Source: Candidatus Poribacteria bacterium (GTDB lineage: Bacteria > Poribacteria > WGA-4E > JAJDTR01). Taken from it: a DNA stretch of 64,000 nucleotides. The notes beneath the pieces were generated by a model that was not told the DNA's origin, did not search any database, and worked only from the letters and a program-made list of their open reading frames with translations. The position numbers and the translations under genes are program-made. The stretch covers positions 2,144,001-2,208,000 of the forward strand of contig CBDCTK010000002.1 in the NCBI GenBank assembly GCA_965222225.1, written 5' to 3'. Below are positions 1 to 64,000 of this stretch, one piece after another (positions within the stretch are counted from its first letter, which is position 1; the number at the start of each line of letters is the position of its first letter).

Positions 1-2
1 TC

Positions 3-692
3 AACGCGGCAATCCATTCGACGAGCCGCGGTTCACAGGGCGTTGGATTTGCAATCCCGGTAAATACCGCAAGCCAGATAATCGAACTACTCGCTTCGTA
101 TGGAGCAGTCGTACCCCCATACCTCGGCATTGAAACACAGGCGTTGACACCGGAGTTGGCTGAAAAACTCGGTCTAGGCAATCGAATGGGAGTGTTGGTG
201 ACCTCAGTGGAAAAGGGCAGCCCCGCGAAAAACGCCGGTATCAAACGCAGTGACGTGATTGAAGCAGTCAATCAACAACCAACACCAAACCTGGCGGCGT
301 TCAATTCAATCACAAGGTTGCTGGAAAAAGATCAATCGGTTACAGTCCAACTCATCAGAAATCGGAATCGCAAAGATGTGGCACTCTCAATTCGCGAGCT
401 TCAGTGGTCGTACAACGTACCCGGTTGGGGAATCACTATTGAGCAATTGGACCGCGAAACTTCCCGGAAGTACCAGCAACGCGGGGTTCTCGTTACCAAA
501 GTCGATCGCCGTAGTACACTTGCGGAACTATTGGAGGAGAAGGATTTGCTCTACAGAATCAACGACTCGATAATCGGTTCAATCGAAGACTTCAAGCGCA
601 GTATCAATCAATTGCAACGGCAGCAACGGATTACGCTCTATTTTGAGCGAGATGGAGAGAGATTGGGATCGCGCAACTTAATAATCCAGTAG
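3..692 (+). CDS. HtrA/DegP-family serine protease, C-terminal part with two PDZ domains (5' truncated by window edge)
   Basis: Frame is open from position 3: NAAIHSTSRGSQGVGFAIPVN is the end of an HtrA protease domain, followed by PDZ-like segments (GVLVTSVEKGSPAKNAGIKRSDVI). Confidence 0.85.
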   Translation, partial: NAAIHSTSRGSQGVGFAIPVNTASQIIELLASYGAVVPPYLGIETQALTPELAEKLGLGNRMGVLVTSVEKGSPAKNAGIKRSDVIEAVNQQPTPNLAAFNSITRLLEKDQSVTVQLIRNRNRKDVALSIRELQWSYNVPGWGITIEQLDRETSRKYQQRGVLVTKVDRRSTLAELLEEKDLLYRINDSIIGSIEDFKRSINQLQRQQRITLYFERDGERLGSRNLIIQ

Positions 693-829
693 GGGTTTGT
701 ACTGTAGAATTGAGACGAAGGAAAGCTCTTTCTGTGAGTTAGCTTGAAATACGATTTATCGTTACAAAGGATGCTGGTGAGTCGACTACCGATGCTACAT
801 CGGAAAGCCCTGACGGATACTACAAAAAG

Positions 830-1558
830 GTGAAAAACATGCGCTTGCAACTGCCAACAATAATCGTGCTGTGCTTTGCCCTGGTCCTCATTGTTCCACT
901 TATCTATTTCATTGGAATAAAGGATGATGGAACAAGAGAAAGTATAAACCTACAAAGCGCCGAATTTAAGATGATGCGGACTCATGCGACGAATGCTTAC
1001 AACGCTAAGGATTACGAGAAAGCAATTGCACTTTACGAAGAAGCGATAACGATGCGGCCCGAAAATGCGGAAGTGCTTAACGACCTTGGTGCGACCTACT
1101 ACGCATACGGTTTGGAATATGGGGGGCCCAGTTGGCCGTCGTGGGAAAGCGACTTGGAAGGGAAAACGGTAACCGAAGGAATTGATGAACTGCAGAGCGC
1201 CGTCACACATACGGAATCAGGTTATATTCGGTTGAAGTCGGCAGATCGAAAAATGACCGAAGCAATAGAACAGAAGGCGAAAGAACTTGGTGCAATTGTT
1301 TACACCGAAATGTGGGAGGACCGAGCGACAATTGGTATTTTAATCGGCAAAACACAGCAATTCTTGATGAAAGCCCAAGACGCCTATGTGCGCGCCATTG
1401 AACTTAAACCAACCTATAGCCCGGCTTACCACAACCTTGGTTCTCTACTCATGAAGATAAATCGGACCGACTCCGCCGTCAATTATCTACGCCAAGCCCA
1501 CGACTTGGATCCACGCGACAAAAAGCTTGAACAATATCTTACACAGTTCAAGAGATGA
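830..1558 (+). CDS. Membrane-anchored tetratricopeptide-repeat protein
   Basis: N-terminal TM helix; TPR-like motifs (KAIALYEEAITMRPENAEVLNDLG; AIELKPTYSPAYHNLG). Confidence 0.75.
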   Translation: MKNMRLQLPTIIVLCFALVLIVPLIYFIGIKDDGTRESINLQSAEFKMMRTHATNAYNAKDYEKAIALYEEAITMRPENAEVLNDLGATYYAYGLEYGGPSWPSWESDLEGKTVTEGIDELQSAVTHTESGYIRLKSADRKMTEAIEQKAKELGAIVYTEMWEDRATIGILIGKTQQFLMKAQDAYVRAIELKPTYSPAYHNLGSLLMKINRTDSAVNYLRQAHDLDPRDKKLEQYLTQFKR

Positions 1559-1567
1559 TTCGAAACT

Positions 1568-2350
1568 ATGAGCGACGATTCTCAAAACAGCTTCCGGGTG
1601 CTGACAGTCGGAGGCATTTTTCGCGAGTCGCTTGTGCTCTACCGTGAGACGTGGACGCAGCTACTCGGCATTGTTGCGCCGTGCTCAATCATCAGCGCGG
1701 TGGTTTACTTTTTCATCTTCGGCCAGCAATCTAACCACACTCATACGTCTTCTGACCCCACAACTGGCCTGGCGATGCTGTCGTTTGTTGGGTTAGTGAT
1801 TTTCCTTTCTTACGCAGGAATAGCTCTTGGAACCATTATAATCTCAGAGCGTTTCTCGGGAGAAGCAGGTTCCATTGGTAAAGCATACCTGCGAATTGCC
1901 GATGTGTTTTTCCCATTACTAGGGACTTTGGCCTTCACATCAATAGCCATCGTCGCAGGATTATTCACACTCGTCATTCCGGGGCTGGTTGTGTACGGTT
2001 GGTTCTGTTTGGCGCCCGCAGTGGTTACGATTGAAGGTGAAGGCGGAATTGGCGCCCTCAAGAGAAGTTATGTGATTGTCAAGGGATATTGGAATAAGGC
2101 ATTCTTTGTCGTTGTACTATTGGCAATCCTGCAACTTATTGTTGCGTCGCTCATATTTTCGTTATCCAAGATGCTTGAGGTATTCGCCGGCATCACTGCA
2201 GTATCCGAGTTCCTATCCATCCTGTTGCCACTTCTCATTATCGAACCGTTCAAAATTGCTACAACAACCCTGTTGTATTATGACCTCCGCATCCGCAAAG
2301 AAGGATATACCATTCAGACCATGGCGGACGAAATCGGAGCGCTATCTTAA
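1568..2350 (+). CDS. Multi-pass membrane protein (GDPD membrane-domain-like family)
   Basis: Several hydrophobic helices; characteristic ALKRSY...KG and LLYYDLRIRKEG segments. Confidence 0.65.
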   Translation: MSDDSQNSFRVLTVGGIFRESLVLYRETWTQLLGIVAPCSIISAVVYFFIFGQQSNHTHTSSDPTTGLAMLSFVGLVIFLSYAGIALGTIIISERFSGEAGSIGKAYLRIADVFFPLLGTLAFTSIAIVAGLFTLVIPGLVVYGWFCLAPAVVTIEGEGGIGALKRSYVIVKGYWNKAFFVVVLLAILQLIVASLIFSLSKMLEVFAGITAVSEFLSILLPLLIIEPFKIATTTLLYYDLRIRKEGYTIQTMADEIGALS

Positions 2351-2510
2351 ATGTCGGTGCCGTTAGACTTTCCCGTTTCCATTATAACATACGTCCTATT
2401 GCCAACAACGTGTGGTATCACCCGCACGCATGGTGTCATCGGACCACTATCCATACCAGTCGCTATTATTCGTAATTAGCTTCAAAACGGTGGCTACCGG
2501 GGAGCGATGT

Positions 2511-5096
2511 ATGACCCATCAAAGCGCCAAGATGTTCCAGCTTCTTAGAAAACTCGTGGAGCGTTGCCGTGTCTGGCTGAGAGCGAAACGCCACAGAGAA
2601 GAGAAGCGGTCTCTGCTTAACAGCCTTAAGGAGTGTTTTGAACGAGACTTTCTTAACGCTTCCGACTTCTATCGCGCAAAGTGTACTGACCATATATCTG
2701 CTGAGGAGTATGAGACAGAAAAAACCAATTTCGTGCGTGCATGGGTTACGAATCTGTTGGACAACAGTCCAGACCCCGAGCAGGCGGCGGCTATCGGTGC
2801 TGTTGAAGGACATGTGCAAGTCGTGGCGCGCGCCGGGAGTGGCAAAACCACCACCTTGGTCAACCGTGCGCTGTTCCTACAACGACTCTGCGGAGTAAAG
2901 CCCGACGAGATGCTACTTCTTGCCTTCAATCGCAACGCGGCTGAGGAGATGCAGATGCGCCTCGCCTCATATCTGCAAGGTTCCATTCCCCACGTTATGA
3001 CCTTCCATGCCTTGGCTTATGCACTGACTCACCCTAAAGCAATAATTGTTGACGAGCCTGATGGAGAGCAGAACCAAGAGCGTGCCTTGCAAGACGAGAT
3101 TGACCAATACCTGCGGGCTTCCAAGAATGTCGATAAGATTCGTCCATTGATGATGGCGCACTTCCGATCCGACTGGGGACGCATCGTTTCAGGCGGCTAC
3201 AATAGGCCTCCTGAAGAGATGATGCGTTTTCGTCGATCATTGCCTCATGAAACACTTGATGGGAAATACGTTAAATCGTCTGGAGAAAAAGTTATCGCCA
3301 ACTTCCTGTTTGAACACGACATTAGGTACCAATATGAGCGGAATTTCTGGTGGAACGATGTCAATTATCGTCCTGACTTTACCATTTTCACCGGAGAAAA
3401 CAGTGGAATGGTCATCGAATACATCGGACTTGAAGGCGATCCCGACTACGATGCTATGTCGGAGGAAAAACGCAGTTACTGGCATAACAAGCCCGATTGG
3501 GAGTTGTTAGAGTTTTTCCCGCATAACCTCGAAAACGACGGAGAGGAAGGGTTTTGCGCTCTACTGAAACAAGAACTTGAATCCTGTGGTATTTCGTGCG
3601 CTCGACTCAGCGAGGAAGAATTATGGAATCTGATTAAAGACCGTGCCATAGATCGTTTCACGAGAGTAGTAAAGCGCTTCATACAGCGGGCGCGAAAACT
3701 CTCCTTGACACCGGAGGAACTCTCGGAAATGGTAAATAACCACGAATGTACTAATGAGGTAGAGCGGCAATTCTTAAATGTCGCACAAGAGTTTTATGCC
3801 GCTTATCTCCAGCACATCAAAGCGACGGGAAAGCAGGATTTTGACGGACTCCTCCAAGAAGCGGCGCGGCAGGTTGTGAACGGTGCAACCGTATTTCGGC
3901 GAAAAACCGGCATTGGCGGCCTCAGGAAGATGCGCCATGTGCTTATTGACGAATATCAAGATTTCTCGGAACTTTTCCATCGTCTGATGATGGCGGTTCG
4001 AGAACAGAATCCTCAAGCACGCTTTTTCTGTGTTGGTGACGATTGGCAAGCCATTAACGGCTTTGCCGGTTCCGACCTTCGTTTCTTCCAAGATTTCACA
4101 CAATATTTCCCGGATTCTCGCATGTTACATGTGGCAACCAATTACCGGTCCGGAAAATCAATCGTCAATGTCGGCAATGCATTGATGAAAGGCTCCGGCA
4201 AACCTGCCCGTGCGCAAAAAAAAATGACTGGGCAGGTAGAAATTGTCGACCTTGTCACCTTTAAACCAACTCTGCGAGAGGAACGAGAACACCCGGGAGA
4301 TCACTTTACTCCCGCCGTATTGCGTCTAGTGAACAAGGCTCTCGCGAGCGACAAGAACATTGTCTTGCTTGCCCGTAAAAATCACCTGCCTTGGTACATA
4401 GATTATAAAGATCAGGAAAATTCATCAATTAAAAGTGGCCTCGACTGCTTCCTTGCAATGGTACGTGCGTTTCTTCCTGAGGAACACAAGGCAAAAGTCA
4501 CTGCATCAACGGTCCACAGCTACAAGGGCCTTGAACAGGATGTCGTTATCGTACTTGACGCCGTGCAGCATTGTTTTCCATTACTACATTCCGAGTTGAT
4601 TTTTACCCGCATTTTCGGCGACAACCTTGAGAAAGTCACCGCCGAAGAGCGTCGTCTTTTTTATGTGGCGTTGACCCGGGCCGTTGAAGATTTGTTTATT
4701 CTGACAGAAACAGGGGATGTTTCTCCATTTCTTGAGGATTTGGAAAAATACATTAGACTCTCCAAGCTAAAATGGTCGGATTATCCCCCGATGGTGGGTG
4801 AAATGAAGTATTTCGCCATCCGGATAGGCAATCAATACGGACGTGGCCCCAAGCCCACTATGGCAATCAGGGAATTGCTCAAAGCTGAAGGATACCGTTG
4901 GGACAATAAATTGAAGACATGGTACATTATGCGTCCTGCGGAGGGGTTTTCAATAAAGGATTTCGCTGATCAGAGTGGCTGGAGTGATTCTGCTGCTGGA
5001 ATCGAGGTGCAGTTCTGTGACGATTTGGACAACGAGATTGCAAGATACAACGTCGATCACGGAAAATGGCGATGTATCAGTGGCGATATTTCATGA
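2511..5096 (+). CDS. UvrD/helicase IV (HelD)-like SF1 helicase with inserted PD-(D/E)xK-like domain
   Basis: Walker A ARAGSGKTT, LAFNR, TFHAL, DEYQD, VGDDWQAINGFAGS, NYRS, TVHSYKGLE, EERRLFYVALTRA; insert KSSGEKVIANFL...RPDFTI...IEYIG. Start at ATG 2511 is inferred. Confidence 0.85.
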   Translation: MTHQSAKMFQLLRKLVERCRVWLRAKRHREEKRSLLNSLKECFERDFLNASDFYRAKCTDHISAEEYETEKTNFVRAWVTNLLDNSPDPEQAAAIGAVEGHVQVVARAGSGKTTTLVNRALFLQRLCGVKPDEMLLLAFNRNAAEEMQMRLASYLQGSIPHVMTFHALAYALTHPKAIIVDEPDGEQNQERALQDEIDQYLRASKNVDKIRPLMMAHFRSDWGRIVSGGYNRPPEEMMRFRRSLPHETLDGKYVKSSGEKVIANFLFEHDIRYQYERNFWWNDVNYRPDFTIFTGENSGMVIEYIGLEGDPDYDAMSEEKRSYWHNKPDWELLEFFPHNLENDGEEGFCALLKQELESCGISCARLSEEELWNLIKDRAIDRFTRVVKRFIQRARKLSLTPEELSEMVNNHECTNEVERQFLNVAQEFYAAYLQHIKATGKQDFDGLLQEAARQVVNGATVFRRKTGIGGLRKMRHVLIDEYQDFSELFHRLMMAVREQNPQARFFCVGDDWQAINGFAGSDLRFFQDFTQYFPDSRMLHVATNYRSGKSIVNVGNALMKGSGKPARAQKKMTGQVEIVDLVTFKPTLREEREHPGDHFTPAVLRLVNKALASDKNIVLLARKNHLPWYIDYKDQENSSIKSGLDCFLAMVRAFLPEEHKAKVTASTVHSYKGLEQDVVIVLDAVQHCFPLLHSELIFTRIFGDNLEKVTAEERRLFYVALTRAVEDLFILTETGDVSPFLEDLEKYIRLSKLKWSDYPPMVGEMKYFAIRIGNQYGRGPKPTMAIRELLKAEGYRWDNKLKTWYIMRPAEGFSIKDFADQSGWSDSAAGIEVQFCDDLDNEIARYNVDHGKWRCISGDIS

Positions 5097-5198
5097 ATCT
5101 CTCATCGGACACTTAATTGCTGCAATCTGGGATTTGTAAGAATCGGACGACAAACCGACACGTTAAGTGCAAACAAGAAACCTCGTCTTGTTCCTTTG

Positions 5199-5477
5199 GA
5201 GCCTTTTTGAAATGTACATCTGTAGGGTGCGATTAACGGAGCGAAAAGCGACTGCGATAGAGATCTCCTGCGATCCAGCGACTGGATAAGGAGCGCGATA
5301 GAACTCTTACCAGCCTCTAAAAGCCCCCACGGGGCGGAAGGTGTATAGAAACGCCAGAACCCCGTGCACCTAAGCCCCAGCGGGGCGACAGGTACGTAGC
5401 ATACAACAATAAATTCATGAATAAACTTCCTATAAAAGACCAAAAATTGCTCTGCTACCGATTATTCAAACAAAATC
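5199..5477. mobile_element. IS5-like MITE (non-autonomous) containing REP-like hairpins and two 35-bp units
   Basis: Left end GAGCCTTTTTGAAA and right end TTCAAACAAAATC resemble the ends at 46435-46716 and 51195-51369. Confidence 0.55.
5231..5306 (+). repeat. Two copies of the 35-bp GA-hairpin unit (5231-5265, 5272-5306)
   Basis: GATTAACGGAGCGAAAAGCGACTGCGATAGAGATC and GATCCAGCGACTGGATAAGGAGCGCGATAGAACTC. Confidence 0.85.
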
Positions 5478-5569
5478 TTAGGCGTTCGTTGTCCGAACAT
5501 TATTGGGAGCTACATGGTGGCCAAAGAGCATAGGAGTTCATAGATGTTGACATCAGGAGACTGCGTTTG

Positions 5570-6928
5570 ATGGATACGAACTCCAAACTATCACGGTTAC
5601 TTGAGACACTCGTGAATCGTTGGAACTCCTGGGATGAGTATAGCGAATACTATATTGAATTAGCTATCAAACTAGTGGCAAATCCTGACGCGTCGTCCAT
5701 TACGTGGGAAAAAAAGTTGTTCCGTGAAATGAAGCGGGAACTTGCTCCAGAGGATCTGAAAAACCTGGGAAAATACATTCAACAGTCCTTATCTGCAGTT
5801 CGGTATGCCGAGAAAAAACGCCGAGAAGCAGTACGCCGCAGAGAGGAAGCACTCAAGCGCGAACAGGAGCGTGCTGCGAAAAAACGTCGAGACAGGGAAC
5901 GCTTGTTGAAGAAGCAGCGCCAGGAAGCAGCGTACCGAAGAAGTTTAGCACGAAAACACGAACGAGAACGTGCTGAGAAAGAACGTCAGGAACGAGCTCG
6001 TCGAGAAAATGAAAAACGCGGGTTGCTAAAGAATCTGAAGGAGCATTTTGAACAAGACTTCCTCAACGCTGACCGCTTCTATCAAGATCGATGTACCAAT
6101 CACATATCGTTTGAGGAGTATGAGACTGAAAAAATCACCTTTGTGCAATCTTGGGCGGAAAATTATAGTTTAGACCCGATGCCAGACGAGGAACAAGCGG
6201 CGGCAATTAGCGCTGTCGAAGGTAATATTCAAGTAGTAGCTCGGGCAGGCAGCGGCAAGACGGCGACCTTGGTCAACCGTGCGCTGTTCTTGCAGGAGCA
6301 CTGTGGCGTATCGCCTGACCAGATGTTACTCTTGGCGTTTAATCGTAAGGCTGCGTATGAGATGCGAGATCGCATTGCTTCATTCGTACAAGAATCTACG
6401 CCTCACGTAATGACGTTTCATGCACTAGCTTTTGCGATGGTTCAACCTGAAAAGATCCTATTAGACGAACCTGATGGCGAACAGAGCCAAAGCCGCGTTC
6501 TGCAAGGCGTGGTTGACAGCTATTTACGCAATCCTGTCTATTACGACAGGATTCGTGATTTGATGATGAAACACTTTCGCACCGACTGGGAACGTATTGT
6601 CTCAGGTGGGTACGATAGAACGCTGAACGAGATGCTGCGCTATCGCCGGTCGTTGCGCTGTGAAACGCTTGATGGCAAGCCCGTGAAATCGTATGGCGAA
6701 AAAGCTATTGCGAACTTCCTATTTGAACACAGCATCAAATACAAATATGAACCGCTTTTCTGGTGGGGCCCGAAAAAACGCCACCCTTACCATCCAGACT
6801 TCACTATACCTCGTTATAAGGTGGCAATTGAATACTTTGGTCTTAGTGGTAATCCTGGTTATGACAAGATGTCCGAGGAAAAGCGCAATTATTGGCGAAA
6901 TAAACCTAACTGGCGACTACTTGATTAC
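5570..6928 (+). pseudogene. Second UvrD/helicase IV-like paralog, 3'-truncated by IS1595
   Basis: Highly similar to 2511-5096 (VVARAGSGKT, LLLAFNR, KSYGEKAIANFLFEH) but homology ends at WRLLDY, exactly at the IS left end. Lacks Walker B and the C-terminal motifs. Confidence 0.85.
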
Positions 6929-8176
6929 GGAATTAGTAGCTTGTAGCTTTTAGACTGACGACAAACATAAAACTTGGTACCCTGTCGTAAATCTTTTCGT
7001 CACACGTAGATGTCCATAGTGACTATTCTTCTCGTAGGAGTTTGCTATGGACATTTTGAATCTTATGAAAGAGTTTCCAAATCAAGAATCTTGTCTCAGA
7101 TTTATAGAGGAAAAACGTTGGAAGGACGGTGTTTGCTGTATCCACTGTGGCAGTGAAAAAGTTGGACGCAAGAACAAAAACGACATTACTACTGGTTGGA
7201 ATTGCTACGATTGTGAATCTAGCTTTTCGGCTACAGCAGGAACCATCTTCCATGGTACCAAGATACCTCTCCAGAAATGGTTTTTGGCTATCTCAATTCT
7301 TTCCAATGCCAAGAAAAGCATATCGAGTTGTCAGCTTGCTCGTGACTTGGACATGAATCAAAAGTCCGCTTGGTATATGGCAATGCGCCTCCGTGAGAAA
7401 ATGAGTGATAGTGATGAATTGCTGAAAGGGATAGTTGAAGCGGACGAAACCTATGTCGGCGGCAAACCCAGAGCAAAATCTAAGAGAGGTAGAGGCACAA
7501 ATAAATCTCCCGTCATCGGCGTAGTCGAGAGAGGCGGTCGGGTGGTTGCTAAATTCATGAAGGTTCTATCTGGTGAAAATATCAGAGAATTCATCCTTAG
7601 CAATGTCTCACCCGATGAGTCTATTCTTATGACTGATGAATTTCGCTCTTACAATAGTCTGGACGAAGATATCGAAAGACATGTTATCCATCACCAAGAG
7701 AGATATGTTTCTGAGGACGGCGTAACTCACACCAACACCATCGAGTCGTTTTGGGCTTGTGTCAAGAGGTCATTCTACGGAACGCATCATCACTACAGCA
7801 AGAAGTGGCTGCCACTGTATATCATGGAGTCTTGCTGGAAATATAATCGCAGAAAAGATGATGAGATTTTCATAAGATTTTTTGATGAATGCTTCACCTG
7901 AGCCACATGAATTGTTTGGCTATCGGTATATTCTGTCAACGACAACATCATGGTGTGCTGAAAATCCCATAGTGTTGGAAATTAAAATCCCGCAGATAAC
8001 CCGCAATGCTCCCGCGAGCATGTACAAACGCTTGGTCAACATGATATGCCTCCATTTCTCTCTTATAGAGATGTATTTTAGTGTGAATCAAGATTCCGAA
8101 CACTGTCTAAAATGATTGTACATTAAGAAGAGAAAAGCAAGCAAATCGACCAAAAAGCAGTTAACTACTAAGTCCC
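6928..8176 (+). mobile_element. IS1595-family insertion sequence (~1.25 kb)
   Basis: Imperfect 26-bp terminal inverted repeats: CGGAATTAGTAGCTTGTAGCTTTTAG vs reverse complement of the right end GGGACTTAGTAGTTAACTGCTTTTTG (18/26 by eye). AT-richer than the flanks; encloses the transposase. Confidence 0.8.
7047..7901 (+). CDS. IS1595-family DDE transposase
   Basis: Zn ribbon CIHC...CYDC, GTIFHGTKIPLQKWF, EADETYVGG, TDEFRSY, HTNTIESFW; AGGAG RBS. Confidence 0.95.
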   Translation: MDILNLMKEFPNQESCLRFIEEKRWKDGVCCIHCGSEKVGRKNKNDITTGWNCYDCESSFSATAGTIFHGTKIPLQKWFLAISILSNAKKSISSCQLARDLDMNQKSAWYMAMRLREKMSDSDELLKGIVEADETYVGGKPRAKSKRGRGTNKSPVIGVVERGGRVVAKFMKVLSGENIREFILSNVSPDESILMTDEFRSYNSLDEDIERHVIHHQERYVSEDGVTHTNTIESFWACVKRSFYGTHHHYSKKWLPLYIMESCWKYNRRKDDEIFIRFFDECFT

Positions 8177-8749
8177 AACTTGCATCGTCTGTGGCTTCCA
8201 CATACGTAATCGAGACAATCAACCGGTTGGAGACTGCGGGTATCCCCTTGCCGGTGGTAAGTTGCGTAGATACCGGACACCTTTTCCAAATTCATGAAAT
8301 TCCGCAGATGACGGAACTGTGCGTTGGGGCGTATGCGTTATTCGATTATTCTCACGTGTGCCGAAATGAATGCACACTTGCGGACTGCGCGCTGGTAGTC
8401 TTAGCGACCGTGATTGACACGCCGAGCAAGAATCTGGCAATTGTGAATGCCGGGACGAAAACTTTTACCAAGACTCATCCCATGCATACCGATTGGCTAC
8501 CAGCACCGTCTTGTCCTCTAGCTGGAGATAAGGCTGGGGAAGGTGTTCGGTGTGACCAAAAATAGCACTAGCGCGACGCTCTGTCATCTGACGGAAGCGT
8601 ACGGACATCTAAGCATGACGGACAATCAATTTATGGTTGGGGAGAAAGTGTGTATCATTCCGGCAAATTTAGAAGCAACAATCAGTGCTCACGACACATT
8701 TGCCTTTGTTCAAGACGATCGTGTGCTGGAGATATTGCCAATTCTGTAG
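8177..8749 (+). pseudogene. 5'-truncated, frameshifted D-threonine aldolase/DSD1-like PLP enzyme (alanine racemase fold)
   Basis: TELCVGAYALFD..CALVVLATVI..AIVNAGTK, then in another frame LTEAYGHL..VGEKVCIIPAN..HD, matches the C-terminal half of this family. The N-terminus is replaced by the IS. Confidence 0.7.
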
Positions 8750-8818
8750 TAGGCGCGCCTTGCTGTTGAAAGAGACTAAAGATGTAGAAGACAACCCGGA
8801 CGTAAAGGATAATCCTAT

Positions 8819-8846
8819 GTAGGGAATAACAATTGTTATTCCCTAC
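8819..8846. repeat. GTAG-type REP palindrome
   Basis: Perfect 28-bp palindrome GTAGGGAATAACAATTGTTATTCCCTAC. Confidence 0.8.
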
Positions 8847-8899
8847 TGAAAGCAAAGAATACTCACAGCTCTGCCGCAGGTGTATGTCACAGGATTTGC

Positions 8900-8928
8900 T
8901 TGCATCTCACTAAGTCTTGTGCTAAAAT
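8900..8928 (+). promoter_or_regulatory. sigma70-like promoter for the yebC-ruv operon
   Basis: TTGCAT-17 bp-TAAAAT with an extended TG; AGGAGG RBS downstream. Confidence 0.6.
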
Positions 8929-8961
8929 ACGCATGGTTTCTAGTACGAAGGAGGAATGGTA

Positions 8962-9708
8962 ATGTCAGGACACTCTAAATGGTCGTCAATCAAGCATAAA
9001 AAGGCGGCGAACGATTCCAAGCGCGGCAAACTCTTTTCAAAGTTGATTAAGGAAATCACTGTTGCAGTTCGTGCCGGTGGGGCTGATCCCGAAGTAAACC
9101 CGCGCCTGCGTACCGCCATCTCAACCGCGAAATCAAGTAACGTACCGAACGATAACATTGAAAAGGCGATTTTACGTGGAACAGGTGAGCTTGAAGGCGT
9201 TGACTATGAAGAGATTACTTACGAAGGATATGGACCTGGCGGAATTGCCTTAATGATTGAGGTATTGACGGACAATCGGAACCGAGCAGTCGCTGAAGTG
9301 AGACTCGCCCTGACGAAGCATGGGGGAAGCATGGGAGAACGCGGGTGTGTGTCTTGGATGTTCGAGACACGGGGTCTAATCGCAGTTGACAAAGAAAGCA
9401 CCGATGAGGATGAGCTCTTTATGGTTGTGGCGGAAGCTGGCGCGGACGACATAACGCCGTTGGGGAACACAATTGAGATTATTACGCCGTTTGATGCGTT
9501 TGACAGCGTACGAACAGCGGTTGAAGAAGCGGGTATCCAGATTGAAGTCGCCGAAATAAGCATGATTCCGCAAAATATGGTAGAACTCGCGGTTAAAGAA
9601 GCCGGGCAAGTGGTACGTTTGATGGAGGCATTGGAGGACAGCGATGATGTCCAGAAGGTCTACGCAAATTTCGATATTCCGGACGAAATCCTAGAGGCCG
9701 CCGCATAA
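8962..9708 (+). CDS. yebC: YebC/PmpR-family DNA-binding protein
   Basis: MSGHSKWSSIKHKK, YEGYGPGG, TDNRNR, LEDSDDVQKVYAN; upstream of ruvC. Confidence 0.95.
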   Translation: MSGHSKWSSIKHKKAANDSKRGKLFSKLIKEITVAVRAGGADPEVNPRLRTAISTAKSSNVPNDNIEKAILRGTGELEGVDYEEITYEGYGPGGIALMIEVLTDNRNRAVAEVRLALTKHGGSMGERGCVSWMFETRGLIAVDKESTDEDELFMVVAEAGADDITPLGNTIEIITPFDAFDSVRTAVEEAGIQIEVAEISMIPQNMVELAVKEAGQVVRLMEALEDSDDVQKVYANFDIPDEILEAAA

Positions 9709-9801
9709 TCCTTATCCTCAACGTCAACGAAAAACTTTTCTCGCTGCCATTTCGATTCCCGGCCGCAAATTTGCGGACTGAGACCTACAGCAGAACTTAA
9801 T

Positions 9802-10311
9802 TTGATTATACTTGGAATAGACCTCGGCGTTGCAAATACCGGATACGGGATTGTTGAAGCGCATCACGGCAAAGTTCAACTTCTCGATTTTGGCAACATT
9901 AAAACAGAGAGTAAAACCAAGTCACCTCATCGTTTGAAGAAGATTTACGATGAGGTGATCCATTTAGTGGAGCAGTATCAGCCGGAATTCTTGGTGTTGG
10001 AGGATGTCTTTTTCAGCAAGAATGTGAGCAGCGCATTTGCCGTGGGAGAAACAAAGGGCATTGTCAAGTTAGCGGCTGCCAACACCGATTGTGAGGTTTT
10101 CACCTATACACCCGCCGAAATCAAACAGGCTGTTACCGGGTACGGCAACGCCAACAAGGTGCAGATCCAGAAAATGGTTCAGGTGCTGCTCAGGCTAACA
10201 GAAGTTCCTCACCCCGATCACGCCGCAGACGCACTTGCACTAGCAATCTGTCACGCCCGCTCCTATAAGATACTCCAACTGCGCGGAAAATATGAGAGGC
10301 GCTCCCCATGA
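9802..10311 (+). CDS. ruvC: Holliday junction resolvase RuvC
   Basis: ILGIDLG..TGYG, LEDVFF, IKQAVTGYGNA, DHAADALALAICH. Confidence 0.95.
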   Translation: MIILGIDLGVANTGYGIVEAHHGKVQLLDFGNIKTESKTKSPHRLKKIYDEVIHLVEQYQPEFLVLEDVFFSKNVSSAFAVGETKGIVKLAAANTDCEVFTYTPAEIKQAVTGYGNANKVQIQKMVQVLLRLTEVPHPDHAADALALAICHARSYKILQLRGKYERRSP

Positions 10312-10904
10312 CGTGGATTTCGTTCGTTAAGGGCACTCTTGTGATGCAGGATGCAAGAGAGATCGTTGTTGATGTTCACGGGATTGGCTATAGCCTCGAA
10401 ATTCCGCCCGGCACCGTTAGCGAATTGCCAACAATCGGCTCGGAAGTCACATTCTACACCCATTATCACCAGAATAGAGAAAATGAGGTCAAACTCTACG
10501 GTTTTACTTCACGTGATGATGTTAAGGTGTTTGAGTTAGCACTTACGGTAAAGGGAGTCGGGCCGACTTTAGCGCAAAACATCGTTTCAAAACTTTCGCC
10601 ATCAGAATTCCAACGCGCAGTGATCGGGGAGGATTCCGCAACGTTGATCCGCGTGCCCCGTCTCAATAAGGAACTTGCCCAACTTTTTATCATAAAGTTA
10701 AAAAACACGATTCGCAAGGTGCAGTTTGAAGCCAAGAGTGAAGTTACGGCACTCGCTCAATATTCGGATGAAGGCGTGCAAGCATTGGTGGGATTGGGCG
10801 CTTCCGAATCTGACGCAGCACGAGCGATGACGGATGCGCAAAAAGCGTTAGGAGACGACGCCAATTTGCAAGACCTTATCCGACTCGCACTTCGATACCT
10901 CTAG
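10308..10904 (+). CDS. ruvA: Holliday junction DNA-binding protein RuvA
   Basis: VDVHGIGY, LYGF, VKGVGP, ALVGLG; lies between ruvC and ruvB. Confidence 0.9.
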   Translation: MTWISFVKGTLVMQDAREIVVDVHGIGYSLEIPPGTVSELPTIGSEVTFYTHYHQNRENEVKLYGFTSRDDVKVFELALTVKGVGPTLAQNIVSKLSPSEFQRAVIGEDSATLIRVPRLNKELAQLFIIKLKNTIRKVQFEAKSEVTALAQYSDEGVQALVGLGASESDAARAMTDAQKALGDDANLQDLIRLALRYL

Positions 10905-10920
10905 TGATTAAGTACGCTCC

Positions 10921-11949
10921 ATGAATAAGCATCACGAAACCTCATCCAAACAGATGAAATCTCTGAATGCAGGGGATGAAAGTTTTGAATACAGCCTCAG
11001 GCCTCAGTCACTACGAGAATTCATCGGGCAGGAAAAGGTTAAGGAGCAGTTACGAATCCATATTGAAGCCGCCAAGCAACGACAGGAAGCGCTTGAGCAT
11101 ATTCTATTGGTTGGCCCACCCGGACTTGGCAAAACAACGCTCGCAAAGATAATTTCAAATGAAATGTCGAGCGGCTTTAAGCAGGGAATCGGCGCGGTGG
11201 TTGAGCGAATAGATCTTGCGTCAATGTTGACCAATCTTGAACCCGGGGATGTGCTATTCATTGATGAGATTCATCGCATTAAGGGGCATGTTCAGGAATC
11301 GTTGTACCCGGTAATGGAGGATTATACGCTCGACTTGCCGATTGGACATGGGCCTTCGGCAGAGATTGTGCAAGTACCGCTCTCCCGATTTACGCTGGTC
11401 GGAGCAACAACCCGCGAGGGATTGTTGGCGGGGCCATTCAGAGACCGCTTCGGCATTCGCCTGCACTTGGAGTATTACACGTCCGCCGAGATTCAGATTG
11501 CCATGCGCAGAAACAGCGAAAAGATGAACGTCCAAATTGACGCGGAAGCGGAACAGGAAATGAGTCGTCGATCGCGGGGTACAATGCGCATTGCCAATAA
11601 ACTGCTGGCTAATGTCCGCGATTACGCTACCGTCAAAGGCGATAGCGTAATAAATTTGGAGATCGCTGCGGAAGCTCTAGAATTCTATGGAATCGATGAA
11701 CTGGGTTTGGACGATTGGGACAGACTTTATTTCCGAACGTTGATTGGAAAGTTCAAGGGGCGTGCCGGGCTGAAAGCACTCGCTATCGCACTGACCGAGG
11801 ATGAACGAACTGTTTCGGAAGTGTATGAACCGTATTACATTAAACTCGGTTTTCTCGCGTTGACGCCTACGGGACGGGTTGCCACAGATGTCGCTCACGG
11901 ACACTTGGGTTATGAACTGCCCGAGGACTTCCAGCGTACGTTCTTTTAG
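10921..11949 (+). CDS. ruvB: Holliday junction helicase RuvB
   Basis: LRPQSLREFIGQ, GPPGLGKTT, LFIDEIHR, FTLVGATTR, RDRFG, YEPY. Confidence 0.97.
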   Translation: MNKHHETSSKQMKSLNAGDESFEYSLRPQSLREFIGQEKVKEQLRIHIEAAKQRQEALEHILLVGPPGLGKTTLAKIISNEMSSGFKQGIGAVVERIDLASMLTNLEPGDVLFIDEIHRIKGHVQESLYPVMEDYTLDLPIGHGPSAEIVQVPLSRFTLVGATTREGLLAGPFRDRFGIRLHLEYYTSAEIQIAMRRNSEKMNVQIDAEAEQEMSRRSRGTMRIANKLLANVRDYATVKGDSVINLEIAAEALEFYGIDELGLDDWDRLYFRTLIGKFKGRAGLKALAIALTEDERTVSEVYEPYYIKLGFLALTPTGRVATDVAHGHLGYELPEDFQRTFF

Positions 11950-12157
11950 ATCCTGTTTGAATAATCGGTGGTAAGACAGTCTTGGTCGCCTGAAGAGGGG
12001 TTTTTCACGTTAAGTTGTCGCCTGCTATACAGCTATCGGAATCTCTATCGCACTCGCTATTCGCTCGCTTGATCCGTACGGGACGGGTTGCCACAGATGT
12101 CGCTCACGGACACTTGGGCTATGAACTGCCCGAGGACTTCCAGCGCACGTTCTTTTA
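11868..12157 (+). repeat. 81-bp direct duplication of the ruvB 3' end (11868-11948 and 12077-12157) flanking a half-MITE
   Basis: The two copies differ at 2 synonymous positions. The intervening 128 bp begins with MITE end GATCCTGTTTGAATAAT and contains a 35-bp unit (12040-12074, minus strand). Confidence 0.9.
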
Positions 12158-12232
12158 AGGAGGCCCCCATTCCGATAAAACCAAGACATTGTTATCCTCT
12201 GATTACGATTGACCACTCGTCAAGGTAGGGAC

Positions 12233-13261
12233 ATGAAACTCGCCGATTTCGATTTCCATCTTCCCGAGCGTTTAATCGCACAATCTCCTGTTTTGCGGCG
12301 AGACACGTCCCGGTTGATGATTATCAATCGACGCACCGGTGTATTCCGACATGCACAATTCGCCCAAATTGATGAATTTCTGCCGGCAGGGGCATTGTTG
12401 ACTCTCAATAATACGAAAGTTATCCCGGCAAGACTAATCGGAAACAAGCCTCATTCGGGAGGAAAAGTTGAATTTCTGCTGGTTGAACAAAGAAGTAACA
12501 ATATTTGGGAGGTTCTTGCAAAACCCGGAAAAAGTATCGTGCCGGGCACGCAAGTTGAATTCGGCGAAGGCCTGTTGAAGGCGCAGGTTCTGGCTCTGGG
12601 GAGGAGTGGTAGCCGCATCGTTCGGTTTGAATATAAGGAAGACTTCCGCGAGATCCTTGCCAAGGTAGGTCAAGTGCCTTTGCCGCCTTATATCAAACGC
12701 GATCCCAAGCCGGCTGATCAGAATCGGTATCAGTGTGTTTACGCAACCTCCGAAGGGGCAATCGCGGCGCCAACTGCGGGGTTACACTTCACCAAGCCGC
12801 TCTTGGAACGACTGAAGCGGAACGGCTTCAATTTTGTGACACTGACCTTGCATGTTGGCTTAGGCACCTTTCAGCCTGTTAAGGTGCGGAATGTGCAAAG
12901 ACACAAGATGCATGCAGAGCATCTTGAGCTCTCTCAGATGGCTGCCGACGCCATCAACGCGGCTAGAGGGGGAAAAAAGAAGATTGTTGCGGTCGGGACA
13001 ACTTCAGCTCGCGCGCTTGAAACCGCCGCTTCGGGAAGCAACATCACACCTTATACCGGCGACACCGACATTTTCATCTATCCGGGCTACCAATTCAAAC
13101 TGGTTGATGCCCTAATCACAAATTTTCATTTACCTAAATCGACACTGTTGATGCTTGTCAGCGCTTTCGCGGGACGCGAGTTGATTCTTAAAGCCTACCG
13201 CGAGGCGATTAAGCGCAAATACCGATTTTACAGCTACGGAGACGCAATGCTGATTCTTTAA
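12233..13261 (+). CDS. queA: S-adenosylmethionine:tRNA ribosyltransferase-isomerase
   Basis: DFDFHLPERLIAQ, PLPPYIKR, AAPTAGLHF, LHVGLGTF, TNFHLPKSTL, YRFYSYGDAMLI. Confidence 0.97.
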   Translation: MKLADFDFHLPERLIAQSPVLRRDTSRLMIINRRTGVFRHAQFAQIDEFLPAGALLTLNNTKVIPARLIGNKPHSGGKVEFLLVEQRSNNIWEVLAKPGKSIVPGTQVEFGEGLLKAQVLALGRSGSRIVRFEYKEDFREILAKVGQVPLPPYIKRDPKPADQNRYQCVYATSEGAIAAPTAGLHFTKPLLERLKRNGFNFVTLTLHVGLGTFQPVKVRNVQRHKMHAEHLELSQMAADAINAARGGKKKIVAVGTTSARALETAASGSNITPYTGDTDIFIYPGYQFKLVDALITNFHLPKSTLLMLVSAFAGRELILKAYREAIKRKYRFYSYGDAMLIL

Positions 13262-13279
13262 TTTTGGAGGATATAATAA

Positions 13280-13576
13280 ATGGACGGAATTACCGGCACA
13301 CTCTTTATGCTCGTTCCAATGTTCGCGATTTTCTACTTTTTGCTGTGGCGCCCGGAGCAGACAAAACGGAAAAAACACCAATCTATGCTGGGAAATTTGT
13401 CGAAGGCGGATGAGGTTGTAACAAACGGGGGATTGCACGGCAAAATCGTCGGCGTGGACAAGGATCTTGTCGTAATTTCGATTGCCGAAGTGGGAGATCA
13501 GAACGTCAAAGTCGAGGTCTCAAGGAGTGCGATTGCCTTCGTGAAGAAAGGCGGAGAGTTGATTGAAGGGGAGTGA
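13280..13576 (+). CDS. yajC: Preprotein translocase subunit YajC
   Basis: IFYFLLWRPEQ..L...DEVVTNGGLHGKI; GGAGG RBS. Confidence 0.9.
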   Translation: MDGITGTLFMLVPMFAIFYFLLWRPEQTKRKKHQSMLGNLSKADEVVTNGGLHGKIVGVDKDLVVISIAEVGDQNVKVEVSRSAIAFVKKGGELIEGE

Positions 13577-13891
13577 ATCCCGGAACAACTTGATGCACTA
13601 AAGTAATCGCCCAGTTTTGCGTGAGCTAGGCTGATTGTAACCATACCGTTTATCTCCAAAGGCTTGGTGAATTAACGCTATAGTCCCGTGCCTCGCGGAT
13701 TATGCGGCTTGTATGGACAAATTCAGACCTGCCTATTCAACTGAATTTACCATGCAAACCCGTGAAATCTGAATGTCTCTTGACAACTGAAGATGTCGTA
13801 TAGACACTCCCATCCCTCTTGGCATCCCCATCTACACAGTCACCCTCCTGCCAGTAGGCTACCGCCTGCGTTAATTTCATGCTGCACCAGA

Positions 13892-14488
13892 TTAGTCCAA
13901 TAATCCCCTGAGCGACAGCGCGGAAGGATTTCGGGAATCCATGCTGATTGCGGTTTGTACCGACGCCTTCGCCAAATCTCTTTTGCCAAGATAGTAATAG
14001 CAAGCCGCTTTCAGCGCATGAAGATCCGCTGCCGATTGATAATCGTGTCGAAAGAAGAATTGGTGGTTTGCGTCAAAGGCATTCTCAAGCGCAAGAAGTG
14101 CGGCTTGAAAGTCGGAGTCGCCTCCTCGACGCAGAAAGAGGGTATTTGCCAAGCCAACCCAAGCGTCCGCGTTAGATGGATCGATGCGTATCGCATCCTC
14201 GAAAGATTCCTTCGCCTTTGCAACAATCTGAGGATTGACTACGGATACTCGCGACATGCTGAGATGACTCCAGCCCAAACCGTTGTAGGCGTCCGCAAGG
14301 TCCGGATTGAGGTTAACGGCGCGCTCAAAACTCAGGAGCGCCGCCGAAAAGTCTTTCTGGTTGTACGCGAGCCAACCGTTCGTCTGTTGTGCACGTGCGG
14401 CTTCGGCGTCGGGGTTTGGGTCTTCGGAGCAACCAAGAACTATAGAGAATAGCAGAAGTGCCGAAAACACGAAGGTACAGTTATTCAT
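13892..14488 (-). CDS. TPR-containing lipoprotein
   Basis: Lipobox IVLGC; TPR motifs (FERAVNLNPDLADAYNGLGW). Confidence 0.7.
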   Translation of the reverse strand: MNNCTFVFSALLLFSIVLGCSEDPNPDAEAARAQQTNGWLAYNQKDFSAALLSFERAVNLNPDLADAYNGLGWSHLSMSRVSVVNPQIVAKAKESFEDAIRIDPSNADAWVGLANTLFLRRGGDSDFQAALLALENAFDANHQFFFRHDYQSAADLHALKAACYYYLGKRDLAKASVQTAISMDSRNPSALSLRGLLD

Positions 14489-14650
14489 CGCAGATTTCCC
14501 CGTAATGCACATCTTAAAATACCGCCAAATCTCATTTCGTCGAGATTGCAATCACCGCATGTAGCGTGTAATAAGAATTCGCCTCCATTTATACCCCATC
14601 CTATCCGCAATTTCAACGCGAAACGGTACGGATGCCAATGGTGAATCCTC

Positions 14651-14679
14651 TTGACACTGCTACTGCCCTTTGCTATGAT
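14651..14679 (+). promoter_or_regulatory. sigma70-like promoter
   Basis: TTGACA-17 bp-TATGAT with TG extension, upstream of the CoA-transferase gene. Confidence 0.65.
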
Positions 14680-14784
14680 TTCACGACGCGAAGCCCGATA
14701 GGGAATCGGGCTTCTCTTGTGTTTGGACTTTTAACGGATTAAATTGGAAGTTAAAATCATTACCGAAAGGTTAATATTTGACCG

Positions 14785-15972
14785 ATGCTAGGTGCGTTAA
14801 CGGGGATTAGAGTGCTTGATCTCACGCGAGTTTTGGCGGGTCCATACGCTACAATGGTCTTGGGCGATCTTGGCGCCGAGGTTATCAAGCTCGAGCAACC
14901 CGGCACCGGCGACGAATCTCGGAATTTCGGACCTTTCAAGAACGGTTTCAGTCTTTACTTTATGAGCGTCAATCGAGGTAAGCAGAGTTTGACGCTTGAC
15001 TTGAAGGCGCCGCAAGGAAAAGAGATTTTTTTGGAATTGGTCAAGCAATCTGACGTTCTTGTCGAGAACTTCCGCCCCGGCGCGATGAAAAAACTCGGGC
15101 TCGATTATGAAACTCTCAAACAATCTCAGCCTTCATTGATTTACGCCGCCTGCTCGGGGTTTGGTCAAACCGGTCCTTATGCCGAGCGAGGGGCGTATGA
15201 TATGATTATCCAAGGGATGGGGGGCATCATCAGCATTACAGGCGAACCTATGCGCCCACCGGTGCGGGTCGGCACTTCAATCAGTGATATCACGGCTGCA
15301 CTGTTTACGGCGATTGGTATACTCTCCGCGCTCCGCCACCGAGATCGGACGGGTGAAGGACAGTTGGTCGATGTCGCTATGCTGGACAGCATGGTCGCAA
15401 TCTTGGAGAATGCCATTGTGCGGCACTTTGCGACGGGCGAGATTCCACAGCCGTTAGGGAGTCAACATCCGGCGATCACTCCGTTTGAGGCCTTTGAGTC
15501 GGCGGACGCATACATCATCATCGCGATAGGTAACGATTCTCTGTGGGAGAAATTCTGCCAACATGTGGAGCGTCTCGACCTCGTCAGTGATGAGCGATTT
15601 GCCACAAATGCATCGCGCACTACAAACCATGACCAACTCCATCCCATTCTTGCCGAGATTATGCGGAGGCGCACCACGGTTCAGTGGATTGAGGGACTGG
15701 ATGCGCTTGGCGTCCCCTGCGGCCCCATCAACACGATTGACAAGGTTGTGAACCACCCTCAAATACTTGCACGGGAGATGATTGCGACAGTTTCACATGA
15801 CATCACCGGGAGCGTAGAGGTGCCTGGAGTGCCGATAAAGTTGTCGAAGACCCCCGGTCAGGTTACCACTCCGGCTCCGGCGCTTGGGGAGCATACCGCA
15901 AAGATTTTGACGGGTTTGCTAGGGAAGTCCCCTGAGACGGTTGACAAGTTGGAGCAAGAGGGGGTTGTATGA
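14785..15972 (+). CDS. Family III (CaiB/BaiF) CoA-transferase
   Basis: LTGIRVLDLTRVLAGP, LGAEVIKLE, NRGKQS, VENFRPG, SGFGQTGPY, YD, PALGEHT. Confidence 0.93.
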   Translation: MLGALTGIRVLDLTRVLAGPYATMVLGDLGAEVIKLEQPGTGDESRNFGPFKNGFSLYFMSVNRGKQSLTLDLKAPQGKEIFLELVKQSDVLVENFRPGAMKKLGLDYETLKQSQPSLIYAACSGFGQTGPYAERGAYDMIIQGMGGIISITGEPMRPPVRVGTSISDITAALFTAIGILSALRHRDRTGEGQLVDVAMLDSMVAILENAIVRHFATGEIPQPLGSQHPAITPFEAFESADAYIIIAIGNDSLWEKFCQHVERLDLVSDERFATNASRTTNHDQLHPILAEIMRRRTTVQWIEGLDALGVPCGPINTIDKVVNHPQILAREMIATVSHDITGSVEVPGVPIKLSKTPGQVTTPAPALGEHTAKILTGLLGKSPETVDKLEQEGVV

Positions 15973-16051
15973 TTTCCCCGAGGAATTTCGTGCCTACCTC
16001 GTGTGTAGAAATTCGATTTAGGAAGGTTCTGCGTTCTCAAAGTTTACATAT

Positions 16052-17137
16052 ATGAAAGAAACAGTGATTCCCCATTATTCAGTTTTAGTGCGTCGCGGGC
16101 TTGTGGAAATCACTCGCCGGGAAATCCAGCGTCGCTTGCAGGACAAGGGCAGGCTTGAATTTGTTACTCAAGAACCGGAACACATTCTGATTCGCTATTC
16201 GGGCGACCCGAGGGAATTGTTATCACTTAGATCCGCGGAGCAGGTGCTCTTGGTTGTTAAGGCGCTGCCAAAAATGTCGCGCTCCCGTCATTCTTTGACA
16301 GCGCTAGAAAAATCACTCGGACGTATTGACTTTCAACCTTATTTTGATATTTGCCGGCGAGTAGGTATACGGTTGCGGAAGCGGGTCACTTTTTGCGTCA
16401 GAAGCCGAATGATTGGGATGCGCAATTTTCGACGTGCCGACCTTCAGCGCGGCGTTGAGCGCGCCTTCATGGCCTATGGATGGCGCGCGATTGAGGAGAA
16501 TCCCGCACTTGAGATCTGGGTGGAGGCCGATGAAGCAAGGGTGACTATCAGCATTAAGCTCTCCTCAAGCGAGATGGCGAGGCGGAACTATAAACGCGCC
16601 AATTTTTCCACCTCACTCAGACCCACTGTCGCATACTCCCTTGTCCAACTCTCCGATCCGCAACCGGAGGATATATTCGTGGATCCTATGTGCGGAGATG
16701 GGACGATTCTCATCGAACGGGCATACTCGGGACGTTTCCGTTACCTGCTTGGCGGAGACATCTCGCTGGAAGCTGTGGAAGCCGCTCAGACAAACATTGG
16801 CAGAAAATATCAACCACGGCAACTCTTCCACTGGGACACCCAGACACTGCCACTCGATCGGCGAAGTGTGGATAAGATCGTGTGCAGTTTGCCATCCGGA
16901 AGAAAGGGCGCCGACAAATCCGAGATCTCCGAACTTTATTGGGAATTACTCACCGAGTGTGAGCGTGCATTGAAACCCACGGGGCGAATGGTACTTCTCA
17001 CGACGCAACGATTTGCTCTTGATAGCTTGTTGAAGGCACAACCCGCTTTCACGACGGAGCAGAGGTTTCGAATCGACCTGCGTGCACGGAATCCGTGGGT
17101 CTATGTTTGCGTGCCAACTGCAGAGAGATTCAGATAA
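16052..17137 (+). CDS. THUMP-domain RNA methyltransferase (Trm11/Trm14/RlmL-like)
   Basis: SLRPTVA, DPMCGDGTILIE SAM-binding motif, N-terminal THUMP-like region. Confidence 0.8.
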   Translation: MKETVIPHYSVLVRRGLVEITRREIQRRLQDKGRLEFVTQEPEHILIRYSGDPRELLSLRSAEQVLLVVKALPKMSRSRHSLTALEKSLGRIDFQPYFDICRRVGIRLRKRVTFCVRSRMIGMRNFRRADLQRGVERAFMAYGWRAIEENPALEIWVEADEARVTISIKLSSSEMARRNYKRANFSTSLRPTVAYSLVQLSDPQPEDIFVDPMCGDGTILIERAYSGRFRYLLGGDISLEAVEAAQTNIGRKYQPRQLFHWDTQTLPLDRRSVDKIVCSLPSGRKGADKSEISELYWELLTECERALKPTGRMVLLTTQRFALDSLLKAQPAFTTEQRFRIDLRARNPWVYVCVPTAERFR

Positions 17138-17265
17138 TTCTAGGCACTTGAAGCCCTCAATGGTCGCGCATATAACGCCGCTATAAAGGTTTCCATCGAG
17201 CGGAGCGACAAAAGAAAACGTCGCGGAAAATCTAGTCTGTCGCTTAGAAACTATAAATCATAACT

Positions 17266-17625
17266 ATGCCGTTCATCAAGATTAACGATTATGAACCCAT
17301 TGAGTTGGTTCCCGGTGCAAAAGCACGCACACCGTACGGCGAACACATTATGCTGTCCTACTTGGAAATGGAGGATGGCGCTGTCGTTCCATTGCACAAA
17401 CATCCGCATGAGCAGGCAGGAATGCTGCTGACGGGCAAAATGGAGTTAACCATTGGCGATGAGACACACGTATGTGTGCCGGGGGACATGTTCATCATCC
17501 CGCCTAACACTCCTCACACCGCGAAAGCTGTTGGTGGTAGCGCAACCCTATTAGACATCTTTAGCCCAGTACGAGAAGATTATGCCGCGCTGTTCAACAA
17601 GTACGCGCGCGAGGGACAACTGTAA
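17266..17625 (+). CDS. Cupin-domain protein
   Basis: PLHKHPHEQ...G...IPPNTPH..LDIFSPVREDY. Confidence 0.88.
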   Translation: MPFIKINDYEPIELVPGAKARTPYGEHIMLSYLEMEDGAVVPLHKHPHEQAGMLLTGKMELTIGDETHVCVPGDMFIIPPNTPHTAKAVGGSATLLDIFSPVREDYAALFNKYAREGQL

Positions 17626-17706
17626 ACGTGTCGCAGCGGACGATGCTTGGTCTTTGACCGTAGCATTTTCAATTGCCCGCAAAATTATCGACGGGAGCAA
17701 AAAAAT

Positions 17707-18489
17707 ATGAGTGATAACAACCTTATCAATGACCAACTACTAAAACAGTATCATGAACAGGGGTATTTTACCGTCAAAGGTTTGTTCACATCCGAGGAAG
17801 TTGAAGGTGTGCGGGACGAGATTCCGAAGATTGTTGAGCGTTATCCCGATGCCCCAAAGGAGTTGGTACAAATCGAGCCAACTGTTGCAAGCGGCGAGAA
17901 AATACCGGAATCCTTCGAACTCGGGGTGCGGAAACTCTCCCGCATGGCGCGGTACAACGAGTTTTTTCGCAACCTCGCCTTCCATCCAAAAATGGTAAAG
18001 ATAGCGAAAACTATACTGGGCCCTGGCATCGTACTGCATCAGGGTCAATTGCTCATGAAACCGCCTCGCCTCGGCGGGGAAAAGATTTGGCATCAAGACA
18101 ACGCTTATTTTCGGCTTGTGCCGAACCATGTCTTCGGCTTTTGGGTGGCGTGCGATGATGCCACCGTCGAAAACGGTTGTATGCACGTAAGACCTGGTTC
18201 GCATACGAAGGGTATCGCTGAACATGCCGGTGTTGGGGATGAATACGGATTGGTAACGCCACAGTCTTTAGAAGGTGCGGTACCCATTCCGTTGAAACCG
18301 GGTGATGCACTCGTCTTCCATGGTGAACTGTACCACTATACCTCGCCAAACATAACCGACAAACGACGGCGCGCAATACAGTATCATTACGCCTCTAGGG
18401 TGTGCCGGCAAACCACTGGGCAAGATCGTTTCAAGATTGAACCGGAAGTCCTAATCGCCGGACAAGACTATGCCGACACGTCAGTTTAA
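17707..18489 (+). CDS. Phytanoyl-CoA dioxygenase (PhyH) family Fe(II)/2OG oxygenase
   Basis: WHQDNAYF, WVACDDATVENGC..PGSH, distal H, RRA. Confidence 0.9.
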   Translation: MSDNNLINDQLLKQYHEQGYFTVKGLFTSEEVEGVRDEIPKIVERYPDAPKELVQIEPTVASGEKIPESFELGVRKLSRMARYNEFFRNLAFHPKMVKIAKTILGPGIVLHQGQLLMKPPRLGGEKIWHQDNAYFRLVPNHVFGFWVACDDATVENGCMHVRPGSHTKGIAEHAGVGDEYGLVTPQSLEGAVPIPLKPGDALVFHGELYHYTSPNITDKRRRAIQYHYASRVCRQTTGQDRFKIEPEVLIAGQDYADTSV

Positions 18490-18515
18490 AGAACTACGAC
18501 CAAAGGAGGAATAAG

Positions 18516-19550
18516 ATGGCTGAACAACTGAAGGTATCAAACGATGCAATAAACGACCCTCAGGAGTTACGTCGCCGTATTCAGGATGAGGGTTATCTGT
18601 TTTTCAAGCGGCTGCAGGATCCGGATAAGTTGCAGGATTTGCGCCGCCAAATGCTGGACGTAATCCAGGAAGGGGGCTGGCTCGTCCCCGGCACCGACCC
18701 GATTGACGGAATAGCAGACCCATTGACGACATGCACCGAAGGTGATATTGGGTACACTGATGTCTATCACGATGTCTATAAGTTACAAGCATTTCACCAA
18801 TCGGGGCACTGGCCCGAAGTGCTTGATCTACTGGAAAAGCTGACGGACAAACCCGTACTGCCGCACCCTCAGAAGATTGCCCGGCTCTGGTTCCCGCAGT
18901 ACATCGATCATACGACGCCGATACACCAGGATTGTGTCCATTTTCAAGGTAACTTCGAGACATATACCTGCTGGGCTCCAGTGGGTGATTGCCCCATCGA
19001 ATTGGGCGGGTTGGCGGTGTTGCCGGGCTCTCATAAAATTGATCGTGTTATAGACCATCACTTCTCATTGGGCGCCGGCGCTCTTCAAATCTACACTGAC
19101 GAAATCGATGGCGAATGGCACAGCACAAACTACGAAATCGGCGATACGCTCTTTTTCTTAGCGTTGACGGTGCATCAGGCATTGCCCAATCTAACTAAGA
19201 ATCGGCTGCGAATCTCTTTGGATAACCGCTATCAGACCATCGGAGATCCAATTTGTGACGAAGTCATCCGCCCGCATCTGAGCCGTTTTAGTTCACTGAG
19301 TTGGGATGATATCTATCAAGGCTGGGAATCGGACGATTTGAAGTATTATTGGAAGGATTTGGTAGATACCCCCGAGACTCCCGTTATACCAAAGGACCAC
19401 GGTTACTCGGAGCACGGGTTTGCGGAAGCACTGTCGCTTGCCAAGGCGGGCGATAGGAAGGCTATAATACACTTGGAGCGCGTTATCAAGAATGATCCCG
19501 CCTCCGATGGGGCAAGAATCGCGCGAGAAGCGATACAGGCACACGTTTGA
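18516..19550 (+). CDS. PhyH-family dioxygenase
   Basis: TPIHQD, WAPVGDCPIELGGLAVLPGSH, VHQALPN, RISLDNRY. Confidence 0.88.
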   Translation: MAEQLKVSNDAINDPQELRRRIQDEGYLFFKRLQDPDKLQDLRRQMLDVIQEGGWLVPGTDPIDGIADPLTTCTEGDIGYTDVYHDVYKLQAFHQSGHWPEVLDLLEKLTDKPVLPHPQKIARLWFPQYIDHTTPIHQDCVHFQGNFETYTCWAPVGDCPIELGGLAVLPGSHKIDRVIDHHFSLGAGALQIYTDEIDGEWHSTNYEIGDTLFFLALTVHQALPNLTKNRLRISLDNRYQTIGDPICDEVIRPHLSRFSSLSWDDIYQGWESDDLKYYWKDLVDTPETPVIPKDHGYSEHGFAEALSLAKAGDRKAIIHLERVIKNDPASDGARIAREAIQAHV

Positions 19551-19689
19551 AAAAAGTTAGAATGTCGGGCCGTGTGAGGATTACCAATCGATTTATAATC
19601 GAAGATGATTTATGATTGGTTGATTGAAAATCGCTACTACAAGCCGGATTGTGCATGCCCTAACACTAGTGATTTTGAAAGGACTCGGA

Positions 19690-20736
19690 ATGATTATAAA
19701 AACAGCCGCTGAACTTAACGAGTTGGTTCGAAAATCGCTGATTTCGGCGGGCGCCGACGAACGGAATGCCAATCGTGTCGCGGAGGCGCTGGTTTCGTCG
19801 AGTTTATGCGGTGTTGATACACACGGCATTCATCATCTACCGGGTTATGTCCGGTATGTGCAATCCGGCGAGATTGTCCCGACAGCCTGGCCCGAAATCC
19901 TGCAAGAGGACGCAACCAGCGCGCGCATCGGTGGAAACTGGACGTTTGGCCATGTCACCGCAAAGTATGGCATGGAAGTGGCTATAGAAAAAGCGAAGAG
20001 TCATAATATATCCGTCGTGAGCATTGTCCAAGCGAACCATATCGGGCGCCTGGGAGAATATGCCGAAATGGCAGTGTCCGAAGGAATGGTAGGCATTGTC
20101 TGGGCAGGAGGGTTTGGCGAGGAAGTTCCTGTTACGGTACCCTATGGCGGGCGTAAACCTATCTTGAGCACCAATCCAATCGGGATGGGGTTCCCGATTG
20201 GGGATGGTTCGCAGATGATTATCGACTACGCCACAACCGTGGTTGCGGGAAGCAAGGTGCCCTCCTATAAGGACAAAAATTTATCCCTACCACCCAACAG
20301 TGTCGTCGATAAGGACGGCAACCCAAGCAACGATCCGGATGCCTATCTCCAGGGAGGGTTTCATCTTCCCTTCGGCGGACACAAGGGTTACGCGTTGATG
20401 CTGGCAGTTGAGTTCCTCGGGCGAATTATGTCGGGGGCGGATGCCTTCGCGGCTGAGGGACGAGGCGGACCGATATTTCGTCGATCCGGTACCACGATGA
20501 TGGCTTTGAGAGCCGATCTGTTTCAGCCGTTCTCCGATTACGCATCCCGAGCAGAGGAGTTGGCGAATCGGGCAAGATCTGCACCTCCAGCGCCGGGCTT
20601 TGATGAAGTGGTAATTCCGGGCGATCTTGAAGCACGAACACGGGAGATACGCTCGCGCGACGGCATCCCTATCCCCGACCCCCTGTGGGAACGGCTCATG
20701 ACGATGGCAGAATCGTTGGGGCTTGATATCGGTTAA
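19690..20736 (+). CDS. Ldh_2-family (malate/L-lactate/ureidoglycolate) dehydrogenase
   Basis: GVDTHG, NHIGRLGEY, STNPI, DYATT, GGHKGYAL, IPG. Confidence 0.9.
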   Translation: MIIKTAAELNELVRKSLISAGADERNANRVAEALVSSSLCGVDTHGIHHLPGYVRYVQSGEIVPTAWPEILQEDATSARIGGNWTFGHVTAKYGMEVAIEKAKSHNISVVSIVQANHIGRLGEYAEMAVSEGMVGIVWAGGFGEEVPVTVPYGGRKPILSTNPIGMGFPIGDGSQMIIDYATTVVAGSKVPSYKDKNLSLPPNSVVDKDGNPSNDPDAYLQGGFHLPFGGHKGYALMLAVEFLGRIMSGADAFAAEGRGGPIFRRSGTTMMALRADLFQPFSDYASRAEELANRARSAPPAPGFDEVVIPGDLEARTREIRSRDGIPIPDPLWERLMTMAESLGLDIG

Positions 20737-20809
20737 ATGGGACTTGTGCAGCTGAATGCTCAAAAGTAATGTAGGTCGGCGAGTCACTATGCGTAATGGG
20801 ATTTCTATC

Positions 20810-20844
20810 GATCAACTGACCGAATAGGGAGGGCGATAGAGATC
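20810..20844 (+). repeat. 35-bp GA-hairpin unit
   Basis: GATCAACTGACCGAATAGGGAGGGCGATAGAGATC, abutting the end of an opposite-strand unit (GGATTTCTATC). Confidence 0.85.
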
Positions 20845-21021
20845 CTTGTGCGATAGCAAGTCTCCTTGGCTATCCGCTCAGTAGATCGTAATACGTAAAA
20901 ATGACCCGTCCTGAATTACATTGGCATGGCACATGGGTTGATGGCCCCAAATTTAAGATTGCTGACATTACCCGGTTTACATCATTGATTCCGAACAACT
21001 GAAACTGGGGAGGAGTTCTAG

Positions 21022-22260
21022 ATGATTCAAGTTCCGACCAGACGTTTTGGTCGCACGGAGTTGCAGTTGCCCATAATCTCCTGCGGCGGCACACGCTATT
21101 CGTATACGCTCAATAACGAATCGGGCGATTTGCGTCTGAGGAACGATGTTACGGCGGCGGATATTCCGGAGGAAATCCATAGGGGTGTCAGCGCCATTGT
21201 CAATCGTTCGCTGGAACTCGGCATAAACCATTTTGAAACCGCGCACGGTTACGGCTCGAGCGAAGTCCAACTGGGTCAAGCATTAAGCGCAATACCAAGA
21301 GACGAGTTCGTTCTTCAAACGAAAGTCGGACCAACCGCCGATGAGTCTGAATTCTTAACCGCCTTTCATAAGTCCCTGGAAAGACTTCAGGTCGACTACC
21401 TCGATCTCTTTACGCTGCATGGCATCAACAATGCCGAACAGTTCGATCGGACGTTAAGGAAGAACGGCTGTCTGGATTGGGCGTATCGGCTCAAAGATGA
21501 GGGGCTTTGTCGCCATATCGGATTCTCGACCCATGGACCAACTGACCGAATGTGCCGCGTTATCTCCAGTGACCGAATGGACTACATCTTCTTGCATTGG
21601 TATTTTGTCGATAATCGTAATTGGCCCGCGATTGAGTTGGCGAATCAACACGCCATGGGCGTCTACATTATCAGTCCGAACGACCAAGGCGGCAGGCTCT
21701 ACAGACCCTCTCCCAAACTGGAAGAGTTGTGTAGGCCTCTCACACCCATGGCGTTCAATCTGTTGTGGTGTCTCGCTCGTCCTCAGGTGCACTCTTTGAG
21801 TCTAGGACCGGACAGACCGGAAAACTTCGATGCACATGTCGAAGCCATATCGGCATATTACAACACGAAAGAGGGCGAAGAACTGACAGAATCGATAGCA
21901 ACCCGCCTAAAGAACGAGGTCAATTCCGTTATGGGAGATGATTGGTATGATACCTTTCACGTCGGTATTCCCGACTACGATGAAATTCCCGGGGAGATGA
22001 ACCTCATCCACATCTTACGCGTGTGGGGGTTTGCCAAGGCGCTCGACATGTATGAATTTGCGAAGTGGAAATACAACCTGCTTGGGAATGGCAGTCACTG
22101 GTTCCCCGGAAACAATGCGGCTCGGATTGGCGAATTGGATGTCTCGGACGTAATAAAGGATAACCCCTTCGCGGATGCCCTACCAAGCATATTGGCAGAG
22201 GCACATGAAAGTCTCATTGGCGAACCCGTCAAACGTCTAACGCAGGGCGGAAGCGCCTAG
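21022..22260 (+). CDS. Aldo/keto reductase-family oxidoreductase
   Basis: RRFGRTEL, GINHFETAHGYGSSE, LQTK, SLERLQVDYLDL, HIGFSTHG. Confidence 0.9.
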   Translation: MIQVPTRRFGRTELQLPIISCGGTRYSYTLNNESGDLRLRNDVTAADIPEEIHRGVSAIVNRSLELGINHFETAHGYGSSEVQLGQALSAIPRDEFVLQTKVGPTADESEFLTAFHKSLERLQVDYLDLFTLHGINNAEQFDRTLRKNGCLDWAYRLKDEGLCRHIGFSTHGPTDRMCRVISSDRMDYIFLHWYFVDNRNWPAIELANQHAMGVYIISPNDQGGRLYRPSPKLEELCRPLTPMAFNLLWCLARPQVHSLSLGPDRPENFDAHVEAISAYYNTKEGEELTESIATRLKNEVNSVMGDDWYDTFHVGIPDYDEIPGEMNLIHILRVWGFAKALDMYEFAKWKYNLLGNGSHWFPGNNAARIGELDVSDVIKDNPFADALPSILAEAHESLIGEPVKRLTQGGSA

Positions 22261-22287
22261 CGGAGACCGGCGATTGTGGGGGCCAAT

Positions 22288-22692
22288 TCATTCCGACTGT
22301 TCGTCGCTGAATTCAAGTGCCGCTGAATTGATACAGTAACGTTGCCCGGTCGGCGGCGGCCCATCTTTGAAGATATGTCCCAGATGCGCATCGCATCTGT
22401 TGCAAAGCACTTCAACCCTCGTCATAAAGTGACCGTTGTCAATTTCGGTCGTAACCTTGTTTTCTGCCAGCGGTTGCCAGAAACTTGGCCACCCGGTTCC
22501 CGAATCGAACTTCGTCCCCGACTCAAATAGCTCGTTGCCACAGCACACGCATTTGTAGACGCCATTCCCCTTAAAGTCGTGATACACCCCGGTGAAGGCG
22601 CGCTCTGTTCCTTTTTTGCGAGTTACATAATACTGCTCGGGGGTCAACTGCTCCTGCCACTCTTTGTCTGTTATTTCTGTTTTCTCAGACAT
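22288..22692 (-). CDS. msrB: Peptide-methionine (R)-S-oxide reductase
   Basis: GTERAFTG, KFDSGTGWPSF, HLGHIFKDGP, RYCINSAAL. Confidence 0.97.
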   Translation of the reverse strand: MSEKTEITDKEWQEQLTPEQYYVTRKKGTERAFTGVYHDFKGNGVYKCVCCGNELFESGTKFDSGTGWPSFWQPLAENKVTTEIDNGHFMTRVEVLCNRCDAHLGHIFKDGPPPTGQRYCINSAALEFSDEQSE

Positions 22693-22845
22693 GCCTTGCT
22701 CCAAGTTCCAAAATTGCGCTAACGCCGTAGGTGGATGAATGTATCCGAAGCATACTTGGGCGAAATATATTTGCTGGGAGTCGCGACCTTGAGATCGCTC
22801 CTACAGACCGGACGTGCCGGGAAACTCCACTAGTGATGTACTTTG

Positions 22846-23214
22846 TTAGGTACTGATGGCATCTGTGAATGTCAATCTGTTGCCGAAGGGATCGGTAATC
22901 GACATGTCCCTGCTGCCCCAAGGCATTTTTTCTATCCCCGGTCGATAGTATTTGTACTGCTTTGCAATCAGTTCCTTTTGAAACGCGTCTAGTTCCGTCG
23001 TTTCGATTCTCATCGCCCCGCCGGGGCAACAGTCGCCGTGATGCTCCGATAAATGGATGACACACTCGTCTTTAGAAACCTGCATGTAAAGCGGTAGATC
23101 CTCTGAAAAACGGTGTTCCCAATCAACCCTGAAGCCCAAAAAATCAACATAAAATTCCTTGGCTTTCGTTTCGTCGAAGATTCTAAGGATTGGTGTGGCT
23201 TTTCCACAACCCAT
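22846..23214 (-). CDS. Glyoxalase/bleomycin-resistance (VOC) family protein
   Basis: PILRIFDETKAKEFYVDFLGF..DWEHRF..HLSEHHGD..DPFGNRL; RBS GAGG. Confidence 0.88.
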   Translation of the reverse strand: MGCGKATPILRIFDETKAKEFYVDFLGFRVDWEHRFSEDLPLYMQVSKDECVIHLSEHHGDCCPGGAMRIETTELDAFQKELIAKQYKYYRPGIEKMPWGSRDMSITDPFGNRLTFTDAIST

Positions 23215-23356
23215 AGTGTCAATACGCCTCATTTGGCAACCGTTAGCACGGAATGAACTGGAGGAACATAACGATAAGGCACCAAGTTTGGCGTGGTCGG
23301 AGTGTGTTGTCCGGCGCACATCAAGCACGTGACGTAGCAAGGAGAGAACGTTGTTG

Positions 23357-24115
23357 CTAGAGCGTCTTCCAGAACAGCCGAATCGCAAACGCGAGCACGG
23401 TGGCTAGAAGAACGACCCTTATCCACTTTTCTCCCTTGTCAACCGCCCAGTGACTCCCGATCCAAGCGCCTGTCGCATTTCCAACCGCCAAGGTTAATCC
23501 AAGATACCAATTGACCTTTCCGCTCATGCTGAAGACAACGAGTGCGATGACTGTGTAAAAGAATATGACGAACACCTTGATTGCATTCGTACGGACGAGG
23601 TCGAACCCGTTGATAAGAGTCAATGCCGCGATGATGATGAATCCGACTCCTGCCTGAATGAAGCCGCCGCAGATGCCGACCAAGAAAAATGCAGCCATCC
23701 CAACGATTTTTCGGGGTAGGCTCAGGTTCTCGGCTCCACCCTTTAGCTTCTTCGTAGGACTGAAAAGCGTCGTAAAGAGCACCACAATCATGATGCCGGA
23801 GAGGATTCGATTGAAGAGCGTTTGATCTATATCAATGGCAATTCGTGCGCCGATCCAAGCTCCGGCGAGCGCCGGTAAGGAGAGGAGTGCGCTATAGCCA
23901 AAATCGGAAACACCTTTGCGGCGGAATCCCGTGATCGCACTGGCGTTCTGTATAAACACGGCGACTCTGTTCGTGCCGTTTGCTACTGCCGAGGGTAGAC
24001 CGAGAAAGATGAGAACTGGGAGAGCTAACAGTGAACCACCGCCCGCGACGGTGTTAAGGAAGCCGGCGAAGACACCGGTAACGAGTATTAACGGGATTTC
24101 CCAAAGGTTTTCCAT
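23357..24115 (-). CDS. TauE/SafE-family membrane transporter
   Basis: NTVAGGGS, ANGTNR, GGFIQAGVG; multiple TM helices. Confidence 0.9.
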   Translation of the reverse strand: MENLWEIPLILVTGVFAGFLNTVAGGGSLLALPVLIFLGLPSAVANGTNRVAVFIQNASAITGFRRKGVSDFGYSALLSLPALAGAWIGARIAIDIDQTLFNRILSGIMIVVLFTTLFSPTKKLKGGAENLSLPRKIVGMAAFFLVGICGGFIQAGVGFIIIAALTLINGFDLVRTNAIKVFVIFFYTVIALVVFSMSGKVNWYLGLTLAVGNATGAWIGSHWAVDKGEKWIRVVLLATVLAFAIRLFWKTL

Positions 24116-24118
24116 GTA

Positions 24119-24367
24119 TTACCTTTTGCAACCCTTGGCGATTAGAATCACTGCCACTGCGGCAAGATTGCCGAGCAATAAAGCCCCAACCACGCCGGAC
24201 AGCAAACTGAATATCGCCCTGTTGGTGATGTGGTCGCCAAACGGACAAGCCCAGCGTTCGGTCACGAAACCGTACAACGGAATGACCACGCCGAACAGGA
24301 AGCCGGCAACCGCGGCGGTACTAGCCAGATTTTGATATTTCTTGATAGGTACGCGGATTTGGTACAT
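24119..24367 (-). CDS. Small two-TM hypothetical protein
   Basis: Two hydrophobic segments; ends 3 bp before the TauE start in the same orientation. Confidence 0.5.
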   Translation of the reverse strand: MYQIRVPIKKYQNLASTAAVAGFLFGVVIPLYGFVTERWACPFGDHITNRAIFSLLSGVVGALLLGNLAAVAVILIAKGCKR

Positions 24368-24462
24368 TTTAACTCAACCGCGATTGTATCAGCTACGGCG
24401 TTGTTTGTCTAGCGAAAAATCTAGGGTAGTTGAAACGAAGGCGAGAACTTGGATGTGGAGGG

Positions 24463-25464
24463 TTAACTTGGAAGCAGTTCAAATGATTCAAGCTCAAAAA
24501 GCACCTCAACAGTAACGTTTATGCGAGTTTGCAGTTGGGTGAATTTGACGATTCCGATGTCCGGCGCCAACCACTTCTTTGCAACGGTCACATCAAGGTC
24601 TTGTATCTCAAAAAAAGTCCATCTGAAAGATTCCTGCACTTGGAACACATTATCGAACGTACCAGCGGGCACCGTAACAGTTTCTTCCGATAATACCTCG
24701 AATTCATCCAACCCGCCACCGATGGGAAGGCGTTCTGGCACTATTTCTGCTTGAAAGTTGGTCGCCCACTTATTTCCCGGAATCAATGGAAAATTGTATA
24801 ACGGCAGAAAGGGTAAGAACAGAATTGTCCCGTCCGTGCCAGATGTAACATTCTGTGCGTGTTGAACAATCCCATTAATAACCCCATTCTCATTGACGCT
24901 TTCCCCTAGGTAGGAATAATTTCTGACGTTTTCCAAGTTCTCATCAGTGCTAGATTTCTCAAGTACAAAACTCTCGACCAAACGGTCCTCCGACAGGTGT
25001 ATTTGTATCTTATCAACAATCTTGAAGATAACCCTGTTTCCTTCATCGTCACGATACGTCCACGTGTTGCCAACGGCTAACGGATAGTAATTCCCCGGCC
25101 GGGTGCGCCATACCTGAATGTCAAGGGTGCTCGTTGTTGATTTTCGCCCGTCGCTGACCGAAAGTTCAATTTGGTACTTCCTCTCCTGTTCGGGCGCAGT
25201 CCAGAGCGCTCCGGTCGAATCGCCGGCGATCGCGCCGCCCGTCGCCGTCCACTGAAATGTTATCGGATCACCCTCAATATCGACGGCCTCAATTGTAATG
25301 GGAATTTGACTGCCGGGTTCAACAATGTCGGATTCTACTTCAAAGACAAGAATTCGCGGGGCTAGATTGATACCCCCTACACCTTCGTCGCCGCATCCAA
25401 TTGAAAAGAGTAAAAACACTGAGATAAGAGAAACCGATAGGAATTCTCGGTTGAATAGAAGCAT
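24463..25464 (-). CDS. Lipoprotein with PKD/Ig-like N-domain and a C-terminal VTVPAGTF-motif domain
   Basis: Lipobox SIGC; DIEGDPITFQW..WTAP..VSDG; YYPLAVGNTWTY; ETVTVPAGTF; WLAPDIGIVK. Confidence 0.75.
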   Translation of the reverse strand: MLLFNREFLSVSLISVFLLFSIGCGDEGVGGINLAPRILVFEVESDIVEPGSQIPITIEAVDIEGDPITFQWTATGGAIAGDSTGALWTAPEQERKYQIELSVSDGRKSTTSTLDIQVWRTRPGNYYPLAVGNTWTYRDDEGNRVIFKIVDKIQIHLSEDRLVESFVLEKSSTDENLENVRNYSYLGESVNENGVINGIVQHAQNVTSGTDGTILFLPFLPLYNFPLIPGNKWATNFQAEIVPERLPIGGGLDEFEVLSEETVTVPAGTFDNVFQVQESFRWTFFEIQDLDVTVAKKWLAPDIGIVKFTQLQTRINVTVEVLFELESFELLPS

Positions 25465-25484
25465 TGTTGACAATCCTTTAGTAT

Positions 25485-26231
25485 TTAATATGTTGCCCGC
25501 CCGCCACTGATATCGTAGCACTGTCCGGTGACAAAACTAGCGTGGTCCGAGGCGAGAAAGTTTACTACCACCGCCACCTCCTCCGGCTTGCCGACACGCC
25601 CTAACGGAATCTTGCTGATCATGTAATCAACAGTTGCTGGCGCCATGTCGTCGAGAAGCGGAGTCCCAATCACGGCAGGCGAAACACAATTCACACGTAT
25701 ATCATAGTCCGTGACCTCTTTGGCGAGCGCTTTGGTCAAACCGATAACACCCGCTTTGGAAGTTGAATAGGGAATCAGTGTTGGATTCCCCTCCTTTCCG
25801 GCGACGGAAGCAATGCTCACAATTCTACCATATCGTCTCTCAATCATGTGGTCGATTACCGCTTTGCAGCAAAGAAAAACGGCTTTCAGATTGACATCCA
25901 TCACTTCGTCCCAATCTTTTTCCTCCAATTGGGTGAGTGGCAGCGTCCGTCCGGTAATCCCCGCATTATTCACCAAAATGTCGATTTGATGGAAAGCCTC
26001 AAGAGTTTGTTTAACCATGCTTTTTACTTGACTGAAAGCTGTAACATCCGCTTGTATCGCGACAGCCGCATGTCCCAGGTCCTCAATCTCTTTTGTAACT
26101 GTTGCAGCTCGTGCGGCGTCCAAGTCTACCACGGCGAGGCTCGCCCCCGCGCGGGCGAATTGGATGGCAATCCCCCGACCAATTCCCTGCCCCGCACCTG
26201 TTACGATTGCAACCTTACCATTCAAGTCCAT
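25485..26231 (-). CDS. Short-chain dehydrogenase/reductase (FabG-like)
   Basis: TGAGQGIG, NNAG, YSTSK, RVNCVSP; AGGAGA RBS. Confidence 0.93.
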   Translation of the reverse strand: MDLNGKVAIVTGAGQGIGRGIAIQFARAGASLAVVDLDAARAATVTKEIEDLGHAAVAIQADVTAFSQVKSMVKQTLEAFHQIDILVNNAGITGRTLPLTQLEEKDWDEVMDVNLKAVFLCCKAVIDHMIERRYGRIVSIASVAGKEGNPTLIPYSTSKAGVIGLTKALAKEVTDYDIRVNCVSPAVIGTPLLDDMAPATVDYMISKIPLGRVGKPEEVAVVVNFLASDHASFVTGQCYDISGGRATY

Positions 26232-26867
26232 GTGATGTCTCCTTGTGTTTGACAAAGTCTTGGCACACCGCGATGTCCAATTTCAGCAACTACCGAAGTG
26301 TACTCATTGTACCAGTTATTGAAGCTGCCACCAAGCCTCCCGAGTTTTGCCAGTAGGGCAATCGCATTTGATTCTAGAGATCGATGATTATTGAATCGAA
26401 GATGGTATTTTTAAGGTGTATGTACCATGCGAATACCCTTACATTAGAATAACATCCATTCGGAGGCAATAAGTTCCCGAGAAACCAACTATGGCTAGTA
26501 CCTGTACCAAATTTACCTTCACCCAGTTTTCGCCGTCAAAGGCTAACAATCCAATCTGTCGCCTCTCTGCCGATCCAAGACAAGACGTTTTAATGTGTTA
26601 TGAGCAACTCAAGCGAGGAAAATTCTTGCAGCCTACACATTCAAATCGTGCGGTGTGACAAAATCAACCCTCAACCCTCAACTCGGCGATTTGATGATTG
26701 CCCTCTACAATCGCAGGACGGTACGGGGGCCGTCCCCTACTCAGATGCGAATCGTATGACGAAACGTTTGATTGATGTTTGCATTTACGGTGTGCTATAA
26801 TTTGTTTACGACATTCTTCCCTATATACCGCAGTTCTATTCCGCGATTCGATTTCTTTTGAGGGGGC

Positions 26868-27962
26868 GTGATAGTGATTAAATTACACGGAGCAACATAT
26901 GACAAACGGCAATTACTTCGGCATATCGGTGATATTTCCCAGATTGCCGATATAAAACAGTATCAACTAACAGATGGTAACGAGAGCGGAGTCAATGGAG
27001 TTGACTTCCGCACAGGTTCAGGATTAAATTTCACCGTGTTGCCGGATCGAGGATTGGATATATCTTATGCAGAATACAACGGCGTCCCACTGTGTTGGCG
27101 GTCGGGTACAGGCGATGTTGCACCCGCTTACTACGAACCGCAAGGATTCGGATGGTTGCGTGGATTTTTCGGCGGTCTCCTCACAACGTGTGGGATGTTT
27201 CACGTAGGCGAACCGGATGGCAGTGGGCCGCATGGGCTACACGGACGTGTGTCCCATATACCGGCGAAGAACGTCTGGGTTGATAGCCGCTGGGAGGGGA
27301 ATCGTTACATGCTATGGGCGCAGGGAAAAGTCACCGAAACGGCGGCATTGGGCGAGAATCTCAGCCGAACACGGCGCGTTTGGACAGAACTTGGGGCAAA
27401 AAATCTCCACATAGAAGACATCGTTGAAAATCTTGGATATCAAGACGCACCACACATGTGCCTCTTCCACATCAACGTCGGATTTCCGATTGTTGCCGAG
27501 GGCTCCGAATTGCTGGCGCCCACGACGCAAGTGATACCGCGAGACGAGCACGCTGCTGTCGATGTGGACAATCATGCACGGTGCGACGCACCGACCGCCG
27601 ATTTTCGTGAACGAGTTTATTATCACGAAATGGAAGCGGATGCGGATAACCACGTCTACATTGCTTTGGTAAACCGCAAATTTGACGGCGGACGGGGATT
27701 CGGGTTGTACGTGAAATATCACAGGACACAATTTCCGCGGTTTGTCCAATGGAAGATGTGTAGCGAAGGATCGTATGTAATTGGATTGGAACCTGCCAAC
27801 TGTTGGGTTGAGGGACAGGAGAAGGAGAAAACGCGAGGTACGTTACAGTACATCGAGCCGGGCGGACGCAGACATTACGAAGCTGAAATCGGCGTATTGA
27901 ATTCTAACGAAGAGATTTCGAACATTGAGAACCGGATTGCGGCTATCAAGGGTCAAGGTTAG
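26868..27962 (+). CDS. Aldose 1-epimerase-like (DUF4432) protein
   Basis: TVLPDRGLDI, GGLLTTCG, HGR, HINVGFP, QWK, GLEP. Confidence 0.85.
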   Translation: MIVIKLHGATYDKRQLLRHIGDISQIADIKQYQLTDGNESGVNGVDFRTGSGLNFTVLPDRGLDISYAEYNGVPLCWRSGTGDVAPAYYEPQGFGWLRGFFGGLLTTCGMFHVGEPDGSGPHGLHGRVSHIPAKNVWVDSRWEGNRYMLWAQGKVTETAALGENLSRTRRVWTELGAKNLHIEDIVENLGYQDAPHMCLFHINVGFPIVAEGSELLAPTTQVIPRDEHAAVDVDNHARCDAPTADFRERVYYHEMEADADNHVYIALVNRKFDGGRGFGLYVKYHRTQFPRFVQWKMCSEGSYVIGLEPANCWVEGQEKEKTRGTLQYIEPGGRRHYEAEIGVLNSNEEISNIENRIAAIKGQG

Positions 27963-27980
27963 TCGAGAAACAGGGAAACG

Positions 27981-30614
27981 TTGAGAAACATAAGTCGCGC
28001 TCCCGCAGCAAAACGCGTGGTATTGGATAACGGAATGACCGTGATTCTCCAAGAGATTCACCTTGTTCCGTTGGTATCCTTTCAGGCGTATGTAAAGGTT
28101 GGCAGCATTCACGAGGGGAAATATCTGGGATCGGGGATTTCACATTTTGTCGAGCATGTGATTGATGGCGGGACAAGACGGCGCGATCGCGCAAAAATCG
28201 ATGAAATTGTGGAAGCTGTCGGGAATTATTCCAACGCTTACACAACCAAAGACTACACGTTGTACTACATTACGGCACCGACTCATGCCATTGATCCAAC
28301 TCTTGATGTTCTGTCAGATTACCTCACTCAGCCAATCTTTCCACCGATTGAGGTGGAAATTCAGCGCAATGTTATCTACAACGAACTGAACGGCGACCTA
28401 GACGATCCAACTCAATTGCTTCACAATACCTTCTATCAAACCGCATTCCGTAAGCACCCGGTGCGCTTTCCCGTCGGCGGTTCCGCAGAATTGCTCGCGG
28501 AGTTAACACGAGAGAATCTCGTCGAATTTTTCCAACAACATTACGCCGCAAATAACCTAATCTTTGTTGCCACCGGGGATTTCAGCACGCCCGAGATGCT
28601 TGACAAGATCTCTAGTGCTTTCGAGAAACTTCCGAAACGCAGGTTGGCCGCGATTGAGTTGCCGCCCGAACCCCCTCAATTGGCTCCGAGACGCGCCGAG
28701 CGTACTATGGACACTGAGATGGCGTATTTGGGGATGGGGTTCCACACTGTAGACTTCAATCACGACGATGCCGTGCCATTGGATGTGATTTCAACACTGC
28801 TGGGTAGCGGTGAAAGTTCCCGACTCGTTAAAAGCCTAAAGAATCAGCAGCAAATCGCTCATACCGTTGACGTGTGGTCGGAGACGCCACATTATGATGC
28901 CGGTTGCCTCAGCGTGGAGATGGAGGTCGAGATTGAGAACCTTGAGAGAGCGGAGACCTCCCTCATAGAGCAGATGGAGCGTCTCAAGTCCGAACCGGTG
29001 ATGGAATCGGAATTTAATCGGGCGAAAACCATTGACGAGAGCGAATACCTGTTCACCTTGCAGACTGTCGAGGAACGCGGCACAATTTTCGGCATTGACG
29101 AGTTGACAACGGGCGATTATTATTACCATGAGAAATATCTACAAAAACTTTGTGCCGTGACCCCGGACGACATACGGCGTGTCGCGCGATCCTATTTTCG
29201 GAAAGAGAACCTGACAACGGTCATGGTTCGGCCCGATACGGGCAAACCGTCAATCGTAACCACGGTGGATACGGATTTTACATCCGATTTGGAAGCGACT
29301 TGTCCTGTTCAAAATTCAGTTTCGGCGATAACCGGCGAACTGCAAGATGCCGACATATCAACGGGTTCGGAAGCAAGGGATTCAACACCCCACAAGGATA
29401 CACTTCCCAACGGTCTATGTCTGTTGACAAAAAGCGTAGTCGCCGCACCCGTTGTATCAATCCAGGCGTTGTTTTTTGGAGGCACGCGATTCGAGACGGA
29501 GTTCAACAATGGTGTTTTTTACCTCATGTCCCATCTGCTATTGAAGGGTACAACATCGCGGAGTTCAGACGAGATCTTTGAATCTGTCGAAGCGAGAGGA
29601 GGAAGCATCAGCGCATACAGTGGACGTCAAGCCTTTGGGATAGGTCTAAATCTACTCTGTCGAGATTTGGAATACGGGTTGAAGCTATTATCCGATATCT
29701 TATTGAATCCCGCTTTTGATGAAAACGAGTTGAGAAAACTGAAGGAGGAGACGATTGTCAGCATTCAGTCGGAGGAAGACGACTGGTACGCGCTTGGAAA
29801 ACAGCAATTTCTCGAAACAATGTTTCACGAGCACCCGAACCGCTTAAGACCTCACGGCTCCGTCGCATCATTGACGAACTTATCCAAAGCGGAGATACGG
29901 AATTGCTATCACCGGTATTGTGGGCCAGATAATATGGTGCTCGGCGTGTACGGCGACCTCTTGCCACGTTCGGTGAAGGAGATCGTGCAGCAACATTTTG
30001 CGGACTTCCGGTCAGTCAATCTATCTTTTCCCGAAGTGCCGGCAGAGCCAGCCCTGCGTTGTGTCCGCAGTGTCGAACGGCGCAAAGAACTCGCACAAGC
30101 CGTGATATTTCAAGGATTTCGATGTGTTCCTCTTCAACATTCCGACCAAGAAATCGTCGAAGTTCTTAGTTGCCTATTATGTGGAGCCGGACATTCCGGC
30201 GGGCGAATCTACAAGCGACTTCGCCGCGAACAAATGGTGTATTATATCCACGGTTATCCATACTTCGGACTTGAGCACGGATACATATCACTATGCGCGT
30301 CTACTATGCCAAAAAACGTCGACTCCGTGCTGGAACAGATCGATGAAGAAATTCAAAGTTTGCAGCAGGAGCGCGTGTCCAATGACGAGCTAGACCGAGG
30401 AAAGCAGATGTGCATTACGACCCATTTAATCTCGACGCAGACCGCCGCGGATCAGGCATCAGCCGATGTCCTTGATGAACTCCACGGTCTTGGATATAAT
30501 AACTCAACGACGTATGCATCCAAGATAGCAAAGGTTACGGCTAGCGCAATTCAGCGTGCTGCGACCGAATTTCTGGACCTTAACAGGCGTGTCATTAGCA
30601 TCGTCAAACCGTAA
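27981..30614 (+). CDS. M16 (pitrilysin) zinc peptidase, fused alpha/beta type
   Basis: Inverted zincin motif HFVEH, NAYTT; second half LPNGL...KGT lacks the motif. Confidence 0.92.
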   Translation: MRNISRAPAAKRVVLDNGMTVILQEIHLVPLVSFQAYVKVGSIHEGKYLGSGISHFVEHVIDGGTRRRDRAKIDEIVEAVGNYSNAYTTKDYTLYYITAPTHAIDPTLDVLSDYLTQPIFPPIEVEIQRNVIYNELNGDLDDPTQLLHNTFYQTAFRKHPVRFPVGGSAELLAELTRENLVEFFQQHYAANNLIFVATGDFSTPEMLDKISSAFEKLPKRRLAAIELPPEPPQLAPRRAERTMDTEMAYLGMGFHTVDFNHDDAVPLDVISTLLGSGESSRLVKSLKNQQQIAHTVDVWSETPHYDAGCLSVEMEVEIENLERAETSLIEQMERLKSEPVMESEFNRAKTIDESEYLFTLQTVEERGTIFGIDELTTGDYYYHEKYLQKLCAVTPDDIRRVARSYFRKENLTTVMVRPDTGKPSIVTTVDTDFTSDLEATCPVQNSVSAITGELQDADISTGSEARDSTPHKDTLPNGLCLLTKSVVAAPVVSIQALFFGGTRFETEFNNGVFYLMSHLLLKGTTSRSSDEIFESVEARGGSISAYSGRQAFGIGLNLLCRDLEYGLKLLSDILLNPAFDENELRKLKEETIVSIQSEEDDWYALGKQQFLETMFHEHPNRLRPHGSVASLTNLSKAEIRNCYHRYCGPDNMVLGVYGDLLPRSVKEIVQQHFADFRSVNLSFPEVPAEPALRCVRSVERRKELAQAVIFQGFRCVPLQHSDQEIVEVLSCLLCGAGHSGGRIYKRLRREQMVYYIHGYPYFGLEHGYISLCASTMPKNVDSVLEQIDEEIQSLQQERVSNDELDRGKQMCITTHLISTQTAADQASADVLDELHGLGYNNSTTYASKIAKVTASAIQRAATEFLDLNRRVISIVKP

Positions 30615-30693
30615 ACACAAGCAGGTAAATAGGATTACCCAAACTCCAGCGCCCATGTCAAACACTCAGAAATATCCAAAGGAGAAATCCATA

Positions 30694-32595
30694 ATGAGAA
30701 AGTGTGTGTTATCAAACATCCACATCCTGATTTGTATCACGGCGATTATATTCGCTGGCTGTGGTGCGAAGCAAACCGAGGCAACCCTCGAAACTCCGAA
30801 TGATGCCCAGACGGCAGCAACCTCGGAACCTCCTGTGTCCGTTGATCCCGATAGCGTTTTGAGCGTCATTCCCGGCGATGTTAATGGCTTAATCTACATC
30901 CGTAATCCGCTCGCGCTGAATGAGGAAATCAACGCACTCCTTGCCGAGTTAGTGCAGGGAGAGCCGCCGCACGAAATTATCGCGAAAACGCTAGCGGACA
31001 CGTTTGGCGCCGGTTTTGAAAGCTTGGAGGAATTGGAGGAACTTGGTCTAGATTTGGGCAAGGATTTCTGTGTGTTTTTCGCTGGCACAAAACCTCTCAT
31101 CCCCTGTGCCGCTGTCCACGTGAAAGCCCCGGAGGCGATTAAGCAGGTGATCGCCGCCGAGTCGGATGTCGGTAACACAGTCGAGTACAACGGTATGACC
31201 TACAATACCACGGAAGGGGGCAGCGCTTTTGTAATTCTGGGGAACTTCATGGTTTATTCGGGAATATCGGCTGTGTGCGAGAAAGCCATTGATACCCACA
31301 AGCAAGCGTTGCCGTCAATTGGCATGAACCCCGATTATGCCTCTCTCAAACTCGATCCCTCACTGGAGCGGAATGACATCTTGGCTTACTTCCCAATGGC
31401 GCCAATTGTAGAGATGTTAACCGAGGCAGCCAACGGAATGAAAGTTGACTTGGATGCAATGGAAGCGTCTGTTCCGGATCCTCAGGGGCTAACGATAGTT
31501 TCGAAAATGTTGGATTGGGGCCTCCAATTCCTCGATCAATCAGCGACGTTGAGCCTTACCTTGCAGTTGAATGGCACCGACTTACAGATTTCGCCTTACC
31601 TTAAGTTCAAAGAGGGCAGCGAAGCGCAAACATTGTTCAGTTCGGCGCCCTCGGAATTGACGCACCTCGACTATCTCTCACGGACAGCAGTGGTCAACAG
31701 CATGATGCACTTTCAGAAGGAAGCTTGGATTGATCTTACCGTGGACATTATGAAATTGCTTGCTCCTAGCGATTCGAATGCGGATAACCAAGGGCTTGAG
31801 AAAGCAACCCAAGACTTTATCGAAGCGTTATCCACTTTCTACGAACCCATTGGAGAGGAAGCCTCAGGTTCATTCAGCTTTAGTGGGAGCTTGATGCCGG
31901 ATATGGTGTTTATCAACGACATCGTCAATGAGGAGCAGGTTGCAACCTACATGAAAGAGGATTATCTTGCATATATGACATCCGCAGCGTCGTTGTACAA
32001 AGCTATGGGAGCTGGGGCGGCTGCCAATATGTATGCCGGAGCGTCAGCGGGACCTTCAGAAGACTATAACGGTGTTGACATCATGAGTTACGCTTTGCCA
32101 AATATCTCGGCAGGGTTTGCCGAGATGCCGCCGGACATGGAAGCCTTAATCCCCAATCAATGGAATCTTTACTACGCTATTGAAAACGAGAAACTCCTAA
32201 TTTCCATGGCTGCCACGGCACAACCAATTAAGGACGCCTTGGACCGAATGGCTGGCGTCGGCACTTCCGCTGATAGTGGTATGGGATACGGCAAAGTCAT
32301 TGATACACTGACATTACAAAACAACTGGATTCTCACAATGTCACCTATCGCGCTGGTGGATGGCGTCCTAGGTGCTACTGTCCAGTCTATGCCTGAGGCC
32401 GGTTTATTCAAGATGGCATTCCAGAATAGCCCCAAAGTTCACAGTATCGGGATAGCCGGACAGAATCGTGATGGCGGTGTTCAAGTCAAGATTTTCGTTG
32501 CGCTGGCGGATCTTAAAGACCTAATCAACGCGGGAACAACAATGCAACAGATGATGCAGATGCAGGAAATGCAGCAGATGCAACCGATGCAATAA
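30694..32595 (+). CDS. Large hypothetical lipoprotein
   Basis: AGGAGA RBS, lipobox FAGC; 633-aa open frame with a Gln/Met-rich tail. Confidence 0.75.
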   Translation: MRKCVLSNIHILICITAIIFAGCGAKQTEATLETPNDAQTAATSEPPVSVDPDSVLSVIPGDVNGLIYIRNPLALNEEINALLAELVQGEPPHEIIAKTLADTFGAGFESLEELEELGLDLGKDFCVFFAGTKPLIPCAAVHVKAPEAIKQVIAAESDVGNTVEYNGMTYNTTEGGSAFVILGNFMVYSGISAVCEKAIDTHKQALPSIGMNPDYASLKLDPSLERNDILAYFPMAPIVEMLTEAANGMKVDLDAMEASVPDPQGLTIVSKMLDWGLQFLDQSATLSLTLQLNGTDLQISPYLKFKEGSEAQTLFSSAPSELTHLDYLSRTAVVNSMMHFQKEAWIDLTVDIMKLLAPSDSNADNQGLEKATQDFIEALSTFYEPIGEEASGSFSFSGSLMPDMVFINDIVNEEQVATYMKEDYLAYMTSAASLYKAMGAGAAANMYAGASAGPSEDYNGVDIMSYALPNISAGFAEMPPDMEALIPNQWNLYYAIENEKLLISMAATAQPIKDALDRMAGVGTSADSGMGYGKVIDTLTLQNNWILTMSPIALVDGVLGATVQSMPEAGLFKMAFQNSPKVHSIGIAGQNRDGGVQVKIFVALADLKDLINAGTTMQQMMQMQEMQQMQPMQ

Positions 32596-32701
32596 GACTC
32601 ATCACCTCAATTGGGCGAGAGCATGAGTTGATGCCGGTATTTTGGAAACACAGTCCAGATGGGTTAGCCAACCCTTCATCTACAGATTACGAGGTTTTTC
32701 A

Positions 32702-33139
32702 ATGCGTTTATACTCACCAACGAAAGTGGTCGCCCTGATTGGCGTATGTTCCGCTTTAACTTTGACCGCGCCCGTTTTTCCCGCACAGGCTGGAGGAGGC
32801 GCACGTGCGTTGAAGGTTGTGCTGTTTACCACCGGTATGGGTTTGAAATTTGGCAGCGTGTTCGTTGAGAAATCGGCTCAAGTTTCATATGACCAGTATT
32901 TAACCACTGCGCTCCAAGCGGACATCGCCCGATACCGTACCGATTATACGAGCAAGCGCGACACCGGCGTGGTTATGTCGCGGGTTGGAATAGGGTTGGT
33001 TGGAGTTGCGACACTTATCTCAATTTTTGACCAACTGGACCTGATTTCCCAACGGTCCCAACCTGCCGCGCTGCGGCTCACGCCGGGTTATGATTTCCAA
33101 AACCGTGAAACAACTCTTAGTCTCCAAGGTCAATTTTGA
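32702..33139 (+). CDS. Hypothetical exported/membrane protein
   Basis: Signal peptide (AQA), GAGG RBS, C-terminal aromatic beta-strand (SLQGQF). Confidence 0.65.
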   Translation: MRLYSPTKVVALIGVCSALTLTAPVFPAQAGGGARALKVVLFTTGMGLKFGSVFVEKSAQVSYDQYLTTALQADIARYRTDYTSKRDTGVVMSRVGIGLVGVATLISIFDQLDLISQRSQPAALRLTPGYDFQNRETTLSLQGQF

Positions 33140-33150
33140 GGTGTATTGTT

Positions 33151-34236
33151 ATGAAAATCGAGAATCTATCACCATTCCTCTTACTCTTTATCGGGCTGTT
33201 TTGTACGAGTTGCACGGGTGATGAAGATTATAGCAATCCGTTGGATCCGGAGAATTTGCGAACAGCCGGCTCACCTACCGGTTTAACGCTGTCGGCCGGC
33301 GATCAGCAAGTGAAGGTTTCTTGGAAAGACATCGCACTTGACGGGATAGTCACGTATCGCATCTACCGACGCTTTACCGGTCACCCAAACCCACAGTTTC
33401 AAAGGATTGGCGAAGTTGATGCGCCGACAACCGAATTTCTCGACACGAATGACATCAAGAACGATCAGTTCGACCTGGAACTCGGTAAACCGTTACTTTA
33501 CGAATATCGAATTTCGTACGTAGACCGGGACGGGTTCGAAACGCCTGATCCGAACGCACCGCCTGGCGACGACGCGGATCCTCGCAAAATCTGGCCCATC
33601 GTCAAAACCACACCGAGCAACCCGCCTCCGGCTCCACATGTCGTTCTCGGAGATCCGACGGATTTGACCGTGAAGCTGTTCTGGCTGGAATACGTACCTC
33701 CCGAGGACTTTGAAATTTTCAGAGTATTTGCGGCGGCTGTAGACGAAAACGGCGATCTCGGGAAGTTGCGCTTGGTCGGCGAAACAACGAAGGACAGACC
33801 GTTCTTTTTCGATGAGGATTTCGACCGGGATGGAATCACTAAAGTATATCATATCCTCGCCGTCGACCGCGTCGGCGTTGAAGCCGTTACAAAGATTCGA
33901 TCGACCTCGCCGGATTTACCCCCCGCGCCGCCACAAGGTTTTCGCGCTGCCATCATCCCGCTCCAGCCACGCGGTAGGTACGATGTATACTTCTCTTGGA
34001 TACCCAATAAAGAGGCGGACCTTGCGGGTTATCAGCTCTACGCGACATCGGCTGATGGCGAGTTGCTTTCGCGCCCACGAGTGGATGCGAAGCACAGTTC
34101 GCACAAATTTTCCGGCGACCAAGAAATATTGGTAGGTCAAAATCTTGTTGCCCGCCAATACTTCATCACCGCATTCGACGATACCCCCAGAGCCGACGGC
34201 AGCTTGGACGAAAGCGCGCTAGTTGCAGCGCCATAA
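33151..34236 (+). CDS. Fibronectin type III-repeat lipoprotein
   Basis: Lipobox CTSC, NPLDP, FN3-like segments (VKVSW..YRIYR; WIPNKEADLAGYQLY; YFITAFD). Confidence 0.75.
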   Translation: MKIENLSPFLLLFIGLFCTSCTGDEDYSNPLDPENLRTAGSPTGLTLSAGDQQVKVSWKDIALDGIVTYRIYRRFTGHPNPQFQRIGEVDAPTTEFLDTNDIKNDQFDLELGKPLLYEYRISYVDRDGFETPDPNAPPGDDADPRKIWPIVKTTPSNPPPAPHVVLGDPTDLTVKLFWLEYVPPEDFEIFRVFAAAVDENGDLGKLRLVGETTKDRPFFFDEDFDRDGITKVYHILAVDRVGVEAVTKIRSTSPDLPPAPPQGFRAAIIPLQPRGRYDVYFSWIPNKEADLAGYQLYATSADGELLSRPRVDAKHSSHKFSGDQEILVGQNLVARQYFITAFDDTPRADGSLDESALVAAP

Positions 34237-34303
34237 TGATTCGTATGCTGTTTCTTCATCCGAATACTCAAATCAGACCCATTCAACCGATAAGGACAAC
34301 CTT

Positions 34304-35266
34304 ATGCGATTTCTTCGGTCAATACATCGTTGGGCTTTATTAACCTGTTGTATGTCACTGATTCTGGTCACGGAGTCCGGATTTGGGCAACTTCTCCCCG
34401 CACCCCACCTTGCGCTAATGCAGACCGCCGACACCTTGGGAAAAGGCGGATATACAACCGCCTTAGGACACTTTCAGTTTCAGAAGGGGCGAGTCAAAGC
34501 AGAGGACCAAAGTGTTGAAATCGGTAACTTCGAAGAGTTGCACACAGTGGAAATCGATGTACAGACTTTCTTGATGCCGATTCGATTCACCTACGGGATT
34601 GGTGAGAACCTAGATTTCATCCTGGGAGGGACATTCTCGACGGGCGGCGTTCGCAAGATTGTTTACGATTTCTATGAAACGGGGGATCCGGAACAAGATC
34701 GGCGAGTATACGATCAAGCGCTGTTCGACACCGTGGTAGGGTTAAAATACGGCATAAAACCCGACGATGGGGATGGGTTGCCCAAAATCTCCATCGGCGG
34801 AGACGTACAGGTAGGCTATTCCGCCGACAACAGACTCAGTGGCACAGGCGATTTTCTCGATTCGACACCTGCCGACGGTTTACCGTTTGTTGGAATCAAC
34901 ACCTATATTCTGGGGGCACTTCGCTTTGGCGAGTACGCTCGAGGGCACGCCGGCGTGGGGATGTATCTCTCCTCGAAATCCTTCAAAGCCACGGATTCAT
35001 TTCTATTGAATTGGCAGCTTGGAGGCGAGGTGTTGCTTACTCATGACCTGTGGTTGGTCGGCGACTTCACACGAGAATTGCCCCTCGCCGGAATGACAAT
35101 CAGCAATCTACTCAGCGTCGGACTGCGATACGAAATCTCCAATCGCTCCTCGTTTCATTTCGGATATGTCAGTGAACCGGGCTTTCAATTCTCTTTGGTG
35201 GTGGGCGGAGAAAAGGGCAGCATGATTGCGCCGACCGCTCCAAAAGGGGATGAATTGCAGTTTTAG
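34304..35266 (+). CDS. Putative outer-membrane beta-barrel protein
   Basis: Signal peptide, TADTLGKG motif, alternating amphipathic strands. Confidence 0.6.
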   Translation: MRFLRSIHRWALLTCCMSLILVTESGFGQLLPAPHLALMQTADTLGKGGYTTALGHFQFQKGRVKAEDQSVEIGNFEELHTVEIDVQTFLMPIRFTYGIGENLDFILGGTFSTGGVRKIVYDFYETGDPEQDRRVYDQALFDTVVGLKYGIKPDDGDGLPKISIGGDVQVGYSADNRLSGTGDFLDSTPADGLPFVGINTYILGALRFGEYARGHAGVGMYLSSKSFKATDSFLLNWQLGGEVLLTHDLWLVGDFTRELPLAGMTISNLLSVGLRYEISNRSSFHFGYVSEPGFQFSLVVGGEKGSMIAPTAPKGDELQF

Positions 35267-35281
35267 CTCAAGAAAGATGGG

Positions 35282-35316
35282 GATCAAGGGAACGGATAGT
35301 GAGTGCGATAAAGATC
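35282..35316 (+). repeat. 35-bp GA-hairpin unit within a REP remnant
   Basis: GATCAAGGGAACGGATAGTGAGTGCGATAAAGATC followed by GTTATTCCCTAC, the right arm of the 8819 palindrome. Confidence 0.85.
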
Positions 35317-35361
35317 TTTCGTTATTCCCTACGTCCTGGTCTCTTTCTATGAATCGGGCAC

Positions 35362-35388
35362 GTAGGGAACGCAGATCTGCGTTCCTAC
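35362..35388. repeat. GTAG-type REP palindrome
   Basis: GTAGGGAACGCAGATCTGCGTTCCTAC; near-identical copy at 53738-53765. Confidence 0.8.
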
Positions 35389-35485
35389 AACCTGGATTGC
35401 GTAGTTCCTAATCATGTTTTGCTTGAAACGTGCTTAATGTGCTTGTTTATTGACAAGATACTACTGACGACCAAGCGTCGCCACG

Positions 35486-35947
35486 ATGAAAGGAAGCATG
35501 AGAGCTGTTGTTCAACGTGTAACATCTGCCAGCGTAACCGTGGATGGCAATCTGATTTCCGAGATTGGCAGAGGGCTACTCATCTTTCACGGGGTTGCCC
35601 AAGAGGATACTTCCACCGATCTCGATTATCTCACGAACAAGGTTACGAATCTCCGCGTTTTTGAAGATGATGAAGGACGGATGAATCGTTCCCTTTTGGA
35701 GATTGGCGGCGAGGCGCTTGTGGTCTCCCAGTTCACGCTTTACGGTGATTGTCGTAAGGGGCGAAGGCCAAGCTTTATTGATGCAGCTCCGCCTGATAAG
35801 GCGGAGGCGCTTTATCAACAGTTCATTCAAGCGCTTTCGAATACAGGGATTTCTGTCAAGGCGGGAATCTTCCAAGCCATGATGGATGTGAGATTGGTTA
35901 ACGATGGGCCGGTTACCATCTTACTTGATAGCAGTAAGCTGTTTTGA
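35486..35947 (+). CDS. dtd: D-aminoacyl-tRNA deacylase
   Basis: [31 protein letters not shown]. Confidence 0.96.
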
Positions 35948-35974
35948 TTGTGCAATCGCTAACGGAGAAGACTG

Positions 35975-36769
35975 TTGACATCACACCCCAGCTATCAAGT
36001 GGACATGACAGAGGAACAAACTTCCTTCTTCCGTGAAAATGGGTTCCTGAGCATTCAGCGTATCACAACAGATGCCGAAGTAGAGTGGTTGAAAAAGGTT
36101 TACAATCAACTCTTTGATCTGCGCACCGGCGAAAAAGAGGGCAAATATTTCGATCTCGCAGGGCCCCGCGCGCGCACGGGACGCGATGTACTGCCGCAGG
36201 TACTCGGTCCGGAAGCGACATTTCCCGAACTCAGGGAAACGACCTATTTCCGGAACGCACACCACCTCGCCGCCAAACTGCTTGGTGCTGAAGCGGAGAG
36301 CGTGACCGGCGGCGGACACATGATTTTGAAACCCGCTCAATACGGCGGAGAAACACCGTGGCATCAGGATGAAGCTTACTGGAACCCGGAGGTCATCCCT
36401 CACAGTCTTAGCGTTTGGTTGCCGTTGGATGCAGCCACGGTGGACAGCGGTTGCATGCAGTTCATTCCCGCCTCCCACAAAACCGATGTCCGTTGGCACC
36501 GCCACATCGACAACGACCCGCTGGTGCACGGATTGATTACCGACGATGTCGACCCATCTCAGGCAATTGCCTGCCCCATTCCAGCGGGCGGAGCGACCTT
36601 CCATCATTGCCGAACCCTCCATTACGCGGGACCAAACCTGACAGACGCCCCGCGTCGCGCCTACATCCTTGTATTTGGCACCCCTCCGAAGAGACGCGAT
36701 AAACCGGCTCACCGACCTTGGCAGACCGAGGAGCGCAAAGCACTGGCTAATGCTCGGCTTTCTACTTAA
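35975..36769 (+). CDS. PhyH-family dioxygenase
   Basis: TPWHQDEAYW, WLPLDAATVDSGCM, TLHYAGPN, RRA. Confidence 0.9.
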   Translation: MTSHPSYQVDMTEEQTSFFRENGFLSIQRITTDAEVEWLKKVYNQLFDLRTGEKEGKYFDLAGPRARTGRDVLPQVLGPEATFPELRETTYFRNAHHLAAKLLGAEAESVTGGGHMILKPAQYGGETPWHQDEAYWNPEVIPHSLSVWLPLDAATVDSGCMQFIPASHKTDVRWHRHIDNDPLVHGLITDDVDPSQAIACPIPAGGATFHHCRTLHYAGPNLTDAPRRAYILVFGTPPKRRDKPAHRPWQTEERKALANARLST

Positions 36770-36856
36770 CCCGACAGTAATCGCATCTAATTTCCCTCTA
36801 CCTCGCTATAGACTGGATGCGCAATGAAAAGAGTGTCTTGGAGTTGAGTTTCGCGG

Positions 36857-37061
36857 GATCTCTATCGCGCTCTTTGTTTGGTCGCTTGATTGCTCAACCC
36901 TACCTACGGCTCCAGATTGTAAAGTCCTGCCTTCCATTCGGCAATCGAAGAAAGAGAAGAACTCGACGATTTGATGAGGGATCAAGCAAATGAATAATGA
37001 GTGCGATAGAACTCCCATAGAAAATCCCTCTCGCTATCCACTGTTTAATCGCTCGTTAATC
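36857..37061. repeat. Cluster of 35-bp units (36857-36891 minus, 36980-37014 plus, partial copies 37030-37061)
   Basis: Match to the consensus; the first copy sits in the loop of a GTAG REP. Confidence 0.8.
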
Positions 37062-37103
37062 ACTATGTAATCTCCCTTAATCCTATTGAGGTCAATTCTT
37101 CCC

Positions 37104-37132
37104 TTGACACTTGAATAGCAGATGCGTATAAT
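37104..37132 (+). promoter_or_regulatory. Consensus sigma70 promoter
   Basis: TTGACA-17 bp-TATAAT, a perfect consensus, upstream of the LamG gene. Confidence 0.75.
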
Positions 37133-37261
37133 TGGAGATTACAGTAGGGTTGTACTGGGAAATCTGTCCTAGTGCAGTCACCCATATAAAACAAAAGATA
37201 GATGGATTGAAACCGGGATAAACACCGGTTCAATCAGAGTCTAATATCTGGAGATTAAACC

Positions 37262-38047
37262 ATGAAAAAAATGTTGTATATCCTCTCTTGTGTCGCATTG
37301 GTGGCAATGCCGATTCTGTCAGCATCCGCCAAGGTAACCTTCCATGCGGCTTTGGAAAGCAAGGATCAGGTGGAAGCGACCGGTGGAGAGGTCGTCGGCG
37401 GCGGTAGTTTCGTTCCGGGCGTTGTCGGGAACGGATTCATGAGTGACGTGGAAGAAGCTGTGGTGCACTATCCCTTCGAGGGCCACATCCCGGGTTATCA
37501 AGAACAAGGGACGCTAGAGTGCTGGTTGGTGCTAGGTTGGGACCTCGACAAGTTCTCCGATGTTACCGATAGAGGCGAAGCCTTTATGTTCTGGTCCTAT
37601 AATAAGGCCGGCACAGACGCCATCGGCCTGATGGTCGGCGGCGGTCATAATACGCCGATTGCTTGGTTCCGCGTTAGGGAAGTCGACGAAGAATGGCATA
37701 GTGCGGCTAGCGAGGAATTGGACTGGAAGGAGGGCGAAGCCCACCACATGGTCGGAACATGGGGGCCAAACGCAGTCAATCTGTACCTGGACGGTGAGTG
37801 GGCCGCAGACGACCCTTACGTCGGAGGGCCCAAGAATCCTATCGAAAGATTGTCTATTAACAACAACGAGTCCGATCCGGCTGCATTCGCAACGTTCTCC
37901 GTCGTGGACGAACTGCGGATTCATGACGTTCAGCTGGACGATGATCAGGTTGGTGCGTTGTACCAAGAGAGAATGGCAGAGGCTTCGACATCTGTAGATC
38001 CAACTGCCAAGCTTGCCACGACGTGGGCAGCAGTGAAGAGACAGTAG
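37262..38047 (+). CDS. Secreted LamG/concanavalin-like domain protein with C-terminal KLATTW motif
   Basis: Signal peptide ASA; GTLECW, HHMVGTW..LYLDG, VDELRI; ends VDPTAKLATTWAAVKRQ. Confidence 0.85.
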   Translation: MKKMLYILSCVALVAMPILSASAKVTFHAALESKDQVEATGGEVVGGGSFVPGVVGNGFMSDVEEAVVHYPFEGHIPGYQEQGTLECWLVLGWDLDKFSDVTDRGEAFMFWSYNKAGTDAIGLMVGGGHNTPIAWFRVREVDEEWHSAASEELDWKEGEAHHMVGTWGPNAVNLYLDGEWAADDPYVGGPKNPIERLSINNNESDPAAFATFSVVDELRIHDVQLDDDQVGALYQERMAEASTSVDPTAKLATTWAAVKRQ

Positions 38048-38299
38048 ATAGTCTCGAACGGTTGCGGGCTGAAATTGGTTGAATTTCAACACACCCGTAT
38101 GTATTGGCTCATGTGAACATGATGTGCAGGAGTTTTGCACAAACCGTTAACATGAGCCATTCATTTATGTACCCGCAGGACTCACCCAGCTAGTCGCCGG
38201 AGCACCGCGGTTCGGCGATTTTCGCGGAAGAAGACAAGCCTAGGCGTTCGATGTATCGGTGTGTTGCAACCTTGCTGGCATGAGTCCTTGTTTTCTAAT

Positions 38300-39067
38300 A
38301 TGAAAAGAATATGCTATATCATCACTGCCGTCCTGCTTTTGATACCTTTTCTGTCTGCCTCCGCCAAAATAAAATTCCATACAACTTTGGAAAGCGAGGC
38401 CTCCGTCAAGAGAGAAGGTGGGAGCGTCATTGGCGGCGGTCAATTTGTGCCGGGAGTCAGAGAAAATGGATTCATCAGTGACGAGAGATCGGCGGTGGTA
38501 CACTTCCCCATGCACGAGATGTTGGGTAAACATTATCTGGATGAAGGCACCTTGGAATGCTGGTTGATTTTGGGTTGGGACATAGATAAGTTCACCAACA
38601 CAACCGGCAAGGACGAAGCCTTTATGTTCTGGGCGTATAACAGAGCCGAAACAGATGCCATCGGTTTAATGATTGGCGGAAGAAGAAACCATCCGGTTGC
38701 ACAATTCCGTGTGCGGGAAGTGCGTAACGAGTGGCACAACGCCGTAAGCGCCAAGCTGAATTGGAAAGAGGATGAAACCCATCACATGGCTGGAACATGG
38801 GGAGCAGCCGGGCTCCATCTGTATCTTGATGGCGAATTGGCTGCCCAAGACCGTTACAAGGGTGGTCCCGCCAATATTATTGAACGGCTGTCAATAAACA
38901 ACAACGAAACTGATCCGGCTACATTTCCCACATACTCGATCGTGGATGAATTGAAGATTCATGACGAACAGTTGCCCGCCCGCGCAATTCCTGATTTGAT
39001 GACCTTATCCGTAGAGCCGGGGGCAAAACTCGCCACAACGTGGGGCGGCATTAAGAAGATCCGGTGA
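38300..39067 (+). CDS. Secreted LamG domain protein, tandem paralog
   Basis: Collinear with the upstream gene (GTLECWL, EAFMFW, IERLSINNNE); ends VEPGAKLATTWGGIKKIR. Confidence 0.85.
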   Translation: MKRICYIITAVLLLIPFLSASAKIKFHTTLESEASVKREGGSVIGGGQFVPGVRENGFISDERSAVVHFPMHEMLGKHYLDEGTLECWLILGWDIDKFTNTTGKDEAFMFWAYNRAETDAIGLMIGGRRNHPVAQFRVREVRNEWHNAVSAKLNWKEDETHHMAGTWGAAGLHLYLDGELAAQDRYKGGPANIIERLSINNNETDPATFPTYSIVDELKIHDEQLPARAIPDLMTLSVEPGAKLATTWGGIKKIR

Positions 39068-39108
39068 TGCCCGGGTGACATCCTAACTCTTAAGGAATAT
39101 CTTTCGAT

Positions 39109-40350
39109 ATGAACCAACCATTCTTCGAACAGACTCGTGTATTCGACCCGGTGCCGGGGCAGACAAAAAAGAGCAATACCTATCTGGAGGTGACCAACTC
39201 CGGCGCGGTTATCGCCTTCGGCACCAAGTTGCCGACTGCTCGCATGCCCGGCGGCGCCGACCACGGATTTCCCTGGATGCATCTTCGAGCACGCAGCGTC
39301 AACAGCGGTCGTAGTTGGACGCTTGAGGAGATGAACTGGTGGGAGCCCGAGAAAAGAGGTTTGCTAGCCAGTGTTGTTGACCGCAGCACGGGCGAAATTT
39401 TTATGTTTACACAAGGCACTTGGCCCCTTCAGGACGATCACGGTCAGCCGCTCTCCGAGAGCTGGCTCATCGCCAATTATCACAAAGGGCGTCAGATGGG
39501 CGCGTGCTTGACGATGGAACGCAGTGTGGACGATGGCCGCACGTGGACTTCAACCGACATCTCGGAGCAATTTTACACCTATCCGGGGGCTGGATTGGCA
39601 TGGTTTATCGGGACCGGCATCCAACTCCAACGCGGCTCACACCGGGGACGGTTGGTAGTGCCGGGTAGATACTTTACCGGGAATTGGAAGCAGGTAGACC
39701 CTTCCAAGCATAATATCATCTACGATCACCCCGCACTGGGGGATGTCTATGACGATGGTGAAGGAGAAATCGCGCAAGTTCTCGACCATGAAGCGCATAA
39801 CATGGTCATTTACAGTGACGACCACGGTGAAACGTGGCATTGGGGTGGGAGTTCACAGGGCCATTGCGGCGAAGCGTGTATCGTTGAGTTATCCGACGGC
39901 TCGATTTATATGAACAACCGCAACCACGATCCGAGAACGATGGGTTACCGTTCCTGGTGCATTAGCCGGGATGGCGGCGAAAGTTTCACCGAGTTTGGAG
40001 TAGACCGAACGCTTATTGAAAACCGCTGTCATGCGGCACTGATGCGCTATTCATACCCGAACGACAATGAACCGGGTTGCGTCCTTTTTTCCAATCCGGC
40101 TGTGCACGAGGGAAAGAGCCAATTGCACCCCCGGGGAGGACGGGCTGGTCAACGTCGCGACCAGACAGTGCGCGTGAGTTTCGACGATTGCAAGACTTGG
40201 CCGATATCGCGGCGAATTAGTGAAAATGCGTCGTATTCATCACTAGCGGTGTTGGCGGACGGCACCATCTTATGCGCGTACGACGTGTACGTCTGCCGTT
40301 TCAACCTCGCCTGGTTGAAGCTCGATCAGTCCGGCTTGGCGTCAATTTAA
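39109..40350 (+). CDS. Sialidase-like (GH33/BNR-repeat) protein
   Basis: Asp boxes SVDDGRTW, SDDHGETW, SRDGGESF, SFDDCKTW; GIQL..GRLVVP; LFSNP; SYSSL. Confidence 0.85.
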   Translation: MNQPFFEQTRVFDPVPGQTKKSNTYLEVTNSGAVIAFGTKLPTARMPGGADHGFPWMHLRARSVNSGRSWTLEEMNWWEPEKRGLLASVVDRSTGEIFMFTQGTWPLQDDHGQPLSESWLIANYHKGRQMGACLTMERSVDDGRTWTSTDISEQFYTYPGAGLAWFIGTGIQLQRGSHRGRLVVPGRYFTGNWKQVDPSKHNIIYDHPALGDVYDDGEGEIAQVLDHEAHNMVIYSDDHGETWHWGGSSQGHCGEACIVELSDGSIYMNNRNHDPRTMGYRSWCISRDGGESFTEFGVDRTLIENRCHAALMRYSYPNDNEPGCVLFSNPAVHEGKSQLHPRGGRAGQRRDQTVRVSFDDCKTWPISRRISENASYSSLAVLADGTILCAYDVYVCRFNLAWLKLDQSGLASI

Positions 40351-40394
40351 TCGCCGACCTTTATCTGGATTCTTCGGCTTTACAGAATCGCGTA

Positions 40395-40448
40395 AGGGGT
40401 AGATAGCGGTGTTGTGATTTCAAAAACATCTATCTACCCCTCATTTTT
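40395..40448 (+). terminator. Probable intrinsic terminator
   Basis: AGGGGTAGATAG...CTATCTACCCCT followed by a T-run, downstream of the sialidase. Confidence 0.5.
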
Positions 40449-40499
40449 TGTCTGCACATTCATTACGGGTGATTAAGGTCTGTTGACATTTGACATCAC

Positions 40500-40781
40500 G
40501 TAGGTTGGGTTGAACCGGAACCGTGAAACCCAACGCTTAATCCAACTGAAGCGCGAAACGAGAGTTGGCGGAGCAGCAACCTGTAGGGGTTGGGTTTCCC
40601 AACCCATTGGGCGAGAGGAAGATCCCTATCGCACGGGATTTAATATCGCAGAATTGGCTATCGCGGTCGTTATTCACTCCCTTGGTCTCCTTATTCAGTC
40701 GCTGGATCGCTATTCACTCAATTGATCGTTCGTTTGAGAGATTTACTATCGCACTCACTATTCGTTCGTTTGATCCCCTAC
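40500..40781. repeat. REP cluster with nested 35-bp units
   Basis: GTAG REPs at 40500-40534 and ~40583-40610; units at 40653-40687 and 40741-40775 (minus) plus split copies. Confidence 0.85.
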
Positions 40782-40881
40782 GATTGGGTATTTATCGACG
40801 AATTGCGGACACAACTCGCATAAATGTCAACATGCCCTAGTTTTCGCCCGCTTAGAAAAGGAGCCGCGTATTACGGTTGAT

Positions 40882-42915
40882 ATGAACAAATATCTTTACC
40901 TCCTTCGGCAGAGGTCAACCTTTACATACCTAGTCATCGCGCTGCTCGTCGCTCACCTACTGCCACTCTGGGTATTCAAATACTTCCCGTCGCAAGACGG
41001 CGCCTCCCATATCTACAACGCCTATCTACTGAAAGAATACAACAACCCCGCCATGTATAAGGTTCGGGAGTGTTTCGAGCTCAACCTAACCCTCTTCCCG
41101 AACTGGTTTTCCCATGCCCTTATGGCTGGCTTGATGTTCCTCGTGTCCCCCCTTGTCGCGGAGAAAATCCTGCTGACTCTTTGCATCGCATTGGCGCCGT
41201 TATCGCTTTTTTACTGCTTGCGCGCGATTGCCGGAGGCAATGCTGAGACGTCATTCGGATCGGGCAACCAAATTCTCGGTTTGATCGGATTCCTTTTCGG
41301 ATATAACTATCTGCTGCACATGGGCTTCTACAACTTCGCAATCAGTTTCCCGGTTTTCTTCTTTCTCCTCGGCTACTGGTGGCGGCACCATGAGTCCATG
41401 TCACCCGCGAATATCGGCGTGTTTTACGTCCTCATGATTCTGTTGTACTTCTGTCATATTTTTTCTTACGGGCTGATGTTGGTGACACTGTCCATCTGTG
41501 CGTTAAGGTTGATTGTCACCCCGAGGAAACTGCTGGTTTTCGCCGGCTATATGCTTCCGGCGGGATTCATTATGATCAACTACCTGCTCAATGACGCCTC
41601 GGATAAGTTGTATCGATATTGGAGTTCCAAGGAGCTATGGGACTACTTTCTGCAGACAAAGGCACTCGTGTACTTCAACGAGAGTCACATCTGGGCAAAT
41701 TACGTGCTGCTCGGATTCATTGGGATACTTTTCCTGTGGACTTTGTGGAAGGACAAAATTCAACCGAGACGATGGATGGACGGACGCGACGTGTTCCTAA
41801 TTCTTTCTATCGTTCTCGTGATTGCGTATTTCATATCGCCCCGGTGGATAGGCGATGGAGGCTATATCAGTGAACGCATTCACATGTTTTGGATTCCCAT
41901 TCTGCTGCCGTGGCTCAACCTCGATTTTCACAAAGCGGCGAGATGGTGCGCCGTTGGATTAATGGTTTTCCTCTCCGCCGTTCACTTGGGATATACCTGC
42001 CGGGACTACTACAACTTTAACCGTTCAATGGATGACTATACTTCCGCGTTGGATACACTGCCGGACCACATTGTCTTCGATAATATGGGGCCCGACAACG
42101 ACGACTGGGATGACAGGTGGCAGACTGAAGTTCCGCATCCCCATTGTAACCTCTACCTCTACTACATGATACCCGGAGACAGGGTATATATTGGCAATTA
42201 TGAAGCGCAATTCAACTATTTCCCGCTTAATTTTAAGGATGACAAGAAGCGGAATGATTATCCGGGTGGATACATCAATTACCGGCTGGCATGGAACGTT
42301 GGGGAAAACAGCCCTCAACTGGACAAGTATTGGGGCGACTATGGTATTGTCCACTCAACCCCGGAATCTCGGAAATATTCTAAACCGTACAGAATTTTAC
42401 GGCATGGGTATCATCGCGAGAATACCCAAACCTGGGAAAAGTACGCAAACGTCGGGGAGGTAAACTTTCAGATGCAAGCTAGCGATGCGTCAAATCAGGC
42501 TGTTCCAGACGACATGTCTATGCCCGTATTCGTCGATACACGGTATCAGACCGGTAGTTTCGGATGGGACACGGCTTATCCCAGACATTCTTTCCAGAAC
42601 ACCAGTGCGCCGGTCGGGTCTGGCGTTTGGGATACGGAGGATGCGGCTTTCAGGATTGACTTGCCAAATGGAGAGTATGAAGTAACGTGCCGCTTCCAAT
42701 CGAACGACGGGAAAGCGCATCGCATCGAACTGTACGCAAATGGAAAGCGCGAGATCCAGATTGCGGCTCCCGGCAGCAACGAGGTAGTTGAGGGGCGATT
42801 TACCGCTGAAGTGAAAGACGGAACGCTCATCCAAGTTATCCATGCCGCTGGCAGCGAGCGCCGCGCGCACTGGGCATGGAGCGGATTCAACCTGCATCGA
42901 ATCGAGGCCAATTAG
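40882..42915 (+). CDS. Polytopic membrane protein (GT-C-like architecture) with C-terminal soluble beta-sandwich domain
   Basis: About 10 TM helices, PSQDGASHIYN loop, GFYNF; C-terminal FRIDLPNGEYEV. Glycosyltransferase function is an inference. Confidence 0.65.
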   Translation: MNKYLYLLRQRSTFTYLVIALLVAHLLPLWVFKYFPSQDGASHIYNAYLLKEYNNPAMYKVRECFELNLTLFPNWFSHALMAGLMFLVSPLVAEKILLTLCIALAPLSLFYCLRAIAGGNAETSFGSGNQILGLIGFLFGYNYLLHMGFYNFAISFPVFFFLLGYWWRHHESMSPANIGVFYVLMILLYFCHIFSYGLMLVTLSICALRLIVTPRKLLVFAGYMLPAGFIMINYLLNDASDKLYRYWSSKELWDYFLQTKALVYFNESHIWANYVLLGFIGILFLWTLWKDKIQPRRWMDGRDVFLILSIVLVIAYFISPRWIGDGGYISERIHMFWIPILLPWLNLDFHKAARWCAVGLMVFLSAVHLGYTCRDYYNFNRSMDDYTSALDTLPDHIVFDNMGPDNDDWDDRWQTEVPHPHCNLYLYYMIPGDRVYIGNYEAQFNYFPLNFKDDKKRNDYPGGYINYRLAWNVGENSPQLDKYWGDYGIVHSTPESRKYSKPYRILRHGYHRENTQTWEKYANVGEVNFQMQASDASNQAVPDDMSMPVFVDTRYQTGSFGWDTAYPRHSFQNTSAPVGSGVWDTEDAAFRIDLPNGEYEVTCRFQSNDGKAHRIELYANGKREIQIAAPGSNEVVEGRFTAEVKDGTLIQVIHAAGSERRAHWAWSGFNLHRIEAN

Positions 42916-43195
42916 ATTATGGTTTGCGCAGTCGGACACCCAAAGCCTAGCAGTAAAATCTTCGATTGAATTGAAGATGGGATCTTCATCTATTGCCTGT
43001 TTCCACACAAAACAGCATGTCAGACTGTCCACGGGCGAGCGCACGATTAGCGGGACGCGCAATGAGTAGGAGCAATCTCCAAGTCGCGAGCCCTGTGGCG
43101 AGCAAAGCTTGCAAGCGAAGGTGCGAAGGAAAGTAATCCATGAATAGGTTGTGGATTCGTCAACCGGTTCACTGCATGGCTGCGACGCACTCCGG

Positions 43196-44704
43196 CTATC
43201 GCGGAAGGGCGCGGGGTTCATCCCATTCCTGCCGCGCGCGATAGAACACCGGCGCATAAGACTCGGCATAAAGCGGTTTGCTCAAGGGACCCACGATAGG
43301 ACCAAACCGATCCTGCGAATATGGTTGCGGGATCGGCGTGCCGAGCAGCGCTTCAATTCGCGCTCGACGGTCATTCACCACATCCGGATGCTGATCGTGC
43401 ACGTTCTCTCGCTCATCTGGGTCCGCTGACAAGTTGTACAACTCGGGGTTCGAATCCTCGAAATCCCAGCCTGTTGCGTAGACCCAGTGCTCGTCGCGAA
43501 TCGAAACACGACCGCCCCACGCCGTAGTGATGTACGGGCGCAGCGCTTCTTCCTGGCCAGTAACCAGCCGCCAAGCGCTTTGCCCATCCATCTGCTCGAC
43601 CCCATCTCCTACCCCCGCTAAATCAAGGATGGTCGGACCAAGGTCGTAGTTTTGCACCCAGGCTTCAATGTCGCGGTCCCGCCATCCTTCGCTCGGGTGC
43701 CGAATCGTTAAATTCTGCTGCGTGTTGAACGGATGCAGCTCGGTGTTGCGTTTACCCCAGCCCGTGTGATCAGCTAGCTCGGTGCCGTGGTCGGTGAAGA
43801 AGATGATTACCGTGTCATCCTGCAGTCCCAGTGCATCGAGTTGATCGAGAAAGCGGCCCACATGCGCATCCGTAAAGGTGATTTCGCCTTTGTAACAGGC
43901 GGTATAGTAATCAATATAATCCCGCGTTTTGACATCAAGATCCGCGCCCCTCATATCCGAAAAGAATGAGCGATCAAGAATATGGCGAGGCTGTTGGTAT
44001 ATCGGACCTTGCCACGAGTCGTCGTAGCGGTGCACATAGTCCAGCGGCGGATCGAACACCTCGTGCGGCTCGAAGCAGTCGATCCAAAGAAAGAAGGGCG
44101 CATTCGACGAATTGTCGCGCAGCCATCGGCTGGCTCTGGCGAAAACTTGGGCACCGAACCAGTCCGATTCCTCTTTTCGGTCGCGTATATTGTGTAAATG
44201 TTGAAGGAAATGGCTTCTGCCTGCCAGTTGAGAAGCATCGGGTTCGGCAGGTTCGTAAGCTCCGAAATAGTCCTTGAACAGTTGACTGATGAGATTCCAA
44301 GAACCGGTGCGCCAGCCATCACCTCCCGCGCCTCGTATGTGGTCCCACGTCATGAAACCACGGAGGTGATTCATGTTGGGCTTGAACAGATGGGGCGTGT
44401 CGGCTATCAAGCCCGTAGCGTAACCGTGTTCCAACAGAATCTCGGCAATGGTTGGGTACTCGTCCGGAATCTCGTGCCATCCGTAGTAGCCGTGAATGTA
44501 CGGGAATCCACGCATGCCGGTGAAACAACCGTTTCGGACTTGGACAGTCTGACCGGGTTCCGTGAAGCAGCGGTTGAATCGCGCAGATTCAGCGGCGAGC
44601 GCGTCAAGCGCCGGCGTGGCGACATCGCTAAACCGCTTGTTTGGCCCCACGATGTCGGCGCGGAATGTGTCGAGGCAAATGACTACGATGTTCAGGTGTT
44701 CCAT
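43196..44704 (-). CDS. Sulfatase-superfamily hydrolase
   Basis: NIVVICLDTFRAD, PALDALA, PFFLW..FEPH, TDHG, ELYNLSADPDEREN. Confidence 0.88.
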   Translation of the reverse strand: MEHLNIVVICLDTFRADIVGPNKRFSDVATPALDALAAESARFNRCFTEPGQTVQVRNGCFTGMRGFPYIHGYYGWHEIPDEYPTIAEILLEHGYATGLIADTPHLFKPNMNHLRGFMTWDHIRGAGGDGWRTGSWNLISQLFKDYFGAYEPAEPDASQLAGRSHFLQHLHNIRDRKEESDWFGAQVFARASRWLRDNSSNAPFFLWIDCFEPHEVFDPPLDYVHRYDDSWQGPIYQQPRHILDRSFFSDMRGADLDVKTRDYIDYYTACYKGEITFTDAHVGRFLDQLDALGLQDDTVIIFFTDHGTELADHTGWGKRNTELHPFNTQQNLTIRHPSEGWRDRDIEAWVQNYDLGPTILDLAGVGDGVEQMDGQSAWRLVTGQEEALRPYITTAWGGRVSIRDEHWVYATGWDFEDSNPELYNLSADPDERENVHDQHPDVVNDRRARIEALLGTPIPQPYSQDRFGPIVGPLSKPLYAESYAPVFYRARQEWDEPRALPR

Positions 44705-44762
44705 AGTTGCGATAGTCCTTTCGACCCATCTTACTCATCTAACATGAAATGTGCAGTTTCTT

Positions 44763-44867
44763 GTAGGGATCAAACGAGTGAATAGCGAGTAAGATTTTCT
44801 ATCGCCCTCCTTATCCAGTCGGTTAATCGATAGAGATCCCCTTAACCGAGTGAATAACGAGGGATCC
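44763..44867. repeat. Nested 35-bp units after GTAGG
   Basis: Plus-strand unit split by a minus-strand unit (44794-44828), plus a truncated copy at 44841-44862. Confidence 0.85.
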
Positions 44868-45012
44868 CAAAGAATTCCCATTACGTTACACCATTATCGT
44901 TTGCTATGAATCGGGGCAACTTGCGCAAGTCCTAATGTAGTTTGCAAACGGACGGTTTCAATGGCACCATCGCAGAACACAGCGGTATGGCATGTCTGAC
45001 CGCTGGTTCACA

Positions 45013-46125
45013 CTATGCGAGGGTATCATCAGCCCCATCCGTGAGCCATTCGAGATCGAACCGCGCGAGGGTAAGCCCATCGTAGCCGCTTCCAAAACCA
45101 TGGTCATAGAGGCAGCAGATGCTCATATCGGGGGCAACACAAATACCCGAATAAGACGAGTGGTCTGCGTGGAGAACTTTTCCGGCGTTCCAAGTGCGGC
45201 ACTCATCATAGCTGATTCGAACGGTCATGCGCTCACGCCGGGTGCTGCTGGCAGGATTGGAGAAGAGAACACGGTTTTTGTCATGCGAAGTTTCGTCCGT
45301 GAAACGAGTCACGCCCGCATGGCAGATGGGTTCCGGCAGCGTTTCATCCCAGCCGAACTCCGAGAAGGACAAGCCATCATCATGACTCCAAGCATAGGCA
45401 CGTCGATGGTCGCCCACGTAGTTCCTGCAGTTCAAGTATAAGGCACCGTCATGCGTCTGAACGATGTTCGATTCGTTCGTGCCCGCTTGCGCCACGCCGC
45501 CTATGTGCCAATGTTCGCCGTGGTCGTCGCTGTAGATGACGTGCGAATGGCCAGATGCCGTCAGCGTTGCCACAGAGGACTTCACGTCTTGGTAACCGCC
45601 GGCTACGCCTTGAACATGATCGCACGGGATGACGAGCCGTCCGCTTTTCAATTGGATGCCGCCCCCGGGGCCCGTCGCATACCACGTCCACGAAGGGGCT
45701 TTTACCTCGTCTGTAATCTCCCGTGGCGTGTCCCACGTTTTGCCATCGTCTTTGCTCGACGTAACCCAGACCGTGCGCGGGGCTTTGCCTTCGACAATCA
45801 GGTTTTCGGGACCGTCCGCAAAGTTTTGGCAAAACACCAGCCAGATTGTTCCGGTGTCCCTATCCACTACCGGGGCAGGATTGCCATCGGTGTCCGGACC
45901 GGTGCGGACTGCAATCTGCATAGGTTCCCACGTGCGCCCATTGTCGAAACTGCGTCTGAGGCCGATGTTAATATCGCCAGAGTCGCCACCCATTACCGTT
46001 GGATCACTGTTTCTGGCTTCACAGAACGCCAGCATAGTACCGCTCACAGATCTTGTCAGGACGGGAGTGGTATAGGCGCGATATCCGCCTTCGCCGTTAT
46101 TAAATAATTGTGTCTGTTCAATCAT
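45013..46125 (-). CDS. Sialidase-like (GH33) protein
   Basis: LAFCEAR, SFDNGRTW, GNPAPVVD, WYATGPGGGIQL, SDDHGEHW, LFSNPA, SYDECRTW, SYS. Confidence 0.9.
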   Translation of the reverse strand: MIEQTQLFNNGEGGYRAYTTPVLTRSVSGTMLAFCEARNSDPTVMGGDSGDINIGLRRSFDNGRTWEPMQIAVRTGPDTDGNPAPVVDRDTGTIWLVFCQNFADGPENLIVEGKAPRTVWVTSSKDDGKTWDTPREITDEVKAPSWTWYATGPGGGIQLKSGRLVIPCDHVQGVAGGYQDVKSSVATLTASGHSHVIYSDDHGEHWHIGGVAQAGTNESNIVQTHDGALYLNCRNYVGDHRRAYAWSHDDGLSFSEFGWDETLPEPICHAGVTRFTDETSHDKNRVLFSNPASSTRRERMTVRISYDECRTWNAGKVLHADHSSYSGICVAPDMSICCLYDHGFGSGYDGLTLARFDLEWLTDGADDTLA

Positions 46126-46434
46126 AGTCTTATCACACACCCAAATGTTGAGATATACAGTTTATGTTGGATTAGCCTGCGCTGTGCTAAGACTAGCGGC
46201 AAAACTTCCAAACATTGAATTCCATGATTTCAATGAATACGTCGTTTTCTCTCAAAATCAACGACTACCATCTGTGGTCATGCGCGCAAACGATTACCGC
46301 GCTATATTCTTTATAAGCACACCACAAAAACCATTGGTTGTCAAGCGTTTTAGATGAGTTGGAGAATCGGTCACAATTTGGGGATCGATCCGAAGGGTGC
46401 GGCACGTTTCAGAACATGTCGACAACATCGCTAT

Positions 46435-46716
46435 GAACCTGTTTGAAAAGTACATTTGTAGGATGCGATCAAAGGAATGAATAATGACCGCGATAGAGAT
46501 CCCCCTGCGCATCAGTCTCTAAAAGCCCTGGAAGGGCGACAGGTGTATAGCAATGCCGCAACCCCACTCACTTAAGCCCCAGCGTGGGATCAAGCGAGCG
46601 AATAGTGAGTGCGATAGAAATCCTGACAGGTGTATTGCCGGATGACGACAAAAACACGGAAAACCTTTTATCAAATCACCAAATGTGAGTTCGCAACCTA
46701 TTTTTCAAACAGGATC
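46435..46716. mobile_element. IS5-like MITE with REP-like hairpins and two 35-bp units (46467-46501, 46588-46622)
   Basis: Ends GAACCTGTTTGAAAA / TTTTCAAACAGGATC are inverted repeats; flanks TAT/TAA. Confidence 0.7.
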
Positions 46717-46885
46717 TAAAGAACGGCAATGTCCGTGCAGAAATAGAGGAGGATGTCGGCGCCAACGCGGTGTCGCCAGACCAATGACAAACTTTAGCGG
46801 TAGTCTCGTCAGCACAAAGACTCTTGACTCGCGTGATTGATAACGGCTATGGACGTTATCGTCGCGGTGTGGAATTCCAAAAGGC

Positions 46886-46914
46886 TTGACAGCGTAAGGT
46901 GTGAAGTATATAAT
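46886..46914 (+). promoter_or_regulatory. Consensus sigma70 promoter for the nfeD-floA operon
   Basis: TTGACA-17 bp-TATAAT. Confidence 0.75.
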
Positions 46915-47026
46915 AGTGTCGTGTAATTCGAACGTTTTGATTGCAGATTGATGTCAGACCGTCTCTGAGCAACCCAAAAACTATTCCACCTCACTCGCCT
47001 GCAGGACTTAGGAAGAGGTGATTGCC

Positions 47027-48556
47027 ATGTCTAGCAAAACACGTTTGACAAGCCACATATTAATAATGCTCGGCGTTAGCCTGCTAGCCATGTCATTGGT
47101 TTCATCGGCTCAAGATGACGCCTTGGTGCACATTGTCAACATACGGAATCAGATTGGTAGCGGGATAAGCGTCTACATCAGCAACGGCATTGAACGCGCC
47201 GAAACAGCCAATGCGGATGCCATTGTTTTTGATGTTGATACCCCCGGTGGTCGAGTGGATTCCGCGGTCGATATAATTGACGCCATTCAAGACACGGAGG
47301 TGCCAACCATCGCCTTTGTGAATAGAGAGGCAATCTCCGCAGGCGCAATGATTTCCATCGCATGCGATCAAATTGTGATGGTGTCTGGTGGAACGATTGG
47401 CGACTCCGCGCCGGTCTCGATTCAGGGAGAAGAGGCTGGGGAAAAAGCGGTTTCTTATATTCGCAAGACAATCAAATCAACCGCGGAACGACAAGGGCAC
47501 AATTTCCATATCGCAGTCACTATGGTTGACAAGAAACGGGTACTTGTCAGAATGGCAGACGGCGAAATCGTTTCGTTCAGGCCTGACACTTATCAAGAAA
47601 AGAGGCAAAACGGAGAGGAGATGGAAGTCATCTCCGCCGAGGGCGAGTTGTTGACTTTGACCACGGACGAAGCCTTAGAGTATGGTTTCGCGCATGGGCG
47701 CGCGGATACGATTGATGAGTTACTGGCGATGTACCGGATCGTCGAGATTGATGGGGCCAGGAAAGCACTGACAGAAGAAGCCATAGCGCAGAAGCAGGAA
47801 GAACTTGGCACCGCAAGCATGCAGTTCATTAAATCACTTGAAGGCGCGGCAACCGACGAAGCCATGGTTTCGTTGGCGGATCGGATTGTCATTTTTCTCA
47901 CGAGCCCCCTCATTAGCTCGCTCCTGCTCTCCCTCGGAATGCTTGGATTATGGATAGAAATTCAGTCCCCAGGATTCGGCCTTCCCGGGATGCTCGGTCT
48001 GCTATGTCTAGGAATCTTCTTCGGCGGACACATGCTGAGCCAAATTGACGCCCAGTGGGCAGCGCTGGCTTTTGTTCTGGGATTAGGATTAATTGTGGTA
48101 GAGGTTTTCATCTTACCGGGATTTGGCATTGCGGGGATTTCGGGCATCATTCTTATGTTCGGCGGTATATTTTATGTATTCAAGAGTGCCTATCAGTTTG
48201 AAACGGCAATTCTGGCGTTTTCATCTGTTATCGTCCTCACCGCCATCGGTGTGATTGCCGCGTTTTATCTCTTCCCAAAGACGCGCGCATGGAAGCATTT
48301 CGCTTTGGCAACCGAGATGAGTTCGGATATTGGCTATCATTCCGCAGGGGATGAAGATTTTCAGAGTTACATCGGACAGACCGGAACAGCGATTACACCC
48401 TTGCGTCCGGCTGGCGCAATCCGCCTCGCAGGTAAGCGCGTTGATGTGCTTACCGCAGGCGATTTCATCCCTTCTGAAACCCCCGTTAAAGTGATAGAAG
48501 TGGAAGGCTCAAAGGTCTTCGTTGAAGCCTTGGATGAGGCAACCAACACAGCGTAA
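47027..48556 (+). CDS. nfeD: Long NfeD (ClpP-like serine protease, TM and OB domains; YqeZ-like)
   Basis: DTPGGRVD, AISAGA, GTIGD, LLTLT..EAL, PGFG, TPLRPAG. Confidence 0.9.
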   Translation: MSSKTRLTSHILIMLGVSLLAMSLVSSAQDDALVHIVNIRNQIGSGISVYISNGIERAETANADAIVFDVDTPGGRVDSAVDIIDAIQDTEVPTIAFVNREAISAGAMISIACDQIVMVSGGTIGDSAPVSIQGEEAGEKAVSYIRKTIKSTAERQGHNFHIAVTMVDKKRVLVRMADGEIVSFRPDTYQEKRQNGEEMEVISAEGELLTLTTDEALEYGFAHGRADTIDELLAMYRIVEIDGARKALTEEAIAQKQEELGTASMQFIKSLEGAATDEAMVSLADRIVIFLTSPLISSLLLSLGMLGLWIEIQSPGFGLPGMLGLLCLGIFFGGHMLSQIDAQWAALAFVLGLGLIVVEVFILPGFGIAGISGIILMFGGIFYVFKSAYQFETAILAFSSVIVLTAIGVIAAFYLFPKTRAWKHFALATEMSSDIGYHSAGDEDFQSYIGQTGTAITPLRPAGAIRLAGKRVDVLTAGDFIPSETPVKVIEVEGSKVFVEALDEATNTA

Positions 48557-48650
48557 GACAGGATTCAATTTACACAGCGCACTCGGCCTCTCTATGCCCT
48601 TGAAGGAAAGATTGAATTTCTGCGACAATCTCCTATAAAAGGACGTGCTT

Positions 48651-49133
48651 ATGCCGCCGCTACCCCTCTTTCTCCTCGGCTTAGGGGTTTTACTGCTATT
48701 CATCGAAATCATTCTGCTTCCCGGTTTTGGTGCGGCTGGCGTGCCGGGAATTATTCTCATTTGCGTTGGTATCGGGATTGTTTGGATGGAACACAGTTGG
48801 GAAACCGCATCGCTTTACGCCGGTGGGACAGTTATCCTTATTATCCCACTTGCTATCTTGGGATTGTGGCTCGCTCCTCGAACTAGACTTGGACGAACCG
48901 TCATTCTCAAGGCCGCTCAAAATAGCGCGGACGGTTTCCAAGCTCCACCACAGGAATTAACGACGTTAGTCGGCCACTCCGGTCAGTCCGTGTCTCCCCT
49001 CAGACCGGCAGGAGTCGTCTTAATTGATGGCAAACGGGTGGATGTAGTCACCAATGGAGAATTCATCCAGCCCGAAACAGAAGTGGAAGTAGTTGCCGTA
49101 GAAGGAAGCCGGGTTGTTGTCCGGAGTCGGTAA
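48651..49133 (+). CDS. Short NfeD-like protein (TM plus OB fold)
   Basis: EIILLPGFG, SPLRPAG..IDGKRVDVV..VEGSRVVV. Confidence 0.85.
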   Translation: MPPLPLFLLGLGVLLLFIEIILLPGFGAAGVPGIILICVGIGIVWMEHSWETASLYAGGTVILIIPLAILGLWLAPRTRLGRTVILKAAQNSADGFQAPPQELTTLVGHSGQSVSPLRPAGVVLIDGKRVDVVTNGEFIQPETEVEVVAVEGSRVVVRSR

Positions 49134-49159
49134 ACACTCTTCAAATAAGGAGATTCTAG

Positions 49160-50065
49160 ATGGATGACATTACAGGTTTTACAGCGATTATCGCCGTATT
49201 GATACTGATTTTCCTGTTAGTTTTCTTTTGGTTTGTGCCCGTCGGTCTGTGGATTGCCGCCCAAGCGGCAGGCGTACGAATCCGCATAGTCGGCGACTTG
49301 GTCGGGATGCGTTTACGACGGGTGACCCCAAACGTAATAGTCAACGCGCTGATTAGCGCGACGAAAGCAGGTCTGACAGTTAAAACTACCGATCTTGAAG
49401 CCCACTACCTTGCGGGCGGAAACGTGTTGCGAGTCGTGAACGCGTTGATTGCCGCGGATAAAGCTAAAATCGACCTCAATTTTCAGCGCGCCACCGCAAT
49501 CGATTTGGCGGGACGCGATGTATTTGAAGCCGTGCAGGTAAGCGTCAACCCTCGCGTCATCACGACGCCGCGCATTAGCACGGTTGCGCTTGATGGCGTT
49601 GAGTTGATTGCCGTCGTGCGAATCACCGTCAGGACAAACATCAACAGGCTCGTCGGTGGTGCAGGAGAAGAGACAATCCTTGCGCGAGTCGGGGAGGGCA
49701 TTATCAGCGCAATTGGCGCCTCGGAGACTTATGAGGATGTCCTTGAAAATCCCGACGTTATCTCCAAGACCGTGTTGGATCGAGGCTTAGACGCGGGCAC
49801 CGCCTATGAAATTCTCTCCATTGATATTGCCGATGTCAACGTTGGGAAGAACATCGGAGCTGAACTCCAAGCCGAGCAGGCTGAAGCAGATCTGGTCGTT
49901 GCTCAGGCAAAGGCGGAGGAGAGGCGAGCGATGGCAATCGCGCGTAAGCAGGAAATGACAGCGAACGTGCAAAAGATGCGAGCCGCCGTTGTCGAGGCCG
50001 AGGCTTCCGTTCCACGCGCTCTCGCCGGTGCGTTCCGCGAAGGCACCTTAACATTACCATCATAA
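49160..50065 (+). CDS. floA: Flotillin-like protein FloA (YqfA/UPF0365)
   Basis: [54 protein letters not shown]. Confidence 0.92.
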
Positions 50066-50079
50066 AAGGAGGGTTTCAG

Positions 50080-51111
50080 ATGCCGTCAGCTGTTGCCATA
50101 CTTGCGGTTCTTGTTATTGTTTTTCTCATTTTCCTCACCACGTTCGTCCCTATCGGTTTGTGGATCGCTGCGATTGCGGCGAATGTCCGTGTGCGAATCT
50201 TTGGCGATCTGGTTGCCATGCGTTTGCGGCGCGTGCCTCCGAAAGGCATCATAGAGCCCCTAATCAACTCGACCAAGGCGGGGCTAAACCTTTCGCTTGA
50301 TGAACTTGAGGCGCACTATCTCGCTGGCGGAAGAGTTGCCAGTGTCGTCGCAGCGCTCATCGCTGCGGATAAAGCGAACATCTCACTAGGCTTCGCGCAA
50401 GCCGCCGCAATCGACCTTGCCGGTCGCGATGTACTGCAAGCGGTACAGGTCAGCGTCACACCGGAAATTATCGACATTCCCGCCAAGGGAGACAGCCAAC
50501 ACGGAATTACCGCCGTTGCGCGCGACGGCATTCAACTCATCGTCAAGGCACGGGTGACGGTGAGGGCAGACATCGATCGGCTGGTCGGCGGGGCTACCGA
50601 AGAGACGATTAAAGCCAGAGTGGGTGAAGGAATTATCACGACAATCGGCTCTGCGACAAGTCACAAGGAGGTCTTGGAAAGCCCGGTACGCATTTCGGAA
50701 ACCGTGCTCGAAAAAGGACTGTCTGCTGGAACTGCTTTTGAAATCTTGTCCATTGATATCGCCGACATTAACGTGGGCGAGAACGTAGGCGCCAAGCTGC
50801 AAACCGATCAAGCACAAGCCGAGTTGAAAATCGCTCAAGCGAAAGCGGAAGAGCGGCGAGCCCGGGCGCAAGCGGAGGAGGAGGAGAACAAAGCGCTCGT
50901 TGAAGAGATGACCATCACCCTTGTCGAGGCGGAAGCCGAAGTTCCTCGCGCCATTGCCGATTCCTTTGATTCGAGCCGAATGAGCGTCATGGACTACTAC
51001 AATCTCAGAAATATCCTCGCCGATACGGAGATGCGTCAAGCCATTGCTTCATCTGGCGGCGATGGCGAGATTGACACAACTCGATCGTCGCATTCCATGG
51101 GGCTTACGTAG
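50080..51111 (+). CDS. floA: Second flotillin-like protein FloA
   Basis: Same motifs, plus the C-terminal VMDYYNL.NI.ADTEMR..I that the first copy lacks. Confidence 0.92.
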
Positions 51112-51194
51112 GCAACCGAAGCAGGCTCGTGAGTTCGGCAATTAAGCGGCAGACTTAGCTCATCTTCATTTCGAACCTGTTCAAATCTCCATAA

Positions 51195-51369
51195 GAGCCT
51201 GTTTGAAAATTCATTTCGGGTAGAACTTGTGCCCTGAAACCGATCAAATGAGCGAATAGTGAGTGCGATAGAAATCCTGACAGGTGTATAGCAGGCGACC
51301 ACAAAAGCATGAAAAAGCCGCGCCCAAAGTGACCGAAATTGCTTTGCCACCTATTATTCAAACCGGCTC
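51195..51369. mobile_element. 175-bp IS5-like MITE with TAA target duplication, containing a 35-bp unit (51242-51276)
   Basis: TIRs GAGCCTGTTTGAA / TTCAAACCGGCTC; flanked by TAA at 51192-51194 and 51370-51372. Confidence 0.8.
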
Positions 51370-51788
51370 TAAGTGGTTTGCTCGCTAAGTATAAAGGTAT
51401 AATTTACTGTGACAGTATTCTAGTTAACCGAGTTATATACTGAATGTCTAAAAATTTATCACTGATGAATATATCATAAAGATTTAGAAAGTAAACCACT
51501 AAGTTCGACTTTGTACCTTTAAGCCGAATAACAGACGGTGTCAATCAAGCGTTGAAGAAAAGTGGAAGAGATTTTAGCCATCGGGCCTTTTTGGTTGACC
51601 ATTGAAAAAGTCGGCAGTGGTTTCTGCGACCATGCAGAACGTGTTAGGTTTCGCTTGAATTTTGGTGTTGCACGGCGGGGCAAGATGCCCCGTCTACGGA
51701 TTTGGTGCTGCACCGCTTTACGTTCAATCCAACTGTTGTACGTTTGTACAAAGTCGAGCTAAGGAAGTTACAGGTAAGGTAAACAATC

Positions 51789-52262
51789 GTGGATGAATTA
51801 ATTCAACTAATTCCGTTCATCATCATTGCACTGACTCTACTGGGACGCGTTTTTCTCCGCAAGAAGCCGCGGGAATCGGAACCGGAGGTTGTGCTGGAGG
51901 ATGAACGGGAAGTAACGCTGCCACCTTGGGGTAACATTGCAACCACGGATGACAATACCGGCGGGCCTTTACCTGACTTCTTGGAACTAGACGAACGGTC
52001 GCCATCACCGAAACCTAGTCCATCAGTAACAGCGGCGAAAGAAACTCAACCTCCGCCTGATACTACAGCGTCGAAACCAATTGAGCGTCCCACTTTAAAT
52101 CAGGCAGAGGAACGAAAAGAAGCCACTCCTGTCCGAACAGCGCCTCGTACAATTGCGGGCATTTCTCTAACATCTCAGACGATTCGTCAGGGAATCATAC
52201 TGCGCGAAATCCTTGGGCCTCCCAAATCCCTCCGACGCCGCCGTGCTGAAACAGAAAACTAG
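51789..52262 (+). CDS. Hypothetical membrane-anchored protein typical of nfeD-floA loci
   Basis: N-terminal TM, Pro-rich linker, C-terminal IRQGIILREILGPPKS. Confidence 0.65.
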   Translation: MDELIQLIPFIIIALTLLGRVFLRKKPRESEPEVVLEDEREVTLPPWGNIATTDDNTGGPLPDFLELDERSPSPKPSPSVTAAKETQPPPDTTASKPIERPTLNQAEERKEATPVRTAPRTIAGISLTSQTIRQGIILREILGPPKSLRRRRAETEN

Positions 52263-52338
52263 AGAAATGGGCAAGATTGTGGGGTAAGGAAATGATAATC
52301 CCCTCACAGAAGATAAGCCTGTCGTAAAGCGAGGCTGA

Positions 52339-53700
52339 CTACGATTCACGCTCAATTTCATATTGGCGCATTTTCCGATGCAAATGGGTTCGCTCAATGC
52401 CGAGTTGTTTTGCCGTTTCGGTGATGTTCCAACTGTTTCCCTTGAGACAGTTGAGGATAAAACGGCTTTCAAATTCTTGCCGCGCATCCTTGAGCGATGT
52501 CTCCGAATTGTCCCCGCCAGCGCTGTTCCGCCGGGTTTCCTCCGATAAATCGCTTTCGTCTATCGTTTGACTCGGACACAATATTACCACTCTCTCCATG
52601 AGATTGCGCAACTCGCGAACATTGCCCCGCCAGTCGCGTCTTCGAAGATTGTTCATGGCGGCATCGCTTAGGGACATCGTCTGTTTCCCGTTTTCACGAT
52701 AGAATCGCGACAAGAAATAATCCACAAGCAACGGGAGATCTTCAATCCGCTCTCGCAGCGCCGGGCTATGGATGGGGACAACGTTCAAGCGGTAGTAAAG
52801 ATCTTCTCGAAAATTGCCCTTTTCAATTTCGTCGGGGAGATGCTTGTTCGTCGCCGAGATAACGCGGACATCCGTCTTGAGCGTTTGGTTTCCACCGACT
52901 CGCTCATATTCCCGTTCCTCCAAGACGCGCAGTACTTTTGCCTGCGTCGACAAACTCATGTCTCCAATCTCGTCCAGGAAAATTGTCCCGCCATCCGCTT
53001 GTTCGAACTTCCCGACTCGTTTCTTGGATGCTCCCGTAAACGAGCCTGCCTCATGCCCAAACAGTTCGGATTCGATCAGTTCTTGGGGGATTGCCGCACA
53101 ATTGACTTTGACGAGCGGTGCTTCAGTCCGCTCGCTGAAGGCGTGGATGGCGTGGGCGATGAGTTCCTTGCCTGTGCCGCTCTCGCCGGTGATGAACACC
53201 CGTCCATTTGTCGGTGCCACCTGCCGAATCTTCAGTAGAATCTCCTGAATCTGGGGGCTGTCTCCAACAATTCCGTGTGCGCTCGCTTCCGCGTCGCCGT
53301 CTCTCTGGGAATGCCTAATGGCAATTTTCTCACTAATCGTTTCAACCTTGCTCAAGATGCTGTCAAGCGAGAGCGGTTTCCCCAAGAAGTCGGAGGCGCC
53401 TAGCTGTCCGGCTTCTAGGGCAAGGTCAAACGTTCCGTGACCGGAAATCATGATGATTTTTGCATCGGGTGATATTTGCCGTATCCGCTTCAGCGTTTCA
53501 ATCCCATCCATCCCGCCGGGCATAAGAATGTCCAAGAAAACGAGATCTATGTGCTCGCCCGCAAGACTACGAACCCCCTCCTCGCCGCTAAGAGCGGTTT
53601 GGACGGTGTAACCCTCGTCTTCCAAGACGCCTTGCAGGGACTCGCAAATGCTGATTTCGTCGTCAATAACTAGAATGTTGGGTTTGAATTTGGAGTGCAT
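52339..53700 (-). CDS. sigma54-dependent response regulator (NtrX/NtrC-like)
   Basis: Receiver domain (IDDE, LDILMP), GESGTGKE, ESELFGHE.GSFTGA, FLDEIGD, FREDLYYRLNV, C-terminal HTH. Confidence 0.93.
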   Translation of the reverse strand: MHSKFKPNILVIDDEISICESLQGVLEDEGYTVQTALSGEEGVRSLAGEHIDLVFLDILMPGGMDGIETLKRIRQISPDAKIIMISGHGTFDLALEAGQLGASDFLGKPLSLDSILSKVETISEKIAIRHSQRDGDAEASAHGIVGDSPQIQEILLKIRQVAPTNGRVFITGESGTGKELIAHAIHAFSERTEAPLVKVNCAAIPQELIESELFGHEAGSFTGASKKRVGKFEQADGGTIFLDEIGDMSLSTQAKVLRVLEEREYERVGGNQTLKTDVRVISATNKHLPDEIEKGNFREDLYYRLNVVPIHSPALRERIEDLPLLVDYFLSRFYRENGKQTMSLSDAAMNNLRRRDWRGNVRELRNLMERVVILCPSQTIDESDLSEETRRNSAGGDNSETSLKDARQEFESRFILNCLKGNSWNITETAKQLGIERTHLHRKMRQYEIERES

Positions 53701-53737
53701 GGTTTTTTGTGATATTAGGACTTACGCAGTTTAGATT

Positions 53738-53765
53738 GTAGGGAACGCAGAACTGCGTTCCCTAC
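53738..53765. repeat. GTAG-type REP palindrome
   Basis: GTAGGGAACGCAGAACTGCGTTCCCTAC. Confidence 0.8.
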
Positions 53766-53774
53766 TTGCGTGAT

Positions 53775-53983
53775 TCATTGGGCAGCAGGATGTGTACGGA
53801 TTTCAGCGCTTAACGGAAGTCCCTCCTCCGCACGAACGGCTAAACATTCGGTGATAGCATCCCTGATGTTTTCCAACGCTTCCTCCTCGGTCCGTCCCTG
53901 AGAGACACAACCCGGAATTGCCGGGCATTCTGCGACATACCAACCATCTTCGTCTTTTTCAAGGGTTACAATCCATTTTGCAT
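53775..53983 (-). pseudogene. HicB-family antitoxin, frameshifted just after the start codon (absent from ORF track)
   Basis: GGAGG RBS, ATG, 2 extra nt, then KWIVTLEKDEDGWYVAECPAIPGCVSQGRTEEEALENIRDAI..; 209 bp is not a multiple of 3. Confidence 0.8.
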
Positions 53984-54083
53984 TCTATTTTCCTCCATCA
54001 GTGAATAGTGCGTGTACATGTGGTCGAAAGTCTAATGCCGGTTTCCTCGTCATTTATTAAAACGATCAGAACGTCGCGTAAAT

Positions 54084-55145
54084 TCATAATATCCGACTCT
54101 CATATGACAGGTCGTCCTTGTCATAACCAAAGTTGGCAATCAGATTTTCTGCGCGCCTCTTAATCACTTCAGAGCCACCAGAGGTTTCAACAAAGATCTC
54201 TGTCCCGTTAATTTGCTTCGGGGCAGTAAAGTCGCTGGCGTTTCTTGAAAAGGGCGATTTGATTTTTCCTTTGAAACTCAACACCTCCTCAAAGCGGTTC
54301 CCGTGTATCTCATGGATTACCTCACATAATCGGACAAACATTTCACGCCACGATTGGACCTCATATCTCCTCCCGTCAAATGTAAATGCCGTTGCTTTCG
54401 TGAGTTTCAAGGAACTAGAAGGTTTTGGTTCAGGGGGTGCATTAGGCTCTGAAGGAGGAACAGGAGTGGTTAGAAGCGGCGTTATCTGTATTTGTTCGAG
54501 ATGCCCGGAGAGGAATTGCTCTACTTCGTTTCTATCCGGCTGACGTACACATAATCTATGTGTACGTTTTGCGAGGAGATTTACAACTGAACTATCAGGC
54601 TCACTTACTAGTTGATTCCATACCTCTGGCAGGGCCTCTAAAATTTGGTGTCTCTCGGCATTTTGGATGGTTCTCCCAGAGAAAACATTGTCTTTACTGA
54701 GAAGGTCAACCAACTTTTGCGCAATCTCAGTGCTATCTTGTCGATCAAGTTCCAGAGCTGCGACCCTTCTCCGCTCCCAACTTACCGCTCGAATCGGCAG
54801 GTAAAACCACCAGGTTGCGCCGTTGGTGAGTATTGCGATTTCAACACCTTCGGCAAAAGCGTAATCGAGCAGTTGCTCGCCATGTCTTTCCAACGATTCG
54901 CCACCTCTTTTCGCCTCAATGAAGACCTTCAACGTGTCGTCGCAAAACAGTGCATAGTCTACAGATCGACTGCCTACAGAATATTCACGCCCCACCTCAT
55001 CAGGATCCACCACATCCCAACCCAGTTCGCGAAAAATTGGTTCTATGGCAGTGGCTTTTGTGTTAGCTTCATCAAACGAGGTTAAGCGCCCACTTGATAT
55101 ATATCCTTGAATTCTTTCTATCTCCCTCCGTACTTCATCAACCAT
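54084..55145 (-). CDS. Stand-alone HsdR N-terminal-like PD-(D/E)xK nuclease with Pro-rich linker and C-terminal domain
   Basis: EANTK..IEPIFRELGWD, VDYAL, FIEAK, QLLDYA, ILTNG. Confidence 0.8.
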   Translation of the reverse strand: MVDEVRREIERIQGYISSGRLTSFDEANTKATAIEPIFRELGWDVVDPDEVGREYSVGSRSVDYALFCDDTLKVFIEAKRGGESLERHGEQLLDYAFAEGVEIAILTNGATWWFYLPIRAVSWERRRVAALELDRQDSTEIAQKLVDLLSKDNVFSGRTIQNAERHQILEALPEVWNQLVSEPDSSVVNLLAKRTHRLCVRQPDRNEVEQFLSGHLEQIQITPLLTTPVPPSEPNAPPEPKPSSSLKLTKATAFTFDGRRYEVQSWREMFVRLCEVIHEIHGNRFEEVLSFKGKIKSPFSRNASDFTAPKQINGTEIFVETSGGSEVIKRRAENLIANFGYDKDDLSYESRIL

Positions 55146-55167
55146 CTCTTTCCTCCATAATGTAGGT

Positions 55168-56808
55168 TCATCCAATTGTGGTCGTTTTCAGCCACAACAT
55201 AAACGTTGTCCCGGGCTGTCCGGGTTCGGCGTCTTCGAGGTGAATGTCACCCCCGAGATCCGTCATAATCTTCTTGACGATTGCCAACCCGAGCCCCATG
55301 CCATCCCTTTTCGTCGAAACATGAGGTGTGAATATCTTCTCTCGCACCTCGGGCGGAATCCCTCTCCCGGCGTCAGCGAAGTGAACGTACACCCTAGATT
55401 TGTCGAGGGACGGGAATGTCCGAATGGTCAACATTCCTTTCTCCATGTCATCCATCGACTCAAGTCCGTTCTTAATCAGGTTCAGGAAGGCGCGTTTCAG
55501 ATGCTCGGCATCCCCCACAACAGGTGGCAAATCAGAAGGGACCTCCATTCGCACTTCGACGTGGGGCGGAAACTCGCCGAATATATCTATCGTGGCTTCG
55601 ATAACCTCATCCAGCTTGAGAGATGATAGCTCCGGCGCTGGCAGCCGGGCGAGTTGCGAGAATTCGTCAAGCAGATGGCGTAAACCTTCAACCGCTGTAA
55701 TGATTGTTTGCGTGCACTGTTCGAGCAGCTCCGCATATTCACCCGGGTTGGTATGGTAACGACGATGAAGTCGCTGCGCAGAGAGTTGAATCGGCGTTAA
55801 CGGATTCTTGATTTCATGTGCCAGTTTCTGTGCTATCTCTTGCCAAGCCGCGATTTTTTCGGCGCGCTTTAACTCTTCGGTCCGCCGCCGCAGGTCGCCA
55901 ACCATCTGATTGAATGCTCTCGCCAACACAGCAAACTCATCTTTGCTTCGAACTTTGACCTCGTAGTCCAGGTTTCCATCGACAATCTCCTCTGTACCTT
56001 TGACAATTGACTGGATCGGGGTGTTGATTCCTTTGGCAAGAATGCGGCTTAACCAAAATGAGAGCCCAATCACCACGGCAGCCGTGATTAACAGCGCGAT
56101 AAAAGTCAATCGTTTTTCCGTTCGCCGATATTCTAGCTGGTCTTCGTCGATACCCGTGGCTAACGCGCCGATATTTGTCGCCAGAGCATCAACCCGACCC
56201 TGAATTGTCGCCAGAGCATCAACCCGACCCTGAATTGTCGCCAACTGGTCGCGTGCCTGAGCCGTGGTTAATGGAATCAACTTGCCAACGACGATTGCCC
56301 CGAGACGAGAGGTTCCATCTTCCGAAAAGATTGGCATCCCGGAAATCAGAACGCCTTGGTGCTTTAATTCCTCGGACGTGGTCGGATCTTCGGGCAACTC
56401 ATTTAAGGGGTAAAGAAAATCGGTGAGGTCCGTTGGTGGTATGTCGGGATGCGTGCGATAAATCGTCTGTCCCGATTGGTCGTACAGTGCGAGGATATAT
56501 TCCTGATACGCATCAGCGAGTTCGGTCATTCGCTGATTGATGAGACTGGAATCGGCTGGCGTTTCCAAAGCAGCCACTAAATCCGGATCAAGCGCTAACT
56601 CTTCAGCCGTAAACGTCAGCGGCTGATTTTCATGCAGTTCAAGTTGATAGGCAAGCTTCTTCGCATTTTCCAACGTTGCCGCGATCTTATAGTCCGCCCA
56701 GTGTTCAATGCTTTGGCTAATCAGATGGTAGGCGACCAGAACAAGGATAATTGTCGGAAACAGCGCCATCCCCGTAAAGGCCAATAGTAGCTTGCGTTGG
56801 AACTTCAT
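55168..56808 (-). CDS. HAMP sensor histidine kinase (NtrY-like)
   Basis: Two TMs, HAMP, AAWQEIAQKLAHEIKNPLTPIQLSAQRL, NLIKN, DAGRGI, GMGLGL. Confidence 0.92.
   Translation of the reverse strand: MKFQRKLLLAFTGMALFPTIILVLVAYHLISQSIEHWADYKIAATLENAKKLAYQLELHENQPLTFTAEELALDPDLVAALETPADSSLINQRMTELADAYQEYILALYDQSGQTIYRTHPDIPPTDLTDFLYPLNELPEDPTTSEELKHQGVLISGMPIFSEDGTSRLGAIVVGKLIPLTTAQARDQLATIQGRVDALATIQGRVDALATNIGALATGIDEDQLEYRRTEKRLTFIALLITAAVVIGLSFWLSRILAKGINTPIQSIVKGTEEIVDGNLDYEVKVRSKDEFAVLARAFNQMVGDLRRRTEELKRAEKIAAWQEIAQKLAHEIKNPLTPIQLSAQRLHRRYHTNPGEYAELLEQCTQTIITAVEGLRHLLDEFSQLARLPAPELSSLKLDEVIEATIDIFGEFPPHVEVRMEVPSDLPPVVGDAEHLKRAFLNLIKNGLESMDDMEKGMLTIRTFPSLDKSRVYVHFADAGRGIPPEVREKIFTPHVSTKRDGMGLGLAIVKKIMTDLGGDIHLEDAEPGQPGTTFMLWLKTTTIG
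56175..56243. repeat. Perfect 30-bp tandem repeat (2.3 copies) within the kinase gene
   Basis: TTGTCGCCAGAGCATCAACCCGACCCTGAA x2 plus TTGTCGCCA; encodes ATIQGRVDAL twice. Confidence 0.95.
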
Positions 56809-56867
56809 TAGCTGCCAAACGAGAATTGTACTCCGTTAAGTGGAATGCCCTAACAACGTTCAAACTC

Positions 56868-57743
56868 CTATATCAGATTCGTGAGTTCCAAGGTACGGCG
56901 CAGTTGCTCCAGATTCGCGGAGGTCATCGGCGCGAGAGGGAGACGCATCTTTCCGTTCAGTTTGCCCATTAACATTAGAGCGGTTTTCGCGGGGATGGGA
57001 TTCGTCTCAATAAAGAGGTCAACCGCCAACGGCATGGTCTCATAGTGCAGTTTTCGGGCGAGTTCAACATTACCCGCTTTGAAAGCGCCGCACAGCTCGG
57101 CAATGGGCGCGGGATCGACATTTGCCACAACAGAGATAACGCCTTTTCCGCCGACGGAGAGGATTGGCAACGTATTCACATCATCGCCCGAAAGCACGAC
57201 GAAATCGTAGGGGCACATGGAAATGACTTCGCTGGCGCGTTTGAGGTCGCCTGTGGCTTCCTTGAGTCCGACGATGTTCGGGTGTTCGGCAAGTCGAGCA
57301 ACCGTTACCGACAGAATGTCTGTGCCGCATCTGCCGGGGACGTTGTAAATGATAATCGGGATGTCGACGCTGTCGGCAATCTTCATGTAGTGGGCATAAA
57401 GACCATTCTGCGTTGGCTTGTTGTAATACGGCGTAACGATGAGCACCCCGTCTGCCCCGGCAGCTTTCGCATGCTCCGTTGCGTGCAATGTGCGCGTTGT
57501 CGAATTTGAACCTGTTCCCGCAATTACTGGCAGTCGGCCGTTGACCGTTTGGACAGCCAACTCGACGACGCGATTGTGCTCTTCATCCGAAAGTGCAGGA
57601 GACTCACCGGTTGTGCCACAGGGAACAATTCCGTCTGTGCCACCTTCAATCTGGAACTCCAGGAGTTCTTTGAGCTTGCTTTCGTCAAGCGATTCATCGT
57701 CCTTGAACGGCGTTACGAGTGCGACGAAGGATCCTTCGAACAT
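56868..57743 (-). CDS. dapA: 4-hydroxy-tetrahydrodipicolinate synthase
   Basis: ALVTPF, GTTGES, TPYYNKP, YNVPGR, GLKEA, LSGDD, ETNPIP.K. Confidence 0.96.
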   Translation of the reverse strand: MFEGSFVALVTPFKDDESLDESKLKELLEFQIEGGTDGIVPCGTTGESPALSDEEHNRVVELAVQTVNGRLPVIAGTGSNSTTRTLHATEHAKAAGADGVLIVTPYYNKPTQNGLYAHYMKIADSVDIPIIIYNVPGRCGTDILSVTVARLAEHPNIVGLKEATGDLKRASEVISMCPYDFVVLSGDDVNTLPILSVGGKGVISVVANVDPAPIAELCGAFKAGNVELARKLHYETMPLAVDLFIETNPIPAKTALMLMGKLNGKMRLPLAPMTSANLEQLRRTLELTNLI

Positions 57744-58039
57744 GTCAGAACCTCCTTCAAATCAGTGGAAAAACCGTGGTCATACGTCCTGTGAATCGTC
57801 CTTTGAGGATTCTGTAAGGGTAGAAAAACAGGCTGCGTCACCCTGCTGTTTCCTATCGCAGGTGAAACCCTCTTTGTCGGGCATGTATTCAGTTATGCGT
57901 TTTTTTGAGTTGTAGTGAGATTGTCTAATCTGAGTGCGCAAAGTCCTAGAAACATCGTCAGGTAAATGACGGCTTCCGGTAGAGAACAATTTTTTCCCAA
58001 TTTCACACAGCGTGCACCGTCAATGTTGCTTTTTTAATT

Positions 58040-58477
58040 CTAGGAGTCCGACGCGCTACGCCATAGGTGGCAGCCAGTTGATCCAGCCACTAACACCAAC
58101 AAACCGTCAATAAACTCCCACCATACATCTTTTGCCGCTATACCGGCAGCGGGCAGGTTGTCTAGAAAAAAGTCGTAGGTCAAAAAGTTGGTGAAGAACC
58201 AAGGCGCCCGCAAGAGCGAGGCATAGAAAGCCACGTTGGCTTCCAAATACTCACGCGTGATTGGACTATCGGCTCCCCCATTTCCAACGGCTCGCTTCCG
58301 GGCGATATTCACGATTAACGCTACCAACACGGAGAACGCCATGAACCAATTCACAAATTTCCAGATCGGATATTGTGGAGATCCGTCGTGGTGGATCGGG
58401 GTAGTCACCCAGTTTATACCTACGACAATAGCGGTAGCTACGAGAATGATCCCGAGTATCCGTTTCAACGCTGACAT
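58040..58477 (-). CDS. Hypothetical four-TM membrane protein
   Basis: GGAGG RBS; four hydrophobic segments. Confidence 0.65.
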   Translation of the reverse strand: MSALKRILGIILVATAIVVGINWVTTPIHHDGSPQYPIWKFVNWFMAFSVLVALIVNIARKRAVGNGGADSPITREYLEANVAFYASLLRAPWFFTNFLTYDFFLDNLPAAGIAAKDVWWEFIDGLLVLVAGSTGCHLWRSASDS

Positions 58478-58692
58478 AAGTCATTGCCTCCCGATTTTAA
58501 TAACCGTGGTCGAATCAAGCGTATCAAAACTAAACGAGCTATATTCACCGCAACCCAAGTCGACTGTTCGGGACGCCCGACGCTTCTCGGAATTGTTGAC
58601 CGCCCCAAATTAGCACCGACGGATTATAGAATAGCCGGGTAAGACTGTCAAGCAAATTCAATAACTTAACCCAGGGGAAAACGCATCTGATT

Positions 58693-58891
58693 GTAGGAAT
58701 CAAGCGGAGTGAATAGATCAAGAGAGTGCGTAACGACCACGATAAAGATCACAGTGCAATAGGACGCTCTTCAAGCGGTTGAGTACGGAGTAGGAGTTCC
58801 TATCGATCAAAGGAACGGATAGTGACTGCGATAGAATTTCTCCCTCCTTAATCAGTCGGTTGATCGATAGAGATCCCTCGTTATTCCCTAC
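58693..58891. repeat. REP shell filled with multiply nested 35-bp units
   Basis: Begins GTAGG and ends GTTATTCCCTAC; full units at 58716-58750 and 58805-58839 with split units around them. Confidence 0.85.
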
Positions 58892-58998
58892 AAAAATCCT
58901 GGGACATGAGATTATCGTAGAAAATCATCATTTCTGCTTATTGCACAGATCGTGTTTAATATCAGGCGGGATTGCCTCGGCACATCGGAGAAAAACTG

Positions 58999-59027
58999 TT
59001 GACAAAGATTCCATTAACCTGTATACT
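58999..59027 (+). promoter_or_regulatory. sigma70-like promoter
   Basis: TTGACA-17 bp-TATACT. Confidence 0.7.
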
Positions 59028-59114
59028 TAAAAGATGTGTTGTGGACTCAAGTTTCCCCTAGTACCAACAGATAGAACCCCTTTCAAAACCACACTGTTCA
59101 GGAGAAAAGATCTC

Positions 59115-60014
59115 ATGATTCAACTCAGAAATATAACTACGATTATCGCATTGGCATTTGCGCTTGTCTGGATGTCCGGGTGTGGAGGCTGTAACCCCGA
59201 ACCACTGCCATCGGGCATGAGTCCCACGGAAGGGCCCGAAACAGGCGGGACGACCGTGCGGATTAGTGGCGAGAAGTTCGACATGAAAAACGGCGTCACC
59301 GTTACCTTTGACGACAAGAGCGCCCAAAGCGTAACCGTTCCAAGCAAGACCGAGATTACCGCTGTAACCCCCGCCGGAACCGCAGGCGAGTCTGTGGCAG
59401 TCGTTGTGACCAACAAGAAGAAAGTGGAGAAACCGGCAACGCTTTCGCAGAAGTTCACCTATACCGATGCGACACCGTCGACCGTGACCTCGGTAGATCC
59501 GCCAGACGGCACGCTGATCTCCGAATATGAGGATTCGCTTAACGTGAGAAACACCGTCTCATTTACGTTTAGTGAAGACGTGGATAGCATGAGCGGGATG
59601 ATATCCGTCATGGTCGAGTCAACGCCCGAGTCGATCAGTAAAGAATCGGGAACCGTTGCAGGCAGCGTGAGCGGCGCGGGAAACATGGTCACGTTTACAT
59701 CCGATGAACCGATGCGGGCAGGTCGCAAGTATATGGTAACTGTGTCAGATTTCAAAGACGCAAAGGGCAACGCTCAAACAGCCAGCTACAGTTCTAGTTT
59801 CTCAGTCTCTTATCCGGAAAAGGTTCGCAAATATCGAGTTCGACAAGGCGAAACACTACCGATGATCGCCGGACGTCCCGAAGTTTACGACGACGCCAAC
59901 CTCTGGTCAAGATTGGTCGAAGCGAACCAGGACGACTCCGATTTTAATCCACAGCGTCTGAAAGCGGGCTTAATGCTGTGGGTGCCGGATCGAGGACAAG
60001 CGTGGGGAGACTAA
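59115..60014 (+). CDS. Lipoprotein with IPT/TIG, bacterial Ig-like and LysM-like domains
   Basis: Lipobox MSGC; SPTEGPETGGTTVRISG (IPT); FSEDVD...YMVTV..KDAKGN (Big_5); YRVRQGETL...LWSRLVEAN (LysM-like). Confidence 0.85.
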   Translation: MIQLRNITTIIALAFALVWMSGCGGCNPEPLPSGMSPTEGPETGGTTVRISGEKFDMKNGVTVTFDDKSAQSVTVPSKTEITAVTPAGTAGESVAVVVTNKKKVEKPATLSQKFTYTDATPSTVTSVDPPDGTLISEYEDSLNVRNTVSFTFSEDVDSMSGMISVMVESTPESISKESGTVAGSVSGAGNMVTFTSDEPMRAGRKYMVTVSDFKDAKGNAQTASYSSSFSVSYPEKVRKYRVRQGETLPMIAGRPEVYDDANLWSRLVEANQDDSDFNPQRLKAGLMLWVPDRGQAWGD

Positions 60015-60090
60015 ACGCGTAAACGCCCGGCTCTTCACGCGAACATGCCATAATGTGTTTCTAGTGTGTTAACGTACTCTTGAGCGAGTT

Positions 60091-60119
60091 GAAGGAGGGG
60101 TTAGCTCCCCCTCCTTTTT
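60091..60119 (+). terminator. Intrinsic terminator between convergent genes
   Basis: AAGGAGGGG-loop-CCCCTCCTT followed by Ts. Confidence 0.7.
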
Positions 60120-60150
60120 CATCAGGAGATGTTTCCCCTGATAACGTGCC

Positions 60151-61287
60151 CTACCGTTTGTAGCCCGTCAATTCGACATAGCCACGGCCTTTTGAGGGCT
60201 GTCCGCTGATTGTTCCCTCCACTGATACGGCGCCCTCCCAATACATAAAACCGCTGGATAGTTCCTGATTTGGAATTAGCGGATCTATGCGCAATTCAAT
60301 ACCTAGAGACGGAAAATCCACCTGCCAGCCGGAAGGATAGGTAATTTCGGTCTCCGGACTTCTCCAACTCCCTGTCGCCGCGACTGTGAAGTCCCCCGGT
60401 TGGATTGGAATCTGCCGCCCATCAGCATGCGATACCGTTCCTTCAAAGATGCCGACATCGCCGCCTTCGCTCTCCCGCAATCGACCAAACATCAGTGCGA
60501 TGCCATCGTCGAGTTGCAGTCCGAACCAATCCCAACCAACCACACCTTTGCTGAGCGCGCTTGTCCCAAACTCGTGATCCATCCAACTCTTTCCCGTAAC
60601 GTTATGCTTTTCTCCACGACTGACAATTGTGCCCTCTGTATCCAATCCGACGAGACTGTAGTAGTGATTCGCGTTCCCGCGCTCGGGTCCCTTCTGACTT
60701 AGTCCCTGCCCCCCGTGCAACAAAGGCAGACGTGTTTCTCGCAGGCTCAAATCGATTGCGATACGCGGTTCAATCTGGTCGTCAACTGCCCGCAAACGAA
60801 AAACACTCGTACTATCCTGAGATACCGACCAATCCTCAAGCCAAACCTCGTAAGTCGGCGCCCCCTGTGCTCCAGCCAATCCGCCTGCGCCGCGGCTATA
60901 TCGTTCAAAACTCGTGTGCGTCTTTGCCTTAACGTCGGTTAGGGCGAAATGTGCCATGTAAATCTGATTCGTTCCCAGACGCGATTTTCGCACGGGCATC
61001 TTTGCCGCCAGCGCCCTTCGGAAAAAGGTGAGTTGGTAACCGAACTCTCTCCCGTTATCCGTTTTCAGGTTGCCCGTATAATACCACCACTCGGTTTTGT
61101 AATCGGGATGCGGTCCGTGATCCTTGGGAAACACGAGATTCATCGGTTCAACTGCACGAGCAAACCCCTCTCCGCTATCGCCGCTTAGTATCTCAACGAT
61201 GTTTTGTTGGCTTGTGTCTCCTTTAGCGTGGGCAAAGTGACTTAAGGCGAGAATAATTGTTGTGAAAAGTGTGAGCGGTTTGTTCAT
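60151..61287 (-). CDS. Secreted lipocalin-like/CrtC-family (AttH-like) protein
   Basis: FPKDHGPHP...EWWYYTGNL, WMDHEFG, GWDWF, YPSGW, YWEGAV, GYVELTGY. Confidence 0.9.
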   Translation of the reverse strand: MNKPLTLFTTIILALSHFAHAKGDTSQQNIVEILSGDSGEGFARAVEPMNLVFPKDHGPHPDYKTEWWYYTGNLKTDNGREFGYQLTFFRRALAAKMPVRKSRLGTNQIYMAHFALTDVKAKTHTSFERYSRGAGGLAGAQGAPTYEVWLEDWSVSQDSTSVFRLRAVDDQIEPRIAIDLSLRETRLPLLHGGQGLSQKGPERGNANHYYSLVGLDTEGTIVSRGEKHNVTGKSWMDHEFGTSALSKGVVGWDWFGLQLDDGIALMFGRLRESEGGDVGIFEGTVSHADGRQIPIQPGDFTVAATGSWRSPETEITYPSGWQVDFPSLGIELRIDPLIPNQELSSGFMYWEGAVSVEGTISGQPSKGRGYVELTGYKR

Positions 61288-61332
61288 CTGCTACGAGTGA
61301 GTTTCGGTATTAAGATAGCGCAAGCTGTCAGT

Positions 61333-61512
61333 TGTCGCCCCGCTGGGGCTTTGTAAGGCTGGTGCACTCGTCCTACAGGGATGATGGTTACAGAAACCAA
61401 TCTGTATCATCAAATCGAAGATGAAATCTTCTCCAGTTTGCGACAAAAGCCCCGGAGGGGCTTTATTACGTTGCTGTTTTCGCGGCTATATACCTGTCGC
61501 GCCGCTGGCGCT
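61333..61512. repeat. AGCCCCAGCGGGGCGACA-type REP-like hairpins
   Basis: TGTCGCCCCGCTGGGGCTT, AAAGCCCCGGAGGGGCTTT and CCTGTCGCGCCGCTGGCGCT; relatives at 5371 and 46522. Confidence 0.65.
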
Positions 61513-61667
61513 ATGGGGTGTAGGGTCACGGTTACCATATTTAGAAATCTGGTTTTCAAGAAAAAACGAAGACTCCTGCTTCGATTTGACGATTGAAAAT
61601 CTTCGCTGGAGCGAAAAAGTGCGGGATTCCCTTCCCTCCTTCCAATCTTCCTTCCCTTCCAGTCCCA

Positions 61668-64000
61668 TTACTCAGTTCTCAACGCCTCGGCGGGCTGCAT
61701 CTGTCCCATGCGCCACGCGGGATAAATACTTGCCAACAACGCGGAAACAAGTGCGACCAAGAATGCAAGAGTAAATTGGGAAGGTTGTAACTGCATCTGC
61801 AGCGTCCATCCGAAAGAACGCAGATTGATGATGTAAATCAGAATGGTCGCAAGAACCAGACCGGTAGGCATCGCGATTAATCCGGCGATGGCGCCCATCA
61901 ATCCCGTTTCGAGGAGCGTTAATCTTGATAATTGACTGCGCGTGATGCCGATAGACCGTAGAGTGCCAATCTCACGCGTCCGCTCCAGTTGCAAACTCAT
62001 CAACGCCGAAAGCACTCCGATAAACGCAACCACTGCCGCGAGCATTTGCAGTGCAACGAAGATGCTGAACGTACGGTCAAACACTGCAAGCGCATTAGCC
62101 CTCAGCGCCCGATTTGAACGAATGACCAGATCCAGTTTGCCCGCCAAAGCGGATTTGAGCGCTCCAATTTTCTCGTCAATATCAACGCCGGGCTCGACAA
62201 TTAGTGCGGCAGACGAGAGGTGCGGATCGTCCCAATAGCTGCGGTAGACGGCATCATACATCATCACTCCCGGTCGGACATCGAAATCGTAAGCCACACC
62301 AACAATCTTAAAGGATATCTCGCCTTTATCTGTGAGAAGCGTTATCGTATCGCCGAGGGAGCGTTTGTATCGGTTTGCCAACGGTTCGTTGACAATGAGC
62401 CCACCCGCTCGGAATGCGTCCCACGTTTCGGCGTGATTTCCGAGGGCGGATTTGTAGTGGCGATTTCCCCCCGCAATGTCCTGAGTGACGGCGCTCAAGG
62501 TAATACACCCCATGCCTGTGGCATCAATTTCAACACTTCTAGCCGTGGCAACTTGGGCGATACCCGGAAACGTCTCAAACAGCTTGAGGGCGCCCGGATC
62601 GAGCCTCTCCGTCATCTGGCTATTGGCGATTACCGGCGGCGTGACGAAGATGTCCGCCCCCAGTAGGTCTGTCAGCCAACGTTCAACGGTCAATCGGAAG
62701 CTCCCAATCATGACGCTCACACCGACAATCACACTCACGGCAATCATGAGTGCGGCAACCGCGGTGGAGGTTCGGCTCAATGCGCGATCGATGTCTCGAA
62801 TTGCCATATTGCCCAGAATCGGAAGCCTTCGGCGCAGCCAACGAGTTGTCGCTAACGCGGTAAATCCGCGCATGAACGCTGGCGTCAGGAGCGCCATCCC
62901 GACCAGTACGGCAAGCACCCCTAGGAACGTGAGTCCGAGATGCCATTCGGGGAGCAGCAAGCTCGCACCGAGTAACAACGCAGCGACACCAGCGATGCTA
63001 ATCCAGCGGAGCGAGCGGCGTGTTCGGGATTCGATAGCGCTCCTCTGGAGCGTGCTGAGGGGAGATACTCGCGTCGCCTCAAACGCCGGCATTAAGGCTC
63101 CAATCATCGCCGCCGCGATACCGAACAGCCCACCTTTCAGGAGCATCAACAATGAAACATCGATCTCGCGTACACTGCTGACAAAAAACAGATCGTTGAT
63201 GCTGGTTGTTATCATTCCAATCGCGCCACGGCTAAGGAAGATTCCCAATCCAACGCCGAGAATCGCGCCGGCAATACCGAGCACAGTCGCCTCGGCAAGA
63301 ATCATGGCGAAGATTTCGCGGCGTGTCATCCCGATGGCGCGCAACCGTCCAATCACCGCACGTCGCTGAATAACGCTAAACGAGACGGTGTTGTAGATTA
63401 GAAACATACCCACCACCAAGGCTAACAAACTCAGCGCTGTCAGATTCAGCCGAAAGGCTTTTGTCATCTCAATGACCGCGCCGCGGCGCGCATCCGGGCT
63501 TTCGATGCGAGCGCCGGGCGGAAGCACCGATTCGATGCGTTCGAGTGCTTTGGTATTCGACGGGGCCTCCGGCAGGATGAGGTCAATTCGGTCCAGCTTT
63601 CCAATTTTGGCAAATACTTCTTGCGCAGTGGCAATGTCGGTTATCAGCAAATCTTTCAAGGAGCGTCGAATTCGCCTATCTTCGGACGCAATGACATCGA
63701 CAATTCGTAGTTTGCGCTGGTAACTCCCAACCTGAATCTCCAAGTTCTGGCCTATGGCAAGCTGATATTCATCACTGACATTTGCCCCTATTAGCACCGT
63801 GTTCGGTTCCGCCATGAACGCGCTAAACGACTTTTGATTTAACGTCGCAATCTTTGCGGTGCCAAGTTCCTCGCGAAAAGGTCGTTCAGCGAAACTATCG
63901 ACGCCGAGCAAGCGCATCGGTTGCCCGTTAAGCGTCTTCACCTTGACATATCCCTCAACGATAGGGGCGCTCTTGCGGTAACCGAGTTCTCGCCGGATTT
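61668..64000 (-). CDS. FtsX/MacB-like ABC permease (AttF/G-like), 5' end outside window
   Basis: Two FtsX domains (MFLIYN..RR..IGRLRAIG; ERTREIGTLRSIG; PAEALRTE), adjacent to the lipocalin-like gene. Confidence 0.9.
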   Translation of the reverse strand, partial: IRRELGYRKSAPIVEGYVKVKTLNGQPMRLLGVDSFAERPFREELGTAKIATLNQKSFSAFMAEPNTVLIGANVSDEYQLAIGQNLEIQVGSYQRKLRIVDVIASEDRRIRRSLKDLLITDIATAQEVFAKIGKLDRIDLILPEAPSNTKALERIESVLPPGARIESPDARRGAVIEMTKAFRLNLTALSLLALVVGMFLIYNTVSFSVIQRRAVIGRLRAIGMTRREIFAMILAEATVLGIAGAILGVGLGIFLSRGAIGMITTSINDLFFVSSVREIDVSLLMLLKGGLFGIAAAMIGALMPAFEATRVSPLSTLQRSAIESRTRRSLRWISIAGVAALLLGASLLLPEWHLGLTFLGVLAVLVGMALLTPAFMRGFTALATTRWLRRRLPILGNMAIRDIDRALSRTSTAVAALMIAVSVIVGVSVMIGSFRLTVERWLTDLLGADIFVTPPVIANSQMTERLDPGALKLFETFPGIAQVATARSVEIDATGMGCITLSAVTQDIAGGNRHYKSALGNHAETWDAFRAGGLIVNEPLANRYKRSLGDTITLLTDKGEISFKIVGVAYDFDVRPGVMMYDAVYRSYWDDPHLSSAALIVEPGVDIDEKIGALKSALAGKLDLVIRSNRALRANALAVFDRTFSIFVALQMLAAVVAFIGVLSALMSLQLERTREIGTLRSIGITRSQLSRLTLLETGLMGAIAGLIAMPTGLVLATILIYIINLRSFGWTLQMQLQPSQFTLAFLVALVSALLASIYPAWRMGQMQPAEALRTE

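What the first reader, a model, noticed from the sequence alone, without database searches (positions are those of the whole stretch)
5231..58839. Dispersed 35-36 bp mini-element folding into a covarying, strand-specific tandem-G.A hairpin
Seen: 15 full copies, all intergenic, at 5231+, 5272+, 12040-, 20810+, 35282+, 36857-, 36980+, 40653-, 40741-, 44794-, 46467+, 46588+, 51242+, 58716+ and 58805+. Consensus: GATCAA-V1-GA-V2-GRATA-V3-GA-V4-GCGATAGA-NN-TC, where V is a dinucleotide. V2 takes six values (GC, CT, CC, AC, AT, GT), and V3 is its reverse complement in 12/15 copies, 14/15 allowing G-T. V1/V4 pair fully in 11/15 allowing G-T. This gives a hairpin of two 2-bp stems separated by opposed GA/GA steps, a G..A-closed 5-nt loop and a basal ATC/GAT pair. 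Established: tandem sheared G.A pairs are stable in ssDNA and RNA and form only on the purine strand; the G-T wobble bias points to the same strand. Inference: this is a structure-selected, non-autonomous mobile unit recognised as a folded single strand. It is conceptually like integron attC sites, IS200/IS605 ends or cyanobacterial small dispersed repeats, but I do not recognise it as any of these. No mobilising enzyme is encoded in this window.
Basis: partly seen in the sequence, partly recalled or inferred. Interest (0 to 1): 0.92.

Follow-up and report, generated by a model that had tools for sequence, protein, structure and literature searches.

The report
Tiny G·A-hairpin insertion element of Poribacteria
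The repeat is a real, roughly 35-base DNA hairpin present about a thousand times in this sponge-symbiont genome; it behaves like one of the smallest mobile DNAs known, slotting whole into other hairpin repeats and into copies of itself.

Summary
Confirmed. The genome, a Candidatus Poribacteria relative by the titles of related loci, holds 1025 copies.

- **Structure.** Only the four predicted pairs covary (MI 0.41-1.15 bits). G-T/T-G cells outnumber A-C/C-A 468 to 72, so the purine strand is the folded one.
- **Mobility.** 57 of 1025 copies have an uninterrupted "empty" paralogue missing exactly 34-37 nt, with no target duplication. The hosts are other REP hairpins and the element itself. Occupancy of orthologous spacers differs between species.
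- **DNA, not RNA.** Orientation ignores neighbouring genes (307 co-oriented, 282 opposed). It tracks local GC skew, as the genome's GTAG REPs do and a DDE-type MITE does not.
- **Enzyme.** Unresolved. Several Y1/HUH RAYT genes lie elsewhere in the genome, but each has its own REP type, inside which this element is merely nested. No subfamily is in every positive genome.

Best reading: a REP-like single-strand hairpin parasite moved in trans by RAYT-type enzymes.

This scan noted the same element earlier in another Poribacteria genome (e1-1444823). My literature searches found no description of it.

The parts
5231..5267 (+). copy of the mini-element, directly behind GTAGGGTGC of a GTAG REP
   Evidence: 46.6 bits, E 9e-11; sequence
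5272..5308 (+). copy, tandem to the previous one (41 bp apart)
   Evidence: 47.6 bits
12038..12074 (-). copy, followed by the tail and terminal repeat of a MITE remnant
   Evidence: 61.3 bits
20810..20846 (+). copy, preceded by an inverted tail fragment (window 20798-20813, - strand). The G005 orthologue carries a further nested insertion after position 10; G009 has no copy here
   Evidence: 55.4 bits
35282..35318 (+). copy; the orthologous spacer in G005 is 33 bp and has no copy
   Evidence: 48.4 bits
36855..36891 (-). degenerate copy (inner stem broken)
   Evidence: 44.8 bits
36980..37016 (+). copy
   Evidence: 53.0 bits
40651..40687 (-). degenerate copy, nested behind part of another copy
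   Evidence: 42.9 bits
40739..40775 (-). copy
   Evidence: 52.3 bits
44792..44828 (-). copy, with fragments at 44769-44795 (+) and 44846-44863 (+). The G005 spacer is 74 bp without a copy
   Evidence: 49.7 bits, fragments 21.3 and 19.0 bits
46467..46503 (+). copy inserted in the GTAG hairpin of a MITE
   Evidence: 56.4 bits
46588..46624 (+). copy inserted in the second GC-rich ('type A') hairpin of the same MITE
   Evidence: 56.4 bits
51242..51278 (+). copy inside a second MITE. The whole 642-bp spacer is 22-122 bp in the 9 other genomes of the genus
   Evidence: 51.5 bits
58716..58752 (+). degenerate copy
   Evidence: 39.8 bits
58805..58841 (+). copy, followed by an inverted fragment (58833-58865, - strand)
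   Evidence: 51.8 bits, fragment 17.8 bits
46435..46715 (+). host MITE with terminal inverted repeats ..CCTGTTTGAAAA / TTTTCAAACAGG.., carrying the copies at 46467 and 46588
51194..51370 (+). second MITE of the same family, carrying the copy at 51242

Best explanation
The unit is a 34-37-nt non-autonomous mobile DNA element of the REP kind.

Fold. Its purine-rich strand folds as single-stranded DNA. Two 2-bp Watson-Crick steps (four covarying pairs) are separated by opposed GA/GA steps. They are capped by a GRATA loop closed by G and A. The whole sits, through an invariant AA-opposite-GC internal loop, on an invariant ATC/GAT foot, followed by the tail GCGATAG(ARATCC).

Insertion. The whole unit is inserted without target duplication, behind a G or GA. 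It goes into places that can themselves be single-stranded:
- the hairpins of other REP families, almost always in the orientation of their GTAG strand;
- copies of itself;
- ordinary spacers.

Enzyme. It is most likely cut and joined in trans by Y1/HUH (RAYT-type) transposases, which the genome encodes outside the window, during replication.

Shown: existence, copy number, covariation, strand asymmetry, insertion as a unit, nesting, orientation bias, taxonomic range.
Inferred: sheared G.A geometry, recognition as folded ssDNA, identity of the enzyme.
For: Structure.
- Only the four predicted pairs carry mutual information.
- 96.1% of cells are paired, against 76.6% in shuffles (0 of 500 reach it).
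- G-T/T-G cells number 468, A-C/C-A cells 72.
- The base 5' of each GA is almost never A: 4, 4 and 8 of 1025 at positions 8, 12 and 19. The base 3' of each GA/loop-A is almost never T: 8, 6 and 9 of 1025 at positions 11, 18 and 22.
- There are 483 distinct 17-mers among the 1025 copies, so the signal does not come from a few cloned sequences.

Mobility.
- 76 of 1025 copies have their 12+12 flanks joined without interruption elsewhere in the genome.
- The missing lengths are 34 (8 copies), 35 (24), 36 (23) and 37 (2). None falls at 26-33 or 38-39; 11 fall at 41.
- Hosts include two sites of the GTAGGGTGCGCACTGCGCACC REP, the GC-rich type A hairpin, two other GTAG palindromes, and the element's own loop and arms.
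- 319 of 1025 copies sit behind a 5' piece of another copy.
- Orthologous spacers differ between species. The window 51125-51767 spacer is 22-122 bp in 9 of 9 genus members. At the 20810 site G005 has an extra nested insertion and G009 has none.

ssDNA and REP-like behaviour.
- Orientation against tandem neighbouring genes is 307 co-oriented to 282 opposed.
- 63-71% of copies have the purine strand on the locally C-rich strand. The odds ratio is 0.18-0.33. It holds after collapsing to 636 clusters and for isolated copies, with skew taken from ORFs only.
- Three GTAG REP families and type A show the same bias (60-68%). The terminal repeats of the DDE-type MITE do not (48%).
- Inside host REPs the unit is co-oriented with the GTAG strand: 47+19 against 2+0 in type C, 17 against 0 in type A, 21 against 0 in GTAGGAGCG.

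Enzyme.
- The genome has five Y1_Tnp matches plus a truncated sixth.
- No TnpB was found.
- A5A6 opposite G24C25 mirrors the A12A13-G26C27 mismatch that E. coli TnpA-REP needs (passages of PMC8266576).
Against: - No Y1 subfamily is found in all positive genomes. G021 and G027 (about 200 copies each) lack the subclass-1.2 type at E<=1e-10. G012 and G021 lack the 2.2 types. Genus g6 has both types but almost no copies.
- Next to every RAYT examined, the conserved flanking repeat is a different element, and this unit is only nested in it.
- The unit has no GT[AG]G tag of its own.
- Its 3' end is ragged (ATC plus 0-3 pyrimidines), and its 5' junction varies between G| and GA|. That is looser than the exact cleavage known for IS200/IS605.
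- Nearest-neighbour DNA parameters do not predict the hairpin (MFE 0 to -1.6 kcal/mol, z +0.8 to +1.8).
- RNA parameters give the proposed fold in 2 of 3 copies (a slightly different pairing in the third), but no better than shuffles (z -0.39, -0.64, +0.94).
- If G-rich means leading strand, the folded strand lies on the leading-strand template. From my recollection this is opposite to what is reported for IS608.
- Copies are not independent: many hitch-hike in MITEs and REPs. All p-values are therefore overstated.
Confidence: 0.55

Rival explanations
1. The unit is mobile and structure-selected, but it is moved by something other than a Y1/HUH transposase. Candidates are a tyrosine recombinase acting on folded DNA (as IntI acts on attC), a GATC-specific nicking enzyme, or an unknown protein.
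For: - No Y1 subfamily co-occurs with the element in all positive genomes.
- There is no GTAG tag.
- The ends are ragged.
- Most copies carry GATC at the 5' end and often at the 3' end. GATC is depleted genome-wide (O/E 0.57), and 1182 GATC sit in the 1025 copies.
- A two-copy tyrosine-recombinase gene (Phage_integrase, 5e-16) is among the 92 genes flanked by copies on both sides.
Against: - No specific association was shown: 92 of 4338 crude genes have copies on both sides, and most are ordinary genes.
- The orientation bias is shared with the RAYT-linked REPs.
- The unit is co-oriented with the GTAG strand of host REPs.
- An AA/GC mismatch is present in the stem.
Confidence: 0.25
2. The unit does not move by itself. 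It is a module of composite REPs and MITEs, and it spreads only by hitch-hiking, tandem duplication and gene conversion.
For: - At least 218 of 1025 copies lie in recognisable host repeats, and 319 lie behind pieces of other copies.
- MITE copies 92-98% alike carry it at the same site.
- Tandem arrays of 38-bp period exist.
Against: - The missing segment in the empty paralogues is sharply 34-37 nt, in at least six unrelated host sequences.
- Units in one array carry different, internally compensated stems.
- 411 of 1025 copies have flanks that fit none of the repeat contexts tested.
- 413 copies are isolated by more than 1 kb from any other.
Confidence: 0.12
3. It acts as RNA: a small structured transcript, a terminator or stabiliser, or a tandem-G.A protein-binding motif.
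For: RNA energy parameters return the proposed fold as the minimum-energy structure for 2 of 3 copies tried. Tandem G.A motifs are common in RNA (my own knowledge).
Against: - Orientation against neighbouring genes is random (307 to 282) but follows GC skew.
- There is no Rfam match at gathering score in the window, nor at E<=1 in window 46400-46700.
- Fold energies are no better than shuffles.
- There is no T-run behind the hairpin.
Confidence: 0.05
4. It is a double-stranded binding site for a DNA-binding protein, and no hairpin is involved.
For: The invariant blocks (GATCAA, GA steps, GCGATAG) could be contacts.
Against: Free, nested, reverse-complement covariation at four pairs, with 3-4 pair types each, is not expected of a duplex site. 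Nor is the one-sided excess of G-T.
Confidence: 0.03

Closest known systems
REP sequences with their RAYT/TnpA-REP transposases (REPtrons, REPINs)
   Same: Short extragenic imperfect palindrome in hundreds of copies. Strand-specific. It has a conserved unpaired AA/GC step in the stem, like E. coli REPs (PMC8266576 passages). Its orientation bias against GC skew matches that of the genome's own GTAG REPs. RAYT genes are present in the genome.
   Different: - No GT[AG]G or CGTC tag.
- Only four Watson-Crick pairs, around non-canonical G.A steps.
- 483 stem variants among 1025 copies, rather than one master sequence.
- Close neighbours are direct, not inverted (260 to 72). In P. fluorescens 93% of doublets are inverted (PMC3116915 passages).
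- It inserts as a singlet, into other REPs.
- No cognate RAYT was identified.
Small dispersed repeats (SDR) of heterocystous cyanobacteria (Elhai et al. 2008, Genome Res; recalled, the paper is not held in the library)
   Same: Very small units with no coding capacity. They appear as clean insertions inside other repeats and inside each other, by an unknown mechanism.
   Different: A different phylum and, as far as I recall, unrelated sequences. I could not compare sequences or check whether SDRs show covarying G.A hairpins or a skew-linked orientation.
Subterminal hairpins of IS200/IS605 elements and their gene-less derivatives
   Same: Folded-strand recognition by a Y1 enzyme, and insertion without target duplication behind a short target.
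   Different: One hairpin instead of distinct left and right ends. Ragged ends. The target is only G/GA. No TnpB in the genome. The only IS200-like protein here (subclass 1.2) is flanked by a different hairpin.
Integron attC sites
   Same: A recombination site recognised by shape as a folded single strand, with conserved unpaired bases and a free stem sequence.
   Different: attC sites are longer and sit at cassette ends beside an intI gene (my own knowledge). Here there are about 1000 dispersed 35-nt units with no cassette context. Not tested further.

Membership tests
REP / RAYT (REPtron) elements | Short (about 20-60 bp) extragenic imperfect palindrome in hundreds of copies | tested here: met
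   1025 copies. 874 of 1022 copies on the main contig lie outside crude ORFs, which cover 81% of the DNA.
REP / RAYT (REPtron) elements | Conserved 5' GT[AG]G (or CGTC) tag at the foot of the hairpin | tested here: not met
   The unit's own conserved columns hold no such tag. GT[AG]G lies within 13 nt upstream in 349 of 1025 copies, where it belongs to the host REP.
REP / RAYT (REPtron) elements | A cognate RAYT gene flanked by inverted copies of the same REP | tested here: inconclusive
   Copies flank the subclass-1.2 gene, the 2.2a gene of G015 and the 2.2b genes of G009 and G000. In each case they are nested in that gene's own REP type. Of 80 homologue loci, only the three with 87-91% identity carry an exact copy of the unit's 26-nt core in their flanks (two others match only at 2-3 mismatches).
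REP / RAYT (REPtron) elements | Conserved unpaired step in the stem (E. coli type: AA opposite GC) | tested here: met
   A5 in 986, A6 in 1006, G24 in 971 and C25 in 1002 of 1025 copies. They lie opposite each other in the fold. The requirement in E. coli is from passages of PMC8266576. This is a sequence-level match only.
REPIN | Replicative unit is an inverted doublet of REPs | tested here: not met
   Of 332 neighbour pairs within 400 bp, 260 are direct and 72 inverted. Empty sites lack one single unit.
IS200/IS605 ends and derivatives | Distinct left and right subterminal hairpins around tnpA/tnpB or their remnant | tested here: not met
   One hairpin in 34-37 nt. No OrfB_IS605 match in the genome.
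IS200/IS605 ends and derivatives | Insertion without duplication, 3' of a fixed tetra- or pentanucleotide | tested here: inconclusive
   No duplication was seen. The left flank ends in ..CG..CGA..GGG or ..GAT(C), and no fixed word emerged.
Cyanobacterial small dispersed repeats | Sequence membership in SDR1-8 | not testable with these tools
   The paper and its sequences are not held (searches list only papers that cite it).
Integron attC | Cassette-end position beside intI, with R/L boxes | not tested
   Not searched for. The dispersed intergenic and nested positions do not look like cassette arrays.
Any Rfam RNA family | Match to a curated covariance model | tested here: not met
   0 matches at gathering score in the 64-kb window. 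0 matches at E<=1 in window 46400-46700.

The most novel reading that the evidence does not exclude
The unit is a generalist hyper-parasite of REP-RAYT systems. It is a 35-nt single-strand hairpin held together mainly by sheared G.A pairs. Several unrelated RAYTs recognise it by shape rather than sequence, and it is pasted into the very hairpins on which those enzymes work. Its stems diversify freely because only the geometry is read. This would make it the smallest self-contained mobile DNA unit, and a case of a transposon's non-coding parasite having a parasite of its own.
Probability: 0.25. Interest if true: 0.85.

Novelty: new variant of a known kind. Interest (0 to 1): 0.68.

Why it matters
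- **Size limit.** REPs are usually thought to move only as inverted doublets of about 100 nt. Here a single 34-37-nt hairpin shows clean insertion footprints, which lowers the size limit for a mobile unit.
- **Unusual structure.** The fold rests on non-Watson-Crick G.A steps with only four free base pairs. Those pairs take about 80 combinations, giving a natural mutational scan of what a single-strand DNA enzyme must read.
- **Handle on mechanism.** The orientation bias shared with RAYT-linked REPs, and absent from a DDE-type MITE, ties REP-like elements to replication in an uncultured phylum.
- **Annotation.** About 1000 copies plus their nesting account for much of the spacer DNA and of the assembly breaks in these sponge-symbiont genomes.

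Tried and rejected
- **Thermodynamic folding.** DNA parameters do not predict the hairpin on either strand. RNA parameters give the proposed fold in 2 of 3 copies, but no better than shuffles. Support therefore rests on covariation, not energy.
- **Public runs.** 20 of the 24 listed runs hold the stretch, 6 of them RNA libraries, but all are kept as contigs. Laid on window 35000-52300, contigs break at the repeats. Joints have sides of 21-37 letters (one of 64) in a high-depth repeat region. One such joint, seen in 3 runs, skips exactly 40651-40686. None of this can show expression, strand or a true strain-level empty site.
- **Base-exact orthologous empty sites.** Spacers of the four genus members compared are too diverged (genes about 85% identical) for exact borders. 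Only presence or absence could be read.
- **Model-based genome count.** The covariance-model scan of the own genome scored only 150 of about 5055 candidates, so I give no model-based genome count.
- **A cognate RAYT.** The subclass-1.2 gene first looked cognate. That was rejected when 31 of its 45 Poribacteria homologue loci (my reading) proved to be flanked by a different hairpin. The same happened for the 2.2a and 2.2b genes.
- **Genes flanked on both sides by copies.** 92 of 4338, mostly ordinary genes. No lead.
- **Flank complementarity.** Only modestly enriched: 142 against 94 copies with >=6 nt. Most copies are therefore not at the tip of a perfect host hairpin by this test.
- **In genus g4.** Only 9-31 copies per genome sit in the GGTTGAGC| context, so the unit is not simply part of that REP.
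- **Other families and collections.** No TnpB. One weak reverse-transcriptase match. The Y2_Tnp search is uninformative because its control rang nowhere. Viral contigs gave 0 exact matches.
- **Literature.** Searches (listings and abstract starts only, beyond the papers cited) showed no description of this element. The REP tables of PMC6006769 might list Poribacteria-like cases that I could not see.

Full report
**What is there**

The two remaining sites are degenerate copies. I aligned the 15 window copies with 57 copies from syntenic regions of four other genomes of the genus. All 15 lie between the long ORFs.

The window is G000:C2:2144001-2208000 of a 5.70-Mb, two-contig genome with 50% G+C. 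Loci that encode relatives of one of its proteins are titled Candidatus Poribacteria MAGs.

**Structure**

The whole genome holds 1025 copies at up to 4 mismatches, with the eight variable positions left free: 240, 236, 237, 185 and 127 copies at 0-4 mismatches.

| Pair | Mutual information (bits) |
|---|---|
| 11-19 | 1.15 |
| 8-22 | 0.98 |
| 7-23 | 0.77 |
| 12-18 | 0.41 |
| 34-35 (neighbouring columns) | 0.39 |
| every other pair | <=0.21 |

(All values.)

- On 69 distinct sequences of five genomes, 96.1% of cells are standard pairs, against 76.6 +/- 1.2 in shuffles (0 of 500). The covariation score is 0.601 against 0.206 (0 of 500), and <=0.111 when the partners are slid. All four inner pairs change on both sides.
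- The invariant ATC(2-4)/GAT(26-28) foot cannot be judged by covariation.
- Across the four pairs there are 468 G-T/T-G cells and 72 A-C/C-A cells. The purine strand is therefore the one kept pairable. A strand-biased C-to-T drift on an often single-stranded purine strand would give the same asymmetry.
- The pair alphabets are restricted. The base 5' of each GA step is almost never A, and the base 3' of it almost never T. This fits my recollection that tandem sheared G.A pairs in DNA prefer a pyrimidine-GA-purine setting (recalled, not checked in a paper).
- Purine-rich single strands can fold stably through sheared G.A pairs while the pyrimidine strand does not. This is documented for human satellite III (passages of PMC11014236).
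- Energy models do not carry the claim. DNA parameters predict nothing. RNA parameters return the fold for 2 of 3 copies tried, without beating shuffles.
- A5A6 face G24C25. The same AA-GC mismatch sits in the stem of E. coli REPs and is needed by their transposase (passages of PMC8266576).

**Diversity**

The 1025 copies hold 483 different 17-nt hairpins. The outer stem has 10 common states and the inner stem 8. The two are nearly independent (0.73 bits shared, of about 3). I have no tested explanation for this near-combinatorial variety. It is unlike the master-sequence clouds described for REPINs.

**Mobility**

For each copy I joined 12 nt of left flank to 12 nt of right flank at 126 border combinations, and looked the joins up in the genome.

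- 76 of 1025 copies have such an uninterrupted join more than 500 bp away.
- The missing segment is 34, 35, 36 or 37 nt in 8, 24, 23 and 2 copies. It is never 26-33 or 38-39 nt. It is 41 nt in 11 copies.
- The insert starts at position 2 or 3 ((A)TCAA) and ends at ATC plus 0-3 pyrimidines. There is no duplication.
- Hosts are two sites of the GTAG REP GTAGGGTGCG|CACTGCG|CACCAGCC, the GC-rich hairpin GCGGGG|CGACAGG, two further GTAG palindromes (one at its exact centre), and the element itself behind each of its GA steps.

By upstream context:

| Context | Copies of 1025 |
|---|---|
| Behind a 5' piece of another copy | 319 |
| In the type C REP | 87 |
| In the type A hairpin | 59 |
| In or behind other GTAG words | 72 |
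| Behind an inverted tail | 50 |
| Tandem | 27 |
| None of these | 411 |

- Tandem arrays of 38-bp period carry a differently compensated stem in each unit.
- Between species of the genus (genes about 85% identical), occupancy of orthologous spacers differs.
- The window spacer 51125-51767 is 22-122 bp in all 9 other genomes.
- At the 20810 site G005 shares the copy but has a further insertion behind its position 10, and G009 has none.
- Exact orthologous borders could not be read.

**DNA, not RNA, and tied to replication**

- Between tandem genes the unit is co-oriented 307 times and opposed 282 times.
- Against local GC skew it is strongly biased. With +/-25 kb windows the table is [[167, 324], [393, 138]].
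- With skew taken from ORFs only, 65% of copies have the purine strand on the C-rich strand. The figure is 66% of the 599 clusters that have a majority orientation (636 clusters in all), and 63% of 413 isolated copies.
- The same bias is seen for three GTAG REP families and for type A (60-68%). It is not seen for the terminal repeats of the DDE-type MITE (48%).
- Inside host REPs the unit is almost always co-oriented with the GTAG strand. That is the strand RAYTs process (PMC8266576 passages).
- The skew profile of this genome is patchy. I therefore do not say which template is meant. Copies are not independent, so the p-values are overstated.

**The enzyme**

The genome has five Y1_Tnp matches and a truncated sixth.

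- **Subclass 1.2.** The intact 157-aa protein (L001) has the motifs DHIH, WQ and YIKNQEAHH of TnpA-Y1 subclass 1.2. Quentin et al. listed no REP for that subclass (PMC6006769, sections 12, 17, 18). It is flanked by the unit in inverted orientation. However, in 31 of the 45 Poribacteria homologue loci (my reading) the inverted flanking repeat is a different element: a GC-rich hairpin plus a ..TATAG tail. Only the three closest loci carry an exact copy of the unit's core in their flanks.
- **Subclass 2.2-like.** The 2.2a genes are flanked by GTAGGTTGGGTTGARC REPs and the 2.2b genes by type C REPs. The unit is nested in both.
- **No universal subfamily.** No subfamily is in all positive genomes.
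- **Other candidates.** No TnpB was found. There is one weak RT match.

I therefore hold the Y1 assignment at roughly even odds. The alternative of another enzyme stays open. GATC depletion (O/E 0.57), set against the GATC-bearing ends of the unit, is an untested lead.

**Range**

| Group | Genomes with the unit | Copies per genome |
|---|---|---|
| Genus g1 (other than the own genome) | 9 of 9 | 637-1367 |
| Genus g4 (another family) | 4 of 4 | 194-213 |
| Genus g2 | 1 genome | 3 |
| Genus g6 | 2 of 20 | 21 and 1 |
| Genus g12 | 1 of 1 | 1 |
| Family f2 | 0 of 100 | - |

- In a sample of 151 genomes of the phylum, 17 have the unit.
- Viral contigs gave no exact match.
- The patchy spread over two families suggests transfer or loss. 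I did not test which.

**Comparison and novelty**

- The unit works like a REP. It fails the GTAG-tag and REPIN-doublet features, and its RAYT link is unproven.
- It behaves like the cyanobacterial small dispersed repeats as I recall them. I could not read that paper.
- Rfam has no match.
- My searches found no description in print.
My tests agree with it independently.
- This report adds the genome-scale covariation, the restricted pair alphabets, the skew-linked orientation shared with REPs, the strand rule inside host REPs, the RAYT survey and the phylum range.

Noticed in passing
window 46435-46715 and 51194-51370; G000:C2:822152-823038: A MITE family with terminal repeats GAGCCTGTTTGAAAA: 209+189 ends in the genome, and about 70 complete copies of 120-380 bp. 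It derives from an 887-bp IS with a 276-aa open frame. A DDE/IS5-type transposase is my reading; this ORF was not scanned against Pfam. The MITE interior is made of REP-type hairpins.
   Followed up: partly
L001 (G000:C2:3080255-3080728) and loci L006-L050: Y1 proteins with the subclass-1.2 signature (Y---Q--HH) are flanked in inverted orientation by a GC-rich hairpin plus a ..TATAG tail in 31 of 45 Poribacteria loci. The stem changes between loci. Quentin et al. 2018 list this subclass as having no REP.
   Followed up: partly
L135 (G000:C2:1545570-1545977) and G000:C2:1.50-1.60 Mb: A subclass-2.2-like RAYT gene is truncated exactly where a copy of the mini-element begins. It lies in the densest region of the genome for the element (67 copies in 100 kb), which also holds tandem arrays of 38-bp period at 1578411-1578560.
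   Followed up: partly
whole genome G000: GATC is depleted (observed/expected 0.57 by a second-order Markov estimate). Other 4-bp palindromes are at 0.81-0.94. 1182 of the 18912 GATC sites lie in the mini-element copies.
   Followed up: no
whole contig C2: GC skew changes sign about a dozen times along the 5.6-Mb contig instead of giving two arms. This points to many rearrangements or assembly joins at repeats.
   Followed up: no
window 51499-51764: A 265-bp repeat with dozens of copies at 70-90% identity in all ten genomes of the genus. It starts and ends with the inverted words CGACTTTGTAC / GTACAAAGTCG. Not examined.
   Followed up: no
L136 (G000:C2:458772-461202); second copies at C2:1315165 and C2:4161168: A 382-aa ORF with no Pfam match stands beside a 315-aa tyrosine recombinase (Phage_integrase, 5e-16). 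Each occurs twice in the genome and is flanked by mini-element copies.
   Followed up: partly
window 40193-40769: The summed contig depth in four public runs is 20-100 times that of the neighbouring bins. This spacer therefore holds a repeat that is very abundant in those samples.
   Followed up: no
window 35384-35420; G005 and G003 orthologues: A GTAG palindrome (GTAGGGAACGCAGATCTGCGTTCC(C)TAC) is conserved at the orthologous place in G005, and a copy of the same palindrome occupies the window 58.9-kb spacer's orthologue in G005 and G003. This is an example of an old, fixed GTAG REP.
   Followed up: no
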